A stretch of DNA of 64,000 nt from an uncultured delta proteobacterium (GCA_963840855.1 CAWJBB010000041.1:160001-224000); one strand, 5' to 3'; positions 1 to 64,000 are shown, counted from the stretch's first letter. Translations and numbers: made by a program. Notes: generated from the letters alone by a model not told the origin.

Positions 1-621
1 GACGCCATCGTCGCTACGGACGTCGGACAGCATCAGATGTTCGCCGCGCAGTACTTCAAGGGAAACAAGCCACGCACCTGGCTGACCTCCGGTGGGCTCG
101 GCACCATGGGGTTTGGCTTCCCCGCAGCCATCGGCGCCCAGAAGGCTTTCCCCGACCGCATGGTGGTTTGTATTACCAGCGAAGGCAGCTTTCAGATGAA
201 TCTTCAGGAGCTCGTGGTGGCCGTGGAACACCAGTTGCCGGTAAAAATAGTGTTGCTTAACAACGGCGTGCACGGCATGGTTCGGCAGTGGCAAGATCTT
301 TTCTATGAAGGCCGTTATTCGGCTAGCCTACTCGGCAAGATGCCGGATTTCGTGAAATTGGCGGATGCTTATGGCATCCTCGGTTTGCGGGCGCTGAAGC
401 CGGTCGAGGTGGTGCCTGTGCTCAAGGAAGGGCTCAAGCACAAGGGGCCTGTGCTGATGGATATTCATACCGATCCCTATGAAAACTGCTATCCCATGAT
501 TCCCGCCGGCGGAGCGCACCATGAAATGATGCTCGAGGATCCGCCCGAACTCAAGCAGGCGCGAAAAGGCGGTGCACAAAAAAGAAAGTTGGATGAGGGG
601 GAGGGCGTGCTTCCTGCCTAA
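1..621 (+). CDS. ilvB: Acetolactate synthase large subunit, C-terminal part (5' end outside window)
   Basis: TPP-binding C-terminal domain ([35 protein letters not shown]); directly upstream of ilvN. Confidence 0.95.
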
Positions 622-633
622 GTCGCTTCGCGA

Positions 634-1155
634 ATGGAACATATCATCTCGGTTCTTGTCGAAAACAAGTTTGGTGTGCTCGCCAGAGTGGCGGGCTTGT
701 TCAGCGCGCGCGGTTACAATATCGAAAGTTTGTCCGTGGCGCCCACTCTGGACCCGACCGCCTCCATGATCACGATTGTCACCGTTGGTGATGACCCGAT
801 CATCGAACAGATCATGAAACAATTGAATAAGGTCGTCGAAGTGCTCAAGGTCGTGGATTTGACCGAAACCCAGTTTCTCGACCGGGAAACCGCTCTTATC
901 AAAGTTCACACCAAAGCGGAACACCGGGACGAAGCGATCCGCATCGCAGATATCTTCCGGGCCAAGATCGTCGACTCGTCGCCGAGCACTTATACTATCG
1001 AGATTACCGGCAACGTCGACAAGGTGGAAGCCTTAATCAATTTGTTGCGTCCGCTGGGCATCAAAGAACTGATTCGCACCGGCAGAATCGCCATTGCCCG
1101 CGAAACCTCTCGCACCGCATCGCCACGCCGCGAGCCGGCGTTGCTGAAAGCATGA
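634..1155 (+). CDS. ilvN: Acetolactate synthase small (regulatory) subunit
   Basis: ACT domain N-terminus ISVLVENKFGVLARVAGLFSARGYNIESL; C-terminal ELIRTG. Confidence 0.95.
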   Translation: MEHIISVLVENKFGVLARVAGLFSARGYNIESLSVAPTLDPTASMITIVTVGDDPIIEQIMKQLNKVVEVLKVVDLTETQFLDRETALIKVHTKAEHRDEAIRIADIFRAKIVDSSPSTYTIEITGNVDKVEALINLLRPLGIKELIRTGRIAIARETSRTASPRREPALLKA

Positions 1156-1582
1156 TGGTTAAATCTACGGTCGTGTAACCAAATTTTCCGCATGGGTTTT
1201 TCGCTGCAAATCAAAGTTTTCGAATTCTCTAGCGCTGAAAGAGCCCTCGGCGACGCGATCAGGGGATGCCGCGCGGAGTTTCGGGCTTTGCATCCGTAAC
1301 CGTCCCATAAGCACCGAACCTTCCGAAATCTCGCTCGCTAACTACTGCAAATTTCCGAACTGTCCCGGCCAAAGGTGATACCTGTCGTCGAGGGGTTTAG
1401 CTTTCGGGGATCGCTGCCGATAGGTTTGAATGTCAGCCGCCTCGCAGCCCGCCAAGCTCCACCTGGCTGGAAACGAGAGTAACGTTTCAAGGATTCGAAA
1501 GAGGGATGGAATTGCCAACGGCAACAAAGACCTCGTTGGTTTCGATAATATGATGGGCTGGCTCGGACGGCGGAGAATACTC

Positions 1583-2857
1583 GTGAACCTGGAAGAGTCG
1601 AATGCGAGAAAGCGCATCCCGCTGGCACAGCTCCAACGTGGCATGTATGTCGTGGAGCTCGATCAGCCGTGGCTTAAAACTCCTTTTATCTCCCATAGTA
1701 GGCATATCAAGAATGGCGATGAGATTGAGTTGCTCGCGAAGCATGGCATTCGCGAGGTCGTTATCGATCTCGAACGGAGCGTCGATGCCGAGACACCTAA
1801 ACCCCCTCCGGCGCCGGAGCCCATTGTCGAGGAAAACGGATCGATACCTGAATCGACCGCCGCGACACGGGCGCGGCTCCGGGATGAGAGGATTCTCCGG
1901 CCTTTAAATCACGAGCTATCCGTGGCCCGTGGAATCCACAAGGAAGCCCTGGCAGCGGCGCAGAGTGTTTTTGACGGCGTTGGACGCGGATCACGGCTAA
2001 ATAGTCCCGCAGCGAAGCAAACCGTTACCGATCTTCTTGGCAGCGTAACGCGCTCCCCGGAAGCACACCTGCTGCTTATCCAGATGCGCCGCTTTCAGAA
2101 CGATTTATTTACTCACGCGGTAAATGTTTGCGTGCTTTCCCTGGTGGTGGGCACGCTCGAAGGATTTGCCAAAGAGGTTTACGAACTGGGCCTAGGTGCG
2201 CTGTTGCACGATATTGGACAAGTACGCTTACCCCGTAACCTACTTCGCAAGAATGACAGCTTCACCGACCAGGAGCGGCGGCTTGTTGAGCAGCATCCCG
2301 CGCTTGGAGCGGCTGTGCTGGAGCAGGAGGAAAGCGTCCCGACAGCGGCCCGGCGGATCGTGATGGAACATCACGAGCGCCTTAATGGTACTGGCTATCC
2401 GCAGAAGCTCGGCGGCGAAAACATCTCGCCTCTGAGCCAGATAGTCGCCATCACCGACGCCTACGACGCCATGATCATTGGTCGCAATGGCATCCTCCGG
2501 AGACCCATCGATGTGCTACGCCAATTGTATTTGGACGCCAACGCCGGCGCTTTCAGCCGCGATTTAATCGAAAAAGTGATCCGCTCCTTGGGGGTTTATC
2601 CCGTGGGCAGCCTGGTGGAGCTCAACACCGGCGAGCGGGGCATTGTATTGGCGGCGAACCGGAGCGATACCCTTAGGCCAACCATTCGCTTGATCTTGAG
2701 TCGCGATGGCTTGCCCCTATTGAGGGGACCGATACTGAGCCTGGCCGAAGAGAAGTCGGTTGCTATCGGGCGGCAGATTGTGCGGACCTTGGATCCCGGC
2801 AAAGAGCGCATCGACATCATGAGTCACCTGACTCTGGCGACGGGATTAGCAGGGTGA
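1583..2857 (+). CDS. HD-GYP domain c-di-GMP phosphodiesterase with N-terminal DUF3391-like domain
   Basis: LLHDIG and [11 protein letters not shown] motifs; [12 protein letters not shown]-terminal domain; GTG start at 1583 after GGAGA chosen over the longer ORF from 1430. Confidence 0.85.
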
Positions 2858-2861
2858 CGGC

Positions 2862-4400
2862 ATGGAGTCGGTAGCTCCGATGATGGTACCACCGCCTGGC
2901 GTTGAAGCTGCCGAGCGAGCGATAGCGCAGCTGCTTCTCGACGCCCTGCCGTCGGCCGCGTTTCTTACGGACGCCGATGGTAGAATCGTTGCGGCCAACG
3001 GGCGGGCGGAACTGCTTCTGGGCTGGGTGGCGCCGGTACTCGAGGGGCAACTGGCCCATGAACTTCTTGACTGCCGTTCGGAGAATCATACCGATGGCGT
3101 GGAAGAGTGTCCCGTCGAAAAAGTCATCCGTGGCGGCAACGTCGAAGCGGCCGCGCGTATGCGGATACTTTGCCGCGACGAAAGCGTTAAGGAAATCGAA
3201 TACCGCTGCGTTCCTTACCCTACCGCAAGAGGGCTCGGCGCGGTTCTGGCGTTTCATGACTTGACGCGGCAGAACGAGTTGGAGAAGGACCTCCGCCGAC
3301 TGGCGTCCATCGCGGAGGAGAGTCCCATCGCCATCGTCGAGCTCAATGAAGACGGAAATTTGATTCACGCCAATCCGGCGATGATGTCTTTAGTGGAGCG
3401 ATTCGGATTCCGCGCCGACGCGCGCCCCGTGATATTGCCTTCTAATGTTGTCAAACTTGTCGCCCATTGTTTGAAAAGCCAAACCCAAATTGACGGCGTA
3501 GAAGTCAACGTGGGAGATAGCCACTACGAGTGGAAAATAGTCCCGGTACTCAGGGAAAATCTGGTGCGGGGTTACGGCATCGACCTCAGCGCGCGCAAAC
3601 ATGCCGAGATGGAACTAATCAGAGCCAAGGCCAAAGCGGAGGTCGCAAACCAAGCGAAATCTGAATTTCTCGCTAACACCAGCCACGAGATTCGTTCGCC
3701 CCTGCATGTCATTCTCGGCATGACCGATCTTTTGGCCGACGGCGATTTGAGTGATGAACAGCGCGCGTATCTCAACACTATTCAGGGTTGCGCCGAATCC
3801 TTAATGTCCGTCATGGGCGATATACTCGACATGGCGGCTCTGGAAGCGGGCAAAGTTACCATTGAGAACGCGTCCTTCGATCTCAGAGTCTTCATGCAAG
3901 AGACTATGGCCTCTTTTAAACCGCTGGCCGAGGAAAGCGGGTTGTGTCTCACCATGGCCATCGGCGCCAAGGTCCCATCGCAAATCCAGTGCGACCGCAA
4001 ACGGCTGAGACAGTTGATTGAAAACCTGCTGTTCAATGCGATCAAGTTCACGGACGACGGAGATGTGGCGGTGGAGGTGGATCGCGATCCCATCTCGGCG
4101 TACTTGGGCCAAGAGAAACCAGGGGACGACGTCCACGGCTCCAGTGGCCACGGCGATTACCTGTTTTTCTCCGTGCGGGATTCGGGCATTGGTATTACGC
4201 GCGATAAACAACAAATTATTTTTAATCCCTTTTCCCAAGTCGATGGAGCGAGCAGCCGCAGCTACGAGGGGATCGGCCTCGGCTTGGCGATCTCCAAGCA
4301 CCTGGTGGAGTTGATGGGCGGAAAAATCGGAGTGGCGAGTGAGCCGCAAAGTGGCAGTCGATTCTGGTTCAGCTTGCCATTGCAACCGATGGCCCGATGA
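2862..4400 (+). CDS. PAS-domain sensor histidine kinase
   Basis: Two PAS-like segments; H-box [13 protein letters not shown]; N-box [10 protein letters not shown]; G boxes DSGIG and GIGLGLAI. Confidence 0.9.
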
Positions 4401-4441
4401 GCGGAATAACCACAAATGATCCGCTTCGGCGGGCTAAAGTT

Positions 4442-4514
4442 GTTCACGCCGTTCAAAACGTTCAAGCGGTGGAACAGTCCGCAGCGCGTTTTGAACAACT
4501 TGAACGGTTTGAAC
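4442..4514. repeat. Inverted array of 9-bp-periodic GTTCA(A/C) / TTGAAC units between convergent genes; possible bidirectional terminator
   Basis: GTTCA at 4442, 4451, 4460; TTGAAC at 4491, 4500, 4509, followed by a T run. Confidence 0.7.
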
Positions 4515-4565
4515 TTTTTTGAGCCCTCGTGGTGAGACCCTATTGTCTCGTCAATCGAGAATCGC

Positions 4566-5438
4566 CTAGGCGGTGAGACGGCGAAGAGCTTCAGCGTATT
4601 TTTCCAAGGTCTTTTGGACGATTTCGGGGGGCAACTCGGGAGGGGGCGATTTCATGTCCCAGGGAAGGTTCAATAGGTAATCGCGCACGAACTGCTTGTC
4701 GAAGCTGTCCGGGGTTTTGCCCGGCTCGTAACCGTCGGCGGGCCAAAATCTGGACGAATCCGGCGTAAGCACTTCATCGATGAGCATGATCTCATTACCC
4801 TCGATGCCAAATTCAAGCTTGGTATCGGCGATGATGATGCCTTTGTTTTCGGCAATCGCACGAGCGCGGTTATAGATCGCAACTGTCGCCTCGCGCATTT
4901 TCTCGGCGATGCGCCGTCCGACCTTTTCGATCGTTTCCTCAAAGGTAATGTTGCGGTCATGCTCGCCTGCGGGCGCCTTGGTGGAAGGGGTGAAGATGGG
5001 CTCGTCAAGGCGGGAGGCTTCGAGCATTCCTTTGGGCAGCGCGATACCGCACACGGCGCCGGTTTTCTGATAATCCTTCCAGCCTGATCCGGCGAGATAA
5101 CCGCGCACCACACATTCCACCGGCGCGGGATAAATTTTCTTTACGAGCATACTGCGTCCCGCCAGGCGTGCTTCGTGCGGCTGGCATGGCGCCGGGAAAT
5201 CATTCACATTCGCTGAAATAAAATGGTGGCGAACGAGATCTTGCATGATCCCGAACCAGAAGACCGAGAGGGCGGTGAGTATCTTGCCCTTATCTGGAAT
5301 AAGAGTGGGGAGGATAATATCGAAGGCTGAAATGCGGTCGCTGGCGACCATCAAAAGCCGGTCGCCGAGATCGTAAATATCGCGCACCTTGCCGCGATTG
5401 AATAGGGTCAGTCCGGAAAGTGGAGCGTCGACCACCAT
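4566..5438 (-). CDS. purC: Phosphoribosylaminoimidazole-succinocarboxamide (SAICAR) synthase
   Basis: GKVRDIY, SDRISAFD, VVRGYLAGSG, IIADTKLEFG, DEVLTPDSSRFW, SFDKQFVRD. Confidence 0.97.
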   Translation of the reverse strand: MVVDAPLSGLTLFNRGKVRDIYDLGDRLLMVASDRISAFDIILPTLIPDKGKILTALSVFWFGIMQDLVRHHFISANVNDFPAPCQPHEARLAGRSMLVKKIYPAPVECVVRGYLAGSGWKDYQKTGAVCGIALPKGMLEASRLDEPIFTPSTKAPAGEHDRNITFEETIEKVGRRIAEKMREATVAIYNRARAIAENKGIIIADTKLEFGIEGNEIMLIDEVLTPDSSRFWPADGYEPGKTPDSFDKQFVRDYLLNLPWDMKSPPPELPPEIVQKTLEKYAEALRRLTA

Positions 5439-5530
5439 AGACTAGTTTGTCCCTTCGACGGACCAAAAAGGCAAGGCCCCTACAGTCATACAGTCCCACG
5501 GCTTTGCCGTCGCGCTCGAGCAGCGGTCGT

Positions 5531-5878
5531 TCAAAGGATTTTTTTTACTGCCTCCTCATCGAACCCGGTGAGCTTGGTTTTGCCTTTAATGAGGACCGGG
5601 CGCTTGAGCAGGTTGGGGTCCCGCAACATCAGCTTGATCGCCTCTTCTTTCGACGGCGGCTTCTGCTTCATTTTCTTCTCGCGATAGAGCGGTGTACGGG
5701 TGTTAAGATAGCTCTCGACCGGGCCCGCGCCGATAATCTCGCGCAATTCATTTTCCGAGAGGGGATTTTTCCCGTACTCTCGCGCCTCGAAATCGATATT
5801 TCTTGATTGCAAGAAACTTCTTGCTTTACGGCAAGTCGTTCAGTTTGCTTTATAGATAAACTTGATCTTTTCAGCCAT
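5531..5878 (-). CDS. ArsC/Spx family thioredoxin-fold protein; probable selenoprotein (UxxC)
   Basis: ATG at 5878 reads MAEKIKFIYKAN-TGA-TTCRKARSFLQ... in frame with the 93-aa ORF (PNLLKRPVL, TGFD); TGA at 5840-5842 occupies the first Cys of the family CxxC motif. Confidence 0.8.
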
Positions 5879-5889
5879 CGTGTTTCAGC

Positions 5890-7266
5890 CTACTTGAAGA
5901 ACTTTGCAACGCGCTCAAAAGCGGCCGGTTCGATTTCGTTGCGCACCGGCCAGCCACCTTTGAGCGGCACGGTGGCATCGATAATCGCCACCGCATCACC
6001 TAACCAGCCGCGGAAACTTTGTACTTCGCGGATGATTTCGATGTCTTTATCCCAATGCACCCGGGTCGCGACCGCCCACATAACCTCTCTTTCATTAAAG
6101 ACGTCGACGTCATCATCGACGATCACCGCGAGTTTCAAGTTCGGCATTTCAACGAAGGCCTGCATCCCTGCTTTGTTGGGTTCGTTTTCGAATTCTTTCT
6201 TGATCGAAATGTAGCAAATGCAGCGACCGCAACCGGAGGACGGAAGGTGAATCGCCTTTATTCCCGGGATGTTTCTCTTGATGACGTTGTAAACGCTGCC
6301 TTCCTTCGGGATACTGCCTAGATTCCAATGGTCCATATGCCCGGGCCAGAAGTCTTCGACGATGGCGTTACGCCGGTGGGTAATCGCCGTAACTTCAATG
6401 ACCGGAACGTCCATTTGCGGCTGAGCGTAACCGAGAATCTCACCGAAGGGGTTTTGTGATTGCCGAACTCCGGGAAGGATTTCGCCTTCGATAATGACCT
6501 CGGCGTCCGCTGGGACCATAAACTCATCGCCCCAAGTCGTCGACGGCGTTAAGCGCAGTGGCTGGCGCAAGAAAGCCGAGGCGGTCAGGTAATCGTTGTT
6601 CCCCATGGGCGTCATACAGCAACTGGAGAGATAGAAAGCCGGATGGTGCCCCAAAATTACGATTACCGGCGCGCGCATTTTCTGTTCCTCGTACTCGCAT
6701 GCCATGGCCTCCAGGTGATGGTGCTTGTGCGCAGAAAAACTCATATGCCGAGGATCATGGAATTTGTTTTTGGTAAATGTGATGTCGTAGAAATCGCTGT
6801 TCAATCCCTTCATGGCGCAGGTCATAGTGTGATAGGGACCGGCGTCGCCCTTTTGGTGCATCGGCATGGGGAGGATCCTGAGATCGGCCTTGTCGCCCGT
6901 AAGCACGACTTCCTTGACGGGGGACTTTTCAGGCGCAATTATTTCGACCTTGCCTTGCTGCAGCTCGAGTTTGGCGACTTCGAGGCTGACGTCCATCGAA
7001 GACTTAATATCGCCCATGTCGAGCGAATCGGCGACATACTGCCGCGTCACCCAGGGGTTGTAAAAAATCGGGAACTCGGACTTCTGCCCGTTGAGCGCAG
7101 GCACGTTTTCGAACAAGACCATTTTAGGCTCGTTACGCAGGTCCAGATGCTTTAGATAGGCTACGGTCTCGTAATTGTTCGCATCGATAAAGTTTTTCTC
7201 TCGGATCACGGAGCCTTCTCGTTTAGCTCCTTCTTGCGCGATAAAACTCGGCAGATCTTTAACCAT
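5890..7266 (-). CDS. UbiD family (prFMN-dependent) decarboxylase
   Basis: LPMPMHQKGDAGPY, VPADAEVIIEG, PFGEILGY, VDDDVDVF, WAVATR motifs. Confidence 0.9.
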   Translation of the reverse strand: MVKDLPSFIAQEGAKREGSVIREKNFIDANNYETVAYLKHLDLRNEPKMVLFENVPALNGQKSEFPIFYNPWVTRQYVADSLDMGDIKSSMDVSLEVAKLELQQGKVEIIAPEKSPVKEVVLTGDKADLRILPMPMHQKGDAGPYHTMTCAMKGLNSDFYDITFTKNKFHDPRHMSFSAHKHHHLEAMACEYEEQKMRAPVIVILGHHPAFYLSSCCMTPMGNNDYLTASAFLRQPLRLTPSTTWGDEFMVPADAEVIIEGEILPGVRQSQNPFGEILGYAQPQMDVPVIEVTAITHRRNAIVEDFWPGHMDHWNLGSIPKEGSVYNVIKRNIPGIKAIHLPSSGCGRCICYISIKKEFENEPNKAGMQAFVEMPNLKLAVIVDDDVDVFNEREVMWAVATRVHWDKDIEIIREVQSFRGWLGDAVAIIDATVPLKGGWPVRNEIEPAAFERVAKFFK

Positions 7267-7343
7267 GGCGGTACTCCTCTATTCCGTTTGAACAAAAAGT
7301 ATCATCTTTACTTAGATGAATCGCCTAGGGAGTTCAAGGGAGC

Positions 7344-8873
7344 TTAGCTCTTGAGAAGTCCTTTGAAGGCGTTCCATTTGTTACGCCAACCCGAGCGGCA
7401 AAGTAGGCGCAGCAGCTGGCGCACCTGGCGGGCCTTTTTGTCACTGGCGGGATACCAGGGGAACTCTTCTTTCAAGCCGAACCGATCCGTAACAATAGAT
7501 TTCTGGCGGCAATACTTTCGGATGCCTTCGGCGCCATGGCGGTGGCCGAAGCCGCTCTCTTTAATTCCTCCCATCGGCGTATCAGGAATGATGTAATTAA
7601 CCAGGCTGTCATTGACGCAAACCGCGCCGACTTCAATTTGCTCGGCCAGCTTCGCGGCGGCGTCCCGGTCACGGCAGAAAATGCTGGCGCCCAAACCATA
7701 GCATGAGTCGTTGGCCAAGCGCATCGCTTCGGCGGCATCAGCGACCTTCATGATCGGGATCACCGGGCCGAAGGTCTCATCTTTCATTACGCTCATATCG
7801 TGATCGACATCAACCAATACCGTGGGCTCAAAATACAGGCCCGGAAAGTTCGGATTTCGTCTGCCGCCCACAAGAACTTTGGCCCCGCGCAGAACCGCCT
7901 CATCGACTTGCGCCGCGACTTTCCCGAGCTGGGCATCAGAGGTCATACTCCCGATGTCGACCAGCTCTTCGCTCGGGCCCTGGCGGATGGCGCGGCTTTT
8001 GGCGCAAACGCGCGCGACGAAATCATCATAAACCGGGGCTTCGACATAAACCCGTTCAATGGACGTGCAGGCCTGGCCCGCGTTCATCAGCGCGCCCCAC
8101 ACGCAGGCTCCGGCGGCGCGTTCAAGATCAGCATCTTTGAGCACGATCATCGGGTCTTTGCCGCCAAGTTCTAACGATACCGGAATGAGCCGCTCGGCGG
8201 CCCGGCGCATCACCTTTTTGCCCGTGGCGACGCTGCCGGTAAAGCTCACCATGTCGACATGATCGATCACAGCCTCGGCAGTTTCGCCACGGCCAATAAC
8301 GACCTGGAGAAGATGATTTGGAAAGCCGGCCTTGAGAACTAACTCGGCGCCAAAAATTGCGGAAAGCGGCGTCAGTTCGGATGGTTTGATAACCACCGCG
8401 TTTCCCGCCATGAGCGCCGGTAGAGCCTCGCCCAGGGTCAACGTCAACGGAAAATTCCACGGGCTGATGATGCCGACGACGCCGCGCGGCGCATACGTGG
8501 AAACGACCTTTTTCGCTTTCATCAGCGGGAAATGCGGGCGAATTTTCTTCGGACCGAGATACCCCGCGCTTTTCTTGGCCCAGACGCCGATGGCATCGCA
8601 AAGATAGAAGAGCTCGTTGCCGTAGGCTTCCGTTCGCGGCCGTCCCGTCTCCGCTGTCAAAACATCGGCCAATCTATCTTGCTCGTCGAGCAACAAATCG
8701 CGCAGGCGATAGAGTAGTTTTGCTCGATGTGGGAAGGTCGAGGTCCGCCAGAGAGCCTGCGCTTTGCGCCCGCGGGCGACGGCTTCAGCGACCTCCGCCC
8801 GCGAGGCGACTGGCAGTTCAGCGAGTTTCTTCAGCGTCGCCGGACTGCGTACTTCGATTGTTTCGTGCTGCAT
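7344..8873 (-). CDS. Aldehyde dehydrogenase family protein
   Basis: ISPWNFP, KPSELTP, FTGS, LELGGKDP, NAGQACTS catalytic Cys, ETFGPV. Confidence 0.93.
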   Translation of the reverse strand: MQHETIEVRSPATLKKLAELPVASRAEVAEAVARGRKAQALWRTSTFPHRAKLLYRLRDLLLDEQDRLADVLTAETGRPRTEAYGNELFYLCDAIGVWAKKSAGYLGPKKIRPHFPLMKAKKVVSTYAPRGVVGIISPWNFPLTLTLGEALPALMAGNAVVIKPSELTPLSAIFGAELVLKAGFPNHLLQVVIGRGETAEAVIDHVDMVSFTGSVATGKKVMRRAAERLIPVSLELGGKDPMIVLKDADLERAAGACVWGALMNAGQACTSIERVYVEAPVYDDFVARVCAKSRAIRQGPSEELVDIGSMTSDAQLGKVAAQVDEAVLRGAKVLVGGRRNPNFPGLYFEPTVLVDVDHDMSVMKDETFGPVIPIMKVADAAEAMRLANDSCYGLGASIFCRDRDAAAKLAEQIEVGAVCVNDSLVNYIIPDTPMGGIKESGFGHRHGAEGIRKYCRQKSIVTDRFGLKEEFPWYPASDKKARQVRQLLRLLCRSGWRNKWNAFKGLLKS

Positions 8874-8944
8874 GCAGGGTGGATATCAAAAATGGCGTAC
8901 GGAAATCGGCGAGCCGCACCAAGCATCGCCCAGGCATCCGCTTC

Positions 8945-9733
8945 TCAGATCATGGTTTGACCGCCGCAGATATTGATCGCCTGCCCGGTCATGCCGCGCG
9001 CCTGTTCCGATGCGACATAACACACCAGCTCGGCGACTTCGTCCGCATCGATAAATCGTTGGATGGGCACGGCGGCCATCGCCTGGGCCTTGAATTGTTC
9101 AGGCGTGATCCCTTGAAGCGCGGCCGTTTCATTGATGCCGCGGGTCGCCATTGCCGTATCCACCCAGCCTGGGCAAATAGCATTTACCGTTATGCCCCGG
9201 CCAACGACTTCCAACGCCAAGGCGCGCGTAAACCCGATCATGCCGTGCTTAGCAGTGCAATAGGCGCTATATCCAGGCACACCGAATTTTCCCAATACCG
9301 ATGAAATATTGATTACGCGCCCGCCTTGGTGGTCGGGCATGTGGCGGAGGACTTCCTTGGTTATGAGGTACATGCCGTTCAAATTGGTGTCGACAATGTC
9401 GTACCAGCAGGAGTCATCCGGGTCGTCGATCTTGCTCAGGCCGGAAATACCGGCGTTGTTCACCAAGATATGAATTGCTCCCCAGCGCTCACTGACTTCG
9501 CCCACGGCCCGCTGCATTTCTGCCTTCGACCGGACATTCATAGTCACGGGCAATACGGCGAGGCCTTTGGATCGAAACTCGTCGGCCGCCTCGTCGAGAT
9601 GCGCTCGATTGCGTGAGGCAATGGCGACCCGGGCGCCGCAGGTCGCGAGACTGCCCGCGATAGCCTTGCCGATGCCCGTCCCTCCCCCCGTAACAACAGC
9701 GATTTTGCCCGTTAATTGGATTTCCAAAGACAT
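8945..9733 (-). CDS. SDR family NAD(P)-dependent oxidoreductase
   Basis: TGGGTGIG, NNAG, YCTAK (YxxxK), NAICPG. Confidence 0.93.
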   Translation of the reverse strand: MSLEIQLTGKIAVVTGGGTGIGKAIAGSLATCGARVAIASRNRAHLDEAADEFRSKGLAVLPVTMNVRSKAEMQRAVGEVSERWGAIHILVNNAGISGLSKIDDPDDSCWYDIVDTNLNGMYLITKEVLRHMPDHQGGRVINISSVLGKFGVPGYSAYCTAKHGMIGFTRALALEVVGRGITVNAICPGWVDTAMATRGINETAALQGITPEQFKAQAMAAVPIQRFIDADEVAELVCYVASEQARGMTGQAINICGGQTMI

Positions 9734-9981
9734 TCTATGGCCCTTTGGAATTGGTAGCCGCTTTTGTCTAAAAACGCAATCAAGACATCGCTGGGCCGTT
9801 ATGAAAGAGAATTCACGCGATATCGGCTTTACTATTGGAGATAGTGGCCGATGCTAGCGCTATAGGGATTGCACACTCCTACCGCGAGGAGGCAATCGCC
9901 GAGATCCAGGAATTGTGGACGGGATAACGCCCGTGCCATTAGGAGACCGCCAAAAAGCGCTGAAGGGGAGAGCAGATATTC

Positions 9982-11052
9982 ATGGACGTAACTGAACTTT
10001 TAGTATTTGGCGTCGAGCAGGGCGCCTCGGATTGCCACCTGAGCGCCGGTGAACCACCGATGATTCGCATTCACGGCGATCTCAAAAAGCTCGACTATCC
10101 GGCGATGTCGCGAGAGGAAGTTCACAGCCTGATTTACGACATCATGGGGGACGCGCAGCGCAAGACCTTCGAAGAAACCCATGAATGCGACTTTTCCTTC
10201 GAGATGGGTGCCATAGCGCGTTTCCGTGTCAACGTTTTTCTCCAGCGCAAAGGCGAAGGCGCCGTGTTTCGTACGATTCCCACCAAGATTCAAACCCTCG
10301 ATGAACTGGGCATGCCGCCGATTCTCCGCCAACTATGCGACAAAGAAAAAGGCTTGATTCTCGTGACCGGCCCCACGGGTTCGGGCAAATCGACGACCCT
10401 AGCGGCGATGGTCGATGATCTAAACAATACCTACGAAGGTCATATTCTAACCATTGAAGATCCTGTCGAATTCGTCCATCAATCAAAAAAATGTCTCGTC
10501 AACCAGCGCGAGCTTGGCCCGCACACCCACTCGTTCGCAAACGCGTTGAGAGCCGCGTTGCGCGAAGATCCTGACGTGATTCTGGTCGGTGAAATGCGCG
10601 ATCTGGAAACCATCCAGCTGGCGCTCACCGCAGCCGAAACGGGTCACATCGTCTTCGGCACGTTGCACACCTCCAGCGCGCCTAAAACCGTGGACCGTAT
10701 CATCGACGTATTTCCGCCCAGCCAGCAGGCGCAGATTCGCGCCCAGTTCGCCGAATCCATCGAGGCGGTAATTACGCAAACACTACTAAAGAAAAAAGGC
10801 GGGGGGCGCACCGCGGCATTGGAGATCATGACGGGCACGACAGCAGTGCGAAACCTGATTCGCGAAGGCAAGATCCACCAGATACCAGGCACCATGCAAG
10901 TAAGCCAAAAAGACGGCATGCAGACGATGGACATGGCGCTGATCAATCTCATTAACCGCGGTATCATCACGAGGGAAGAAGCGCAATCGAAGAGCATGAA
11001 CCCTAATCTTCTGGGTCCCAACGCCATGCCGGCCGTGGTGGCACGCGCCTAA
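9982..11052 (+). CDS. pilT: Type IV pilus retraction ATPase PilT
   Basis: GPTGSGKSTT, TIEDPVE, LREDPDVILVGEMRD, AETGH, AVRNLIRE, GMQTMD. Confidence 0.95.
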   Translation: MDVTELLVFGVEQGASDCHLSAGEPPMIRIHGDLKKLDYPAMSREEVHSLIYDIMGDAQRKTFEETHECDFSFEMGAIARFRVNVFLQRKGEGAVFRTIPTKIQTLDELGMPPILRQLCDKEKGLILVTGPTGSGKSTTLAAMVDDLNNTYEGHILTIEDPVEFVHQSKKCLVNQRELGPHTHSFANALRAALREDPDVILVGEMRDLETIQLALTAAETGHIVFGTLHTSSAPKTVDRIIDVFPPSQQAQIRAQFAESIEAVITQTLLKKKGGGRTAALEIMTGTTAVRNLIREGKIHQIPGTMQVSQKDGMQTMDMALINLINRGIITREEAQSKSMNPNLLGPNAMPAVVARA

Positions 11053-11076
11053 ATCTCAATTAGATCGGAGTCGTAG

Positions 11077-12258
11077 ATGGAAGGATTGATCAAAATTCAC
11101 GAGATGCTTCGAGTTATGGTGGATATCGATGCCTCTGATCTATATTTGACTGTGGCCAGGCCGCCCATGTATCGGATCAACGGACTCATCCAGCCCCGCG
11201 GCGACGACGTGCCATTCGTGCAGGCCGATCTGGATATTCTTGCCAACTCGATCATGAACGACTGGCAGCACAAGGAATTCGAAGCACAACACGAAATGAA
11301 CATGGCGATGGCGCTGCCTGGCATAAGCCGATTTCGTGTGAACATCTTTCGTCAGCGCGGCTCCGTCGGGTTGGTGATCCGGCGCATCAACGCCGTGGTG
11401 CCCACTCTAGAGGAGCTTGGGCTACCTTCGATCCTGGGAGAGATCGCCATGACCAAGCGGGGCCTGGTGCTGGTGGTTGGCGCCACGGGTTCGGGAAAAT
11501 CAACCAGTCAGGCGGCCATGGTCGATTATCGCAACAAGCGTGAACAGGGGCATATCATCACCATCGAAGACCCCATCGAATTCGTCCATTCGCACGATAA
11601 ATCGATCATCACCCAGCGCGAAGTCGGGTTCGACACTCATTCATTCGGCGCGGCGCTGAAAAATACTCTGCGCCAGGCGCCGGATGTCATTCTGGTCGGC
11701 GAAATCCGCGACACCGAAACTATGGAAGCGGCCATCACCTTCGCGGAGACCGGCCATCTGTGCTTGGGCACGTTGCATTCGAACAACGCCAACCAGGCCA
11801 TCGAGCGCGTGATGAACTTTTTTACCCATGAACGCCATGCCCAGATCTATCTTCAATTGTCGTTAAATTTGCGGGCCATCGTTTCCCAGCGGCTGATTCG
11901 CACCGTCGACGGCAAGCGCACCGCCGCGTTGGAAATAATGATGGACACTCCGTATATCAAAGACCTCATCAAACGCGGCGAGGTCGATACTATCAAAGAG
12001 GGCATGGAGCAGGGGGTCCAGGAAGGCTGCCAGACCTTCGACCAGGCCTTGTTCAGTCTCTATAAAGAGGGAAAGATCAGCCTGGAGCACGCGTTGATCA
12101 ACGCCGACAGCACCAACAACCTGAGACTCAAGATCAAGTTCGCGGGCCTCCAGTACGACCAGGAGCCGGAGATGTCAGATCAGGTAGGGCACGCAAACAG
12201 GCAGGCGGCGCAAGCGGCGGCAAGAGCCGCCAACGCGTTTCGCATCAAGAGATCCTAA
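11077..12258 (+). CDS. pilU: Type IV pilus ATPase PilU
   Basis: GATGSGKST, LKNTLRQAPDVILVGEIRD, FAETGHLC, QTFDQAL; follows pilT. Confidence 0.92.
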   Translation: MEGLIKIHEMLRVMVDIDASDLYLTVARPPMYRINGLIQPRGDDVPFVQADLDILANSIMNDWQHKEFEAQHEMNMAMALPGISRFRVNIFRQRGSVGLVIRRINAVVPTLEELGLPSILGEIAMTKRGLVLVVGATGSGKSTSQAAMVDYRNKREQGHIITIEDPIEFVHSHDKSIITQREVGFDTHSFGAALKNTLRQAPDVILVGEIRDTETMEAAITFAETGHLCLGTLHSNNANQAIERVMNFFTHERHAQIYLQLSLNLRAIVSQRLIRTVDGKRTAALEIMMDTPYIKDLIKRGEVDTIKEGMEQGVQEGCQTFDQALFSLYKEGKISLEHALINADSTNNLRLKIKFAGLQYDQEPEMSDQVGHANRQAAQAAARAANAFRIKRS

Positions 12259-12337
12259 GTTATTAGTAATGTGGACGTGCTCTGGCCAGATTTTCCGAGA
12301 GCCCTCGTTGTGATGGCGGTAGCCCAGCTTTGTAGAA

Positions 12338-12673
12338 TCATACCTGGAGCAGAACCCATGCTGTGACGATCGTCCCGACAATCGCTCCGCCATAGCACAG
12401 CACGGCAAGGAGCTTGTTTACGGGTTTGAGCCCCATATCATTCAGCGTGAAGTAGAAGCGATGGGCCCAGTGGTATAGGGGCAGAACGATCAGAACAAAA
12501 AGATAAAGCTTCACCCACCAGGCGCCATATAACGCCCCACTGTCGGTAATCCAGCCAAGCGGCACAGCAAAGCCAACGAGGATGATGTGAATGGGAACGA
12601 GGAATGCGGCGACTACGCCTCCTGCAGAGAAGAGTCCCCACCAAAAAGGTTCCGAGGTTTTTTCCGTGCTCAT
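12338..12673 (-). CDS. frdD: Fumarate reductase membrane anchor subunit D
   Basis: EPFWWGLFSAGG N-terminus, hydrophobic helices, HWAHR. Confidence 0.85.
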   Translation of the reverse strand: MSTEKTSEPFWWGLFSAGGVVAAFLVPIHIILVGFAVPLGWITDSGALYGAWWVKLYLFVLIVLPLYHWAHRFYFTLNDMGLKPVNKLLAVLCYGGAIVGTIVTAWVLLQV

Positions 12674-12676
12674 CTT

Positions 12677-13090
12677 TCAACCTTTAAGCGCGAGAAACAA
12701 GATCAAAACTGCCAGTGAGACCACGGCCCAGGCGCCAACATGCAGCGCCATGACGAATGGCCGGGGGATCAAACGCTCGCCGATACGTAGCTGCAAAACA
12801 ACCGCACTCGATTGAAACCACGTAACGCTGTGGTACAAGGCGAACAGCAGAGCCACCAGGTGAAAAAGTACCCACCCCGGCGAGCTGAGCTTTCCCGCGA
12901 ATGCGATGTAAGCTTGGGGCCCTTGGGTCAATTGATATATCTGGCAAAGGTAGACAATGAGGAAGATAGCAATAAATACGCTCGAAAGCTCGCGCAGCAT
13001 GAACAGAAAGTAACTCTGCTTCTTCAGCCACCAGGTGGCCGGCATTTTCCGGTGGTAGAGCTTGGATGGCTCAGGTCGCGTTACGCTCAT
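12677..13090 (-). CDS. frdC: Fumarate reductase membrane anchor subunit C
   Basis: YHRKMPATWW..YFLFMLRELSS, HSVTWF. Confidence 0.88.
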   Translation of the reverse strand: MSVTRPEPSKLYHRKMPATWWLKKQSYFLFMLRELSSVFIAIFLIVYLCQIYQLTQGPQAYIAFAGKLSSPGWVLFHLVALLFALYHSVTWFQSSAVVLQLRIGERLIPRPFVMALHVGAWAVVSLAVLILFLALKG

Positions 13091-13133
13091 CCTTCGATCC
13101 TCCGCTGGATGACCCTGAGCTCAGTCAAACCGG

Positions 13134-13877
13134 TCATCGCTGCCCCCAAGGCATCAGGATCGACTGAAACCAGTTTTTCGTGGTATCCACCTTGGAGCGC
13201 TGGATCGCCGCGGCCGGATCCACATGCTTCGGACAAACAACGCTGCATTCTCCGACAAATGTGCAATCCCAGATGCCGTCGTGGTTGCCGATAATTTCGC
13301 GTTGATCTTTTCCTTGATCGCGCGAGTCCATGTTGTAGCGGTAGCCAAGCGCAATGGCGGCCGGGCCCAAAAACTTCGGCTCCAGCCCATAGACCGGACA
13401 AGCGGAGTAGCAAAGCATGCAGTTAATGCACTGGGTAAATTGATGGAACTCCTCGAGCTCCGCTGGCGTCTGTAGATACTCTCCTTGACTCACGGGTTTT
13501 TCGTCCCTGCGGATAATCCAGGGTTTCACGCTTTTCAGCTTGTCCATGAAGTCACTCATATCAATGACGAGATCGCGGATGATCGGAAAATTGACCAGAG
13601 GCTCGACGCGAATCGCCTGCGGATAATAGTCGCGCAGAAATGCAGCGCAGGTTAGCTTCGGCACGCCATTGACCATCATGCCGCAACTGCCGCAGACGCC
13701 CATGCGACAGGACCAGCGGTAGCTCAGCGTGCCGTCAATCTGGTCTTTGATGTGATTTAGCGCATCGAGAACGACCCAATCTTGCTTGAACGGGACCGTG
13801 TAAGCTTGGGTTGTCGGAGCATGATCTTGCCCAGGGCGATAGCGGGTAACATTCAATGTGATGGTTGGCTCTGCCAT
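13134..13877 (-). CDS. frdB: Fumarate reductase iron-sulfur subunit
   Basis: [11 protein letters not shown] (2Fe-2S), [12 protein letters not shown] (4Fe-4S), [12 protein letters not shown] (3Fe-4S). Confidence 0.93.
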
Positions 13878-13953
13878 TGTCTCCTCGTTCTAGCGGTTTC
13901 GCGTTACGACCCGGGATCCGAGTTCTCACGACACCTCGCCCAACGCGCATCGG

Positions 13954-15684
13954 CTAATATTTTCTCTCCTCGGGTGGCCAGCGCGTGATGGTCACGGGCA
14001 GGTATTCGATTCTCGGCCCGTCCGCCGTCCGGTAAGCCAGAGTATGCTTGAGGAAATTCTCATCGTCGCGTTTAGGGAAGTCCGTTCGAGTGTGTGAACC
14101 ACGCGACTCTTTTCGCTTCAACGCAGAATTTGCAATGGTCTCGGCCACGTCGAGCATGAAATCGAGCTCAAGCGCGTTCATGACTTCTGTGTTAAAGGTG
14201 CTGCCGCGGTCTTCAATGATGACGTTATTGAAACGCTCTCTAAGGGTTCTTAACGTGTTGCAAGCCTGCTGCATGCTTTGTTCGTCGCGATAGATTCCCG
14301 CGCCATCCTCCATTGCTTTTTGCATGTCTTGGCGAATGGTCGCAATTCTCTCCTTGCCACCATCCTTCTTCAAGAACTGGCGATCAAGACGCTGTTGTTC
14401 GTCCTTCGCCAGCGCCAGCAGTGTTGCTGACGAGGGCGGGGAAATGGAGGCGGCGTAGGCCGCCGCTGCGCGGCCCGCCCGATTGCCGAAGACCAATAGC
14501 TCGGTCAGGGAGTTGGAACCCAACCGGTTGGCGCCGTTTAGCGAAACGCAGGCGGTTTCTCCGGCGGCATAGAGTCCCGGCAAATTTGTCTTGGCATCGA
14601 TATCCGTCGAGATGCCGCCCATCATGTAATGCACGACGGGGCGCACCGGAATCGGCTCATAAACGGGGTCTATCCCGACGTACTTGCTTGCCAATTCGCG
14701 CACGAACGGCAATTTCTTGTTGATGACTTCCTCGCCGAGATGGCGCAGGTCGAGGTGAACGTAATGGCCGTACGGACCCTCGAAGGTTCGCCCTTTGGCC
14801 AGTTCCTGCATGTGACAGCGCGAAAGAATGTCACGCGGACCTAACTCCATCTTGCGGTGGGTGGGCGTATCCGTCGGCGGCCCAAGCCCGTAGTCCTGGA
14901 GGTAGCGGTACCCGTCTTTGTTTTTTAGCCAACCGCCTTCACCCCGCGACGCTTCGGTAATCAAAATGCCGGTTCCTGGTAGGCCAGTGGGATGGTATTG
15001 AACGAACTCCATGTCTTTCAGCGCGACCCCCGCTCGATAGGCCACCGCCATGCCGTCCCCGGTATTGATGGCGGCGTTGGTGGTGAAAGGGAAGACACGG
15101 CCACCGCCGCCGGTGCAGAAAATAACCGCTTTCCCGGCGATCACTTCGACTTGGCCGGTATAGAGATTGATCGACGTGACCCCGCGCACCTTTCCATCGT
15201 CGACCAATAATGCGGTGAGGAAGCATTCATCATAGCGGATGATATTGTCGTACTTCAAAGAAGTCTGAAACAGGGTGTGGAGCAAGTGAAAGCCAGTTTT
15301 GTCCGCGGCAAAGAGCGTGCGATCAACGGTCATGCCACCGAAGGACCTGACGCTCACGCGACCGTCAGGATCGCGGCTCCAGGGACAACCCCAATGTTCC
15401 AACTGGATGAGTTCACCAGGCGCTTCCTTCACGAAAGCTTCGACCGCACCTTGGTCGGCCAAGAAGTCGGCGCCGAAAATGGTGTCCTTCGCATGCAGAT
15501 CGAGGCTATCGAAGTCACGCATCACCGCCGCGGTACCGCCCTCGGCGGAGACCGTGTGGCTTCTCATGGGATAGACTTTGGAGACTAATGCGATCGACAG
15601 CTTGCTCGATACCTCCGCTGCCGCGATCGCGGCGCGCAGGCCAGCACCACCGCCACCGATGATAACAAGGTCATGAGTATACAT
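13954..15684 (-). CDS. frdA: Fumarate reductase/succinate dehydrogenase flavoprotein subunit
   Basis: [15 protein letters not shown] (covalent FAD His), [30 protein letters not shown]. Confidence 0.93.
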
Positions 15685-15780
15685 CGTGAAATTTCTTATA
15701 TGCTGCTATGCTGGGAGTCAAGACTGCTGTGGAACTTCTCGTTAGCGAGAACTGAATTGGCGCGGGATGGGGAGCGGCCC

Positions 15781-15984
15781 TTACTTAGTTTTCTTGACGA
15801 TTTGATATCCGAGTTCCTGAATGGCAGAGACGATATCGGCGACGGCGGTGAGGTCGTGGATCTCGGCGTGGCCCATGCGCAGCTTCACCGCGTAATTATA
15901 ACCATAAGGATGTTTTTCCTTGCGAAACTTGAGAATCTCCTGCGCCAGTGCGAGGAAATTCGCCTGTGGCTCCTCATTTTCCAT
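15781..15984 (-). CDS. Small hypothetical protein
   Basis: ATG at 15984 (MENEEPQANF...), same strand as the flanking operons; no recognised motif. Confidence 0.55.
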   Translation of the reverse strand: MENEEPQANFLALAQEILKFRKEKHPYGYNYAVKLRMGHAEIHDLTAVADIVSAIQELGYQIVKKTK

Positions 15985-15998
15985 ACCAATGGGGATAA

Positions 15999-16077
15999 GG
16001 AATATTGGAGTGCTGGAGCGTTGAGGCAAGAGGAATGTTGTTCCCCTTACGCGTTACTCCACCACTCCACGACTCCA
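15999..16077. repeat. Inverted array of 8-bp-periodic GGAGT.. / ..ACTCC units
   Basis: GGAATATT GGAGTGCT GGAGCGTT followed by TTACTCC ACCACTCC ACGACTCC; related units at about 24231 and 25957. Confidence 0.65.
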
Positions 16078-16090
16078 ATGCTCGCTTCTT

Positions 16091-16972
16091 CTACGTGAGC
16101 ATCTCCACTTTTGTTTCCACTGGCTTGGTCGAAACAATGTGGCGTTTGAGGTTCATTTCTTCCGGGTCGAAGCCCAGGGCCAGGCCGACGAACTGCGGCA
16201 AATGCAGAATCGGCAGGTTAATTTCTTGCCCGGTTTGCGCTTCCGCTCGCGACTGGTTCCCGTCGAGATTGAGATGACAAAGCGGACAGGGTGTCACCAT
16301 AAAATCGGCGCCCTTTTCTTTGGACTCGCCGGTGTGTTTCGCTACCATCGCAAGAGAGTTTTCCTCGTTCGCCGACAGAATCGGAAATCCACAGCACTTT
16401 CCTTTACCGCTAATATCGGCCAGTTCGGCGCCCACGATGCCGATGATCTGATCCAGATAACCCTTTCGCGCGTTGGATTCTTTGGTCGGAGTGATCGCTT
16501 CCGCCGGTCGACGGAGAAAGCAACCGTAAAATGGCGAGACTTTCAGCCCTGTAAGCGGCCTGCGGATTAACGATTTGAGACGGTCAATCCCATAATCCTC
16601 AAACAGCACCCAAAGCAGGTGTTTGACCTCGGTTGTGCCTTTATATTCGAGTCCCTCTTCGGCAAGATACTCTTTATTGATTTTTGCCCGGTACTCCGGG
16701 TCGCTGGTGAGCCGGTAATTGGCTTGCGCCAGAACGCCCTGGCAGGTGCTGCATATAGTCATCATCGGCAGACCCAGCTTCTCCGCCTTTGCCAAGGTCC
16801 GCGCGTTGATGGGGTCGGAAAGATACTGTGGCAAGACCCCCGCGCCGGTGCATGCCACATCTTTCATCTCTTCGATCTCGATGTTGAGTTTGTCCGCCAC
16901 CTTGACAGACGACGGAAACAGTTCGGGGCAACCGCCTTTAGAAACGCATCCGGGATAAAACGCGTACTTCAT
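16091..16972 (-). CDS. CCG-domain HdrB-like subunit (SdhE-type anchor of a succinate dehydrogenase/fumarate reductase)
   Basis: [47 protein letters not shown]. Confidence 0.88.
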
Positions 16973-17928
16973 TTTTTCTCCGCCTCTCCTTTCTCGAAAA
17001 TCCTTTTAATTTGTTCAGCTCCCGGCCTCTTGGAATGCATGTAGGGGATGGGCGCCTTGCCCCTTACCATGGCTTTAGCGGCCGTGGGCAAAAGCTTCAT
17101 GAGACCTGAAACATTGGTAAGACCTTCCGACTCCACCGCGAGCCTCCCCTCGTCCAACCAGCCGCTTTCCTTGACTGACGCGGCAAAACTTTGATGATGG
17201 CGCGCGACCTTGTCATTGGTGATGCCAGCTCGGAAGGCCTCGTCTCTTATGGCGATAATGCGCTTGGTGGGCTCGATTCCTCTAGGGCAGTGTTCGTCGG
17301 CCTCATAACAATGAACACAGTCCCAAACTCCTTTCGGTCCTTCGAGGATTTTCATTCGCTCCTTGTGGTCTTTCTCTTTAGGATCGAAGACAAAACGGTA
17401 AGCTTTGGTGAGGGCGGCGGGACCGAGGAAGTTGAAATCCACCGGTAAAACCGAGCACCCTTCATCGCACATACCACAGTGATAACAGCTCATGACTTTT
17501 CGCAAATCCTTAAGCGGTGCGTCCGGGATGATATTTTCACCGTCGGCAGCCGTCTCGCTGGCATCGAGCCAGGGTTTGGTGGCCCGGATCTTATTCCACA
17601 TGAAGGCGTCCCAGTCGAAAACCAGATCCTTGATGACCGGCACGTTGCGCAGCGGATCGAGGGAGATCTCAGGCCCCTTTTGGGTGTAGGCAGAGACTTT
17701 GGCCGTGCAGGTCAAACGGCTACTGCCGTTAACGCGAACCATGCAGTCGCCGCAGTGACCCCGGAGGCAGGAACAGCGAAACGCCAGGCTGCTGTCCATT
17801 TCATCGCGAATTTTGAACAGCGCTTCGAGAACCGTGGCGCCGTCGGGCACCTCGACAGTGTAATTGGAACGGCCTGGCTTGCCGTCCTTTTCCGGATCCT
17901 TGCGGTAAACCTTGAATGTTACTTCCAT
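16969..17928 (-). CDS. sdhB: Succinate dehydrogenase/fumarate reductase iron-sulfur subunit with C-terminal extension
   Basis: [34 protein letters not shown]; lies between flavoprotein and CCG genes. Confidence 0.85.
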
Positions 17929-17955
17929 GACTATTCCCTCCTACGATCGCCGATT

Positions 17956-19574
17956 TTAATTCGCGACCGGCTTTTTCTCGATTTGCGCTGCACCCTGTGA
18001 AAGTCTCGCAACGGTATGGTTCTTCCAATTCCCGTCGTCGGCTGCGGGAAAATCTTTTCGATAGTGCGCGCCGCGGCTTTCCTTACGAGCTTGCGCCGAG
18101 AGCGCCACCACTTCCGCAAGGGTAAGCATTGCTCCGACTTCAAAATGGCTGGTCAGCTCATAATTGTAAATCTTCGACGGGTTCCTAACGCGCAGCCTGC
18201 GATGCCGCTCTTGCAGTTTCTTGATGCCGTCAAGCGCCGCCTGCAATCCCCCCGCGTCGCGCGCGAGACCGACCTTTTCGTTCATCAAATGCCCGACTTC
18301 GGCTTGCACGTTGCCCAAGGAGTCGCCGGCAGCGTCTGCTGAGGCGAGCGCGGCAAGCTTTTTTTCTTCCTCCGCGAGCTTGGCCGCGGGAAAGCTCTTT
18401 TTGGCGGCGGATTTTGCGTAGGCGGCGGCCGCCTCGCCGACCTTTTTACCGAATACTACCGCTTCGGCTAGAGTGTTACCGGCCAGACGGCCGGCCCCGT
18501 TAAGCCCATTGCAGGCGCATTCGCCGACGGCGAACAGGCCGGCCAGCGAGGTTTCACCTGAAGCCTTGGTCTCGATGCCACCCATCGGACGATGGGCGAC
18601 AGGATGAATTGGAATCAAGTCTTTCGTGCAATCCAGGCCGGCCACGGAGCGGAGCAGCTCGTGAGTCTGGGGGAAGAGGGAAAGAATATTCTCCTTGCCC
18701 ATGGGTTTCAGATCGAGGCAGGTAGAGCCATCGCCGTTTTGCGCTGCCGCGACGATCGCCAGGCAAAGTTTATCCCTCGGCGCGCCCTTGGTTATTTGAA
18801 TCGCCGCTCCCTGCCGGTTGACGATCTGCGCTCCTCCGCCCAAGGTGGCTTCGGTGATCAGCAGGCTTTGCCCCTTGGGAAATACCGTGGGATGAAACTG
18901 GACCATTTCCATATCCACCAACGTCGCGCCGGACTGGTAGGCAAGGGCCTGACCGTCGCCGGTTGTGCCGACGGAGACGGTGGAAGGAAAATACATCCGC
19001 GTGAAACCGCCGGTGGCAAGTATCACGGCCCGCGCAGCGAAAGAATCGAGCTTGCCCGATCTGAGGCCGAGGGCGACGGCTCCGAGACAAGCCCCGCCGT
19101 CGACGGCTAGCGAAGTGGCGAACCATTCTTCGAACCGCGTAATACCCTCGCGCTGGAATTGCTCGTACAGTACTTGGAGGACGATGTGGCCGGTCCGATC
19201 ATCGGCGAAGCAGCTACGGCTCCGGCTATTGGAGCCGAAAGCGCGGCGATCGAGCCGTCCTTCCTTGTCACGATTGAAAGGAACACCCATGCGGTCGAGC
19301 CAGATGACTTCCCGCGCCGCCTCTTCGGCGAAGCTCTGCACCACCGACCGCTCGCACAATCCATCTCCCGCAGCGAGGATGTCCTGGGCAAAAGCCTCTG
19401 GAGAGTCGTCCTTCCCCAGCGGGGCGTTAATCCCTCCCTGGGCGATGCCTGAGTTGGATTTCAGCGGATGGTTTTTTGAAATCAGCGCCACCGAAGCGCC
19501 GCGCGCTTTGCGGCGATGGCCGCTCTTAGTCCTGAAACTCCGCCACCAATGACGACGACATCGAATTCTGGCAT
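17956..19574 (-). CDS. sdhA: Succinate dehydrogenase/fumarate reductase flavoprotein subunit, second copy; single frameshift near 19500
   Basis: ATG at 19574 gives [23 protein letters not shown], continuing after a one-base shift into the 511-aa ORF (AQGGINA, QFHPT, ESRGAH). Confidence 0.85.
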
Positions 19575-19756
19575 CTGAGCTCCGTTTATCTGTTGTGCTT
19601 CGGACTTATAACAAATGGCTATATGGGGGTCAAGGAAACGTCCTGATATGTTTTTAGTTGGAAGGGAACTTAGGCGATGATATTGTTACCATTTAGCATG
19701 AAGACAAGCATCATTGACAACAAGAGATAGGGTTGATCGTGACCGCCGATATCCTC

Positions 19757-20434
19757 ATGCAATCTCTTAATCAGCTCAACAAGGCTATAGTAGAATGTCA
19801 CAAGTGCCCGCGTTTAGTCCGTTGGCGCCAGGCATGCGCCAAAAAGCCACCGCGGCGTTACGCTGGGGGAAAATATTGGGCCAAGCCTCTGCCTGGCTTC
19901 GGCGATCCCCAGGCGCGGCTCCTGATTGTCGGACTCGCGCCCGCGGCGCATGGTGGTAACCGCACCGGCAGAATGTTTACCGGCGACCGCAGCGGCGATT
20001 GGCTATATGGAGCGCTTTATGCCGCGGATTTTGCGAACCAGCCGAATTCGGAACATCCCGGCGACGGTCTCAAACTTCGAGATTGCTACATCTCGGCGGC
20101 GGTGCGCTGCGCGCCGCCGGACAACAAGCCCAATAGTTTGGAATTTGCGCGCTGCCGCCCTTATCTGGTCGAAGAGCTAAAGCTCTTCGAGAATGTTCGC
20201 GTCGTAATCGTCCTCGGCAAGATCGCCTTCGATTCATTTCTTGCCGCGTACCGGGAAAACGGCGGCGCAGTTTCCAAGCCGACGCCAAAATTCGGCCATG
20301 GCGTCTCGGTCGTGTTGCCGGACGGCATCCAGCTCATATGCTCGTATCACCCGAGTCAGCAGAACACGTTCACTGGCAGGCTAACCCAGCCGATGTTTCA
20401 GGCAATCTTCGACCGGGCTAAAGCGGCCTTGTAG
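19757..20434 (+). CDS. Uracil-DNA glycosylase, family 5 (UDGb)
   Basis: CHKCPRL, GLAPAAHGGNRTGRMFTGDRSG, RCAPPDNKP, YHPSQQN. Confidence 0.92.
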   Translation: MQSLNQLNKAIVECHKCPRLVRWRQACAKKPPRRYAGGKYWAKPLPGFGDPQARLLIVGLAPAAHGGNRTGRMFTGDRSGDWLYGALYAADFANQPNSEHPGDGLKLRDCYISAAVRCAPPDNKPNSLEFARCRPYLVEELKLFENVRVVIVLGKIAFDSFLAAYRENGGAVSKPTPKFGHGVSVVLPDGIQLICSYHPSQQNTFTGRLTQPMFQAIFDRAKAAL

Positions 20435-20488
20435 GTTTCCTGCCGCGCTGGTCGTGGCGGGGGCTTGGTGTTACCTATGGGGCAAGCG

Positions 20489-20548
20489 GTTCAAAGTTCA
20501 AGACCGTAGGCAGTTCAATGTTCAACGGTTCTAAGTTCAAAGTTGACC
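20489..20548 (+). repeat. Intergenic run of GTTCAA units with about 7-bp spacing
   Basis: GTTCAA at 20489, 20496, 20513, 20520, 20535; GTTCTA at 20528. Confidence 0.6.
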
Positions 20549-20581
20549 GCAAATCAAATGCCGCGTCTCGGGAGCAAAATC

Positions 20582-23468
20582 ATGAGCAATTCATCGAGTA
20601 GAGACTACTTTGAAATTGAAGCGGAGCTTAAGAAACGCGTCGAAGGGGACATTCTTTTCGACGGTTACTCGCGCTTGCTTTACTCCACGGATGCGTCGAT
20701 CTATCAGATCGAACCCATCGGCGTAGTCGTGCCGCGCCACAAGGGTGACGTGCAGGCGGTCATCGAGCTCGCCAATAAGTTGAATGTGTCCGTCTTGCCG
20801 CGGGGCGGCGGGACTTCGCTGGCGGGGCAAACGGTGGGCCACTCCATCGTTTTGGACTTCTCCAAGTACATGCAGAACGTACTCGAGGTTAACAAGGAAG
20901 AGCTCTGGTGCCGGGTCCAGCCGGGATTGGTGCAGGACGAACTGAACGCTTATGTCCGCGGCATGGGGCTGCAATTCGGCCCCGACACCTCGACTTCCAA
21001 TCGCGCCACCATCGGCGGCATGATCGGCAACAACTCCGCCGGAGCCCACTCACTGACTTACGGAAAAACCCTCGACCATGCCATCGAGCTGACGGTGCTT
21101 TTGTCGGACGGGAGCGAAGCGGTGCTAAAGGATCTCTCGCCAGCAAGCAGTGGAAAGCAGAGGCCGGGTGGACACCGTCGAGGGCAGGGCGTACCGCGAG
21201 GTATTGCGCTTAGCCGAGCAGCATAAGAACGAGATTCTGGCGCGCTATCCGAAAATCATGCGGCGGGTGTCGGGGTACAATCTCGATGAATTCATCAAGG
21301 CCCAGCCGTGCAATCTTTCGCGCATCGTCGTCGGCTCCGAGGGAACCTTGGCCACGGTGGTCGAGGCCAAGATGCGGTTGGTGCCCAAACCGAAGTGGAC
21401 GGCCATGGACGTTATTCACTTCAACGACGACATCGAAGCGCTCCAGTGCGCGCAAGTGATTTTGCAAACGGCCCCCTACGCCATGGAATCCACCGATAAG
21501 ATGATTCTCAATCTTGCGCGCGGCAACATCGTGCAGTCGAGAAGATTGAGTTTCGTGCAGGGGAATCCCGATTCTCTCCTGATGGTGGAGTACGCGGGGG
21601 AAAGCGAAGACGAAGTCAAAGAGCAGATCTACAAACTGGAGGAAATTCGCAAGCGAGAAAACATCGGCTACGCCGCGACCCTCGCTTTCAAGCCGGAGGA
21701 AGTGAAAGCCATCTGGGGCCTGCGCAAGGCCGGACTCGGCTTGCTTCTGGGCACCACCGGCGACAAGAAACCCATCGCTTTTGTCGAAGACGCCGCGGTC
21801 GCGCCGGCAAAGCTCCCTGAGTTCATCAAACGTTTCAAAAGCATTGTTAGCGGTCACGACGCCGTGGCCGGCTATTATGGCCACTGCTCCGTGGGCTGCA
21901 TGCACATTCGCCCGCTCATCAACCTCAAGGAAATGAGCGAAATGCATAAAATGGTTTCAATCGCAGAGCAGGTTTGTGACCTCGTCCTCGAGTTTAACGG
22001 CGCGATGTCGGGCGAGCATGGCGACGGCTTGGCGCGGAGCCATTTTAACAAGAAACTCTTCGGCCCGGCGCTGTACGACGCGTTTCGTCAGGTGAAACGC
22101 GCCTTCGATCCGAAAAATTTAATGAATCCCGGCAAGATCGTCGATGCGCCGGGCATGACGGAATCGCTCAAGATCAGCCCGCAATACAAAACTTGGCAGC
22201 CGCAAACAACGCTGGACTTCAGCGCGCAAGGTGGCTTCGTGCGCGCGGTCGAAATGTGCAGCGGCATGGGCGAATGCCGCAAGAAGCTCGACGGCACCAT
22301 GTGCCCGTCCTATATGGGCACCCTCGACGAAGAGCACTCGACGCGGGGACGCGCTAACGCCCTGCGCTCCGTGCTTTCGGGAAAAATTCCGAAAGAGGAA
22401 TTCACCGGCAAACGACTATATGAGGTCATGGATCTTTGTCTCGAATGCAAAGCGTGCAAAGCCGAGTGCCCGTCCAACGTCGATATGGCCAAGCTCAAAT
22501 ACGAATTTTTGGACCACTACCACCGAGCCAACGGCCTGCCGCTGCGCAATAAAATTTTTGGCGCCATTGAGGCGGTCAACCAGCTTGGCTCGATCCTCGC
22601 GCCTCTATCCAATTGGCTGGTGAATACGTCACTGAACCGCTGGCTGATGGAAGCTTTTACGGGCATCGACCGCCGCCGGCCATTGCCCGAGTTCGCCGGC
22701 GAAACTTTCGCGGACTGGTTCCGGAGTCATCAGCCCGAAGGTGATGGCTCAAATGGCGACGTCGTGTTGTTTCACGACACCTTCAACAATTTTAACACCC
22801 CAAACGTCGCCAGAGCCGCGACGCGTTTTCTGGAAAAATCCGGCTACCGAGTATTGTTGGTCGACAAAAAGTGCTGCGGTCGGCCGATGATTTCGAAAGG
22901 GATGCTCGGCCAGGCGAAAGAAAACGCCCACTGGAACGTAAACCGCCTTACGCCCTATGCTGAGAAGGGGACGCCAATCGTTGGCCTGGAGCCTTCATGC
23001 TTGTTGACGCTGCGCGACGAATATCCGGAGTTCCTCCGCACCAACATCGCCAAGAAAGTCGCCGAGAACAGCTTTCTCTTTGAAGAGTTCGTTATGCGCG
23101 AGCAGGGAGCCGGCCGCATAAAACTTGAGAGCAAAAGCCAGACCGGAAAGGTTTTACTGCATGGCCACTGCCATCAAAAGGCGCTTGTCGGTACAGCCCC
23201 GACGGTCAGCATGTTAAAAGCCGCCGGCTTTGACGTAAGTGAAGTTGACTCCGGCTGCTGCGGTATGGCTGGCTCCTTCGGCTTTGAGAAAGAACATTAC
23301 GATCTATCGGTAACCATCGGCAATCGCCGCCTCGCGCCGGCGGTCAAAGCCGCAGCTCCCGAGGTTGAGATCGTCGCGCCCGGTATTTCTTGCCGCCAGC
23401 AGATTGACCATCTAGCAGGAAGGAAGGCGAAGCACCCGGCCGAGTTATTGTGCGACAGCGTCAAATAA
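20582..23468 (+). CDS. FAD-linked oxidase with Fe-S/CCG domains (YdiJ / GlcD-GlcF fusion type); frameshift near 21145
   Basis: N-terminal FAD_binding_4 (YSTDAS, PRGGGTSLAGQ, GGMIGNN) and second ORF (GSEGTL, SGEHGDG, CLECKACKAECP, CCGMAGSFG) are consecutive parts of one protein. Confidence 0.88.
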
Positions 23469-23706
23469 CTCCGCGCTCCCAGCGCGCATCGGTCGTGGGC
23501 GTAGGCGAAATAACGACATTGTGTCAATTGAGGCGCACTGCGTGGCAGTGGGTGACCGAGGATCCCGCCGCCGAATTCGGTGAGATTCCCTCAGAACCAA
23601 TCCGTAACGAATTGAACTCCACGGGTTTGCCGCGGCGTCGGGGATTGTTAGGGTCTGGAGCGACGGCCCCGGTTGGCGCGGTGACGATTCATGTTAGAAT
23701 GCGCCT

Positions 23707-24216
23707 GTGGCGGCGGATGCAAACCAGATCAAGTCCTTGGTACAGAGTTGGGCTGCGGGACACCCTCACGCGGTGCTCTACGACGAAGACAGTGCCGCGT
23801 TGATGGATGTCGCATCCGGCAAAACGACCATAGTGCCGTGGCGAGATCTTACGGCCTTTGAGGAAAAGATCCACCCGGAGACCAACGAGGCTTACCTGGT
23901 GCTGCTCTTTGAGAATGGTTCGCAAATCGCCCTCGTCGATCCCGGCGGTGTCGCCTTCGCACCGTCGACGGTGAATTCGGGGCCGGTGCCGGGACTTCCA
24001 CCGGTGGTTTGCCTCAAAGATTTCTTCACGCTGAAGGGCCGCGTCGATCATTATCTCTATGACCATCCCGACGAGCCGCCGCCCCGAGAGTGCCTGGACA
24101 TGATGATGGTCTGCATCGCGACCCTCGACGGTGCCCGTGCCGTGGGTTTCGATATCGGTGATCTGGAAGGACAGCTGGAAAAATCGCTCAACGAAATTGA
24201 CAGGAGAAGCGGGTAG
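23707..24216 (+). CDS. Hypothetical protein
   Basis: 169-aa ORF with protein-like composition, co-oriented with neighbours. Confidence 0.7.
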   Translation: MAADANQIKSLVQSWAAGHPHAVLYDEDSAALMDVASGKTTIVPWRDLTAFEEKIHPETNEAYLVLLFENGSQIALVDPGGVAFAPSTVNSGPVPGLPPVVCLKDFFTLKGRVDHYLYDHPDEPPPRECLDMMMVCIATLDGARAVGFDIGDLEGQLEKSLNEIDRRSG

Positions 24217-24279
24217 GAACGAAATCGAGCGGAGTATTGGAGCGTTGAAAAACGTGGGTCTCAAGCGGTCTGGGGCGGA

Positions 24280-25527
24280 TTGAGGGGCTCGGTGGGAGCC
24301 ATTGCCGGATTGGGCTGTCCGAAATGCGGCGAGCAATTTTCGTCGAGGACGGAGTTTCGCTGTGCCGACTGCAATTGCGTCCTCGAAGTAAACGTGGACA
24401 TCGGTCATTTGCACCTCGCCGATTTTGACATCATGCGCAAAAGCCGGGACCGGTCGATCTGGCGCTGGCTCGAGTTCTTTCCGGTCCGGCATCGTTCGTC
24501 GATCGTTACCTTGGGGGAAGGCGACACGCCATTGATCCATGCACGCCAATTAGGCGAGCTGCTGGATATTCCGCGCTTGTACTTGAAGAACGACTCGCTT
24601 CTGCCCACCGGATCGCTCAAGGACCGCAGCAACAGTGTCGGAATCTCGGTGGCGAAGGAGCTTGGTTTCAGCACCGCCGCGGTGCTGTCCACGGGTAACG
24701 CCGCGGCCTCGGTGGCGGCATACGCTGGCGCGGCTGGCATGAAAAGCGTGGTGATGGTACCGGCCGGCACCGCGCCTTCTAAAATCATTCAAGCGCGTGC
24801 CTGCGGCGCGACCGTAATCGTTCTCCAGGGCAGTTTCGATGACGAAGTCGCTCTGCTCTATCGGAACGCCATCGAGGAATTTGGTTGGTATGATTGTCTG
24901 TCATCCAATCCCTACCGCGTCGGCAAAAAATCCTACGCCTACGAAATCGTCGATCAACTCGACGGGGAAGTGCCGGATTGGGTCATCCATCCCACCGCGG
25001 GCGGGGCCGGTATTCACTTCATGTGGCAGGGCTTCGGGGAATTCGTTTCGCTGGGTTGGACCGATCGGCTGCCGAAACTGGTTGCCGCGCAGAGCGCAAT
25101 GGCCGCGCCCATCGCTCTGGCGTTTGACAAAGGTCTCGTCGAGATAGAGCCGGTGACAGCGCGACAGACGGTTGCGGAAAGCATCCAGGTCGGCAATCCA
25201 TCGGCGCTCGGTTGGCGCGCCCTCGCCGCGGTGCGCGCGTCGAAGGGTATGGCGGTGGCTTTAAACGACGAAGAGATCCTCGAAGCTCAATCATTGCAGG
25301 CCAGGCTAGCCGGAATTTTTGCCGAACCCGCCGCCAGCGCTTCCTTGGCCGGCGCCAAAAAACTGCGCGCTGCCGGCGCGATTGACCGAGAAGACCTCGT
25401 CGTGTGCAATGTCACCGGTCATGGCCTCAAACAGCCGGAAGCGTTGTGCATACCCGAGGACGAACTCCGGCCGATATCACCCAATCTCGGAGCGCTGCGG
25501 GAAGAGCTTCGGAGAAACGAGCGCTAG
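24280..25527 (+). CDS. thrC: Threonine synthase (PLP-dependent)
   Basis: CPKC..C.DC N-terminus, TLGEGDTPL, LPTGSLKDR, STGNAAAS, FAEPA, TGHGLK. Confidence 0.85.
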   Translation: MRGSVGAIAGLGCPKCGEQFSSRTEFRCADCNCVLEVNVDIGHLHLADFDIMRKSRDRSIWRWLEFFPVRHRSSIVTLGEGDTPLIHARQLGELLDIPRLYLKNDSLLPTGSLKDRSNSVGISVAKELGFSTAAVLSTGNAAASVAAYAGAAGMKSVVMVPAGTAPSKIIQARACGATVIVLQGSFDDEVALLYRNAIEEFGWYDCLSSNPYRVGKKSYAYEIVDQLDGEVPDWVIHPTAGGAGIHFMWQGFGEFVSLGWTDRLPKLVAAQSAMAAPIALAFDKGLVEIEPVTARQTVAESIQVGNPSALGWRALAAVRASKGMAVALNDEEILEAQSLQARLAGIFAEPAASASLAGAKKLRAAGAIDREDLVVCNVTGHGLKQPEALCIPEDELRPISPNLGALREELRRNER

Positions 25528-25689
25528 GGCAAAACGGATGGTTGTGCCGCGGGACGTGATGAGCATCCGTCCCTGTGGGTCGATACCCGGCGTTACGAAG
25601 GTCATCTACGGCCAACCATCTTTTTGCCGCACCGCGATACAAGCGCGATGATTTTCCTGCATGAATTTCTGGACATCTGAGATTTCCAT
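25525..25689 (-). pseudogene. Truncated PPOX-class (F420/FMN-binding split barrel) oxidoreductase fragment
   Basis: AGGAGG RBS then MEISDVQKFMQENHRACIAVRQKDGWP*MTFVTPGIDPQGRMLITSRGTT; internal TAG; ends at the thrC stop. Confidence 0.6.
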
Positions 25690-25714
25690 CCCATCCTCCT
25701 ATTGCGACTAAAGA

Positions 25715-25954
25715 CTATCCGTGACCGTTAGCGCCCCAAAGTTTGCCATCGATCCAGAGCTTGGCAAGTTCAAGACCGTATGAATCCGCCTGTGCTTGAG
25801 TATCGAACGTCATTCTGCGCCGGCCGAAGATCGGAATGCGTTTTTCCTTGTCGTTCTCTGTGAACACGATAGTCACTCGCGCCGTCCACTCGCCAGAGCG
25901 CTTCGCTTCCGACTCCAGTTCGACCCGGTGACCACGATAACTCTTTGTCCGCAT
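25715..25954 (-). CDS. Small hypothetical protein
   Basis: 79-aa ORF with ATG, co-oriented with neighbours. Confidence 0.65.
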   Translation of the reverse strand: MRTKSYRGHRVELESEAKRSGEWTARVTIVFTENDKEKRIPIFGRRRMTFDTQAQADSYGLELAKLWIDGKLWGANGHG

Positions 25955-26015
25955 ATGGAGTGTTGGAGTAGAGAGGTATGTGCTTAGGGCTGGGTGAGCC
26001 GGTTTTGACAGCGCG

Positions 26016-26846
26016 TTAAATGCTGACTTTTCCGCCGTTCAATTTGATGCCCAGCTTTGCCAGCGCTTCGACCACGGGAATTTCCGCGCCCAGGATCTTG
26101 CCAACTTCCGCGGCTAGCGGTAGATCTTTGTCGTAAAGATTGGTGCCCGTGTTGAATTTCATTTCCCCGCTGGAAAGATCGTATCTCGTTTCCCAACGCT
26201 CCAGAATATTCGGCGACTTGGTTTTCTGCATCAGGTCGAGGGCTGCTTTGTAATCGATGCCTCCCGCTTTGGCGATCTGCAGCGCTTCGTAGACGATGAG
26301 CGCCTCGGATGCGGTGACCATGTTTTTGAACAGCTTGGTCACGTTGCCTGAGCCCAGCGGCCCCATATAGACGGCATCCTTGGCCATGTTCATTAGATGC
26401 GGTTTGGCGCGGTCGAAAAATACTTTTTGTCCGCCGACGAGGAATGTCAAGCCGCCCTGGCGCACCATGCTGGGCACCGCTGTCATGCAAGCGTCGATGA
26501 CGTTGACCCTCTTGTCGGCGCCAGCTTCGGCCACTTTCTTCGTGGTGGCGGGGCGGATTGTGCTGTGGAGCAACACCAGCGCTCCCGGCGCCGCGCCTTC
26601 GAGAACGCCGTCCCGGCCCAAAGTGCAGTCGAGAACTTCCTGGTCTGTGCGCACGACCACGTCGATAAGGGTCGATGCTTGCGCCACCGCTTTCGCCGAC
26701 GCGGCGATCTCGGCCCCTTCGGCGCGCGCCGCCGCCAGGCCGGACGGCGCGATATCGAACGCCAGTGCCTTGATATTGGCCAGTTTCAGGCGGGATAACA
26801 GCGCACTACCCATCGCTCCGGTTCCAACAAAACCGATATTCTCCAT
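26016..26846 (-). CDS. NAD(P)-dependent oxidoreductase, beta-hydroxyacid dehydrogenase family
   Basis: IGFVGTGAMG, HST, VGG, GSGNVTKLFKN, KDL. Confidence 0.9.
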   Translation of the reverse strand: MENIGFVGTGAMGSALLSRLKLANIKALAFDIAPSGLAAARAEGAEIAASAKAVAQASTLIDVVVRTDQEVLDCTLGRDGVLEGAAPGALVLLHSTIRPATTKKVAEAGADKRVNVIDACMTAVPSMVRQGGLTFLVGGQKVFFDRAKPHLMNMAKDAVYMGPLGSGNVTKLFKNMVTASEALIVYEALQIAKAGGIDYKAALDLMQKTKSPNILERWETRYDLSSGEMKFNTGTNLYDKDLPLAAEVGKILGAEIPVVEALAKLGIKLNGGKVSI

Positions 26847-26918
26847 ACCATTCTCCTCTCTATGTTTTTGTACTACACTCGGGCACTGCAGTCGACGAGA
26901 CAGTTTTTCACGACGCAG

Positions 26919-27052
26919 GCACCACTCCTCTTTCGTATGTTCCCAACGTTCGCATCTTTCAAATCAGTTCCGGATCTTTGTAACTGCTTGAACGGTTTGC
27001 ACATCTTGAACGCCTTGAACCCCCGGCTCGCGGCCTTCTTTGTGGTTGAATC
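26919..27052 (+). repeat. ~135-bp direct repeat, copy 1 (internal GTTC.. / TTGAAC inverted units)
   Basis: Aligns with 28151-28288 (shared CTTTCGTATGTTC, TTTCAAAT, ACATCTTGAACGC, CGCGGCCTTCTTTGTG). Confidence 0.85.
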
Positions 27053-27083
27053 TTGTCTCCTCTCAGGTTGCGGCTGTGCCGCG

Positions 27084-28094
27084 CTATGTTGTTGCGGTCA
27101 ATTTTGCCATGACATGTTTGCTGAACAATTGCACCGAGCGCAGCGATTCGGCGAGAGAAAGATCGCCGAAGGCGAACTGTCCGACTAGATAATTGGCGCC
27201 GGACTCGGCGAGCTGCGCTTGCAGGAACTCGCGCACGGTTTCAGGATCGCCGGCAACGGCCTGGCGGATTTCCATCATCTTGTCGAAGTCGGCTGGCCGT
27301 GGGTGGGCGGGCCTGCCGCCGCGTAGAGAGAACAAGAAATAAAAACTACGATGCCAAACCGGATAGGCGCGCCGGGCGGCGGCAAGCGCTTGTCGACCAT
27401 CCTCGGCGATGACAATGAAGCGGCTTAGTCCCAGTTTTGGTAGCGGTGCATCGCCGCGCGTCGCCCGCCAGACCTCGCGGAATTTGTCATTGTATTTGCG
27501 CGTGTCAGCCGCGGAATCGAGGCTGACCATGTTCAGGCCTTGATGGGCCGCGCGCTCGCCGGCTTCGACGGAGTGCACGCCGTACCACATCGGTGGGTGC
27601 GGTTTCTGCAAAGGTTCCAACTCCATCGGAATATCTTTGAACGAAAAGAAGCTGCCCTCGAAGTTGAGTTTCTTTTGCGTCAGTCCTTGCAAGATCAGCT
27701 CGCGTGCCTCGGTGTAGACGGCCTGCGCCTTGGCCGGATCCTGGCCGTAAAACGAGACCTCCACCGGCGAGGAGCCGCGCCCGAAGCCGATTTCAAGCCG
27801 GCCGCCGCTCAGTTGATCGAGCATGCATATCTCTTCGATCAAACGAAGCGGGTGATGGAGCGGCAAGGCATAGACCATCGGGCCAAAGCGGAGCCGGCTC
27901 GTGCGCTGGGCTACCGCTGAGAGAAATACGCTCGGCGACGGCGCCATGCCGATGGGTGTGGAGTGGTGTTCGGCGAGGTGATAGGCATAAAATCCCGCGG
28001 CATCGTAGGCCTCGATGAGCTTGAGGCGCGCTTCATAGTACTCATGAAGCGGTAAATCGTTGCGGTCGAGATGATCGAATACGCCGAATTCCAT
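27084..28094 (-). CDS. LLM class flavin-dependent oxidoreductase (luciferase-like monooxygenase)
   Basis: MEFGVFDH, LAEHHSTP, HPLRLIEEICMLDQLSGGRLEIGFGRG, PLQKPHPP. Confidence 0.92.
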   Translation of the reverse strand: MEFGVFDHLDRNDLPLHEYYEARLKLIEAYDAAGFYAYHLAEHHSTPIGMAPSPSVFLSAVAQRTSRLRFGPMVYALPLHHPLRLIEEICMLDQLSGGRLEIGFGRGSSPVEVSFYGQDPAKAQAVYTEARELILQGLTQKKLNFEGSFFSFKDIPMELEPLQKPHPPMWYGVHSVEAGERAAHQGLNMVSLDSAADTRKYNDKFREVWRATRGDAPLPKLGLSRFIVIAEDGRQALAAARRAYPVWHRSFYFLFSLRGGRPAHPRPADFDKMMEIRQAVAGDPETVREFLQAQLAESGANYLVGQFAFGDLSLAESLRSVQLFSKHVMAKLTATT

Positions 28095-28150
28095 AGAGCA
28101 AATGGCTAGCCCTGCTTTGCTGATAGACGAAACAGATTCTCGCCACGACC

Positions 28151-28288
28151 GCACCGCTCACTTTCGTATGTTCAAACGTTCCAAACGTTCAAGTCGTTTC
28201 AAATAGATTCTGGATATCCGTAACGGTGAACGTTCTGAACATCTTGAACGCATTGAACCCGCGGCACGCGGCCTTCTTTGTGTTTGAT
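28151..28288 (+). repeat. ~135-bp direct repeat, copy 2
   Basis: Aligns with 26919-27052; the pair flanks the LLM gene. Confidence 0.85.
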
Positions 28289-28390
28289 TTTCTTTGCGCG
28301 TTAGCTTTTCGCGAAGCGTATATGAGACCGGCTTAGTTTTACAAGCACTGTTCTTGGCAAAGCGGAAAGTTAGGCGTTGAAAACCAAGCG

Positions 28391-28432
28391 GCGATGCCAG
28401 GATTGAACTGAATTCTCCAACGACTTAATCCT
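28391..28432 (+). repeat. 66-bp cassette-boundary site, copy A (left half only)
   Basis: GCGATGCCAG GATTGAACTGAATTCTCCAACGACTTAATCCT, joined directly to the RBS/ATG of the next gene. Confidence 0.85.
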
Positions 28433-28442
28433 AGAGGTGCAT

Positions 28443-29367
28443 ATGAATTCCAATCTATCGAAATCCGCTGTCGCTACCGGCTTGTCCCTTGTGGCCACCT
28501 CTACGGCATATGCAGCCGACAGTGCAAAGATGGAGGGTGGTAGATGGCGTCAAGTTCGAACACAAGTATGCCGCTGTCAATGATATTCAACTGCACTATC
28601 TCATTGCTGGAGATGGCCGCAAACCGGTGTTGTTGATACACGGATTTCCAGGAGACTGGGGGAACTGGAAGCTCTTGATGGGGAAGCTGGTCAACCAAGG
28701 CTACGCGGCTGTCGTTCCGGATTTTCGTGGGGTAGGCGAGTCCTCCGTCCCGGCCTCCGGTTACGATAAAAAAACAATCGCACAAGACCTGCGTGCGCTC
28801 ATGAATGGACTGGGGTTCTCGGCACCTATAATATTGCCCACCTGTATGCGGCCCAGTTCCGAGGCGAGGTAAAGGAGCTTGTGCTCATGGATTCCTTTCT
28901 GCCGGGGATTCCGGGTTGGGAGCAGGGATACGATGGACGTCCCGGGAAATGGCATTTCCGCTTCTTCGGCGAAACCCATTGCAGTTGGTAAAGGGGCGTG
29001 AGCGCATATATCTGGATATGTTCTGGAATGATTTTGTCGTCCCTGGCAATCCCTCGGTCCCTGAAATCGACAGGGTGGCATTGACCGAAGGCTACGCAAG
29101 GCCGGACCGTATGAAATCCGCATTTGCGCTTTATTTAACCTGGACTACCAACGATGCTCCTGACAATCAGGCTTTCCTAAAGAGAAGCTTGAAGTCCCGG
29201 TCTTGTCGATAGGCGGTGATCATTCGCGTGGCAAGACCTTGGCCGAGCAAATGCCGCAGATTGTGGTAGATCCCCAGTCCTTGATCGTAAAAAACAGCGC
29301 GCATTTTGTACTTGAGGAGAAGACCGAGGAAACGAGCGCTGCGATTTTCAGGTTTTTACAGGATTAA
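28443..29367 (+). pseudogene. Secreted alpha/beta hydrolase (epoxide hydrolase-like), several frameshifts
   Basis: Signal peptide MNSNLSKSAVATGLSLVATSTAYAA; LLIHGFP, PDFRGVGES, GYDKKTIAQD and C-terminal NSAHFVLEE segments lie in different frames. Confidence 0.75.
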
Positions 29368-29563
29368 CTGCAAAGCGTTGATGGCCTTCCGGCGCGTCGC
29401 ATATTACGTTGACAGAGAATTACTTTGCTACCACACAAGAAAAAAATCGAGTTGACAAGGCGAGTCCAGCCGTAATAACGTGCGCGACACTATCTGGGTT
29501 TTTGCTTCAACTCTAGATAAACGCACGACGGTATTTCATCAATCTCGTTAATGAGAGGGAACC

Positions 29564-30803
29564 ATGAAGCGATTTGTATTTAGTATTCTTCTGGTAGGGT
29601 CGTTGTTCACGTTGTTTACCGGCTTGGTAAAAGCCGATGTGATTGCCGACTGGAACGAAAGAGCGGTCGTCGCGGGCGAAAAGGCGCGCGTCGGAAATTT
29701 TCCGACAGCTAGGGCTATAGCGATGGTTCATTTGGCGATGTTCGAGGCGGTCAATTCAATTGAACCCCGTTATATGCATTATCGAGCCCGGTTATCGGCG
29801 GAGCCCGCGGCGTCGCGCGACGCCCGCTGCGGCTAGCGCCGCCCATGCCGTATTGGTGCGCGTGTTTCCCGAACAAGCCGCGGAACTAGATAAGGCGCTT
29901 CAATCGTCACTTGCCACTGTGTCGGATGGTACATCCAAGACACAAGGCGTTGAGCTTGGCCAACAAGCGGGCGCGGCGATCGTCGCCGAACGCCGTGACG
30001 ATGGTTGGGACGCGCCAAACAGCTACCGGCCATACACGGTGGCCGGTAAATACGTTCCTACGGAGTTGCCCATTGGTTACACCGTGGCGAGCGTAAAGCC
30101 ATTTTCACTCAAGACCGGCAATCATCTGCGGCCGCCAGCTCCTTATGCACTCAAAAGCGCGCAGTGGGCCAAAGATTTCATCGAAGTAAAAAAGCTGGGG
30201 GCCAAGACAGGTTCGGCGCGCACGGCGGAACAGACAGATATAGCCCGCTTCTGGGCATTGACAGGACCGGCGACGTACAACCCGGTGGTACGCCAGCTTG
30301 CAGCGGCTAAGGGGCTCGATGTTTTGGACAACGCCCGGTTATTCGCTCTGTTCTCGATGGCAACGGCTGATGCGAGTATCGAAATCTTCGATGCCAAGTA
30401 CGCCTACAACTTCTGGCGTCCAGTGACCGCGATCCGCAACGCAGACTTGGATGGTAATAACGCCACCGAGCGCGATCCGACGTGGGAGCCGTTTATTGCA
30501 ACGCCCATGCACCCTGAATATCCCTGCGCCCACTGTATCGCTCAGGGTAGTGCTGCCAGCGTGCTCGATGCGTTTTTCGGAGACGCGGTGCCGACTTTCA
30601 CAATGACCAGCACGACTGCGCCCGGAGTGACACGCAAATTCTCCAAGCTGTCCGATTACGTTACGGAAGTCGTCAATGCTCGCGTTTACGACGGCGTGCA
30701 CTACCGCACCTCCGGTGAGGTTGGTGCCACCATGGGCCGCAAAAACGGGCAATACGCCGTGCAGAATTACCTAAAGCCCATTGCTCAAGCGGGTGCCCGA
30801 TGA
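29564..30803 (+). CDS. Vanadium-dependent haloperoxidase / PAP2 superfamily protein, secreted; frameshift near 29822
   Basis: Signal peptide, DVIADWN, AKYAYNFWRP, PMHPEYPCAH, ARVYDGVHYR. Confidence 0.85.
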
Positions 30804-30844
30804 TGTGATAGGTTGAAGAAAGCATGACCATCGGTCGCACGCAC

Positions 30845-30940
30845 ATGAAGAAAGTTGCGGTGCAAGCAATTTTGCTTGCAGTAGTACTCCTTATTGCAGT
30901 CATCGCCGAGGCGCACGTGGCGATGCCAGGATTGAACTGA
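30845..30940 (+). pseudogene. Signal-peptide-only remnant of an ABC substrate-binding protein gene
   Basis: MKKVAVQAILLAVVLLIAVIAEAH matches the N-termini of the four intact paralogues, then runs into the 66-bp site and stops. Confidence 0.8.
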
Positions 30941-30995
30941 ATTCTCCGTCTACTAAATCCTGTGAGATTTGTCCGTTGCGTCGTTCAGTTCAATC
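30930..30995 (+). repeat. 66-bp cassette-boundary site, copy B (complete)
   Basis: Perfect 14-bp inverted repeat AGGATTGAACTGAA (30928-30941) / TTCAGTTCAATCCT (30984-30997). Confidence 0.92.
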
Positions 30996-31083
30996 CTACG
31001 GCAAAATCTCTCGATTTTCAGAGCTATGCGAGGGTGTTTCGCTCGTCATGAGTAGCGAATATTTTAGATTGGCAATTTGCGTT

Positions 31084-31112
31084 TTCTCCATCGCACAAAA
31101 TCCCGTGAGATT
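31084..31112 (+). repeat. 66-bp site, copy C (degenerate central part)
   Basis: TTCTCCATCGCACAAAATCCCGTGAGATT resembles the consensus centre TTCTCCnnCGACnnAATCCTGTGAGATT. Confidence 0.55.
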
Positions 31113-31308
31113 CACCGGTCAGACAACCGTCGCTGCTTCACCCAAGGCTTTAGTCCAAAGGGTTAATTGCATCGTTGACGCCACCAACCATCTGAAGTAA
31201 AAAATCAGTTCAGCCGCCGGGGGAGCCTGTTGCGACGGCATAACCCAATCCTGTCATAATTATAGGTTCTCCCCCGACCAACAACTTTGCTTCGGTCTTT
31301 TTGGATTT

Positions 31309-34224
31309 ATGGCAACCCCGACCAAAAAAGGCTCTAAGAATACCACGGCAAAACCGCGCCGCCCGGTGGTGAAGACATCTCAGCCTAAACAAGCGCAAAA
31401 CATTCAGTCATTGCAGCGAAATCTCGATGAGTCACACGAACGGGAAGCGGCGACGAGCGACATTCTTCGCATGATCGCGCGCGCGCAGGGAGACCTCCAA
31501 TCTATCCTGGATGCGACCGCTACGAATGCTGCGAAATTGTGTGATGCGGTGGATGCTGCGGTGTGGCGCGTCGATGGCGATGTGTTACGCCTCGCCGCGC
31601 ACTTTGGGTCGATCCCGATGCTACACGCGCTAGGTGATACTGACAGCATCGATCGGAGCACAGCCACTGGCCGCGCGGTTGTGGAGCGGCAAACAATCCA
31701 TGTCCACGATATGGTAGCAGCGCAAGCTGAGTTTCCGAGAGCTCAAATGCGCGGCGTAATAACGGGAACTCGTACCACGTTGGCGGCGCCGCTGCTACGC
31801 GACGGCAACGTAATCGGGGCTATTCATATTCGTCGACGCGAAGTCTGTCCCTTCACTGATGAGCAAATCAAACTCGTTGAGACCTTCGCCGACCAGGCCG
31901 TCATTGCGATCGAGAACGTGCGGTTGTTTCAAGAATTGAAGGAGTCACTGGAGCAGCAAACTGCGACGAGCGAAATTCTCGGCGTCATCGCGAGTTCGCC
32001 CACCGATATACAGCCTGTGCTAGACGCCGTCGTCAAGAATGCTGCAAAGCTCTGCGAGGCTGACGACGCTTTGATTACTCGCATCGATGGTGATTCCTTG
32101 AAAAGGGTAGCTAATTATGGACCACTGCCCGGGTCGCTGGGCGGAGGTCCGGCCTTCGACCGTGGCTCGATAGCCGGCCGAGCCATCATTGCCCGGCAAG
32201 CCGTTCACATACCTGACCTCGCAACAGAACCAGTGGATGACCTTCCGGCACCACTCGCTAGAAGTATAGGAGTTCGGACCGTACTTGCTACTCCACTACT
32301 GCGTGAGGGTATGCCGATCGGCACGATCATGATCCGTCGGACGGAGGTTCGACCCTTTTCGGAAAAGCAAATCAAGCTCCTCGAAACCTTCGCCGACCAG
32401 GCAGTAATTGCCATCGAAAATGTCCGCTTGTTCAAGGAACTCGGGGAACGCAATGCGGAACTGCGGGAGGCCCTAGAACATCAAACTGCTACGGCCGAGG
32501 TGCTTGGCATTATCAGCCGATCGCCTACGGACGTACAGCCGGTCCTCGATGCCATCGTCGAGAGCGCGGCGCGGGTTTGTGGGATTGATGACGTGCAGCT
32601 GCGACTGCACGAGGGCGACAATATGGTTTCGCGGGCTCATTTTGGTCCCATACCCAGCGGCCGCTTCGAGATCAGCATCGATGCGCCACAGTTTCGCTGG
32701 ATGCGCGAGCATGGCACTCTCCACATTCCCGACGTCCGTACGCAGCGCAATGATTTTCCAACGCTGGGTTCCGACAGCGGCTCGCGCACCTTTTTACTCG
32801 TTCCCCTTCGTCAGCAGGGGGAACACATTGGAGTACTGGCCGCCCGTCGCGGCGAGGTGCGCCCCTTCACCCCGGTGCAGATCAAACTTCTCGAAACCTT
32901 TGCCGACCAGGCGGTGATCGCAATCGAGAACGTGCGGCTGTTCAAAGAGTTACAAGAACGGACGCGCGAATTGATGGAATCGGTGGAGGAGATGAAAGCT
33001 CTCGGAGAAGTCGGCCAAGCAGTCAGCTCCACTTTGGATCTCCAGACAGTCCTCAGTACGATTGTGCGCCACGCTGTCCAGCTTTCTGGAACTAATGGCG
33101 GTGTTATCTATGAATACGATGAAGCTGCTCAAGAGTTTCATCTCAGAGCGAGCGACCGCATGGAGAAAGAAGTGATCGAGGCTCTCCAAACCACTCCAAT
33201 TCGCCCAGGTCAGGGTGCCACCGGGCAAACCGTGAGCGCTCGCGCGCCAGTTCAGGTTTTTGACTTATTGGACGAGCGAGAGATTAGCGGCACCCGAATC
33301 CGGCCGATAATGGCGCGGCTGGGTTATCGATCGTTACTTGCGGTTCCAATTCTGCGCGAGGAGCGGATCATGGGTGCCTTAACCGTCTGGCGTAAGGAGG
33401 TAGGCAACTTTTCACCTGAGATTGTGAACCTTCTTCAGACGTTTGCGACACAGTCCGCCCTCGCAATTCAAAACGCACGCTTGTTCCGTGAGATTGAGAA
33501 CAAGAGCCGCGAGATTGAGACGGCTAACCGGCACAAATCTGAATTTCTCGCCAACATGTCCCACGAGCTGCGCACGCCATTGACCGCCATCATTGGGTTC
33601 TCCGAGGTTCTTTCAGAGAAGGTTTTCGGAGAAATGAATGACAAGCAGAGCGAATATATGGACGATATCGTCTCCTCGGGGCGTCATCTTCTTTCGCTGA
33701 TCAACGACATTCTGGATCTGTCCAAAGTCGAGGCCGGGCGGATGGAATTGGATCTGACAAAGTTTGACATACCAACCGCGATCGACAACGCGCTGATTCT
33801 CATACGAGAACGGGCGACGCGGCACGGTATAACGCTACGGCATACCGTAGACGAGCGTGTGGGCGAAGTCCTCGGTGACGAGCGAAAGTTCAAGCAAATT
33901 CTTTTGAATCTATTATCGAATGCAGTCAAGTTTACTGCGGAAGGTGGACATGTCGACGTTGATGCCGCGTTGACCAACGGAGCGGTAGAGATATCGGTGA
34001 GCGACACGGGCGTAGGCATCGCCCCCGAAAACCAGGAGGCGATCTTTGAAGAATTTCGTCAGGTGGGTACCGACGTTTCCAAGAAGCGCGAAGGAACGGG
34101 TTTAGGGTTGACGCTCACGCGGAAGTTTGTCGAATTGCATGGGGGGAAGATTTGGGTTGAAAGCGCAGTCGGCAAGGGGAGTACATTCACGTTTACTCTG
34201 CCGCTTCAACCAAGAGAGGTTTGA
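31309..34224 (+). CDS. Multi-GAF sensor histidine kinase
   Basis: Four GAF units ending [17 protein letters not shown] or [17 protein letters not shown]; [29 protein letters not shown]. Confidence 0.93.
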
Positions 34225-34604
34225 TGGCCAATGAACTAATACTGATCATTGAGGACAACGAGAAAAACCGTAAGCTCATTCGTGATTTACTTCAGGTCAA
34301 GGGCTACCAGACAATTGAGAGCGAGACAGCGGAGGAGGGGCTAAGACTGGCCGAAGAAAGAAAACCGGCCCTCGTTCTGATGGATATCCAACTCTCTGGC
34401 ATGGACGGCATCGCTGCGATGAAACAGCTTAAAGCTACGCCCGCTACTCGAACTATACCGGTGATGGCGATCACGGCATCGGCCATGACCCACACCCGTG
34501 AATCGATGCTGGATGAAGGATTTGACGGCTATCAGACCAAGCCGTTTAACTTGACCGAATTTCTCGCCGATGTGGGCGAGTTGATCAGTCAAAGTCGCTC
34601 ATAG
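34224..34604 (+). CDS. Single-domain response regulator (DivK/CheY-like)
   Basis: IIEDN, VLMDIQL, AITAS, TKPF; start overlaps the kinase stop. Confidence 0.92.
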   Translation: MANELILIIEDNEKNRKLIRDLLQVKGYQTIESETAEEGLRLAEERKPALVLMDIQLSGMDGIAAMKQLKATPATRTIPVMAITASAMTHTRESMLDEGFDGYQTKPFNLTEFLADVGELISQSRS

Positions 34605-34704
34605 TCAATTCACTTTGCACAACTTCGCCAGAACCATTGGCTCGCGTGTGTCTGAATCGGTATTCGATCCGGAGCAGAACCGCGCGAGGATCTTTTAACC
34701 CTGT

Positions 34705-34770
34705 AATTGAACTGAATTCTCCATCGACTCAATCCTGCGAGATTTGTCCGTTGCGTCGATCAATTCAATC
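34705..34770 (+). repeat. 66-bp cassette-boundary site, copy D (complete)
   Basis: AATTGAACTGAATTCTCCATCGACTCAATCCTGCGAGATTTGTCCGTTGCGTCGATCAATTCAATC. Confidence 0.92.
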
Positions 34771-34884
34771 TTGGGTTAAAAATCTGGTTTTTCCACTCGA
34801 CGGATATCTTTCGCCTTCTGTCGTAAATCCCACTTTCCTTTATCTGTATCCGCGTGATAGATAACGCTCGAAACGAGGTGCGCA
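34771..34884 (+). promoter_or_regulatory. Conserved ~110-bp leader of the SBP genes (other copies at 38089-38194, 40430-40541, 49187-49295)
   Basis: Shared blocks AAAAATCTGG.TTT.CCACTC.ACG.AT, TCGCCTTC.G.CGTAAAT and TCCGCGT; function inferred from position only. Confidence 0.6.
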
Positions 34885-35883
34885 ATGAAGAAAGCTGCGG
34901 TGCCATCAATCCTTGTTGCAGTGGTGTTGCTTGCTCTTGGGGTGATAGCCGAGGCGCAGCAGCCGAAGAAAGTCCCTCGGATAGGGTATCTAGCGACAAG
35001 CGATGCGGCTACTGAGTCCGCCCGTGCCGAGGCAATTCGGCTGGCTCTGCGTGAGCTTGGCTACATAGAAGGACAGAACATCGCCTTCGAGTACCGATAT
35101 GCGGAGGGGAAGCGCGATCGGTTCCCCGAGCTTGCAACCGAGCTCGTGCGTCTCAAGGTTGATGTCATCGTGGTAGCAGGAGGCGACCTACTGGTCCGGC
35201 CGGTCATGAACGCGACCAAGACGATTCCCATCGTTATGATAGGCGTTGGGGGCGATCCTGTCGAGGACGGCCTAGTTGAAAGCCTTGCCCGTCCCGGCGG
35301 CAACGTCACCGGTCTTACTCTCCTTTACAGAGAACTAAGCGGGAAGCGACTGGAGCTGCTCAAAGAAGCCGTCCCAAAAGTTGTCCGTGTCGCGGTTGTC
35401 TACGATCCGGGCAATCCGCGCAGTGTACGCGATGTGAAAGAGGTTCTTCCAGTCGCGGCGCATGCGCTGGGATTGACTGTTCGGTCTTGGGAGGTACGAG
35501 ATGCGGACGGTTTTGAAAAGGTATTCGCTGCGATAAACAAGGAGCGCCCGGATGGACTCTATGTGCCCGGTGGGGGCTCGATAATCCTTGCTAACCAAAA
35601 ACGGATCGCGGGCCTTGCGTTAAAGAGCCGGCTACCGTCGGTGTATAACAGCAGAGAATTTGTAGATGCCGGCGGGCTCATGTCCTACGGGCCGGACATC
35701 GCAGACAGCTACCGGCGCGTCGCGTATTACGTGGACAGGATTCTGAAGGGAGCCAAGCCTGCCGATCTGCCGGTGGAGCAGCCGACGAAGTTCGAGCTGG
35801 TGATAAATCTCAAGACGGCGAAGCATATCGGCCTGACGATTCCGCCGGAGGTGCTTGCGCGGGCGACCAAGTTGATCAAGTAA
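34885..35883 (+). CDS. ABC transporter substrate-binding protein (ABC_sub_bind family), paralogue 1
   Basis: Signal peptide ending AEAQQ, GYIEGQN, SLARPGGNVTG, GGLMSYG, KPADLPVEQPTKFELVINLKTA. Confidence 0.93.
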   Translation: MKKAAVPSILVAVVLLALGVIAEAQQPKKVPRIGYLATSDAATESARAEAIRLALRELGYIEGQNIAFEYRYAEGKRDRFPELATELVRLKVDVIVVAGGDLLVRPVMNATKTIPIVMIGVGGDPVEDGLVESLARPGGNVTGLTLLYRELSGKRLELLKEAVPKVVRVAVVYDPGNPRSVRDVKEVLPVAAHALGLTVRSWEVRDADGFEKVFAAINKERPDGLYVPGGGSIILANQKRIAGLALKSRLPSVYNSREFVDAGGLMSYGPDIADSYRRVAYYVDRILKGAKPADLPVEQPTKFELVINLKTAKHIGLTIPPEVLARATKLIK

Positions 35884-36052
35884 ATTGGTGTCTTCCTCTG
35901 GAATCGAAAAGATAAAACGTGCTTACCCGCTGCGCATTCTACAGGTAGACTTATTAGTTCAGCGGGAACAAGTTGATTAACAAGGTGATTCACTTCTCTA
36001 TGATACCGCTATACGTAAAACTGCCCAAACCACCCGAGCAGGAGGAAAAGTC

Positions 36053-36505
36053 ATGGCCGTGAAAGTGCTTGAGCTACATCACCACGGAATCCGGGTAGGC
36101 CCCACACCCGAGCAGCTGAGCAAGGCCCTCACCTTTTACCGCGACGTGCTGGGACTGACTCCAGATCCCGGACGCCCAAAGATTCCGGGCATCCCGGGAT
36201 ACTGGATGGATTTGGGTCACACACAGATTCACCTGATGGGAGTTAGCGGTCCTTCCAAGTACGCAAAGGGAGAACGGCAGGATCCGACGCTGACCCATGT
36301 GGCACTGGCGGTGCCGGACGTCCAGGAGGCCAAGCGCGAGCTGGACCGGCTCGGCGTCAAATACTGGACGTTGGCCGGCGTAGTGGGGCCGCATATCGAA
36401 CAGATCTTCATGGATGACCCGTTCGGCAACATGATCGAGCTGCACCAAATCGGCACCTGTCGTTGCAACAGAGAGAGCGCTGAAGGAACTGAAACCGTTG
36501 ATTGA
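36053..36505 (+). CDS. VOC (glyoxalase/bleomycin resistance) family protein
   Basis: AGGAGG RBS; LHHHGIRV, FYRDVLGL, QIHL, HVALAV, DPFGNMIEL. Confidence 0.9.
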   Translation: MAVKVLELHHHGIRVGPTPEQLSKALTFYRDVLGLTPDPGRPKIPGIPGYWMDLGHTQIHLMGVSGPSKYAKGERQDPTLTHVALAVPDVQEAKRELDRLGVKYWTLAGVVGPHIEQIFMDDPFGNMIELHQIGTCRCNRESAEGTETVD

Positions 36506-36696
36506 CCGGCTAACAAGCGGCTAGCGCAAACTGCGAGAAAAGTACGCCGTTGTCATATCAATCGGCGTGAGGTTCGAGGTCTGCCGGAGCGTGAGACAAA
36601 TCAAGCCTTCGCGTCACCCCATAGACCTTTTCGTTTATGTCCCGCTCCTCGCCATGAGGTATTCTAGGCAGTTTATTGAAGCAGGAGAGAAAAGCC

Positions 36697-38001
36697 ATGG
36701 CTTCAATGCCACGCAAGGTCGACGCCAACGCGCTCCGTGTGGCTATCGTCGGCGGCTCGATGGGCGGGTTAACGACGGCGTTGCTGCTTCGCAACCTCGG
36801 CCGCGATGTCGATGTGTTCGAGCGAGCAACCGGCGAGTTGACCGGGTTCGGAGCGGGGATCGTAGCGCACGAAGTGAGCCTTCGATACTTCGTGGAACGA
36901 ACGACGATTTCGCTCGACAACATGACCGTCCCGGTCCGTACTTACCGGCTTCTCGACGGGGCCGGTTCACTGCTGTGGGAGGAACCCGTCGCCTACCGTT
37001 TCGTCTCGTGGGGCAGCCTGTACCGGGCCCTTCTTCGCGAGTTCGGCCGCGAGCGCTATTTCCAGGGAGCGGCGCTCGTCGGGTTTAGCCAGGACGGACA
37101 TGGAGTTGACCTGCGATTCGCTAGCGGGGAGCAACTCCGGTACGACCTTCTCGTGCTCGCGGATGGCGTCCTCTCGACGGGCCGCCAACTGCTGTTTCCC
37201 GGCGTCGAACCCGTTTACGCTGGTTACGTGGCATGGCGAGGCACGGTCGCTGAACGAGACATCCCGGTTCGCGTGCTCGAACGAATTGACGACACGATCA
37301 CATACGCACTCATCCCGAACAGTCACATTCTTGTCTACCCGATCCCCGGCGCAGATGGCCGTGTAGACCGGGGCGACAGACGCTGGAACTTCGTGTGGTA
37401 TCGTAACGTCGATAAGGGAGCTACTTTCGACGAGCTGATGACCGATCGCGACGGCTCCCCGCATTCGGTCTCGCTGCGTCCAAGTCGTGTTCAGGACCGG
37501 TACGTGCGCGAACTCAAGGAACTCGCCGCCGCTGCGTTGCCGCACGAGATTGCCTCTATTGTCACAGTCACCGAACATCCGTTCATCCAGGCGATTATGG
37601 ACGTCGAGTCGCCCACTATGGCCATCGGTCGGGTCTGCCTCTTGGGGGACGCCGCGTTTGCGGTCCGACCGCACGCGGCGGCCGGCACTGCCAAGGCCGC
37701 CGAGAACGCATGGACCCTCGCTGAAGCGCTTGAGGCATTCGACGGCGATTTGCCCGGCACGCTCCAGATGTGGTCCGAGCATCAAACAGCGCTCGGCTCA
37801 GGCCTCATCGCGCGGACGCGCCACATCGGAGAAGGCTCACAGTTCCGCTGTGACTGGCGGCCGGGCGATCCGGGCCTAAGGTTCGGCCTCTACGAGCCTG
37901 GTGATTCGTCCATTTGGACTCGCGCGCCGCGCGCCGTCGTCCTTAGGACACCAAGTGCGCAATCTGGAGTGCGGGGTGGAAAAACTGATGGCTCGGATTA
38001 A
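36697..38001 (+). CDS. FAD-dependent monooxygenase, 2,6-dihydroxypyridine 3-monooxygenase-like
   Basis: VGGSMGGL, ADG, YAGYVAWRG, NFVWY, LLGDAA, RPHAAAGTAKA. Confidence 0.85.
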   Translation: MASMPRKVDANALRVAIVGGSMGGLTTALLLRNLGRDVDVFERATGELTGFGAGIVAHEVSLRYFVERTTISLDNMTVPVRTYRLLDGAGSLLWEEPVAYRFVSWGSLYRALLREFGRERYFQGAALVGFSQDGHGVDLRFASGEQLRYDLLVLADGVLSTGRQLLFPGVEPVYAGYVAWRGTVAERDIPVRVLERIDDTITYALIPNSHILVYPIPGADGRVDRGDRRWNFVWYRNVDKGATFDELMTDRDGSPHSVSLRPSRVQDRYVRELKELAAAALPHEIASIVTVTEHPFIQAIMDVESPTMAIGRVCLLGDAAFAVRPHAAAGTAKAAENAWTLAEALEAFDGDLPGTLQMWSEHQTALGSGLIARTRHIGEGSQFRCDWRPGDPGLRFGLYEPGDSSIWTRAPRAVVLRTPSAQSGVRGGKTDGSD

Positions 38002-38070
38002 CTCTGCTGGAACGCAAGTAAACAATCAGAGACCCATGTAGTATGCACTTAAATGCCGCATCTAACTGAC

Positions 38071-38088
38071 GCGTCGTTCAGTTGAATC
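38071..38088 (+). repeat. 66-bp site, copy E (right end only)
   Basis: GCGTCGTTCAGTTGAATC followed by the conserved SBP leader. Confidence 0.75.
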
Positions 38089-38194
38089 TCAGGCTAAAAA
38101 TCTGGGTTTCCCACTCAACGAATACTTTTCGCCTTCTGTCGTAAATGGCACTTTTCTCTGCTACCTTCCGCGTAATACGCAAATGGTGTCTGCA

Positions 38195-39190
38195 ATGAAA
38201 AAAGCTGGTGTTTTGTCAATCCTGTTCGTAGTGATTCTACTTGCTGTTGGAGTCATAGCCGAGGCGCAGCAGCCGAAGAAGGTTCCGCGGATTGGATATT
38301 TATCAAATACCGGTCCCGCTGGTGAATCCAATCGTTCCGAGGCAATTCGATCGGCTCTACGCGAGCGTGGCTATATAGAAGGACAGAACATCGTCACCGA
38401 GTACCGATATTCGGAGGGGAAGGTCGATCGGTACCCAGAGTTATTGGCCGAGCTGGTCCGTCTCAGCGTTGATATCATCGTGGTCGCAGGAGGGGCACCG
38501 TCGATCCGGGCGGCCATGAATGCGACAAAGACTATTCCCATCGTGATGATGGGCTCTGGGATCGATCCTGTGGAGGGAGGCCTGGTGAAAAACCTCGCCC
38601 GTCCCGGCGGCAACGTCACCGGCCTTACTCTCCTTTCCAGAGAGCTAGGCGGTAAGCGGCTGGAGCTGCTCAAAGAAGCTGTTCCCAAACTTTCTCGCGT
38701 CGCGGTTCTCTACGATCCGGCCAATCCGGGCAGCGTAATCGAGGTGAAGGAGGCTCTTCCGGTCGCGGCCCGTGCGCTGCGGTTGACTATTCAGCCGTGG
38801 GAGGTGCGAGCTGCGAAGGATTTCGAGGAGGTGTTCGCCGCGCTAAATAAGCAGCGTCCGGATGGACTCTACGTGCTTGCGGGCGGCCTAATGACTGCTA
38901 ACCAGAAACGGATCGTCGGCTTCGCGTTAAAGAACCGGTTGCCGTCGGTGTGCACCAACAGAGAAGCTGTAGATGCCGGCGGGCTCATGTATTACGGGGC
39001 GGACCTCGTGGACAGCTACCGGCGCGTCGCATATTACGTGGATAGAATCCTGAAGGGAGCCAAGCCCGCCGATCTGCCCGTCGAGCAGCCGACGAAGTTC
39101 GAGCTGGTGATCAATCTCAAAACCGCCAAGCAGATCGGTCTGACAATTCCGCCGGAGTTGCTAACCAGGGCGAACAAGTTGATCAAGTGA
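38195..39190 (+). CDS. ABC transporter substrate-binding protein (ABC_sub_bind family), paralogue 2
   Basis: Same motifs as paralogue 1; start MKKAG chosen by alignment. Confidence 0.93.
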   Translation: MKKAGVLSILFVVILLAVGVIAEAQQPKKVPRIGYLSNTGPAGESNRSEAIRSALRERGYIEGQNIVTEYRYSEGKVDRYPELLAELVRLSVDIIVVAGGAPSIRAAMNATKTIPIVMMGSGIDPVEGGLVKNLARPGGNVTGLTLLSRELGGKRLELLKEAVPKLSRVAVLYDPANPGSVIEVKEALPVAARALRLTIQPWEVRAAKDFEEVFAALNKQRPDGLYVLAGGLMTANQKRIVGFALKNRLPSVCTNREAVDAGGLMYYGADLVDSYRRVAYYVDRILKGAKPADLPVEQPTKFELVINLKTAKQIGLTIPPELLTRANKLIK

Positions 39191-39207
39191 CCACGCGGCG
39201 ATGCCAA

Positions 39208-39275
39208 GATTGAACTGATTTCTCCGACGAACCAATCCTGGGCAACGTTCGATGCAAGGATCGTTGAATTGCAAC
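39208..39275 (+). repeat. 66-bp site, copy F (left half conserved, right half degenerate)
   Basis: GCGATGCCAA GATTGAACTGATTTCTCCGACGAACCAATCCTG ... TCGTTGAATTGCAAC; core starts 17 bp after the SBP stop. Confidence 0.85.
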
Positions 39276-39321
39276 TTGTATCGAAATACTCTCTTGGCGA
39301 GTACAAGATAGGAGTTTAGTG

Positions 39322-40313
39322 ATGGCGGAAACACGAGCAGCACTCAAAGCGGTAGACCGTCTGGAAATCACAACTCTGGTGGACAACACGATCGACGTGT
39401 TTCTACCCAGCACAAATGAGATTCGTCGACCCCAAGTACCAACAGAGCTACCGTGGGGAGAACGTACGTCGCTTATTTCTGAGCACGGCTACTCTGCTTT
39501 GGTCAGAGTCCACGCGGGTGACCGCTCGGCTAGCCTTCTATTCGACGCGGGTATCAGCACCACTGCGCTCATTCACAACATGGATGTGCTCGAAATAAAG
39601 CCACAAGAGTTACACAGCATTGTTCTGAGTCACGGCCATGTCGATCATACGCAAGGCTTGGTCGGGATGATCAAGCGGCTAGGGAAAATGCGTATGCCCA
39701 TCCTGTTGCACCCCGACGCTTTTTTGAATCGCAAGGTGATCCTGCCTGACAAGCATGAGCTTCACTCGCCCGCACCAAACCGTCACTTGTTAGAACAGGA
39801 AAATGTCGAGTTCGTCGAAGAGCGGCTGTTCCTATTTGCTCGAAGGGATGGTGCTGGTGACGGGGCAGATCCATCGCACAACCGAGTTTGAAAAAGGGTT
39901 TCCCCATTCACTACTCCGAGATCAATGGCGCATGGCAGTCCGATCCGTTAATTCACGATGACCAGGCTTTAGTGGTGAACGTGCGGGACAAAGGACTCGT
40001 CGTGATGACCGGCTGCGGCCACGCGGGTGCAATCAATTCCATTCGTTATGCCCAGAAACTTACCGGCGTCGACAAAGTCTACGCGTTACTGGGCGGGCTG
40101 CACCTGACCGGCGCTGTTTTTGAGCCGATCATTGCTCCAACCGTGAAGGAATTGAAGGCAATTGCTCCACGACTTCTGATGCCCGGACACTGTACGGGCT
40201 GGAAAGCGATTCACGCATTTGCGCGAGAGTTTCCAGAAGCCTTTGTCCAAGGCAGTGTGGGTACTCGCCTGGTCGTTGAGTGCGGCTCACAAACAGCGGG
40301 AGGATTGAGTTAA
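39322..40313 (+). CDS. MBL-fold metallo-hydrolase (DHPS-like MBL family); frameshift near 39826
   Basis: ITTLVDN, EHGYS, LFDAG, LSHGHVDH in the first ORF; DDQAL, TGCGHAG, GGLHL, PGHCTG in the second. Confidence 0.85.
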
Positions 40314-40363
40314 GGTGTCACGGCATTCGCGCGGCAGCTCACTATTTGCGTTAGCCTCCTTCA

Positions 40364-40429
40364 GATCGAACTGTTTTCTCCTACAAACAAATCCTGTGAG
40401 ATTTGCCTGTAGCGTCGTTCAATTCAATC
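40364..40429 (+). repeat. 66-bp cassette-boundary site, copy G (complete)
   Basis: GATCGAACTGTTTTCTCCTACAAACAAATCCTGTGAGATTTGCCTGTAGCGTCGTTCAATTCAATC. Confidence 0.9.
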
Positions 40430-40541
40430 TCAAGGTGGCCCTGGACTTCTTAATTGACGAATCCGTGTCGCCTTCCGCCGTAAATCACCTTTTCTTTATT
40501 ACCGTCCGCGTGCTTAGTAACGTCCCAGGACTGGGTGGGCA

Positions 40542-41536
40542 ATGAAAAAGCTGGTGTCTCGTCAATCCTGTTCGTAGTGATCCTACTTGCTGTTGGAATT
40601 ACAGCCGAGGCGCAGCAGCCGAAGCAGGTTCGTCGAATAGGGTATCTAACTGGCTCTTCCCCTTCTGCTGAGTCGGCACGCATCGAGGCATTCCGACAGG
40701 GTCTGCGCGAGCTTGGATACGTCGAGGGGAAAAACATTGTCATCGAGTTGCGGGGCGCGGAGGGAAAGCTCAATCGTCTCCCCGCGCTCGTGGCTGAATT
40801 GGTGCGTCTCAAGGTCGACGTAATCGTTACGGGAGGTCCAGCGGTAACCCGTGCTGTTAAGGAAGCAACTGCTACAATTCCCATTGTGATGACACAGGAT
40901 CCCGATCCTGTTGGAAGCGCGTTCGTCGCCAGCCTCGCACGACCCGGCGGCAATATTACCGGGTTGTCAACCCTTTCCCCAGAGATAACCGGAAAACGAC
41001 TGGAGCTTCTGAAGGAGATCGTTCCTAAGCTCTCCCGTGTGGCTGTCCTCGGGACTTCGACCAGACCGGGCACCGCACGGGAGTTAAAAGAAGTGGAACT
41101 CGCCGCAGGGGCGTTCGGAGTGGAGCTTCAATACCTAGACGTTCTTGATCCCAAGGATATTGAGACCGCATTCCGAGCGGCGAGCAAGGGGCGGGTTGAC
41201 GCAGTCCTTATGTTGGTGTCGGGCGGCGTCGTCGATGCTCATCGAACAACGATTGTCGAACTCGCGGTAAAGACCCGGCTCCCTGTGATATACGGCACGG
41301 GCGGGCGAGCATTTGTAGAAGCCGGTGGGCTGATGTTCTACGGCGTGAACGTCAACGACTTGGACCGGCGCGCGGCCACTTACGTAGACAAGATACTCAA
41401 AGGGACAAAGCCCGGCGACATTCCCGTCGAGCAGCCGAAAAAGTTCGAGTTCATCATCAATCTGAAGGCCGCCAAGCAGATCGGCCTGATGATTCCGCCG
41501 AACGTGCTGGCGCGGGCGGACAGGGTGATTCGATGA
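40542..41536 (+). CDS. ABC transporter substrate-binding protein (ABC_sub_bind family), paralogue 3; one A missing from the homopolymer after ATG
   Basis: ATGAAAAAGCTGG versus ATGAAAAAAGCTGG in paralogue 2; rest of ORF intact. Confidence 0.9.
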
Positions 41537-41563
41537 TGAAAGAAGACCTACCGAGAGCGCCAG

Positions 41564-41604
41564 GATTGAACTGAATTCTCCGTTCAACCAATCCTGTGAG
41601 ATTT
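41564..41604 (+). repeat. 66-bp site, copy H (left two-thirds)
   Basis: GCCAG GATTGAACTGAATTCTCCGTTCAACCAATCCTGTGAGATTT; 27 bp after the SBP stop. Confidence 0.88.
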
Positions 41605-41723
41605 AAGCGTACGCCGCCGCTTGCGGCCCAGGCCGAACCTATGATGCTCATGGGCGTAAAACACGTGCAGGTGAGGCGCGACCTTAAAAATCTACGGCCG
41701 CTTGCAACTGAAAGGAGTTATCG

Positions 41724-43130
41724 ATGCTTAGAGTTGAGCAGAATGATCGGTTAACACAGGTGGGGCCGGGAACGCCGCTGGGAGAGCTCATGCGGCGGTA
41801 CTGGCAGCCAATCGCCGTGGCTTCGGAACTAAAGGAGAATCCTACCAAGTCCATTAAGCTCCTGGGAGAATGTTTAGTGCTGTACAAAGACCGGCAAGGC
41901 CGGTTGGGCCTGATCGATGAGGCCTGCGCGCATCGGCGCGTCAACCTGGTTTACGGCATTCCGGAGAATGAGGGCCTGCGTTGCCCTTATCATGGTTGGC
42001 TGTTTGACCAGCAGGGACGGTGTCTGGAAATGCCCGCGGAGGCCCCGGAAAGCACGTTCAAAAACCGGATCAAGATGAAGGCATATCCCGTTCAGGAGCT
42101 GGGAGGATTGATCTTTGCGTACCTGGGGCCGGAGCCCATACCGTTGGTACCGCGCTGGTATCCATTCGTGCGCGATGACGTGATCCGTGATGTCGGGTGG
42201 GCTGTGGTGCCGTGCAATTGGTTGCAGATCATGGAAAATTCTCTCGACCCGGTGCACGGAGAATACCTGCATCGCTATTTCACCAACTACGTATTGGAGC
42301 GGTTGGGTTATATCGAGGATAAAGGCGATCTCCGCGGCCCGGGCGGCGCGCCCGGGAGAGCGCACGGGAAAACGCCGGCAGACTACTGGCGCACGAGCGC
42401 CAAGGTGGTGCACCATAACAAGGTCGGCTTCAACGTTTTCGAGCACGGCATTACCAAACACCGGCTGCTGCAGGGAGAATCCGAGGAGACTTCCCCCTCT
42501 TGGCGCATCGGCCATCCGATCCTGTTTCCCAACTTTGAGCACGGCGCCGGCGGCGGCGGGTTCCAAATCCGCGTCCCGATGAACGATACCAACACTTACT
42601 ATCTCTGGTACAACTGCCACCCCGCATCTAGGGAAGAGGCTGCGGCGCAGAGGCCTGAGGACATTCCGGTCTATCGGGTGCCTCTGCCGGGCGTCGACGA
42701 GCGCGGGATACCCGTATGGGAGCGGTTCGACAACAACAGCGGCCAGGACAACATGGCGTGGGTTTCTCAGGGCGAGCGCATGCAGCGCAACCTAGAGAAT
42801 CTCGGCGAATCGGACGCCGGCATTATCCTGTATCGGCGGCTGCTCAACGAGCAGATCCAGATCGTCGAGGATGGCGGCGAGCCGATGAATGTCTTCCGCG
42901 ACCCGGCCAAAAATCAATGCGTGACGTTCCCATACGAAGGGGCTGAGGGAGCCGGTGATGAAACCGGTGATGTGGTTTACGGCTATGCCCGCCGCACCGA
43001 GAGACTTTCCAGCGGCACTTCCGGTAAGTATAGCCCGATCAATCTGAAGCGGGCAGAGGAGGCGGGCTCGCCGCTGCCGAAGCCGGTGCCGCCGATTAGC
43101 GGGGGCATTACTGTAACCTCGCCCAAATAG
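41724..43130 (+). CDS. Rieske non-heme iron oxygenase alpha subunit (phthalate 4,5-dioxygenase / LigX-like)
   Basis: VGPGTPLGELMRRYWQP, CAHR...CPYHGW Rieske motif, ENSLDPVHGEYLH, QD, LGESDAGI. Confidence 0.9.
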   Translation: MLRVEQNDRLTQVGPGTPLGELMRRYWQPIAVASELKENPTKSIKLLGECLVLYKDRQGRLGLIDEACAHRRVNLVYGIPENEGLRCPYHGWLFDQQGRCLEMPAEAPESTFKNRIKMKAYPVQELGGLIFAYLGPEPIPLVPRWYPFVRDDVIRDVGWAVVPCNWLQIMENSLDPVHGEYLHRYFTNYVLERLGYIEDKGDLRGPGGAPGRAHGKTPADYWRTSAKVVHHNKVGFNVFEHGITKHRLLQGESEETSPSWRIGHPILFPNFEHGAGGGGFQIRVPMNDTNTYYLWYNCHPASREEAAAQRPEDIPVYRVPLPGVDERGIPVWERFDNNSGQDNMAWVSQGERMQRNLENLGESDAGIILYRRLLNEQIQIVEDGGEPMNVFRDPAKNQCVTFPYEGAEGAGDETGDVVYGYARRTERLSSGTSGKYSPINLKRAEEAGSPLPKPVPPISGGITVTSPK

Positions 43131-43222
43131 CCGCGCGTACAATCGGCTGTCGTTCGCCAACCCGCTTTAAAAAAGTCGGGTTGCCAACTGCATCGAATCC
43201 GCGCTCGCCACAGGAGACCGCC

Positions 43223-43370
43223 ATGGAAGAAACTGCTGCTGTTCCCGAAGCGCAAAGTTTCCAGCTCAAGACCCCTTGCTGCCAGAAGGGCGGACCAACA
43301 AAGTCCTCGCCCAGACGGATTCGCTCAAGCTCCGCATCAAGGTGTACGCCGAAGGTGGCGAAAATGGCTC
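43223..43370 (+). pseudogene. Truncated, frameshifted cupin-domain gene fragment
   Basis: AGGAG RBS, MEETAAVPEAQSFQLKTP then LPEGRTNKVLAQTDSLKLRIKVYAEGGENG; breaks off where the metal-binding HxH would be expected. Confidence 0.5.
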
Positions 43371-43562
43371 GCGTGCCCCTGAACTGATCGAACTGTTCAA
43401 GGCTTTTTCCGGCGGCGCGCCGCTGCCGCCGCAGTTAGAAATCAAAGCCACGCGCTCCGAAGAAAAACCCGCGCACAGAAATGGCCGGGCCCCACAAGGC
43501 GGCGCCCGCCATTCCCGACGGAAGATCTCAGTTGCTCTCGTAGCTAATCGGCCGTATCGAAA

Positions 43563-44201
43563 CTAGGACTTCTTCTTGGGCAGCATCTCGGCGGGTATTT
43601 GGCGCGGGCCGATACTCTCGTGGTATTTATTGGTCTCCAGATCATACCTGCCGTGAAGGTTGGACGGTATGCCGTCCTTGGCGCTGCGGATGATCACGGC
43701 AGCCGTTCGCTCGCCGACATTCACCTCGATGTGGATGTCGCCCGGCTTCGCCAGATGGATATCCCCGGCTGCGGCCACGTAATCGGCGGTCTTTCTCACT
43801 TCGGCGTACTCGGGTCTGGTTCCATCATCAACGCGTTCGTACTGCACAATCCGCTCGTGCCCGTCCAGCAGCCCATAGGCGGTATAGATGCGCCCATGAT
43901 CGTGCGCGTGCTTTGGCTCGGTCTGGCGCCGGCCGCCCTCATGGATCTGGCCGTTCACGACAAACCCATAGTCGGGATCTTCGTAGAAGAGCAGGTTACC
44001 GCCGCGGCGCTCGCCCGAGCTCGGAATCGAACTGGGAACCGGCCACTGTCGCGAGGCCTCCCGCACCTCCGGATCCGCCAGCAGCTCCGCCAGGATCGGC
44101 CGCAACGCGACCCAGCGTTTATCCACGTCGGGCTCGCGCGCGAATAGCTCCCGCGTCTTGCTGACGAATCGTTCCAAAGCATCCTGGCCTCTGGTTTCCA
44201 T
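43563..44201 (-). CDS. Cysteine-dioxygenase-like cupin protein
   Basis: LFYEDPDYGFV, HDHG..YTAYG, YERVDDG, GDIH. Confidence 0.75.
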   Translation of the reverse strand: METRGQDALERFVSKTRELFAREPDVDKRWVALRPILAELLADPEVREASRQWPVPSSIPSSGERRGGNLLFYEDPDYGFVVNGQIHEGGRRQTEPKHAHDHGRIYTAYGLLDGHERIVQYERVDDGTRPEYAEVRKTADYVAAAGDIHLAKPGDIHIEVNVGERTAAVIIRSAKDGIPSNLHGRYDLETNKYHESIGPRQIPAEMLPKKKS

Positions 44202-44230
44202 GACTGAATCTCCTCCCTGTTGAAGTGGAT

Positions 44231-45414
44231 CTAAGCCTGTGGCTGCCCGTTCGCTTGGCCGGCGTTAACCGCCGGGGCGTCGCTGACGTTATAGAAACGA
44301 GCGCAGTTATCCCACAGGATCTTCCGTTTGTCCTCGTCCGAAAACGGTAGCTTGAGAAAGCTCTCCGTGGCATGCGGATAGCGCGAGTCGCCGTGGGGAT
44401 AGTCGGTCGAATAAACCAGGTTGTCGTTGCCGAGAAAGTCGATCGTGTAGCGCGCCGGGGTTTCGTCCGGCTCGACCGACGCGACGCACTGGCGTTTGAA
44501 GTACGCGCTCGGCGCATGGTCAGCTCGCTCATGTCGAGATCACCTTCCAACTCGTAAGCTTCGTCGAGGCGCCACAAGAGCCACGGCAGCCACGAGCAGT
44601 TGGCCTCGAGAAACGCGACCTTCAAGGTCGGGTGCCGCTCGAGGATACCGCCGCCCAGAAAGCTGCCGACGCCGAACATCTGCCCGATGGGCTGGCCGTA
44701 GGCGCGCTGCATCCCCGACGGCGAGCCGAACCAGAACCTTGTCAGTTGCGGGACGCTCGATGCTGTCGCCTGATGAAGTCCGAGCGGGATCTGCAGCCCC
44801 TCCAATGCATCCCAGAGCGGCTCGTAGTACGTGTCGTGCCAGGCTTTGCCATTTACGATATTGGATCTAAGAAAGACCGCCTTGAAACCCAGCTCTTCGA
44901 CCACCCGGTGCGCTTCCGCGACCGCGTCGTTGATGTCATACACCGAGATCATGCCGGCGCCGAGCATACGCCGCGGATCGGTTTGGCAGAGGCCGTGGAG
45001 CCAGTCGTTGTACGCGCGCGCGATCGCCGCGGCAAAGCGGGCATCCGCGACGCGGGCGCCGCCGTCCGGCCCGACCAGCACGTTCAAGCCCCGGCTCGGG
45101 AACATCACCGCGACATCGAGTCCTTCCACATCCATCGCCTCGAGCTGGACCTCGCCGCTCCAACCGCGCGCGGCGTCGCCGCGGTACAGTGCCTGGTTGC
45201 GCTCGTAGTTACGGCCCTGCCGCGTCCTTCTCCGGATCGGCGGGCCATTGACATTCTGGTCCAGGAAGGTGATGCGTAGGTCGCGCACATTTTCGGACAA
45301 GACACCCCGCGGCGCGATCGCGCGGAACTCCGCGGCAATATAGCGCTCCCACAGATCGGGAGGCTCCATGACGTGCATGTCGCTGTCGAAAACTCTAAAT
45401 CCATTCTTGGCCAC
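44231..45414 (-). CDS. Amidohydrolase_2 family protein; frameshift near 44510
   Basis: DSDMHVMEP, YNDWL, LGLH, FLEANCSW; the shifted frame continues YFKRQC...STDYPHGD...ILWDN to TAG at 44231. Confidence 0.88.
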
Positions 45415-45945
45415 TTAGTTTTACCCTCCTTTCCTGCGCGCTGCTGCAAACCAGTTCGCCAGATGCACCGGTTTGCGCGGTATCCGGCTTTGGGACCGCC
45501 TTTTTGCGAAACCAAATAGTCTTCGACATAGGCCAGAGGGTCCACCATGCGATGCTGCCAGGCGCCGACGAGTCGATCCATTTTCATCGCCTCCGGCAAG
45601 GTGAGATTCGCTCCCATCTGCACCGCGATCTTGGCGGAGGCGAGCGCCGCCTGTGCAAAGCCGCCGCAGCTCAATGATGCCATGCGTCGTTAAGTCGCGA
45701 AAAAGGTTCACGTCCTTTCCTCCTCCACTGCCTTGAACCTGATGGGTGACTGGTCCGGACAAGTCCAACACCGACTGATTGAAAACACAGGCGCGTAACT
45801 TAGAGATCCTGACAAGAGAGCTGAGCGAGAGGGAATAAAGCAATTTATTTCCTACAAAATATCGTTGCCTCTTGATTTGCTTCTAATCGGCGCCCGCGTC
45901 TTGGTGCCAGTCACGAGCATGGATGCCAGGCTCTGGCCGGCGGCC

Positions 45946-47106
45946 TCATTGCTTCAGCCGTGGGCAGAAGCGCAGGGCGTTCGCACTCAGGATGTTGGTC
46001 TTCGCGTGCTCGGAGATTTTCTGCTCCTTGATGTTGGGGACGCCGTCGGGCCAGCAGGTCCCCCCGTGGGGGTAATCCGTGGCGAAAAGAAATAAGTGGT
46101 CGCCTAGCGCCTCGACGGCGTATGCGATGTGCTCCTCGTCCGACTCGATCGAGCAGAAAAGTTGGCCCGAAGCCAGGATCTCCGAAGGCTTCCGCTTCAA
46201 AAACGGCGTCTCGTAGGAGCGCGGCTTGTAGCTCCCCTCGAATTTCTCGAACATGTAGGGCATCCAGCCGCCGAATGCTTCGAAGATGCCTATCCGCAGC
46301 TTCGGGAAGAGGTCGAAGACACCGCCGCCAATGAGACCCGCAAGGGCGTACTGGCCGCCCCAGCTGTGGTAGATCGAGTTCGGCGCATTGACCCAGGGGG
46401 TAAGGGGCGGGCGCTTGAACCCGCCATGGACCCACACAGGCAGATCGAGTTCTTGGGCCAACCCGAAGATTGGCCGCAGCCGCGGGTGGTCAAGCATGGC
46501 CCCGTCGGGGCAGGCCCGCGGGACGAACGGTCCCACGTAATGCCTGTCGTTCGTCGCCCAGTAGTTGATCTGGCTAAGCGTCTCCTCGATGTCGCGCAAG
46601 TTGGAGTTGCTGACCCAGCGCAGCCGTCCCTCGGATCCGGAACAGTAGCCGGACATGAAGCGATGGTACGCCCGCTGCAGCGCGCTCTCGAACCCGATGT
46701 CGTCCAACATGCAGTAGCCGTCGGACTGGCTGGAGAACATCACGCTGATTTCGATACCCGCCGTGGTCATGTCTTTCAGGCGCGGGGCGGGATTCCAATG
46801 GCAAGATGGATCGATCTCCCGGCCGGTATTGCTGACCTCGCGGCCGGGCCCGCCCGGGCGCTCCTCCCGCGGCGGCGCGTCAAAGGCGTCGTAGATGCCC
46901 ATTGGGTGGCCGGGCAGCCGCGGCCAGAGCACTTCGCCGAGGCCGACGTCACCGGTCCGCTTCTGGTTGGCTTTGACTGCCGCGCTGAAGCGCGCGTATT
47001 TGTCACGATACTCGGGGTCGATGTTGCCCTTGTAGGTCTTGTCGAGGGCCCAGTACTCGCGGATGTGGGAATCCGCGTCGATCACGATGTGGTCGTTGAA
47101 AGCCAT
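45946..47106 (-). CDS. Amidohydrolase_2 family protein
   Basis: DADSH, VWVH, GGVFDLFPKLRIGIFE, ATDYPH. Confidence 0.9.
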   Translation of the reverse strand: MAFNDHIVIDADSHIREYWALDKTYKGNIDPEYRDKYARFSAAVKANQKRTGDVGLGEVLWPRLPGHPMGIYDAFDAPPREERPGGPGREVSNTGREIDPSCHWNPAPRLKDMTTAGIEISVMFSSQSDGYCMLDDIGFESALQRAYHRFMSGYCSGSEGRLRWVSNSNLRDIEETLSQINYWATNDRHYVGPFVPRACPDGAMLDHPRLRPIFGLAQELDLPVWVHGGFKRPPLTPWVNAPNSIYHSWGGQYALAGLIGGGVFDLFPKLRIGIFEAFGGWMPYMFEKFEGSYKPRSYETPFLKRKPSEILASGQLFCSIESDEEHIAYAVEALGDHLFLFATDYPHGGTCWPDGVPNIKEQKISEHAKTNILSANALRFCPRLKQ

Positions 47107-47109
47107 AAG

Positions 47110-48297
47110 CTAACTCCGCTCTTTTCTGTCAGGACGCGGGATGCCGAGAAGCTGAAGAATGTTGTCTGCCTGCATCTTGCGCCGCTCGTCGGCCGGAACC
47201 CCACCCATCTGCCGGTCCAGCACCTCGCGCGAGCGCGGCCAGTACGTAACCACGTGGGGGAAGTCGCTGCCCCAGATAATGTGGTCCACCCCGACCTCGT
47301 GGCGCAGCTTGATGCCGATAGGGTCGTCGTAGAAGCCCCAGTAGGCATGCTCCTTGATGTACTCGCTGGGGCGCCGCTCAAGCCGACGGATGCCGAAGTG
47401 CCGCTCGGCCCAGAAGTGATTCTTGTCGTACTCGGCATCCATCTGTTCGAGGTAAAACGAGATCCAGCCGACGTTGTTCTCGGCCCAGTAGATTTTGAGC
47501 TTGGGGAAGCGGTTCCACACGCCGGCAAAGAGCATCTGGCAGGCCGTTAGCGACCCGCAGCGCGACGGGTTGGCGTGCCGGTAGAGCCGATTGATGAAAT
47601 CGTCTTCGCCGTTCCAGTCGACGGGCTGCTTCGGGTAGTCGAAGATTTTGCCGTCGCTGCCGAAAGATATCGTCGTATGGATTGTGAGCGGCACCTCAAG
47701 ATCGATGGCCGCGGCCCAGAAGCGATCGTCCTCCGGAGTGGGGTAAGGTTTACCGGAAGGGAAGCTTTTAAGAGCGGTGGCACGGATCCCGGTGCGCTTG
47801 GACCGCTCTAGCTCGGCAATCTTGGTGTCGATGTCGCCGGCGGGGAGCATCGCCACGCCGAAGAGTCGGTCCGGGAAAGCGGCGCAATAGTCGGCGAGGT
47901 AGTCGTTGTACGCCCGCACCATCGCGAGATATGCCTCCTGGTCCTTGACTCGCATGCCGTGGGTGGCTGACGTTCCCGGGAAGAGCAGCTCGGCGTCGAC
48001 GCCGTCCTGGTCCTGCTCGCGCACGCGCTGCTCGGGCGAGCCGGATCCGATGGCCGTTGCGTACTCGAATCCAACCATGGGATCGAAGTCTTCAGGCGTG
48101 TGGCCCGCGTAGCTGCCGGTGCCGCCGAAATACTGCGAGCCTTCGGCGGAGACGATGACTTCGCCGCCCGTGGCGAGCTTGACGCGCTTGGGAGTCAGGT
48201 CACGGAACTTTTTCGGAACGCGGTCGGTCCAGAAATCCGCGGGGACCTGCAGGTGGCTATCTCCCGATACCATGCGATAAGTGCGGACCAGATGCAT
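47110..48297 (-). CDS. Amidohydrolase_2 family protein
   Basis: SGDSH, DGVDAELLFP, LTIH, RFPKLKIYWAE, WGSDFPH. Confidence 0.9.
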   Translation of the reverse strand: MHLVRTYRMVSGDSHLQVPADFWTDRVPKKFRDLTPKRVKLATGGEVIVSAEGSQYFGGTGSYAGHTPEDFDPMVGFEYATAIGSGSPEQRVREQDQDGVDAELLFPGTSATHGMRVKDQEAYLAMVRAYNDYLADYCAAFPDRLFGVAMLPAGDIDTKIAELERSKRTGIRATALKSFPSGKPYPTPEDDRFWAAAIDLEVPLTIHTTISFGSDGKIFDYPKQPVDWNGEDDFINRLYRHANPSRCGSLTACQMLFAGVWNRFPKLKIYWAENNVGWISFYLEQMDAEYDKNHFWAERHFGIRRLERRPSEYIKEHAYWGFYDDPIGIKLRHEVGVDHIIWGSDFPHVVTYWPRSREVLDRQMGGVPADERRKMQADNILQLLGIPRPDRKERS

Positions 48298-48458
48298 ACT
48301 CCTCGTAACGATAGCAGGAAGTTCCTTTTGAGGTCAGCGGCACGGGAAATCAGAATTTAGTGCCAGCTCGGGATCGAGAGCTCCCAATAAGGGAACTGGC
48401 CCCGCTCCCTTTCTACGGGCGCGAGAATATCCGATAAATCGGACGTCTGTCAAATAAT

Positions 48459-49019
48459 TTGCCGGTTGTTGCCGCAGCCCGCCGATCGGTAGGGTTCGAT
48501 CCACTGAAGTGGATGTACAACGAGGAGCGCCGCGGCTACGACTTCGTGGAGCAGGAGCTGCTCGAGCGGTCGATCGTCCCGTCCCGGCGAACGCCGAAGC
48601 GCTCCAGCTCGCCAAGGTCTCAAGCTCGACTTCGAGCCCATCAAGCAATGGGCGATCCAAGCCTCGATTACTGGAGCGAAGTGAACGGGGTGTATGTCCC
48701 GCGCTCCATCCTCGAAAACGCCGCCAAGATCGGAGACGGCGAACGGGTGTTCATTCTTTTTCCGAAGAACCATCTCGACAGCATCCTGACCAGTTCGGCG
48801 AAATCGGAAAAAACAGAACCGGTTCCTGAGGCTTCCGCCGCGATTCAGTGGCCGACGGAACCGCGCTCGGCGCTCGACAAAATCCGCGACGCAATCAAGG
48901 ATTTGGCTGGCGCGATCTCCAAAGACAAGCGCGCCGACACTCCGGCTGAACCGGAGAAGAAAGAGGCCAACGAAGGCGCGGTGCTCGTTCTCTCCGAAGA
49001 TGAGGAAAAGAGCGAGTGA
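48459..49019 (+). CDS. Hypothetical protein (start uncertain, possibly a fragment)
   Basis: Open frame with protein-like C-terminal two-thirds; no recognised motif. Confidence 0.45.
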   Translation: MPVVAAARRSVGFDPLKWMYNEERRGYDFVEQELLERSIVPSRRTPKRSSSPRSQARLRAHQAMGDPSLDYWSEVNGVYVPRSILENAAKIGDGERVFILFPKNHLDSILTSSAKSEKTEPVPEASAAIQWPTEPRSALDKIRDAIKDLAGAISKDKRADTPAEPEKKEANEGAVLVLSEDEEKSE

Positions 49020-49120
49020 TCTAGGAAGAGGGGTGGATGTCGGCTGAGCGAGAACAGAAACAAGCGGTTATCGAACTGGCAGCATTGCACCGCACCGAGG
49101 GCGCCAGCGGTTAAACCTAC

Positions 49121-49186
49121 GATTGAACTGTATTCTCCTACGACCTAATCCTACAAGACGGGACTGAGGCGTCGATCAGTTCAATC
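49121..49186 (+). repeat. 66-bp cassette-boundary site, copy I (complete, divergent centre)
   Basis: GATTGAACTG...CAGTTCAATC 10-bp perfect inverted ends; same 66-bp length. Confidence 0.9.
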
Positions 49187-49295
49187 TCAAGCTAAAAATC
49201 TGGTTTTTCCACTCGACGAATGCCTTTCGCCTTCTGTCGTAAATCTCCGTTTCCTCTAGTAAGGTCCGCGTGATACATAACGAACCGTGTGTGTA

Positions 49296-50282
49296 ATGAG
49301 GAAAGCTGCAGTCTTATCAATCTTGTTTGTGGTGGTACTGCTTGATGTTGCAGTCATAGCCGAGGCGCAGCCGCAGGCAAAGGTTTCTAAGATTGGGTGG
49401 CTCTCAGCCCGTCCCGCTTCAAACAGAATTGTCGGGCAAGAGGTACTCGTGCGCATGCTCCGTGATCTCGGCTATGTTGAAGGCAAGAACATCGCTTTCG
49501 AGTATCGATATGCGAATAATAAACTCGACCGGTTTCCCGCCCTGGCCGATGAGTTGGTTCGTCTTAAAGTTGACGTTCTCCTCACGCCTGGGACCCCTGG
49601 CGCCCTAGCCCTCAAGAACGCTACCAAAACGATCCCCATCGTTTTTACAGATGTGACTGATCCTGTTGCGGCTGGGCTGGTTGCTAGCTTAGCGCGGCCT
49701 GGGGGAAACATCACTGGGTTCAGCAGCATAGAGGCGGTGTTGGCGGGCAAACGGCTGGAGTTACTCAAGGAAGCCGTTCCCAAGATTTCACGCGTTGCCG
49801 TGTTGTGGAATCCGCATGATCCAAGCTCCGCGCAGCAATGGAAAGAAAGCCAACTGGCGGCACGAGAACTGGGTCTGCAACTTCACTCCATGGAGGTCAG
49901 CAGCGCCGATCAATTCGAGAGCGCGTTCAAGGAGGCAAATCAAGTCCGCAGCTCTGCGCTCTTCGTGGTATCGAGCGCGTTGGCCGTTGCTAATCAAAAA
50001 CGGATCGCGGACCTAGCGATAAAAAATCGGTTGCCGGCGATATACACTCGCGGAGATCTTGTTGACAGCGGTGGCTTGATGTCCTACGGACCCGACCAAG
50101 CCGAACGCTTCAGGCGTGTCGCGGTTATGGTCGACAAGATTCTCAAAGGAACCAAGCCCGCCGACATTCCTGTCGAACAACCGACGAAGTTTGAGTTCGT
50201 GATCAACTTAAAAACGGCGAAGCAGATCGGCCTGACGATCCCACCCAACGTGCTGGCGCGGGCCGGTAAGGTGATCAAATGA
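49296..50282 (+). CDS. ABC transporter substrate-binding protein (ABC_sub_bind family), paralogue 4
   Basis: Same family motifs (SLARPGGNITG, GGLMSYG, PVEQPTKFEFVINLKTA). Confidence 0.93.
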   Translation: MRKAAVLSILFVVVLLDVAVIAEAQPQAKVSKIGWLSARPASNRIVGQEVLVRMLRDLGYVEGKNIAFEYRYANNKLDRFPALADELVRLKVDVLLTPGTPGALALKNATKTIPIVFTDVTDPVAAGLVASLARPGGNITGFSSIEAVLAGKRLELLKEAVPKISRVAVLWNPHDPSSAQQWKESQLAARELGLQLHSMEVSSADQFESAFKEANQVRSSALFVVSSALAVANQKRIADLAIKNRLPAIYTRGDLVDSGGLMSYGPDQAERFRRVAVMVDKILKGTKPADIPVEQPTKFEFVINLKTAKQIGLTIPPNVLARAGKVIK

Positions 50283-50309
50283 TCGAAGAAAACCCAGCAG
50301 CGATGCCAG

Positions 50310-50375
50310 GATTGAACTGATTTCTCCGACGACTCAATCCTGTGAGAATTGTCCGTTGCGTCGTTCAATTCAGTC
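50310..50375 (+). repeat. 66-bp cassette-boundary site, copy J (complete)
   Basis: GCGATGCCAG GATTGAACTGATTTCTCCGACGACTCAATCCTGTGAGAATTGTCCGTTGCGTCGTTCAATTCAGTC; 27 bp after the SBP stop. Confidence 0.92.
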
Positions 50376-50625
50376 CTGCGGTAGAATCTTGGTCCCTGAT
50401 GAGTGATCGCTTTTGGGACCCGAGCAGAGGATTGGAAATCCTCTGCTCTTGTCATTCGATTACGAGTGTCCGTCCTCGCCCTGTCGCTTTGAGGTGGGGG
50501 GAGATGAGAAAAGCGAACTATGTACGAAGCCAAGAGTCTAAATCTACATAAGAACAACAAGAATTAAAAATTTATCAAATATTCGTAACAAGGAGTTAAC
50601 TTGACGCAGGTCATTAGCGTGGTAA

Positions 50626-51625
50626 TGCTTATACGGTTGTTTCAGCAAACCCCAATAGGTTGTGTTTACCCATGAGCGGAAGTTTTTGCCAAATCCAGAG
50701 CACCTCGAATGCGGCCGTAGGCCGTGGACCGCTGTTGTGTTCCCAGTCCGAGCAAAGTCTGAAAAGCCGCCATGGGTTGGTTACGCCGATTATGGCGAAA
50801 AACGAACTCATCGAGGTAAACTTGGAGTTGCGCGCGGCTGACACCGTGGTAGGTGCCGATCAACCACTGCTGAAGGTTGCCGATAGCACGGTCGGCCAAG
50901 GGCACTGCCGATTTGGCTCCCTTGCGCAATTCGGTTGTCTTCGGCTGCGCCCGCGCGATGTGCCGATACCCAACTTTGTCCAAACCCGTGAAACTCTTCA
51001 GAGCATCGGTGTAAATCGTCGAGCCCGCAGCGATATGCTGCTGGATAAAGCAACTGAGCGTGGCTGCCTTAAAGTCTGGGATCACAGCCATTCGCAGTCG
51101 CCCCGACGCCTTGCCGCGTTTCTCAACGGCCACCAAGACAAGAGCGGCTCGACGCCCCTTAAGTTGACGACTGCCGCGCAAGCCCGCCTGGGGGCCGCCA
51201 ATCCAAGCTTCATCGATCTCCACTTCTCCACGCAGAGGCTCGCGTGCCACGTTGATCATCGCTCGGCGCAGCTTGTGGAGCATCATCCAGGCCGTTTCGT
51301 AGCGGCGCAATTCCAGCTGACGCTGGAGCAAGAGCGCCGAAATCCCACGTTTATCCGTTGTCATCAAGTACGCCGCCCAAAACCACAACAACGATACTCT
51401 CGTATTGTGGAGAATGGTCCCCGATGTCAGAGACACCTGATGTCGGCACCCCGCGCACTGCCAGAGTCGCGTCATGACATACGCATGCTGGTTCCCACAG
51501 CGAGGACACTTAAATCCATCAGGCCAACGACAGGCGGCCAGATACTGCTGACAGGCCTCTTCGCTGGCGAACTGCCGCTGGAATCTCGCGAACTGGGAAC
51601 GGAGGCCAGCGCTATACCCGTACAT
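50626..51625 (-). mobile_element. IS1595 family insertion sequence (transposase ORF 50666-51625, 5' end garbled)
   Basis: Zn ribbon CPRCG...WQCAGC, VEIDE, IYTD, YLDEFVFRHNRR; candidate terminus TGCTTATACGG at 50626, partner end not clear. Confidence 0.85.
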
Positions 51626-51937
51626 AGAACAACAGAATTAAATAATGTGTCAAATATGCGAAACAAGTATTAATTGACGGTCATTAGCGTGGTAGCATAA
51701 CTGTAGAAATTGCATCATTGCCCGTGGCTGCTGTGCATGCACTTCTTGGTAGAGTCGCAGCCGATGAAGCCGTCGAGAATTTTCCTGTCATCCAGATTTT
51801 CCACTGCGCCTCATCTCATTCATTTCCTCGCGATTCAGCAACTGGTGGTTCACGACACTGGTCCGCCCTCGCCAATATGACCAGATTTTTCCCCTGTACT
51901 ACGGAGGCGGTGCCTCGCGAAGAACAAGAGGTCAATT

Positions 51938-52330
51938 ATGTTGAGAAAGAAAATCTTAATGGTGGTTCTGCTATTTCTCATGGCCGGCACGCTGATGGCT
52001 CAGGAGCCCGAGGTCAGGTCGCTCATCTCGAAAGATCTGAAGGACTTCCCTGGCAAAGAAGGTCTGATGATTGCAGTGGAGTACCCGCCCGGGGGGGCGG
52101 ACCCTATCCATCGGCACAATGCACATGGATTTATCTACGTACTGGAAGGCTCCGTCGTAATGCAAGTGAAGGGCGGAAAAGAAGTAACGCTGACACCAGG
52201 GCAAACCTTTTATGAAAGCCCCAACGACGTACATGTCGTCGGCCGGAACGCAAGCAATACGAAACCAGCGAAATTCCTCGTTTTCTTGGTTAAGAATAAG
52301 GGCGCTCCTGTGCTAGTGCCAGTGAAGTGA
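51938..52330 (+). CDS. Secreted cupin domain protein
   Basis: Signal peptide, PIHRHNAHGFIYVLEG, FYESPNDVH. Confidence 0.9.
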   Translation: MLRKKILMVVLLFLMAGTLMAQEPEVRSLISKDLKDFPGKEGLMIAVEYPPGGADPIHRHNAHGFIYVLEGSVVMQVKGGKEVTLTPGQTFYESPNDVHVVGRNASNTKPAKFLVFLVKNKGAPVLVPVK

Positions 52331-52487
52331 CTTGGGGAGCGTCTTTCCCGCTTGCTCCCATTATCGTCGACGGAGCAATGGGAACACGCACGAGAAACGA
52401 GCAGCAATGGTTCAACAAACAGAAACTCGCCATTAAGGCACTTAAACACTCGTCCGATTGCGGGCGACTACAGAAAGGAGAGCGCAT

Positions 52488-53243
52488 ATGAAAATCGTCG
52501 TCATCGGCGGCACCGGCCTGATCGGCTCGAAGACCGTCGCCATTCTGCGCGAGGGCGGCCACGAGGTCCTCGCCGCCTCGCCCAATACCGGCGTCAACAG
52601 CATCACCGGCGAGGGCCTCAAAGAGGCCATGGCCGGCACGCAGGTGGTGATCGACCTCGCCAACTCGCCCTCTTTTGAAGATAAGGCGGTGCTGGAATTC
52701 TTCCAGACCTCCGGCCGCAACCTTCACGCGGCGGAGGCCGCAGCCGGCGTCCGGCACCATATCGCGCTCTCCATCGTCGGCACCGACCGGACGCCCGACA
52801 ATGGCTACTTCCACGCCAAGGTCGCCCAAGAGAAACTGATCGAGACCTCCGGCATCCCCTACACCATCATCCGGTCGACCCAGTTCCTAGAATTCCTCGG
52901 TGGCATCGCCGCTTCAAGTGCGGATGGAAACATGGTCAGGCTTTCGCCCGGCCTGTTCCAGCCCATCGCGGCGGACGACGTTGCTGCCATCGTCGCCGAT
53001 GTGGCGCTCGCGGCGCCGCGCAACGGCATCGTCGAGATCGCCGGCCCGGAACGAGCACCGTTCAACGAAATCGTCGCCCGCTATCTGAAGGCGGTCGGCG
53101 ACCCGCGTCAGGTCGTGAGTGACCCCGAGGCCCGATACTTCGGCGGCCGGGTCGAGGAGCGCTCGCTCGTGCCGTTGGGCGAAGCGCGCCTCGGCCGCAT
53201 CGGTTTCGACGAATGGCTCCGCCGCTCCGTAGCTCAAAGGTAA
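52488..53243 (+). CDS. Atypical SDR / NmrA-like NAD(P)-binding protein
   Basis: MKIVVIGGTGLIG, LSIVG, YFHAKVAQE, RSTQFLEF; AAGGAG RBS. Confidence 0.9.
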   Translation: MKIVVIGGTGLIGSKTVAILREGGHEVLAASPNTGVNSITGEGLKEAMAGTQVVIDLANSPSFEDKAVLEFFQTSGRNLHAAEAAAGVRHHIALSIVGTDRTPDNGYFHAKVAQEKLIETSGIPYTIIRSTQFLEFLGGIAASSADGNMVRLSPGLFQPIAADDVAAIVADVALAAPRNGIVEIAGPERAPFNEIVARYLKAVGDPRQVVSDPEARYFGGRVEERSLVPLGEARLGRIGFDEWLRRSVAQR

Positions 53244-53439
53244 GTTACCAGGCAGGGTCGACGCGCAGCTCGAGATTGCGCCGAACCGTAAGGAGTTGCC
53301 CGTCACCCTGCCAACGCTTTACCGCGAAGTTCGCTTTCGTATCCGCGAAGCGGCCGACTGTCGGAACGGATTGCTCGGTTCGGCATCTCTTCTCTCGTCC
53401 CAAAAGCTTGAAACTTTTAAGTGCTAGTTGGGTGATGAT

Positions 53440-53740
53440 GTGAACTGCCCCGAGTGCCGGACTCAAAATTCAGCCGATGCCGTCTTCTGCGAGAATTGTG
53501 GGTCTCGGCTTGAAGTTGCCCGCACAAGTTGCGGTGGTTCCGGAGAAGTAGTGGTCGGTGCGATCGGCAACGACTTGAAGATGGACTACACTGCGGTCGG
53601 TCAGACCGTGCATTTGGCTTCTCGTATGGAGCAAATGGCGACTCCGGGATCCGTCATGATCACTAAAGACGCACTGCAACTGGCCGAAGGTTTTGTGCAG
53701 GTGAAGTCGCTCGGCCCGATTAGGGTAAAGGGAATGGGAT
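53440..53740 (+). pseudogene. Internally deleted, truncated zinc-ribbon adenylate/guanylate cyclase fragment
   Basis: CPEC...FCENCG zinc ribbon joined directly to GEVVVGAIG..DYTAVGQTVHLASRME..VKG cyclase C-terminal half. Confidence 0.75.
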
Positions 53741-53769
53741 GTTGCCTCCAAACAATGTCTGGAGCAGTA

Positions 53770-54777
53770 CTACAGTACGATATTGTTTCTGGGTTCCAAT
53801 GGCGGCGGCAAGTTGGTTTCGCCAAGCATCTCCCGCAAATCTATTTCTGCGGTCCGGCACAGTTGTGAGATCGGGACGTCATTCGCATTCCCTTGAAACG
53901 GGCTTTCGGTGCTCTCTCCGACTCGCTCCAGCGAAGTGTACATCCAGGAAATCAATACACTGAAAGGGATAACCAGCCACACCATGTTTCCCTTGATCAC
54001 CCCCTCAACGCTGTCATTGAGCTTGTCGAATTCCCTGAGCAACCCAAAGGGAAGCAGAAGGCAGAACAATTTGATGAAAAAGGAATTGATAGTGGCATAT
54101 TGCCTTGGATACGGGAAATCCTTGATGCGTTCACATCTGCCTTGTTGCAAGAGGAAATCCTTGATTGCCCTGTGCATGTCGAGGAACTGCGCCACGACAA
54201 TCGCCTGGCTGGCGAAAAGCACTTTTATCGTTTTGCTTTGAAGGCTCATGATCTGGGTTGCCTTGCTGCCCGTGGCAAGAATCTGTTTTAGCTCCGCATC
54301 AGGAAGGTATTTCGCCAGCTCCGTTTCCAATGCCCTTTGCATTTCAGGGATGGAGTAATACTTCAAATACGCTGCGTTGTGTGCCTTGCTTGTGGTTTCC
54401 CATGCCCTGTTCTCCCGCAGTTGATAGCGCAATGCAGTCAACCAGGCGAGGTGGCGATAGACAAGCTCTCTTGATTTTTCGGCATTTTCAAAAAAGTCCC
54501 TGCTCATTATTCCCCAGGCCCAACTGCTGCTTATGATGTCGCCCCATATTTGTCGAGCTTCCCAGGTACGGTTGTAGGTTTGCAGGTTTTTGAAACCAAC
54601 GATAAACGCGGTGGCTGTTCCCAGGAGCGCCACCACCGTCCAGGGAATGCCCAGCCATTTGATGTTCCCGATCTGGTATGCAACAGCAGGTACGACTGCC
54701 AGAACAATCAGGACGTAAATATCCCTTTGTGTCCAATTGAGGAACTCCGAAAGTTTGTATGATTTGCCAGTGTGCAT
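53770..54777 (-). CDS. Bestrophin family ion channel (YneE-like)
   Basis: YNRTWEARQIWG, QGRCERIKDFPYPRQY, ESPFQGNANDVPI. Confidence 0.9.
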   Translation of the reverse strand: MHTGKSYKLSEFLNWTQRDIYVLIVLAVVPAVAYQIGNIKWLGIPWTVVALLGTATAFIVGFKNLQTYNRTWEARQIWGDIISSSWAWGIMSRDFFENAEKSRELVYRHLAWLTALRYQLRENRAWETTSKAHNAAYLKYYSIPEMQRALETELAKYLPDAELKQILATGSKATQIMSLQSKTIKVLFASQAIVVAQFLDMHRAIKDFLLQQGRCERIKDFPYPRQYATINSFFIKLFCLLLPFGLLREFDKLNDSVEGVIKGNMVWLVIPFSVLISWMYTSLERVGESTESPFQGNANDVPISQLCRTAEIDLREMLGETNLPPPLEPRNNIVL

Positions 54778-55099
54778 GGTTGCTTGTCCTTACTACAGTG
54801 GGCATCAAACGACCTGCAGGTCGCGCATGTTCTGCCTCGGGATGGGTGGTGATCCCCGCAAAATGAGGCCGTCCCGCCTGTGCTTGTTTTATCCCCGAAC
54901 CTGGGGCAGAACATACACCTTCCATTGTCGAAGAAAAAGCAAGCGAACCTCGAAATAGCTCGTTTCTTTGAATGTGCTTTGAATGAACCATCTGTTGCTA
55001 TCTGCGGTAGTCGGGAAAATGGAGTGAGAGCGCAGCGACTGAAAACAGTTGAATTCATTCAGTTGGTGACCGATGGTGACACATAGCCCCGCTACGGCA

Positions 55100-55124
55100 A
55101 GAGGACTGAAAATCCTCGTGTCGG
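55100..55124 (+). other. tRNA-Phe(GAA) anticodon-arm fragment, possible att-site remnant
   Basis: AGAGGACTGAAAATCCTCGTGTCGG is a GAGGA/TCCTC stem with CTGAAAA loop plus variable region; no D or T arm flanks it. Confidence 0.6.
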
Positions 55125-55449
55125 GAGCGCGCGATTTGACACACTCAAGCCGACTAAGGTTGACCTAAGACCACCTTATCTGATACTTTCCGCCGAAAAC
55201 GGCCATCGGAGGGCTCGTTCGCTCTTCGAGTTTGTTGGCTGCTCGGGTTTTCCCGAAGGTGGCTAAGCCACTGGTCGTGGGGCAATACGAGGCGTGCAAA
55301 TCTGGGCGAGGCGCCACATTTGTCAATTCTTCGCCGGGAGCCTAGCCAAATGGCTCGAAAAGGCATGCCGTTTTATTAACGAAATTTTGACGCAGATGAA
55401 CGAATCAGTTTCATAAGCGCGTGGAACGAATGGGCTGAAGGAGCGCATC

Positions 55450-56376
55450 TTGAACCGGATCGGCGGTACGGTTACGCGTATCTTCAAGCGACTACGTCGG
55501 CGTAGCCGTCAAAGGCAGATGATGAGTAATTTGGAGGAATTGGACCAGCTTGGCTATACGATCGTACGCTACCAGCTTTCGCGCGCGACGTGTAAGACTA
55601 TTGTAGACGAATTTAGTCATTGGATAGATCGGAATTCGGATGTAACGGCAAAGTATCGAGATCAGGATGGGCATTTTCCGCGTATCATCAATGCGCACGA
55701 AGCTGTCTCTTTGCTAGCAAATGCGTGGGAAAGTTGCGACGCGGCGCTTGTTGTCGTAGACGGATTTTTCCATGAAAGAACATCACTCTATACAACCTTG
55801 TATTATGAACGCGGGTCGGCACAGGCATTACATCGTGACACGCCGCTGTTTTGGACAAATCCCCCTTATAAATATTGCGGTATGTGGATCGCTTTTGAGG
55901 ACGCTGATGCGGACAACGGGCCCTTGGTTGTCGTGCCTGGCTCCCACAACCTTCCGGAGATGGATCGGAACGGGATTGCGAATAGATTTTATGGAAAACG
56001 CGCTCACGACATTCCGGATTATTCCCACGATCTGTGGCTTGCATATCAGGCGGACGTAAACCGCATGGCGAGAGAATTCGGGCTCACCGAAACGGAAATC
56101 CACGTGCAAGCCGGTGACGTTATTATTTGGCACCCGCAATTGCTCCACGGAGGAGCGCAGATCCGCGACTCGGTGCGCACTCGGCATAGTTTGGTATGCC
56201 ATGTGACGCCGGAAAATGTGCCGGTGTTTCACCATGACTATTTCTTTAACCTCGATCGTCGGATGCCGGAGCGTCCTCGCTGGCAATATCGCTATGTGGG
56301 GGGTCGAACAGTCGCTGCCCACGGCCATGTTTCATTTGGTCATGACGAACACATTCCTGCAAAGAAACTGCGTTAA
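55450..56376 (+). CDS. Phytanoyl-CoA dioxygenase (PhyH) family Fe(II)/2OG oxygenase
   Basis: QALHRD (HxD), WIAFED...[26 protein letters not shown]; start may be at the later ATG (about 55519). Confidence 0.88.
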
Positions 56377-56903
56377 GTGCGCAGGGATCGAGATGTGCGG
56401 TTAGATCAGCCTATCAGTTCCCTTAACCCTAAATTGGTTACAATTAGCTAATTGGATATCTGAATTAAGAAAGGAACCACCTCTAGCTTTCCAGTTTTCC
56501 GGAGTGACTTTTTCTTGCAGAACCCTCAGCACAAGCAACAGTGTCATGGAATTCACGGGCCAGCGCGTCCATCTTCCTGCCGATCAACTCTTTCACTTAG
56601 TCGCGGATACCGAAAAACGTAGCGCGGAGCACCTGCATGGTCCCTAGAGGTAGCACTAAATACTGTCTTAAGTGTATGCAACCTCCAACGTTCGTGTCTG
56701 CTACTCCATACGTTTTGGGATGCCACCCAGGCTTCATGTGACCACCAAAAAAAATTCTCTCACGCCTCATTCTCGACTGTAACTTGGTCACCTCTTAAAG
56801 CCGTTGCATTCGCACAACCGAGAATCTGGACTACGAATTGCTTGTATCATCGGCTCGACCCGCAACAATAGGTCTTCGAAGTCACCCAGCGAGAAAGGGA
56901 AAC

Positions 56904-58361
56904 ATGCGTTCTAATCGTAACCGTTGCTATACCATCTTCCTCTGCACACTGATTCTCAGACTGTTAGGCGGGCATCATGAGACCCGTGCCGACTCACTGA
57001 GTATCAACACGCCGGAGAGGGTCAAATCAGCAAGAGCGCCGGCCCTTTCAACCGAGGCGTCAAGGTCCGACCACACGCATGGTGATTTCCTTGGAGCGTT
57101 TAGTGTGTTGGATTATGGCGCGGCGGGCGATGGTGTGGCCGACGACACGGCTGAAATACAGGCGGCGATTGACGCCGTTGAGGCAGCCGGTGGTGGTGTA
57201 GTGTATTTTCCTCGGGGCACATATCTAATCACGGCTGGCTTAGTTGTCGATCAGCAAAGGGTATCGCTAAGAGGCGCGGGCATAGGCGAAACGATTCTCA
57301 AAGGCAGCGGGACGATATCGCCGTTTAACGCCATCACGTTCCAGGGCACCGGCTTAGGCTCCGCGCTTGGGCCGCTGACTAGCAATTTTACCAGAGGCAC
57401 CAAGGTTGTGGCGCCGACAAGCGTATCGGGTGTTGCGGTCGGCGAACTTCTCTACCTTGACGCAACGGTTACGGTCCCCGCAGGCCAAAGCGCCACCAAC
57501 GCCCTAATTGCCGAAGTAACGGGCATTGCATCCCTAAACGTGACGCTTGAGGTACCCGCACCCATTACAATGAAGACGGGCGATACGCATAACGTCAAGG
57601 AATGGACGCCGCTCTATGCGCCGGGCTTAGCGGACTTGACAATCGACATGGGCGCGGCCACCGGGGCTGTGCGCCGGGGAGTTGTGATTAACGATGTGCG
57701 CAATGGGCGATTCGAGCACTTAGAGATTTTGAACTGTCCTGAATCGGGCCTCCAGTCATTCCGGGGATATCAGAATCACTACGAGGACATCAAGCTAAGG
57801 AAGTGCGGAAGTGCCTACGAATCGGATTTTCAGATAGCCTTCGAAACACATTCCCATTTCGAGGGCATCCAGTCGATCAACGCCACCGGTTTTGGCCCGC
57901 AATGGATAGCGTGCAGCTATTCGAGCGGGCATCGCATAGTCAGCACGGGGGCCAATGGCCGCGGGATCAAGTTTCACGGCCTTCTTGAGTCCAACTTTGA
58001 AACCCTAGTCGGCCTTAACTCCGCTTCAACTGGAATTGCCATCACGCTCAGGACTCAACATAACGACTTCACAAACCTCGTTGCCATGCAAAACACCGCT
58101 GGCTCGGGTAACGACAATGGCTTGTGGTTTAGCGGGCAGTCCAACATTGGGAATTATTTCTTCGGGGTTAAGCTCACCACCAATGGGAACTTCGATATTC
58201 AAACCAACTCAACCGACACGGATAATGTGATCGAGGGGGTTCAATTCGATTCGTTTAATAAGATTTCCAACCGCGGCGGGCCTACCAACATAATCATCGG
58301 CAGCCCTGCAGGGTCGGGCTTCTACGGCTTTGTGACACAAGATGATGAGAAACGTGAATGA
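56904..58361 (+). CDS. Right-handed beta-helix protein (pectate lyase 3 / tailspike-like)
   Basis: SVLDYGAAGDGVADDTAEIQAAID, GGVVYFPRGTY, N/G/T-rich beta-helix repeats. Confidence 0.8.
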   Translation: MRSNRNRCYTIFLCTLILRLLGGHHETRADSLSINTPERVKSARAPALSTEASRSDHTHGDFLGAFSVLDYGAAGDGVADDTAEIQAAIDAVEAAGGGVVYFPRGTYLITAGLVVDQQRVSLRGAGIGETILKGSGTISPFNAITFQGTGLGSALGPLTSNFTRGTKVVAPTSVSGVAVGELLYLDATVTVPAGQSATNALIAEVTGIASLNVTLEVPAPITMKTGDTHNVKEWTPLYAPGLADLTIDMGAATGAVRRGVVINDVRNGRFEHLEILNCPESGLQSFRGYQNHYEDIKLRKCGSAYESDFQIAFETHSHFEGIQSINATGFGPQWIACSYSSGHRIVSTGANGRGIKFHGLLESNFETLVGLNSASTGIAITLRTQHNDFTNLVAMQNTAGSGNDNGLWFSGQSNIGNYFFGVKLTTNGNFDIQTNSTDTDNVIEGVQFDSFNKISNRGGPTNIIIGSPAGSGFYGFVTQDDEKRE

Positions 58362-58741
58362 GCATAACACTGGCTCTCAGTAAGGAGTCTATGGATGGGG
58401 ACGGCAAAGAAGCGTCTTATTCTTGCTACACCCCCTGTGGCAATTTGTTTCAGTTGACCACGGGAAGAACTAACGAGCTTTGGAACGTCGCAGGCTTAGT
58501 TGCGTTGACGCTTTCCCTCGAACTAACACCCATCCAAGCCGATAACCACATTTCAAGCACCGTCCATTGATCGCCTGCACGGGCATCTTGGTCTTCGGTT
58601 CGGTGACCACGATTCCCAAATAACCATTACACTTGGGACAGGAGCGTTAGAGGTTACTTGGTCACGGGACTATTGAGGTCAGCCTGGACCAGAGTTTCGG
58701 ACTACTAATCTAACGATTCTGAAGAAATCAGATGGCATCAG

Positions 58742-58931
58742 TGGAGACATCATGGAGACATCCATCCATAAGTAATTCAAAAGACAAAAGTTTTTTTTGA
58801 TTACAGGAGTCTCAATCGTGTAACTCACCGCGCAATTTTTTATTGTTGGACATTCGTCTTTGCTCCCGATAAACATTGTGGTACGCTCCAAAAATCGTTT
58901 GAAAGCGCCCTTGGAGACATTTTGGAGACAT
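58742..58931 (+). repeat. Two pairs of TGGAGACAT direct repeats
   Basis: Copies at 58742, 58753, 58912, 58923; 11-bp spacing within each pair. Confidence 0.75.
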
Positions 58932-58982
58932 TCACATCTCGAAGAGTAGGGCAGGGCGCGCAAGTGATCGAAATCCCTAACC

Positions 58983-59081
<99 letters not shown>

Positions 59082-59113
59082 ATAGGTAAAACCGCCGTCC
59101 TAATCATCTCGCT

Positions 59114-59461
59114 TTACTGCCTGTACAGGTATAATCGTTTTTCCTTTAGCCCTCTTTTGTGCGGGAATTGTCCAGGTTCCACGGACAGCTTCATTGACTC
59201 ACGCTTTATTAGGTCGTCAAAGATGCGCCGCCACATATCCAGTATTTCTACTGAGAATTCGCCGCTGGGTCCTGTATGATCCATGAACTCGAGGAATTCT
59301 TCCATTATCTGCTCCGGTGCAATCCCGCGGAGAAGTCGCTTCCTGATTTGTCTCGCAAAGACTATCATCAACACTGCCATCGCCTTGTGTCCCATTACTC
59401 GTTTTCCGCTTAGGTATACGACGACATCTCCGGTATTCAGCGTCGTGATGCGATACTTCAT
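59114..59461 (-). CDS. Hypothetical protein
   Basis: 115-aa ORF starting 3 bp after the integrase stop. Confidence 0.6.
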   Translation of the reverse strand: MKYRITTLNTGDVVVYLSGKRVMGHKAMAVLMIVFARQIRKRLLRGIAPEQIMEEFLEFMDHTGPSGEFSVEILDMWRRIFDDLIKRESMKLSVEPGQFPHKRGLKEKRLYLYRQ

Positions 59462-59464
59462 TTT

Positions 59465-60506
59465 TCAAGCCTTGCGCTTCATCGGAACAACTTTCCGCTG
59501 ACTCTGTTGCCTGTTGTATGCCTGCGCCTTCTTCATCGCCTCGCGCAAATCCTCTTCGTCGCTGATGTCGTACCGATCGTAAACGCTTCGGGTCCGGTGT
59601 CCTGACAGCTTCATTCCTTCATTCTCCGATACTCCGCCCTTGCGGAAATTCCGAATCGCGGAACGTCGCATATCATGCGGCCATAAATCCGGCTGTCCTA
59701 TCGCCTTGGCCGCCGCCTTGAAAGCCTTCCGGAATGACTTTATCTGCTTTCCCTTGCGGTGAAACACGTAGGGACAAATGATGTCGCGCGCCTTTATGCG
59801 CCGCTCGATGATGTCCCTAAGCGCATCTATCAGCGGTAGGGTCCGCGGTTTCTTGTTCTTGGAATACTGCCCCGGAAGCCTCACGGTCCAGGTGTCCAGG
59901 TCCAGCCAGCTCCATTGCATCGCCTTTGGTTCCGCCGATCGCCATGCGACTTTGATAGAGGAATTCGATGATGTCCCTGACGCCCGGGTCCGGTATCTCT
60001 GCCAGTAAGGCGTTGAATTCAGGGTTGCGAATGAAGCCCTGACGAACGTTATCCTCTGCCAGGTTCTCAACGATAGGGACCGGCAAGCCCAACAGCTTGA
60101 AGCCTAGTTTCAGGTAAGCGGTCTCGCGGTTGATGGTTGCCGGCGCCGCGGCCTCAAGCCGCTTTGTCTGATAGCCCTCTATTGCGTCCTTGTCGATGTC
60201 GACGACGCGATGAAACGGAAAGCCGGCTTCGAGGTTCGGCCAGCAGTATTGGACGTTGATAAACGAACGCTGCCCCTTCTTCTGGTAGCGTAGCCGGATC
60301 TTCTCAAGCATATCGGCCAGGGTATAGCGCTGGTCCTTGGGTTCGACATGCTTCGGTGTCCCTACGGTCTTGAGCCGCTTTAGGAGCAGCTTCCTGGCGG
60401 TGTTCTCGTTGTCCGTTTGCGCTGACTCGCGGTATTCCTTCCCGCGCCAGCTGTAGCGTACCCACCAAGTTTTCCCGCGAAGGTAGATTGAGCCTTGTCC
60501 TCTCAT
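59465..60506 (-). CDS. Tyrosine recombinase / phage integrase; frameshift near 59948
   Basis: N-terminal MRGQGSIYLRGKTWW arm-binding domain, ATINRE; catalytic WRSAE, SKNK, HDMRRS, SGH, YDRY. Confidence 0.9.
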
Positions 60507-60525
60507 GGTTTCTCTTTCCTTCCGC

Positions 60526-60990
60526 TCAAAAGTTCATAATCATCGGGTGAGACTTATCGCCAACATCGAATTCTTCGGCGGGTACAATGTCGAACCATTT
60601 GATGTTGCTTGGCTTTAAACGGTAGCTCTTGTCCTTCGGTCCCTTCGCGATGATAAGCCCGCGTGGAGTAAATTTTTCTATTACAAATCCTGTGCCCCGT
60701 GGATAGGATGAATCGCCGGAACTATTCACCACAATACGAGAACCGATCGGCAAGGCTTTGATTTTTTCGAACTTGGCTTGAGCCTTGGCTTCCTGTTCGC
60801 GTTTGAAGATCACATCCCACCGCTCCCGCACGTACTTCTGAATTTCAGAAAGCCCCTCGCGGTCCAGCTTGGCAATCGCTTGCTTCACTTTCGTTATTTG
60901 CTTGACGTTGTTGCCCCTTGCGATTATATTCGAACTGCTTGGTTTTTCGGGCGTCGTTAGCGCGGCGCCCTTTCTATTTTCTAAATCCAT
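60526..60990 (-). CDS. Hypothetical protein
   Basis: 154-aa ORF with GGAGG upstream, inside the element's leftward operon. Confidence 0.7.
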   Translation of the reverse strand: MDLENRKGAALTTPEKPSSSNIIARGNNVKQITKVKQAIAKLDREGLSEIQKYVRERWDVIFKREQEAKAQAKFEKIKALPIGSRIVVNSSGDSSYPRGTGFVIEKFTPRGLIIAKGPKDKSYRLKPSNIKWFDIVPAEEFDVGDKSHPMIMNF

Positions 60991-61037
60991 AAAAAACCCT
61001 CCATTCTCGCGCCCGGTAAATTTTTCCGCCTACTCCT

Positions 61038-61313
61038 TCACACACTCCCGAACTTCTTTGCCTCTATCCACTTGAGCAAACCTTGATGACTGAACCTCAA
61101 CAACCGCGGTCCCAGCTTCCGGGTAAACGGGAGTTTCTTGGCATGGTGGTATAACCAGTCCTCCGTCACGCCCAGCTTCTTGGCCACCTCGGTCGGGTCA
61201 AGCAGCTTATCCTCCCCGTTGTTGCCGGCCGCCGCCATGGCCTTTTTGACGGCCTCATCTATCAGGGCCTTCAGTTGCTCGGGGGTCGTGATGATGACTT
61301 GCGGTTCACTCAT
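61038..61313 (-). CDS. Excisionase/AlpA-like helix-turn-helix protein
   Basis: LLDPTEVAKKLGVTEDWLY....LPFTRKLG..LRF. Confidence 0.85.
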   Translation of the reverse strand: MSEPQVIITTPEQLKALIDEAVKKAMAAAGNNGEDKLLDPTEVAKKLGVTEDWLYHHAKKLPFTRKLGPRLLRFSHQGLLKWIEAKKFGSV

Positions 61314-62527
61314 CGGGGGTCTTTACCAACCTTTGAGCCTGGAAATATCCGCACGAAATCATCAACCGCGATGCCGTTTTTTTGGGTCGTTTTTGGGTCC
61401 GTTTTTGGGTCCAAAAATGCTGTATTGGATGATCTGGTCTTGAATGAAAAAAGGTCAAAATCGCCAATACAGCATTCCTCTTTAGATTCCGCGGGGTTAT
61501 CTATGCTTTTGGATTCTGTATTGCTGTATTCAGTAGTATCTGAATACAGCAATACAGAATATTTATAGGGGTCGTTTTTCTTGCCGGAACCTGACTTCTC
61601 AATCAACCTTTTTTCGATGAGCAAATTGACCGCTTTGGAGACTATGTTCCTGCTCTTCTCTAGCGCCTCATGGAGTTCGGTGAGGCCCATTGTGCCGCCC
61701 TTCTTTAACGCCTCGATGATCGGCTCCAAGGTTTCATCGACTTCAACATCCTGGCGAGTCCCGATAGCCTCCAGGCTGCCATCTTCCTGCAGCTCGATGA
61801 CGGTCTCGGGTACGTCCTCGCCATAGCGCTGGATGGTGAAGAAGGTCCGCCGCTTTTCCCGCTTCTTGATCTGGATAGAGGTATCGACGCCGCCCAGGAG
61901 CCCCGTTGAGCCTAAGATGTCATCGCCATCGGCTCGGTCCACTTTGCCGGCATGGTGGGTCAAAAGAATGTGGCAGCCCTGCTTTCGTGCCGCTGACATG
62001 AGCGGCTCGAGGGTATTGGTCACTTGTGCGTAGTCGTTCAGGTCACGGACACGGCAAAACTTCTGCAGAACGTCGATGATGAGCAGTTTCGCTTTTGTCT
62101 CCACGATGAGCGGCTCCACTTCTTTGAGCGCGTTCAGGGGTGCAGAACCGAAATGAAACCTTATCGGCTCATCGGTTATCCCGGCGCCTTGAAGCTTCTT
62201 TTTAATTTCGCCCTTTTTCTCTTCCAAGGCGAGGTAGACAACCGGCCCCTGCATGGTGGCATGGTTGAGAAATTCCGCCCCCTTTGCGACTGCCACGGCC
62301 AAGTTAAACGCCAGTGTGGTCTTGCCTACCTTCGGCTTGGCGACAAGCAGGCTCATTCCGCCGGCGGGAAGGATGCCTTCCAATGTCCATGATGTCTCGG
62401 CATCTTCTGAAGCTAAAACGTCCTTTGCCGATATCAGAGTGAAATGATGCGCCGCGGCATTGTTGCCGTTACCGGCACGCTGCTTTAACTCCGCCTCGAC
62501 TTCGGCCGTAAATTGCGCCGTGCTCAT
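61310..62527 (-). CDS. AAA_25 / RepA-like SF4 helicase with C-terminal wHTH
   Basis: Walker A AKPKVGKT, YLALEE, LLIID, HHAGK, LGSTG. Confidence 0.88.
   Translation of the reverse strand: MSTAQFTAEVEAELKQRAGNGNNAAAHHFTLISAKDVLASEDAETSWTLEGILPAGGMSLLVAKPKVGKTTLAFNLAVAVAKGAEFLNHATMQGPVVYLALEEKKGEIKKKLQGAGITDEPIRFHFGSAPLNALKEVEPLIVETKAKLLIIDVLQKFCRVRDLNDYAQVTNTLEPLMSAARKQGCHILLTHHAGKVDRADGDDILGSTGLLGGVDTSIQIKKREKRRTFFTIQRYGEDVPETVIELQEDGSLEAIGTRQDVEVDETLEPIIEALKKGGTMGLTELHEALEKSRNIVSKAVNLLIEKRLIEKSGSGKKNDPYKYSVLLYSDTTEYSNTESKSIDNPAESKEECCIGDFDLFSFKTRSSNTAFLDPKTDPKTTQKNGIAVDDFVRIFPGSKVGKDPR
61379..61560. repeat. Putative replication origin within the helicase gene: iterons and a perfect 21-bp inverted repeat
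   Basis: ATTCTGTATTGCTGTATTCAG-tagtat-CTGAATACAGCAATACAGAAT (61513-61560); six AATACAG/CTGTATT copies; TTTTTGGGTC x3 (61379-61411). Confidence 0.7.
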
Positions 62528-63141
62528 CCCAGTTCCGCCAAGTCCAGCAGCCGTTCGATATCGATCCGTTGCCGGTAAAGCTCCACAACAAGGTTCGGGT
62601 TATTGATGTCATCGTCCAAGTCTTCCAAAATTGCCCATTGCCGCACCAGCTCCGCCTCAACGGTGCATATAAATTCCTTGTCCGTGTCCGGTTGCTTTCG
62701 AGCGACGGAACAGATGTGAATCTCCGCGCCAATCTCGCGCATTACAGAGCAAATTCTCGCTGACACTTGCCGCGCCCAACCTACGATTTTTTCGGCTTCG
62801 GCTCGGTGCGGTCTCGGCTTTGGCTTGAAGGTATCGAGTTGAAGGCGCGCGCATGCCTCTTTGAAAGTGATGTTTTCGATCAACTCCACAAAGTCGATAA
62901 CGTCGCCGGATTCCTGGCAACCAAAGCAGTAAAATAAACCCTTTTCCTCGCTGACAAAGAACGACGGTGTTTTGTCGGCATGGAATGGACAACGGCCGCT
63001 CAATTCCTTGCCGGCCCGGCGGAGTTCGAGGTAATTTTCGACCACTGCGACAATCGAAGGCTTGCAAAGCGGAGCAGTATTCGCATATGGTGCAACTGTC
63101 ATTTGGGTCATGCCTTCCTTCTGGGTGGCAGCGTGGTGCAA
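62524..63141 (-). CDS. CHC2 zinc-finger (DnaG N-terminal type) protein
   Basis: CPFHADKTPSF, FYCFGC..SGDVIDF; no TOPRIM domain. Confidence 0.88.
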   Translation of the reverse strand: MHHAATQKEGMTQMTVAPYANTAPLCKPSIVAVVENYLELRRAGKELSGRCPFHADKTPSFFVSEEKGLFYCFGCQESGDVIDFVELIENITFKEACARLQLDTFKPKPRPHRAEAEKIVGWARQVSARICSVMREIGAEIHICSVARKQPDTDKEFICTVEAELVRQWAILEDLDDDINNPNLVVELYRQRIDIERLLDLAELG

Positions 63142-63165
63142 CCGCTGCCACCTTTTTTTTTCACT

Positions 63166-63819
63166 TTAATTCCGCGGCTTGGCGGCAAGGCTGCGCTCAC
63201 TAGATTCCGCGCCGGCAGTAGCAAACAGGGCTTCCTCGATTCGCGGCGCCGCCGGCTGGTCCGGCCGGATGATCTTTCCGTTCTTGTTCCTCCGCCAGGT
63301 TCGCATCGCGCCTCGACACAGATTTGTCATGAAATCCACAAGCAGTTCGGGATTCTGCCACACCTGTTTAGACTCTCGTTCAATTTTTTCCCCGTAAAGC
63401 TTAATGAGAGCTGACTGCCTTGTGGTGATCCAGTACATTACTGGAACAACAAAAAACTCCTTACCCTCGAATGCATCGGAAAGTCGATTAATCATCCGGT
63501 TAAAATCGTCGAAATTCTCCAGCGTGATATTTTCGACCGCGTCGTAAACTTTTAGTCCGAGTTCGCGGACGATTCGAATTTGGTCAAGCGTAAGCCCCGT
63601 CTGTTTGAACAGTTCCCGATTCGTGTGGAGCTCAGCCGCGGTTTCCGGCGCATATTCTGTCTTAACCCCGCGGCCACGCCTGCCGGCGGTCTGGGGAATT
63701 AAATTTCGTTGCGCGCCATAGATGAGATTGCTCTTCGATGCTTTCCAGTCCGTCCCGAGCTTTTTTAACTGTCTTTGAATTTCCGGCCGTTGTAGTAATG
63801 GTAAGTTTAAGTTTTTCAT
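63166..63819 (-). CDS. Hypothetical protein, possibly with N-terminal DNA-binding domain
   Basis: ATG at 63819 after AGAGGG; first gene of the leftward operon. Confidence 0.65.
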   Translation of the reverse strand: MKNLNLPLLQRPEIQRQLKKLGTDWKASKSNLIYGAQRNLIPQTAGRRGRGVKTEYAPETAAELHTNRELFKQTGLTLDQIRIVRELGLKVYDAVENITLENFDDFNRMINRLSDAFEGKEFFVVPVMYWITTRQSALIKLYGEKIERESKQVWQNPELLVDFMTNLCRGAMRTWRRNKNGKIIRPDQPAAPRIEEALFATAGAESSERSLAAKPRN

Positions 63820-63850
63820 TTTCTCTGTCCCTCTTTTATGCCTAGTGCTC

Positions 63851-63879
63851 ACTATGCATTTATGTTAAGATATTGTCAA
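63851..63879 (-). promoter_or_regulatory. Sigma70-type promoter for the leftward operon
   Basis: Minus strand TTGACA - 17 bp - CATAGT. Confidence 0.55.
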
Positions 63880-63932
63880 GAGCCCGAAGGTCGCTTTTGC
63901 CGCCGGCAACGGTTTGTGATATAAACCGAACC

Positions 63933-64000
63933 ATGGCCAAGAAGCAGAAGATGTTTACCCTGAGCGAAGCCGCCAAATATCTTGGCATTTCCGCCAACGC
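63933..64000 (+). CDS. Helix-turn-helix DNA-binding protein (partial, runs off window)
   Basis: MAKKQKMFTLSEAAKYLGISAN; divergent from the replication operon. Confidence 0.7.
   Translation, partial: MAKKQKMFTLSEAAKYLGISAN

Follow-up and report, generated by a model that had tools for sequence, protein, structure and literature searches.

A co-oriented 66-nt hairpin repeat flanking PF04392 binding-protein genes bears a stronger likeness to REP/BIME-type repeats than to the sites of a new cassette system

Introduction

A 64,000-nt stretch of DNA from an uncultured delta proteobacterium, here called the window, carries a 66-nt hairpin site that recurs between otherwise unrelated genes. The initial annotation proposed these genes as the modules of a candidate undescribed cassette system, shuffled at the site by a recombinase acting in trans. 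Is the repeat a recombination site of that kind, or a structural repeat that accompanies certain genes? The data presented here give it a closer resemblance to REP/BIME-type repeats than to a new gene-cassette system.

Results

Copies of the repeat in the window

The left end of the repeat was searched with GATTGAACTGAATTCTCC, allowing up to three mismatches, and the expectation was taken from shuffles. All eight left-end matches in the window (28401, 30930, 34705, 39208, 40364, 41564, 49121 and 50310) lay on the + strand, against 0.06 expected, as did all six right-end matches (30978, 34753, 38071, 40412, 49169 and 50358), against 0.15 expected. Five complete 66-bp copies and five partial copies were found between 28.4 and 50.4 kb, all on the + strand, and each complete copy was exactly 66 nt long; the earlier count of about ten same-strand copies, with a fixed length for the five complete ones, was thus reproduced, and the copy placed near 31084 was recovered only as a weak partial match. 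A search with nhmmer at E≤10 yielded zero matches in positions 1–28400 or 50376–64000 of the window, in agreement with the reported confinement of the repeat to 28.4–50.4 kb. The site is a composite of two smaller hairpins, mini-A (positions 1–31) and mini-B (positions 37–66), joined by a 5-nt linker. The copies and the PF04392 transporter substrate-binding-protein (SBP) genes among them are as follows.

28401–28437, + strand: left-only copy (mini-A); the 3'-tail remnant of an SBP gene lies in front of it at 28376–28400
30845–30929, + strand: SBP gene remnant, signal-peptide codons joined to an SBP 3' tail (repeat families D8 and D10)
30930–30995, + strand: complete 66-nt element, mini-A + TGTGA + mini-B (end searches, nhmmer, fold)
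31081–31116, + strand: degenerate, weak partial copy (nhmmer E=0.44, model positions 10–44)
34705–34770, + strand: complete element; the palindrome reaches 34693–34781 (TTTTAACCC...GGGTTAAAA)
34885–35883, + strand: PF04392 SBP gene (Pfam E=3.6e-44)
38063–38088, + strand: right-only copy (mini-B), running straight into the SBP leader
38183–39190, + strand: PF04392 SBP gene (Pfam)
39208–39242, + strand: left-only copy (mini-A), 17 nt past the SBP stop, right part degenerate
40364–40429, + strand: complete element (end searches, nhmmer)
40535–41536, + strand: PF04392 SBP gene (Pfam)
41564–41606, + strand: left-only copy (model positions 1–43), following the SBP stop
49121–49186, + strand: complete element with variant centre (TACAAGACGG...) (end searches, nhmmer)
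49287–50282, + strand: PF04392 SBP gene (Pfam)
50310–50375, + strand: complete element (end searches, nhmmer)

Besides the four PF04392 SBPs, Pfam identified an alpha/beta hydrolase, PAP2/VCPO, a GAF histidine kinase, a response regulator, glyoxalase/VOC, an FAD monooxygenase, a metallo-beta-lactamase and a Rieske protein among the module genes, which agrees with the earlier module list for the genes checked, from the hydrolase to the Rieske protein and the four SBPs.

Anatomy, folding and conservation

Both minis are imperfect palindromes of about 30 nt, inverted relative to one another, and share one arm, GATTGAACTGAA/TTCAGTTCAATC. Mini-A consists of the arm, TTCTCC and a decayed arm, and mini-B of a decayed arm, GCGTCG and the arm; TTCTCC and GCGTCG are both conserved, and neither is symmetric. 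Six minimal hairpins of 30 nt (12-6-12 form) were also found. Within full sites both inner arms have decayed, which leaves the outer arms, separated by 42 nt, as the only ones that match; these close a long hairpin. The folds contained 11–14 contiguous pairs followed by a one-sided bulge of 7–8 nt, and the inner CGAC/GTCG pairing was disrupted in 10 of 25 copies. The 14-bp perfect arms noted earlier in one copy were found again, with 30928–30941 pairing with 30984–30997.

Internal pairing of stand-alone minis was 7.9 and 7.8 of 12, compared to 6.8 and 6.2 of 12 for the same inner arms within full sites, where the outer arms pair instead. Across genera, 15 outer-stem pairs were changed on both sides versus 10.3 in shuffles, a level attained in 1 of 500 shuffles, while no covariation in the site was detected within this genome (G000). 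The hairpin is under selection in each context, alone or paired. In 11 intact units, mean pairwise identity was 0.80 for mini-A and 0.76 for mini-B, followed by 0.62 for the coding sequence, 0.61 for the tail and 0.53 for the leader, so that the minis are conserved more strongly than the SBP coding sequence itself. Wobble intermediates at pair 12-68 were symmetric (U-G 10 vs. C-A 9), and neither RNA strand is therefore favored. Neither a T-run of the terminator type nor a sigma-70 promoter match was present at the sites. An Rfam search of the window at gathering thresholds, a check also suggested earlier, returned only a tRNA and left the repeat without a match.

Distribution in the genome and beyond

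In the whole genome, nhmmer detected 95 matches at E≤1 in about 13 co-oriented arrays: 42 full, 33 left-only, 19 right-only and 1 middle. Half-sites thus made up over half of the copies (52 of 95), and on every contig all copies lay on a single strand. The dispersed repeat of this genome is a different one, a TTGAAC 9-mer repeat with 580 clusters. The element was also found in 33 of 60 further genomes of the family, in 16 of 23 genera when the genus of G000 is counted, and on at least 80 soil-metagenome contigs. That independent set of 80 contigs held 131 elements at a modal spacing of 1.05–1.2 kb, and all 36 multi-element contigs were co-oriented. Other tandem SBP arrays of this genome (contigs C6, C32, C34, C30 and C87) were co-oriented yet element-free, except for one flanking right-only copy in C30, and tandem duplication alone therefore suffices for co-orientation.

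Association with PF04392 SBP genes

Each half of the repeat goes with one end of the genes of a single family, the PF04392 SBPs: mini-A with the 3' tail and mini-B with the 5' leader. Typically an SBP stop codon precedes mini-A, which often has unrelated genes after it, and an SBP start lies about 100 nt downstream of mini-B, whose sequence is continuous with the SBP leader. An SBP 3' end was found within 80 nt upstream of 16 of the 42 full and 17 of the 33 left-only copies of G000, and 17 full and 9 of the 19 right-only copies had an SBP start no more than 330 nt downstream. The metagenome set showed 79 same-strand SBP adjacencies, compared to a single element that had an opposite-strand SBP within 360 nt. 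SBP pseudogenes are numerous in the arrays.

Accessory location and breakpoints

Sister-genome alignments placed the whole array inside a segment specific to this genome.

28385–58982, no strand assigned: accessory segment specific to this genome, containing the whole array (sister-genome alignments)
58983–59072, + strand: tRNA gene, right border of the segment (Rfam search, sister-genome alignments)

Contig C278 of G001 matched window positions 27184–28384 and, 72 nt later, the tRNA at 58983–59078 (99%), whereas contig C328 of G002 matched 26008–28384, followed by 6.2 kb of different sequence and then 58852–59077. One sister genome thus lacks the segment, and in another it has been replaced; the comparison with relatives that had been proposed revealed a variable array segment with a breakpoint that misses the first site by 16 nt. 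Apparent module breakpoints within the site fell at positions 19–21, 30–32, 48–50, 56, 61 and 66/67. Two duplicated modules ended exactly at position 66, reading ...GTTCAATC; the proposal that the site delimits modules in accessory DNA fits these ends, and a dedicated cassette system is not supported by the spread of breakpoints over several positions. The arrays also contained true integron cassettes with canonical attC sites and remnants of the IS91 family. In these uncultured soil bacteria the arrays lie in hypervariable islands, with mosaic junctions at the repeat.

Discussion

The reading that we prefer, with a probability of about 40%, is that the repeat is a lineage-specific REP/BIME-like (REPIN-like) structural hairpin bound to SBP gene units and acting as a passive recombination hot spot. 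A unit would comprise mini-B and the leader upstream of the gene, and the tail and mini-A downstream, in an expanded "orphan" SBP family; since each unit in tandem is flanked by mini-B and mini-A, the full 66-nt site would be rebuilt between neighbors. The hairpin may act on the transcript, as a 3' stabilizer or terminator-insulator between genes with their own promoters, which would parallel the REPs downstream of enterobacterial binding-protein genes. Short, repeated and hairpin-prone DNA could also be a passive hot spot at which homologous or illegitimate recombination takes place and mobile elements insert, and modules might then be shuffled without a dedicated recombinase. The REP-like alternative of the initial annotation is the best fit to the anatomy, although the copies form co-oriented clusters instead of being scattered. 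Arguing against a passive role, some junctions look site-specific (those of an IS91-type unit and the module ends at position 66), genuine integron cassettes occur in the arrays, and an attC R' box (GTTARCC) is found 4–9 nt ahead of several element copies, which passive decay fails to explain.

Part of the original cassette proposal stands: the repeat is real, structured and co-oriented, it marks module boundaries, and the IS91-type unit joins its arms at one nucleotide. A dedicated system is not supported, given the predominance of half-sites, the tie to SBP flanks, the scattered breakpoints and the lack of a convincingly co-occurring recombinase.

A doubtful alternative, the strongest of those considered, is an atypical attC-like site-specific recombination site, with CALIN-like arrays lacking a nearby integrase, SBP units as cassettes, and the genome's IntI or an IntI/Xer-like recombinase acting in trans. 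In size the site, an imperfect palindrome, matches attC, and its arms carry AAC...GTT; ATTGAAC and GTTCAAT differ by one mismatch each from RYYYAAC and GTTRRRY. Its 5' arm exceeds its 3' arm in length, its centre varies, minimal forms occur, and the arrays are co-oriented with modules of about 1.2 kb. Judged against the scheme described in PMC4889954, however, the R/UCS/L geometry is absent: three extra pairs follow AAC, the bulge is one-sided, and the CGAC/GTCG pairing is broken as described above. The earlier statement that no IntI is present was correct for the window only; an integron integrase over the TIGR02249 cut-off (442 bits) is encoded on another contig (C1), with no adjoining cassettes, and is In0-like. 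Co-occurrence of In0 and CALIN in genomes is described in PMC4889954. IntI was present in 6 of 7 genomes with at least 8 element copies, whereas among 60 genomes 16 had both, 17 the element only, 12 IntI only and 15 neither (odds ratio about 1.2). On the recombinase check that had been proposed, no convincing co-occurrence with the site emerged for IntI or for the Xer-like recombinase. Among the elements listed for the six element-rich IntI genomes, a contig was shared with IntI only in G043 (C7), about 125 kb apart; no element was found in the 20 kb upstream of the IntI of G002, and IntI was found in 0 of the 80 metagenome contigs. True cassettes in the arrays are consistent with this alternative: a 680-nt cassette with boundaries between G and TT is common to C50 (within an array) and C58, canonical attC-like hairpins occur at C69 66716–66773, C69 65425–65497, C85 103544–103616 and C27 176955–177035, and the duplicated modules share the end given above. 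A crude attC scan nevertheless gave 1 strict match in the arrays versus 2.1 expected. Half-sites outnumber full sites, mini-B remains with the downstream SBP leader, unlike the outcome of a crossover at R', and SBP units bear a conserved 100-nt leader, whereas typical cassettes are promoterless.

It is unlikely that a second, non-classical cassette system uses the minis as its recognition hairpins; in such a case units would be excised and reinserted at the hairpin by a trans-acting Xer/IntI-like recombinase without the IntI-specific insert, or by the accompanying IS91-type Y2 enzyme. Such a system, if real, would build co-oriented arrays that also take classical attC cassettes.

More improbable still, the minis could be the ends of non-autonomous single-strand (HUH) elements that carry SBP genes between a pair of subterminal hairpins and depend on IS91-family (Y2) or IS200/IS605-type (Y1) transposases supplied in trans, or array DNA could have been carried by one-ended rolling-circle transposition. 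Five of the 13 Y2_Tnp matches of the genome fell inside array spans, which cover 3.7% of the genome, although the Y2 genes of arrays C65, C77 and C85 are fragments. Beside array C35 lies an Xer/IntI-like recombinase that forms the upstream ORF of an IS91-family unit, a placement based on the gene that follows, which matches PF04986 and in G051 Zn_Tnp_IS91 as well. The recombinase of this unit is 84–94% identical across genera. The unit is joined to element positions 1–56 in G000, G023 and G062, and in G004 it adjoins the reverse complement at the corresponding point of the arm. It meets either arm at one same nucleotide, between TT and CAGTTCAATC. Its own ends (GGACTAAACCG...; GGACTAAA(C/G)CG in C35) do not resemble the arms. 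IS91-family ends are described in PMC13181058 as subterminal imperfect palindromes beside GTTC, with 1–14% one-ended transposition co-mobilizing DNA that adjoins terIS. The arms contain GTTC/GAAC, and strict co-orientation is consistent with strand-specific single-strand mobility. On the other hand, the arms flank no Y1 gene, a Y2 gene was found in 0 of the 80 metagenome contigs, many element-rich genomes lack the recombinase, the element being present in 18 of 39 genomes without it, and a conserved target motif was not seen beside half-sites.

Least probable is an operator role, in which the arms would be half-sites for a single transcription factor co-regulating the SBP family and the hairpin a by-product of a 12-6-12 inverted repeat. 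The conserved arm, the dimer-operator-like minimal forms, the position of mini-B about 100 nt ahead of the SBP start codon and symmetric arm changes across genera, which dimeric-protein co-evolution could also produce, agree with it. Mini-A, however, follows stop codons, often ahead of unrelated genes, and TTCTCC and GCGTCG, though conserved, lack symmetry. Full sites match only at outer arms 42 nt apart with the inner arms decayed, which favors nucleic-acid pairing over a dimer operator.

Comparison with known systems

The pdif sites of Acinetobacter plasmids are XerC/D sites of 28 bp (11-6-11) in alternating orientation. They are short recombinase sites that, like the present repeat, divide accessory genes into modules; compared by geometry only, the present site differs in being 66 nt long, strictly co-oriented and chromosomal. 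With IS91/ISCR elements the repeat shares subterminal palindromes beside GTTC, in a family in which one-ended transposition carries neighbors (PMC13181058), and the arrays show an excess of Y2 transposase genes and remnants; the end sequences of the resident unit differ from the arms, and no intact mini-bounded unit encodes a transposase. The likeness to attC/CALIN arrays lies in co-oriented imperfect palindromes between short accessory modules, AAC...GTT, a variable centre, an In0-like IntI in the genome and real cassettes interleaved in the arrays. Here, in contrast, half-sites dominate, the UCS/L-box/extrahelical-base geometry is missing, the element is neither near IntI nor co-occurring with it, and the right half is part of the leader of the next gene.

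REP, BIME and REPIN repeats are found in enterobacteria and pseudomonads. Enterobacterial REPs occur after binding-protein genes (malE, hisJ), and REPs serve as IS insertion targets. No RAYT-type gene flanked by arms at the level of real copies was found at 10 Y1_Tnp loci within 1.2 kb around, and there is no GTAG tag; CGTC is present within GCGTCG, in the loop rather than at the unit end. PMC3733652 describes REPs as sequences of 20–40 bp, often in opposite-orientation pairs folding into larger structures, mainly downstream of coding regions and plausibly RNA-acting, and PMC3733652 and PMC3337134 describe REP/BIME/REPIN sequences as extragenic imperfect palindromes, single or in inverted pairs with a short spacer. 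The present minis are likewise about 30 nt long and are found singly (33 + 19 copies) or as pairs (42 copies); instead of being dispersed, the roughly 95 copies form about 13 co-oriented arrays at the flanks of one paralogous gene family.

Structure of the hairpin repeat

The hairpin repeat described in the window by the initial annotation was recovered. Its left end matched at eight places and its right end at six, all on the plus strand, compared with 0.06 and 0.15 matches expected by chance from shuffled sequences, and the repeat was confined to positions 28401-50375, as first noted. Five complete copies were present, each exactly 66 nt, and the arms of the copy at 30930 were perfect over 14 bp. 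In single-stranded DNA folding, the copies at 30930 and 34705 exceeded shuffled sequences (z -4.4 to -5.4), while the copy at 49121 was weakly better (z -1.6 to -2.1). An Rfam search of the window at the gathering threshold returned tRNA only, with no family match for the element. Pfam searches agreed with the gene modules listed earlier for the alpha/beta hydrolase, PAP2/VCPO haloperoxidase, GAF histidine kinase, response regulator, glyoxalase/VOC, FAD monooxygenase, metallo-beta-lactamase, Rieske and four PF04392 binding-protein genes.

The 66-nt element is composed of mini-A (positions 1-31), a 5-nt linker (mostly TGTGA) and mini-B (positions 37-66). Mini-A runs from GATTGAACTGAA through TTCTCC to a decayed copy of the right arm, and mini-B from a decayed left arm through GCGTCG to TTCAGTTCAATC; both TTCTCC and GCGTCG are conserved though unpaired. 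Copies consisting of mini-A alone (left-only) or mini-B alone (right-only) are termed half-sites. Six copies formed perfect or near-perfect 30-nt hairpins. Internal pairing of stand-alone minis reached 7.9 and 7.8 of 12, compared to 6.8 and 6.2 for the inner arms within full sites, in which the outer arms pair instead; better internal pairing of the stand-alone minis is the pattern expected if the hairpin is selected in every context.

Among the copies of the genome under study (G000), no covariation was detected, the observed values falling within the shuffle range. Across a set of 44 copies, of which other genomes and MAG contigs supplied 41, the outer stem showed compensatory change. Outer-stem pairs changed on both sides numbered 15 versus 10.3 for shuffled sets, 1 in 500 of which attained that count, a type of count that relatedness inflates. 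Pair 12-68 was CG in 16 copies, UG in 10, UA in 9 and other in 9. Because the numbers of U-G and C-A were near-equal, no strand preference was seen.

Copy number and distribution

G000 is a 7.1-Mb MAG of 93 contigs (94% complete, 8% contaminated), in which the window corresponds to C41:160001-224000. A profile built from the five complete window copies yielded 95 matches at E<=1, comprising 42 full, 33 left-only and 19 right-only copies and one middle fragment. They were gathered in about 13 clusters (on contigs C27, C35, C41, C46, C50, C53, C61, C65, C69, C75, C77, C85 and C93) with a few singletons besides, and the strand was uniform within every contig. By a covariance-model scan, 33 of 60 other genomes in the same uncultured family had the element, as did 16 of 23 genera when that of G000 is counted; G000 was the richest (49 matches at E<=0.001). 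Soil commonly contains the element, its exact 18-nt left end being matched in at least 80 metagenome contigs.

The closest loci of the associated transporter substrate-binding protein (SBP, PF04392) sit in MAGs labelled Deltaproteobacteria or Syntrophobacter(aceae). Five loci with the element and SBP genes (L042, L053, L044, L030 and L014) were binned in MAGs labelled Pyrinomonadaceae, Binatia, Verrucomicrobiia and Blastocatellia, which points to either mis-binned short contigs or cross-phylum transfer. Keyword searches found no paper on the element or on PF04392-tied repeats, which is not proof of its being unpublished.

Association with SBP genes

The genome under study contained 139 ORF matches to the PF04392 profile; 56 spanned the full length, and frameshifts were numerous. 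Many of the genes were split into 2-5 adjacent ORF fragments, which may be either true pseudogenes or assembly frameshifts. Mini-A was typically located ~17-27 nt past an SBP stop codon, after a conserved tail, and mini-B was continuous with a conserved leader of ~100 nt 5' of an SBP start. In G000, an SBP 3' end was found at most 80 nt upstream of 16/42 full and 17/33 left-only copies, and an SBP start at most 330 nt downstream of 17/42 full and 9/19 right-only copies; many other copies adjoined SBP remnants, such as that at window 30845-30929. Conservation across 11 intact units was 0.80 and 0.76 for the minis, compared to 0.62 for the coding sequence, 0.61 for the tail and 0.53 for the leader.

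The soil-metagenome contigs served as an independent set, with 131 elements on 80 contigs among the matches listed. In these listed contigs, elements were co-oriented in all 36 contigs with at least two, SBP adjacencies were same-strand in 79 cases versus one element with an opposite-strand SBP within 360 nt, and the modal element spacing was 1.05-1.2 kb. The MAG contig L042 was an exception, its element strand being opposite to that of the SBP genes. Arrays, that is, co-oriented clusters of elements, had the same layout in three genomes of other genera (G043, G064 and G047). Tandem SBP arrays on C6, C32, C34, C30 and C87 were co-oriented without the element, save one flanking right-only copy in C30.

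Accessory DNA and module boundaries

In the sister genome G001, window position 28384 was joined to the tRNA at 58983 with 72 nt between, and in the sister genome G002, 6.2 kb of different DNA replaced 28385-58982; window 28385-58982 is therefore accessory DNA. The left breakpoint was 16 nt 5' of the first element, within an SBP-tail remnant and not in the element, where the initial annotation had proposed to look for such breakpoints. A short Xer-like tyrosine-recombinase fragment (window 59465-60070) was found directly 3' of the tRNA (58983-59072). Since neither G001 nor G002 has any DNA in common with the window past the tRNA, a second island may sit beyond it.

About 71% of array coding capacity was on the element strand (38,837 vs 16,151 aa, with a crude ORF picker). 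Besides 47 SBP ORFs, the arrays encoded, among others, GAF kinases, response regulators, another type of SBP and diverse enzymes, and some array SBP genes were interrupted by IS copies. Disrupted or apparently split genes were as follows.

C85:105125-107817, IS in an SBP gene, 2.69 kb, at least 7 copies at 99-100% identity
C35:23245-24773, IS in an SBP gene, 1.53 kb, 3 copies
Window 39319-39891 and 39888-40313, metallo-beta-lactamase-fold gene as two overlapping ORFs, Pfam match in the first only; candidate frameshift or pseudogene

Duplicated modules with differing neighbours were found in G000. The module at C69 64111-66462 was 100% identical to C85 102579-104930 and ended with the right arm's final base, and that at C46 104631-107782 (99.3% identical to C75 18693-21844) ended one base past the right arm (element coordinate 67). 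A module on C85 began directly after position 31 of a mini-A, and its copy on C93 had no element. Further apparent module ends were located at element positions 19-21, 48-50, 56 and 61; the true crossover points are not fixable because all element copies resemble each other. Module ends at several element positions fit recombination at a short repeat, with no single crossover point established. Public reads from 24 runs were compared (highest share of sampled words 0.23). In contigs of runs X1, X3, X6 and X17 over window 30800-50500, joints were dominated by cross-mapping of SBP paralogues and element copies and were uninformative on excision or empty sites.

Relation to integrons

A dedicated attC-like site for site-specific recombination is a doubtful explanation of the element. 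An integron integrase (IntI) was encoded in six of seven element-rich genomes, which favors it, but across 60 genomes the two were distributed almost independently (both 16, element only 17, IntI only 12, neither 15; odds ratio ~1.2). Of the six element-rich IntI genomes, G043 was the sole one with listed elements and IntI on a single contig (C7, ~125 kb apart), and IntI was present in 0/80 metagenome contigs among the matches listed. Moreover, the element does not fit attC geometry, and half-sites dominate among its copies. The IntI of G000 (C1:45987-46880, a 353-aa ORF) scored 442 bits to TIGR02249, above the curated cut-off, and had no repeat array or recognisable cassettes beside it (In0-like). 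Four further tyrosine-recombinase genes are clustered next to it (C1:42291-46880, L090). A partial IntI was located at C21:55442-55882, and an attC-like hairpin at C21 52376-52476.

A true integron cassette, a 680-nt unit with G|TT boundaries and a 124-nt attC, was found within an array, its two copies being 97.6% identical.

C50:65545-66225, cassette copy inside an array
C58:60680-61360, cassette copy with no element

Another GTTATGTG start follows the C58 copy and suggests a classical cassette array there. A genome search seeded with the 124-nt attC returned only its two own copies. Textbook attC-like hairpins (GCCTAAC...GTTAGGC and GCCCAAC...GTTGGGC) separated genes of the three-gene C69/C85 module, and C27 contained another. 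An attC R' box (GTTARCN) was found 4-9 nt 5' of an element in C50, C27 and G051, and a less clear one in C85 (11-nt spacer, no R''). Our attC scan (AAC...GTT ends, at least 6/7 R-box pairs, folding with DNA parameters) was insensitive, missing the 124-nt cassette attC. It gave 1 strict match in arrays vs 2.1 expected, and under relaxed settings 25 vs 11.6 and 39 vs 20.2 expected, some of these being the element or a palindrome internal to SBP genes.

Another repeat, much more abundant and made of tandem 9-mers, (GTTCAAnnn)n ... (nnnTTGAAC)n, forms long palindromes whose ends fit RYYYAAC/GTTRRRY by chance, and occurs at window 4451-4514, 20489-20540, 26988-27020 and 28170-28258 and upstream of IntI in G002 and G018. 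As a candidate integron core it was dropped because it proved REP-like and dispersed, G000 having 580 clusters of at least 3 motifs.

Relation to IS91-type elements

A 279-aa Xer/IntI-like tyrosine recombinase, below all NCBIfam cut-offs, was encoded 174 nt from the last element of the C35 array. The next gene is an IS91-family transposase of the HUH type Y2, which identifies the recombinase as the upstream ORF in an IS91-type unit and not as an array integrase.

C35:32316-34658 (L091 2317-4659), IS91-family unit, ~2.3 kb, inverted ends GGACTAAA(C/G)CG

Homologues of the recombinase in other genera were 84-94% identical, suggesting recent horizontal spread. In G000, G023 and G062, the region upstream of the recombinase was fused to element positions 1-56 (…GCGTCGTT joined to GGACTAAACCGC); in G004, this upstream sequence joined the element's reverse complement at the corresponding point of the arm (…GGAGAATT joined to GGACTAAACCGC), and more distant homologues had AGTTGAACTAAACCGC at the fusion place. 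PMC13181058 describes IS91-family insertion at GTTC-like tetranucleotides, palindromic ends, and co-mobilisation of DNA beside terIS in 1-14% of events. The element is a target or neighbour of IS91-type elements, and array DNA has possibly been moved by them.

The initial annotation had proposed looking for a recombinase that co-occurs with the site. IntI was flat in this respect, and the Xer-like recombinase co-occurred weakly (element in 15/21 genomes with it vs 18/39 without), with relatedness and genome size as confounders; the unpublished genomes G009 (IntI), G015 and G060 (recombinase) are counted in these numbers.

That the minis are ends mobilised by HUH transposases is improbable. Array spans make up 3.7% of the genome and contained 5 of its 13 Y2 matches, three of these being fragments adjoining elements; when the DNA between Y2 remnants and neighbouring elements was aligned (C65, C77 and C85), no shared unit was found, nor was any RAYT link to the element. 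A role of the element arms as an operator is very improbable. A promoter and terminator scan of window 34500-41800 found neither at the sites.

Discussion

Our results show a real element, old and widespread, that is selected as a hairpin. It is tied to the flanks of a single SBP family and located where accessory modules recombine. The best-supported reading, to which we give a probability of about 40%, is a REP/BIME-like structural repeat that would serve passively as a hot spot for recombination and insertion. The element marks sites of gain, loss and rearrangement of a very large orphan binding-protein family and of catabolic modules, and the interleaved canonical cassettes and IS91-type junctions render the recombination-site question directly testable.

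The dedicated new cassette system suggested by the initial annotation was not demonstrated, and the element is a variant of known element kinds. Should it prove to be no more than a REP-like hairpin, it offers a tidy natural example of repeats attached to a single gene family, as well as a handy way to flag hypervariable islands in fragmented MAGs; were it a genuine recombination site, cassette-type gene capture would no longer be limited to classical integrons.
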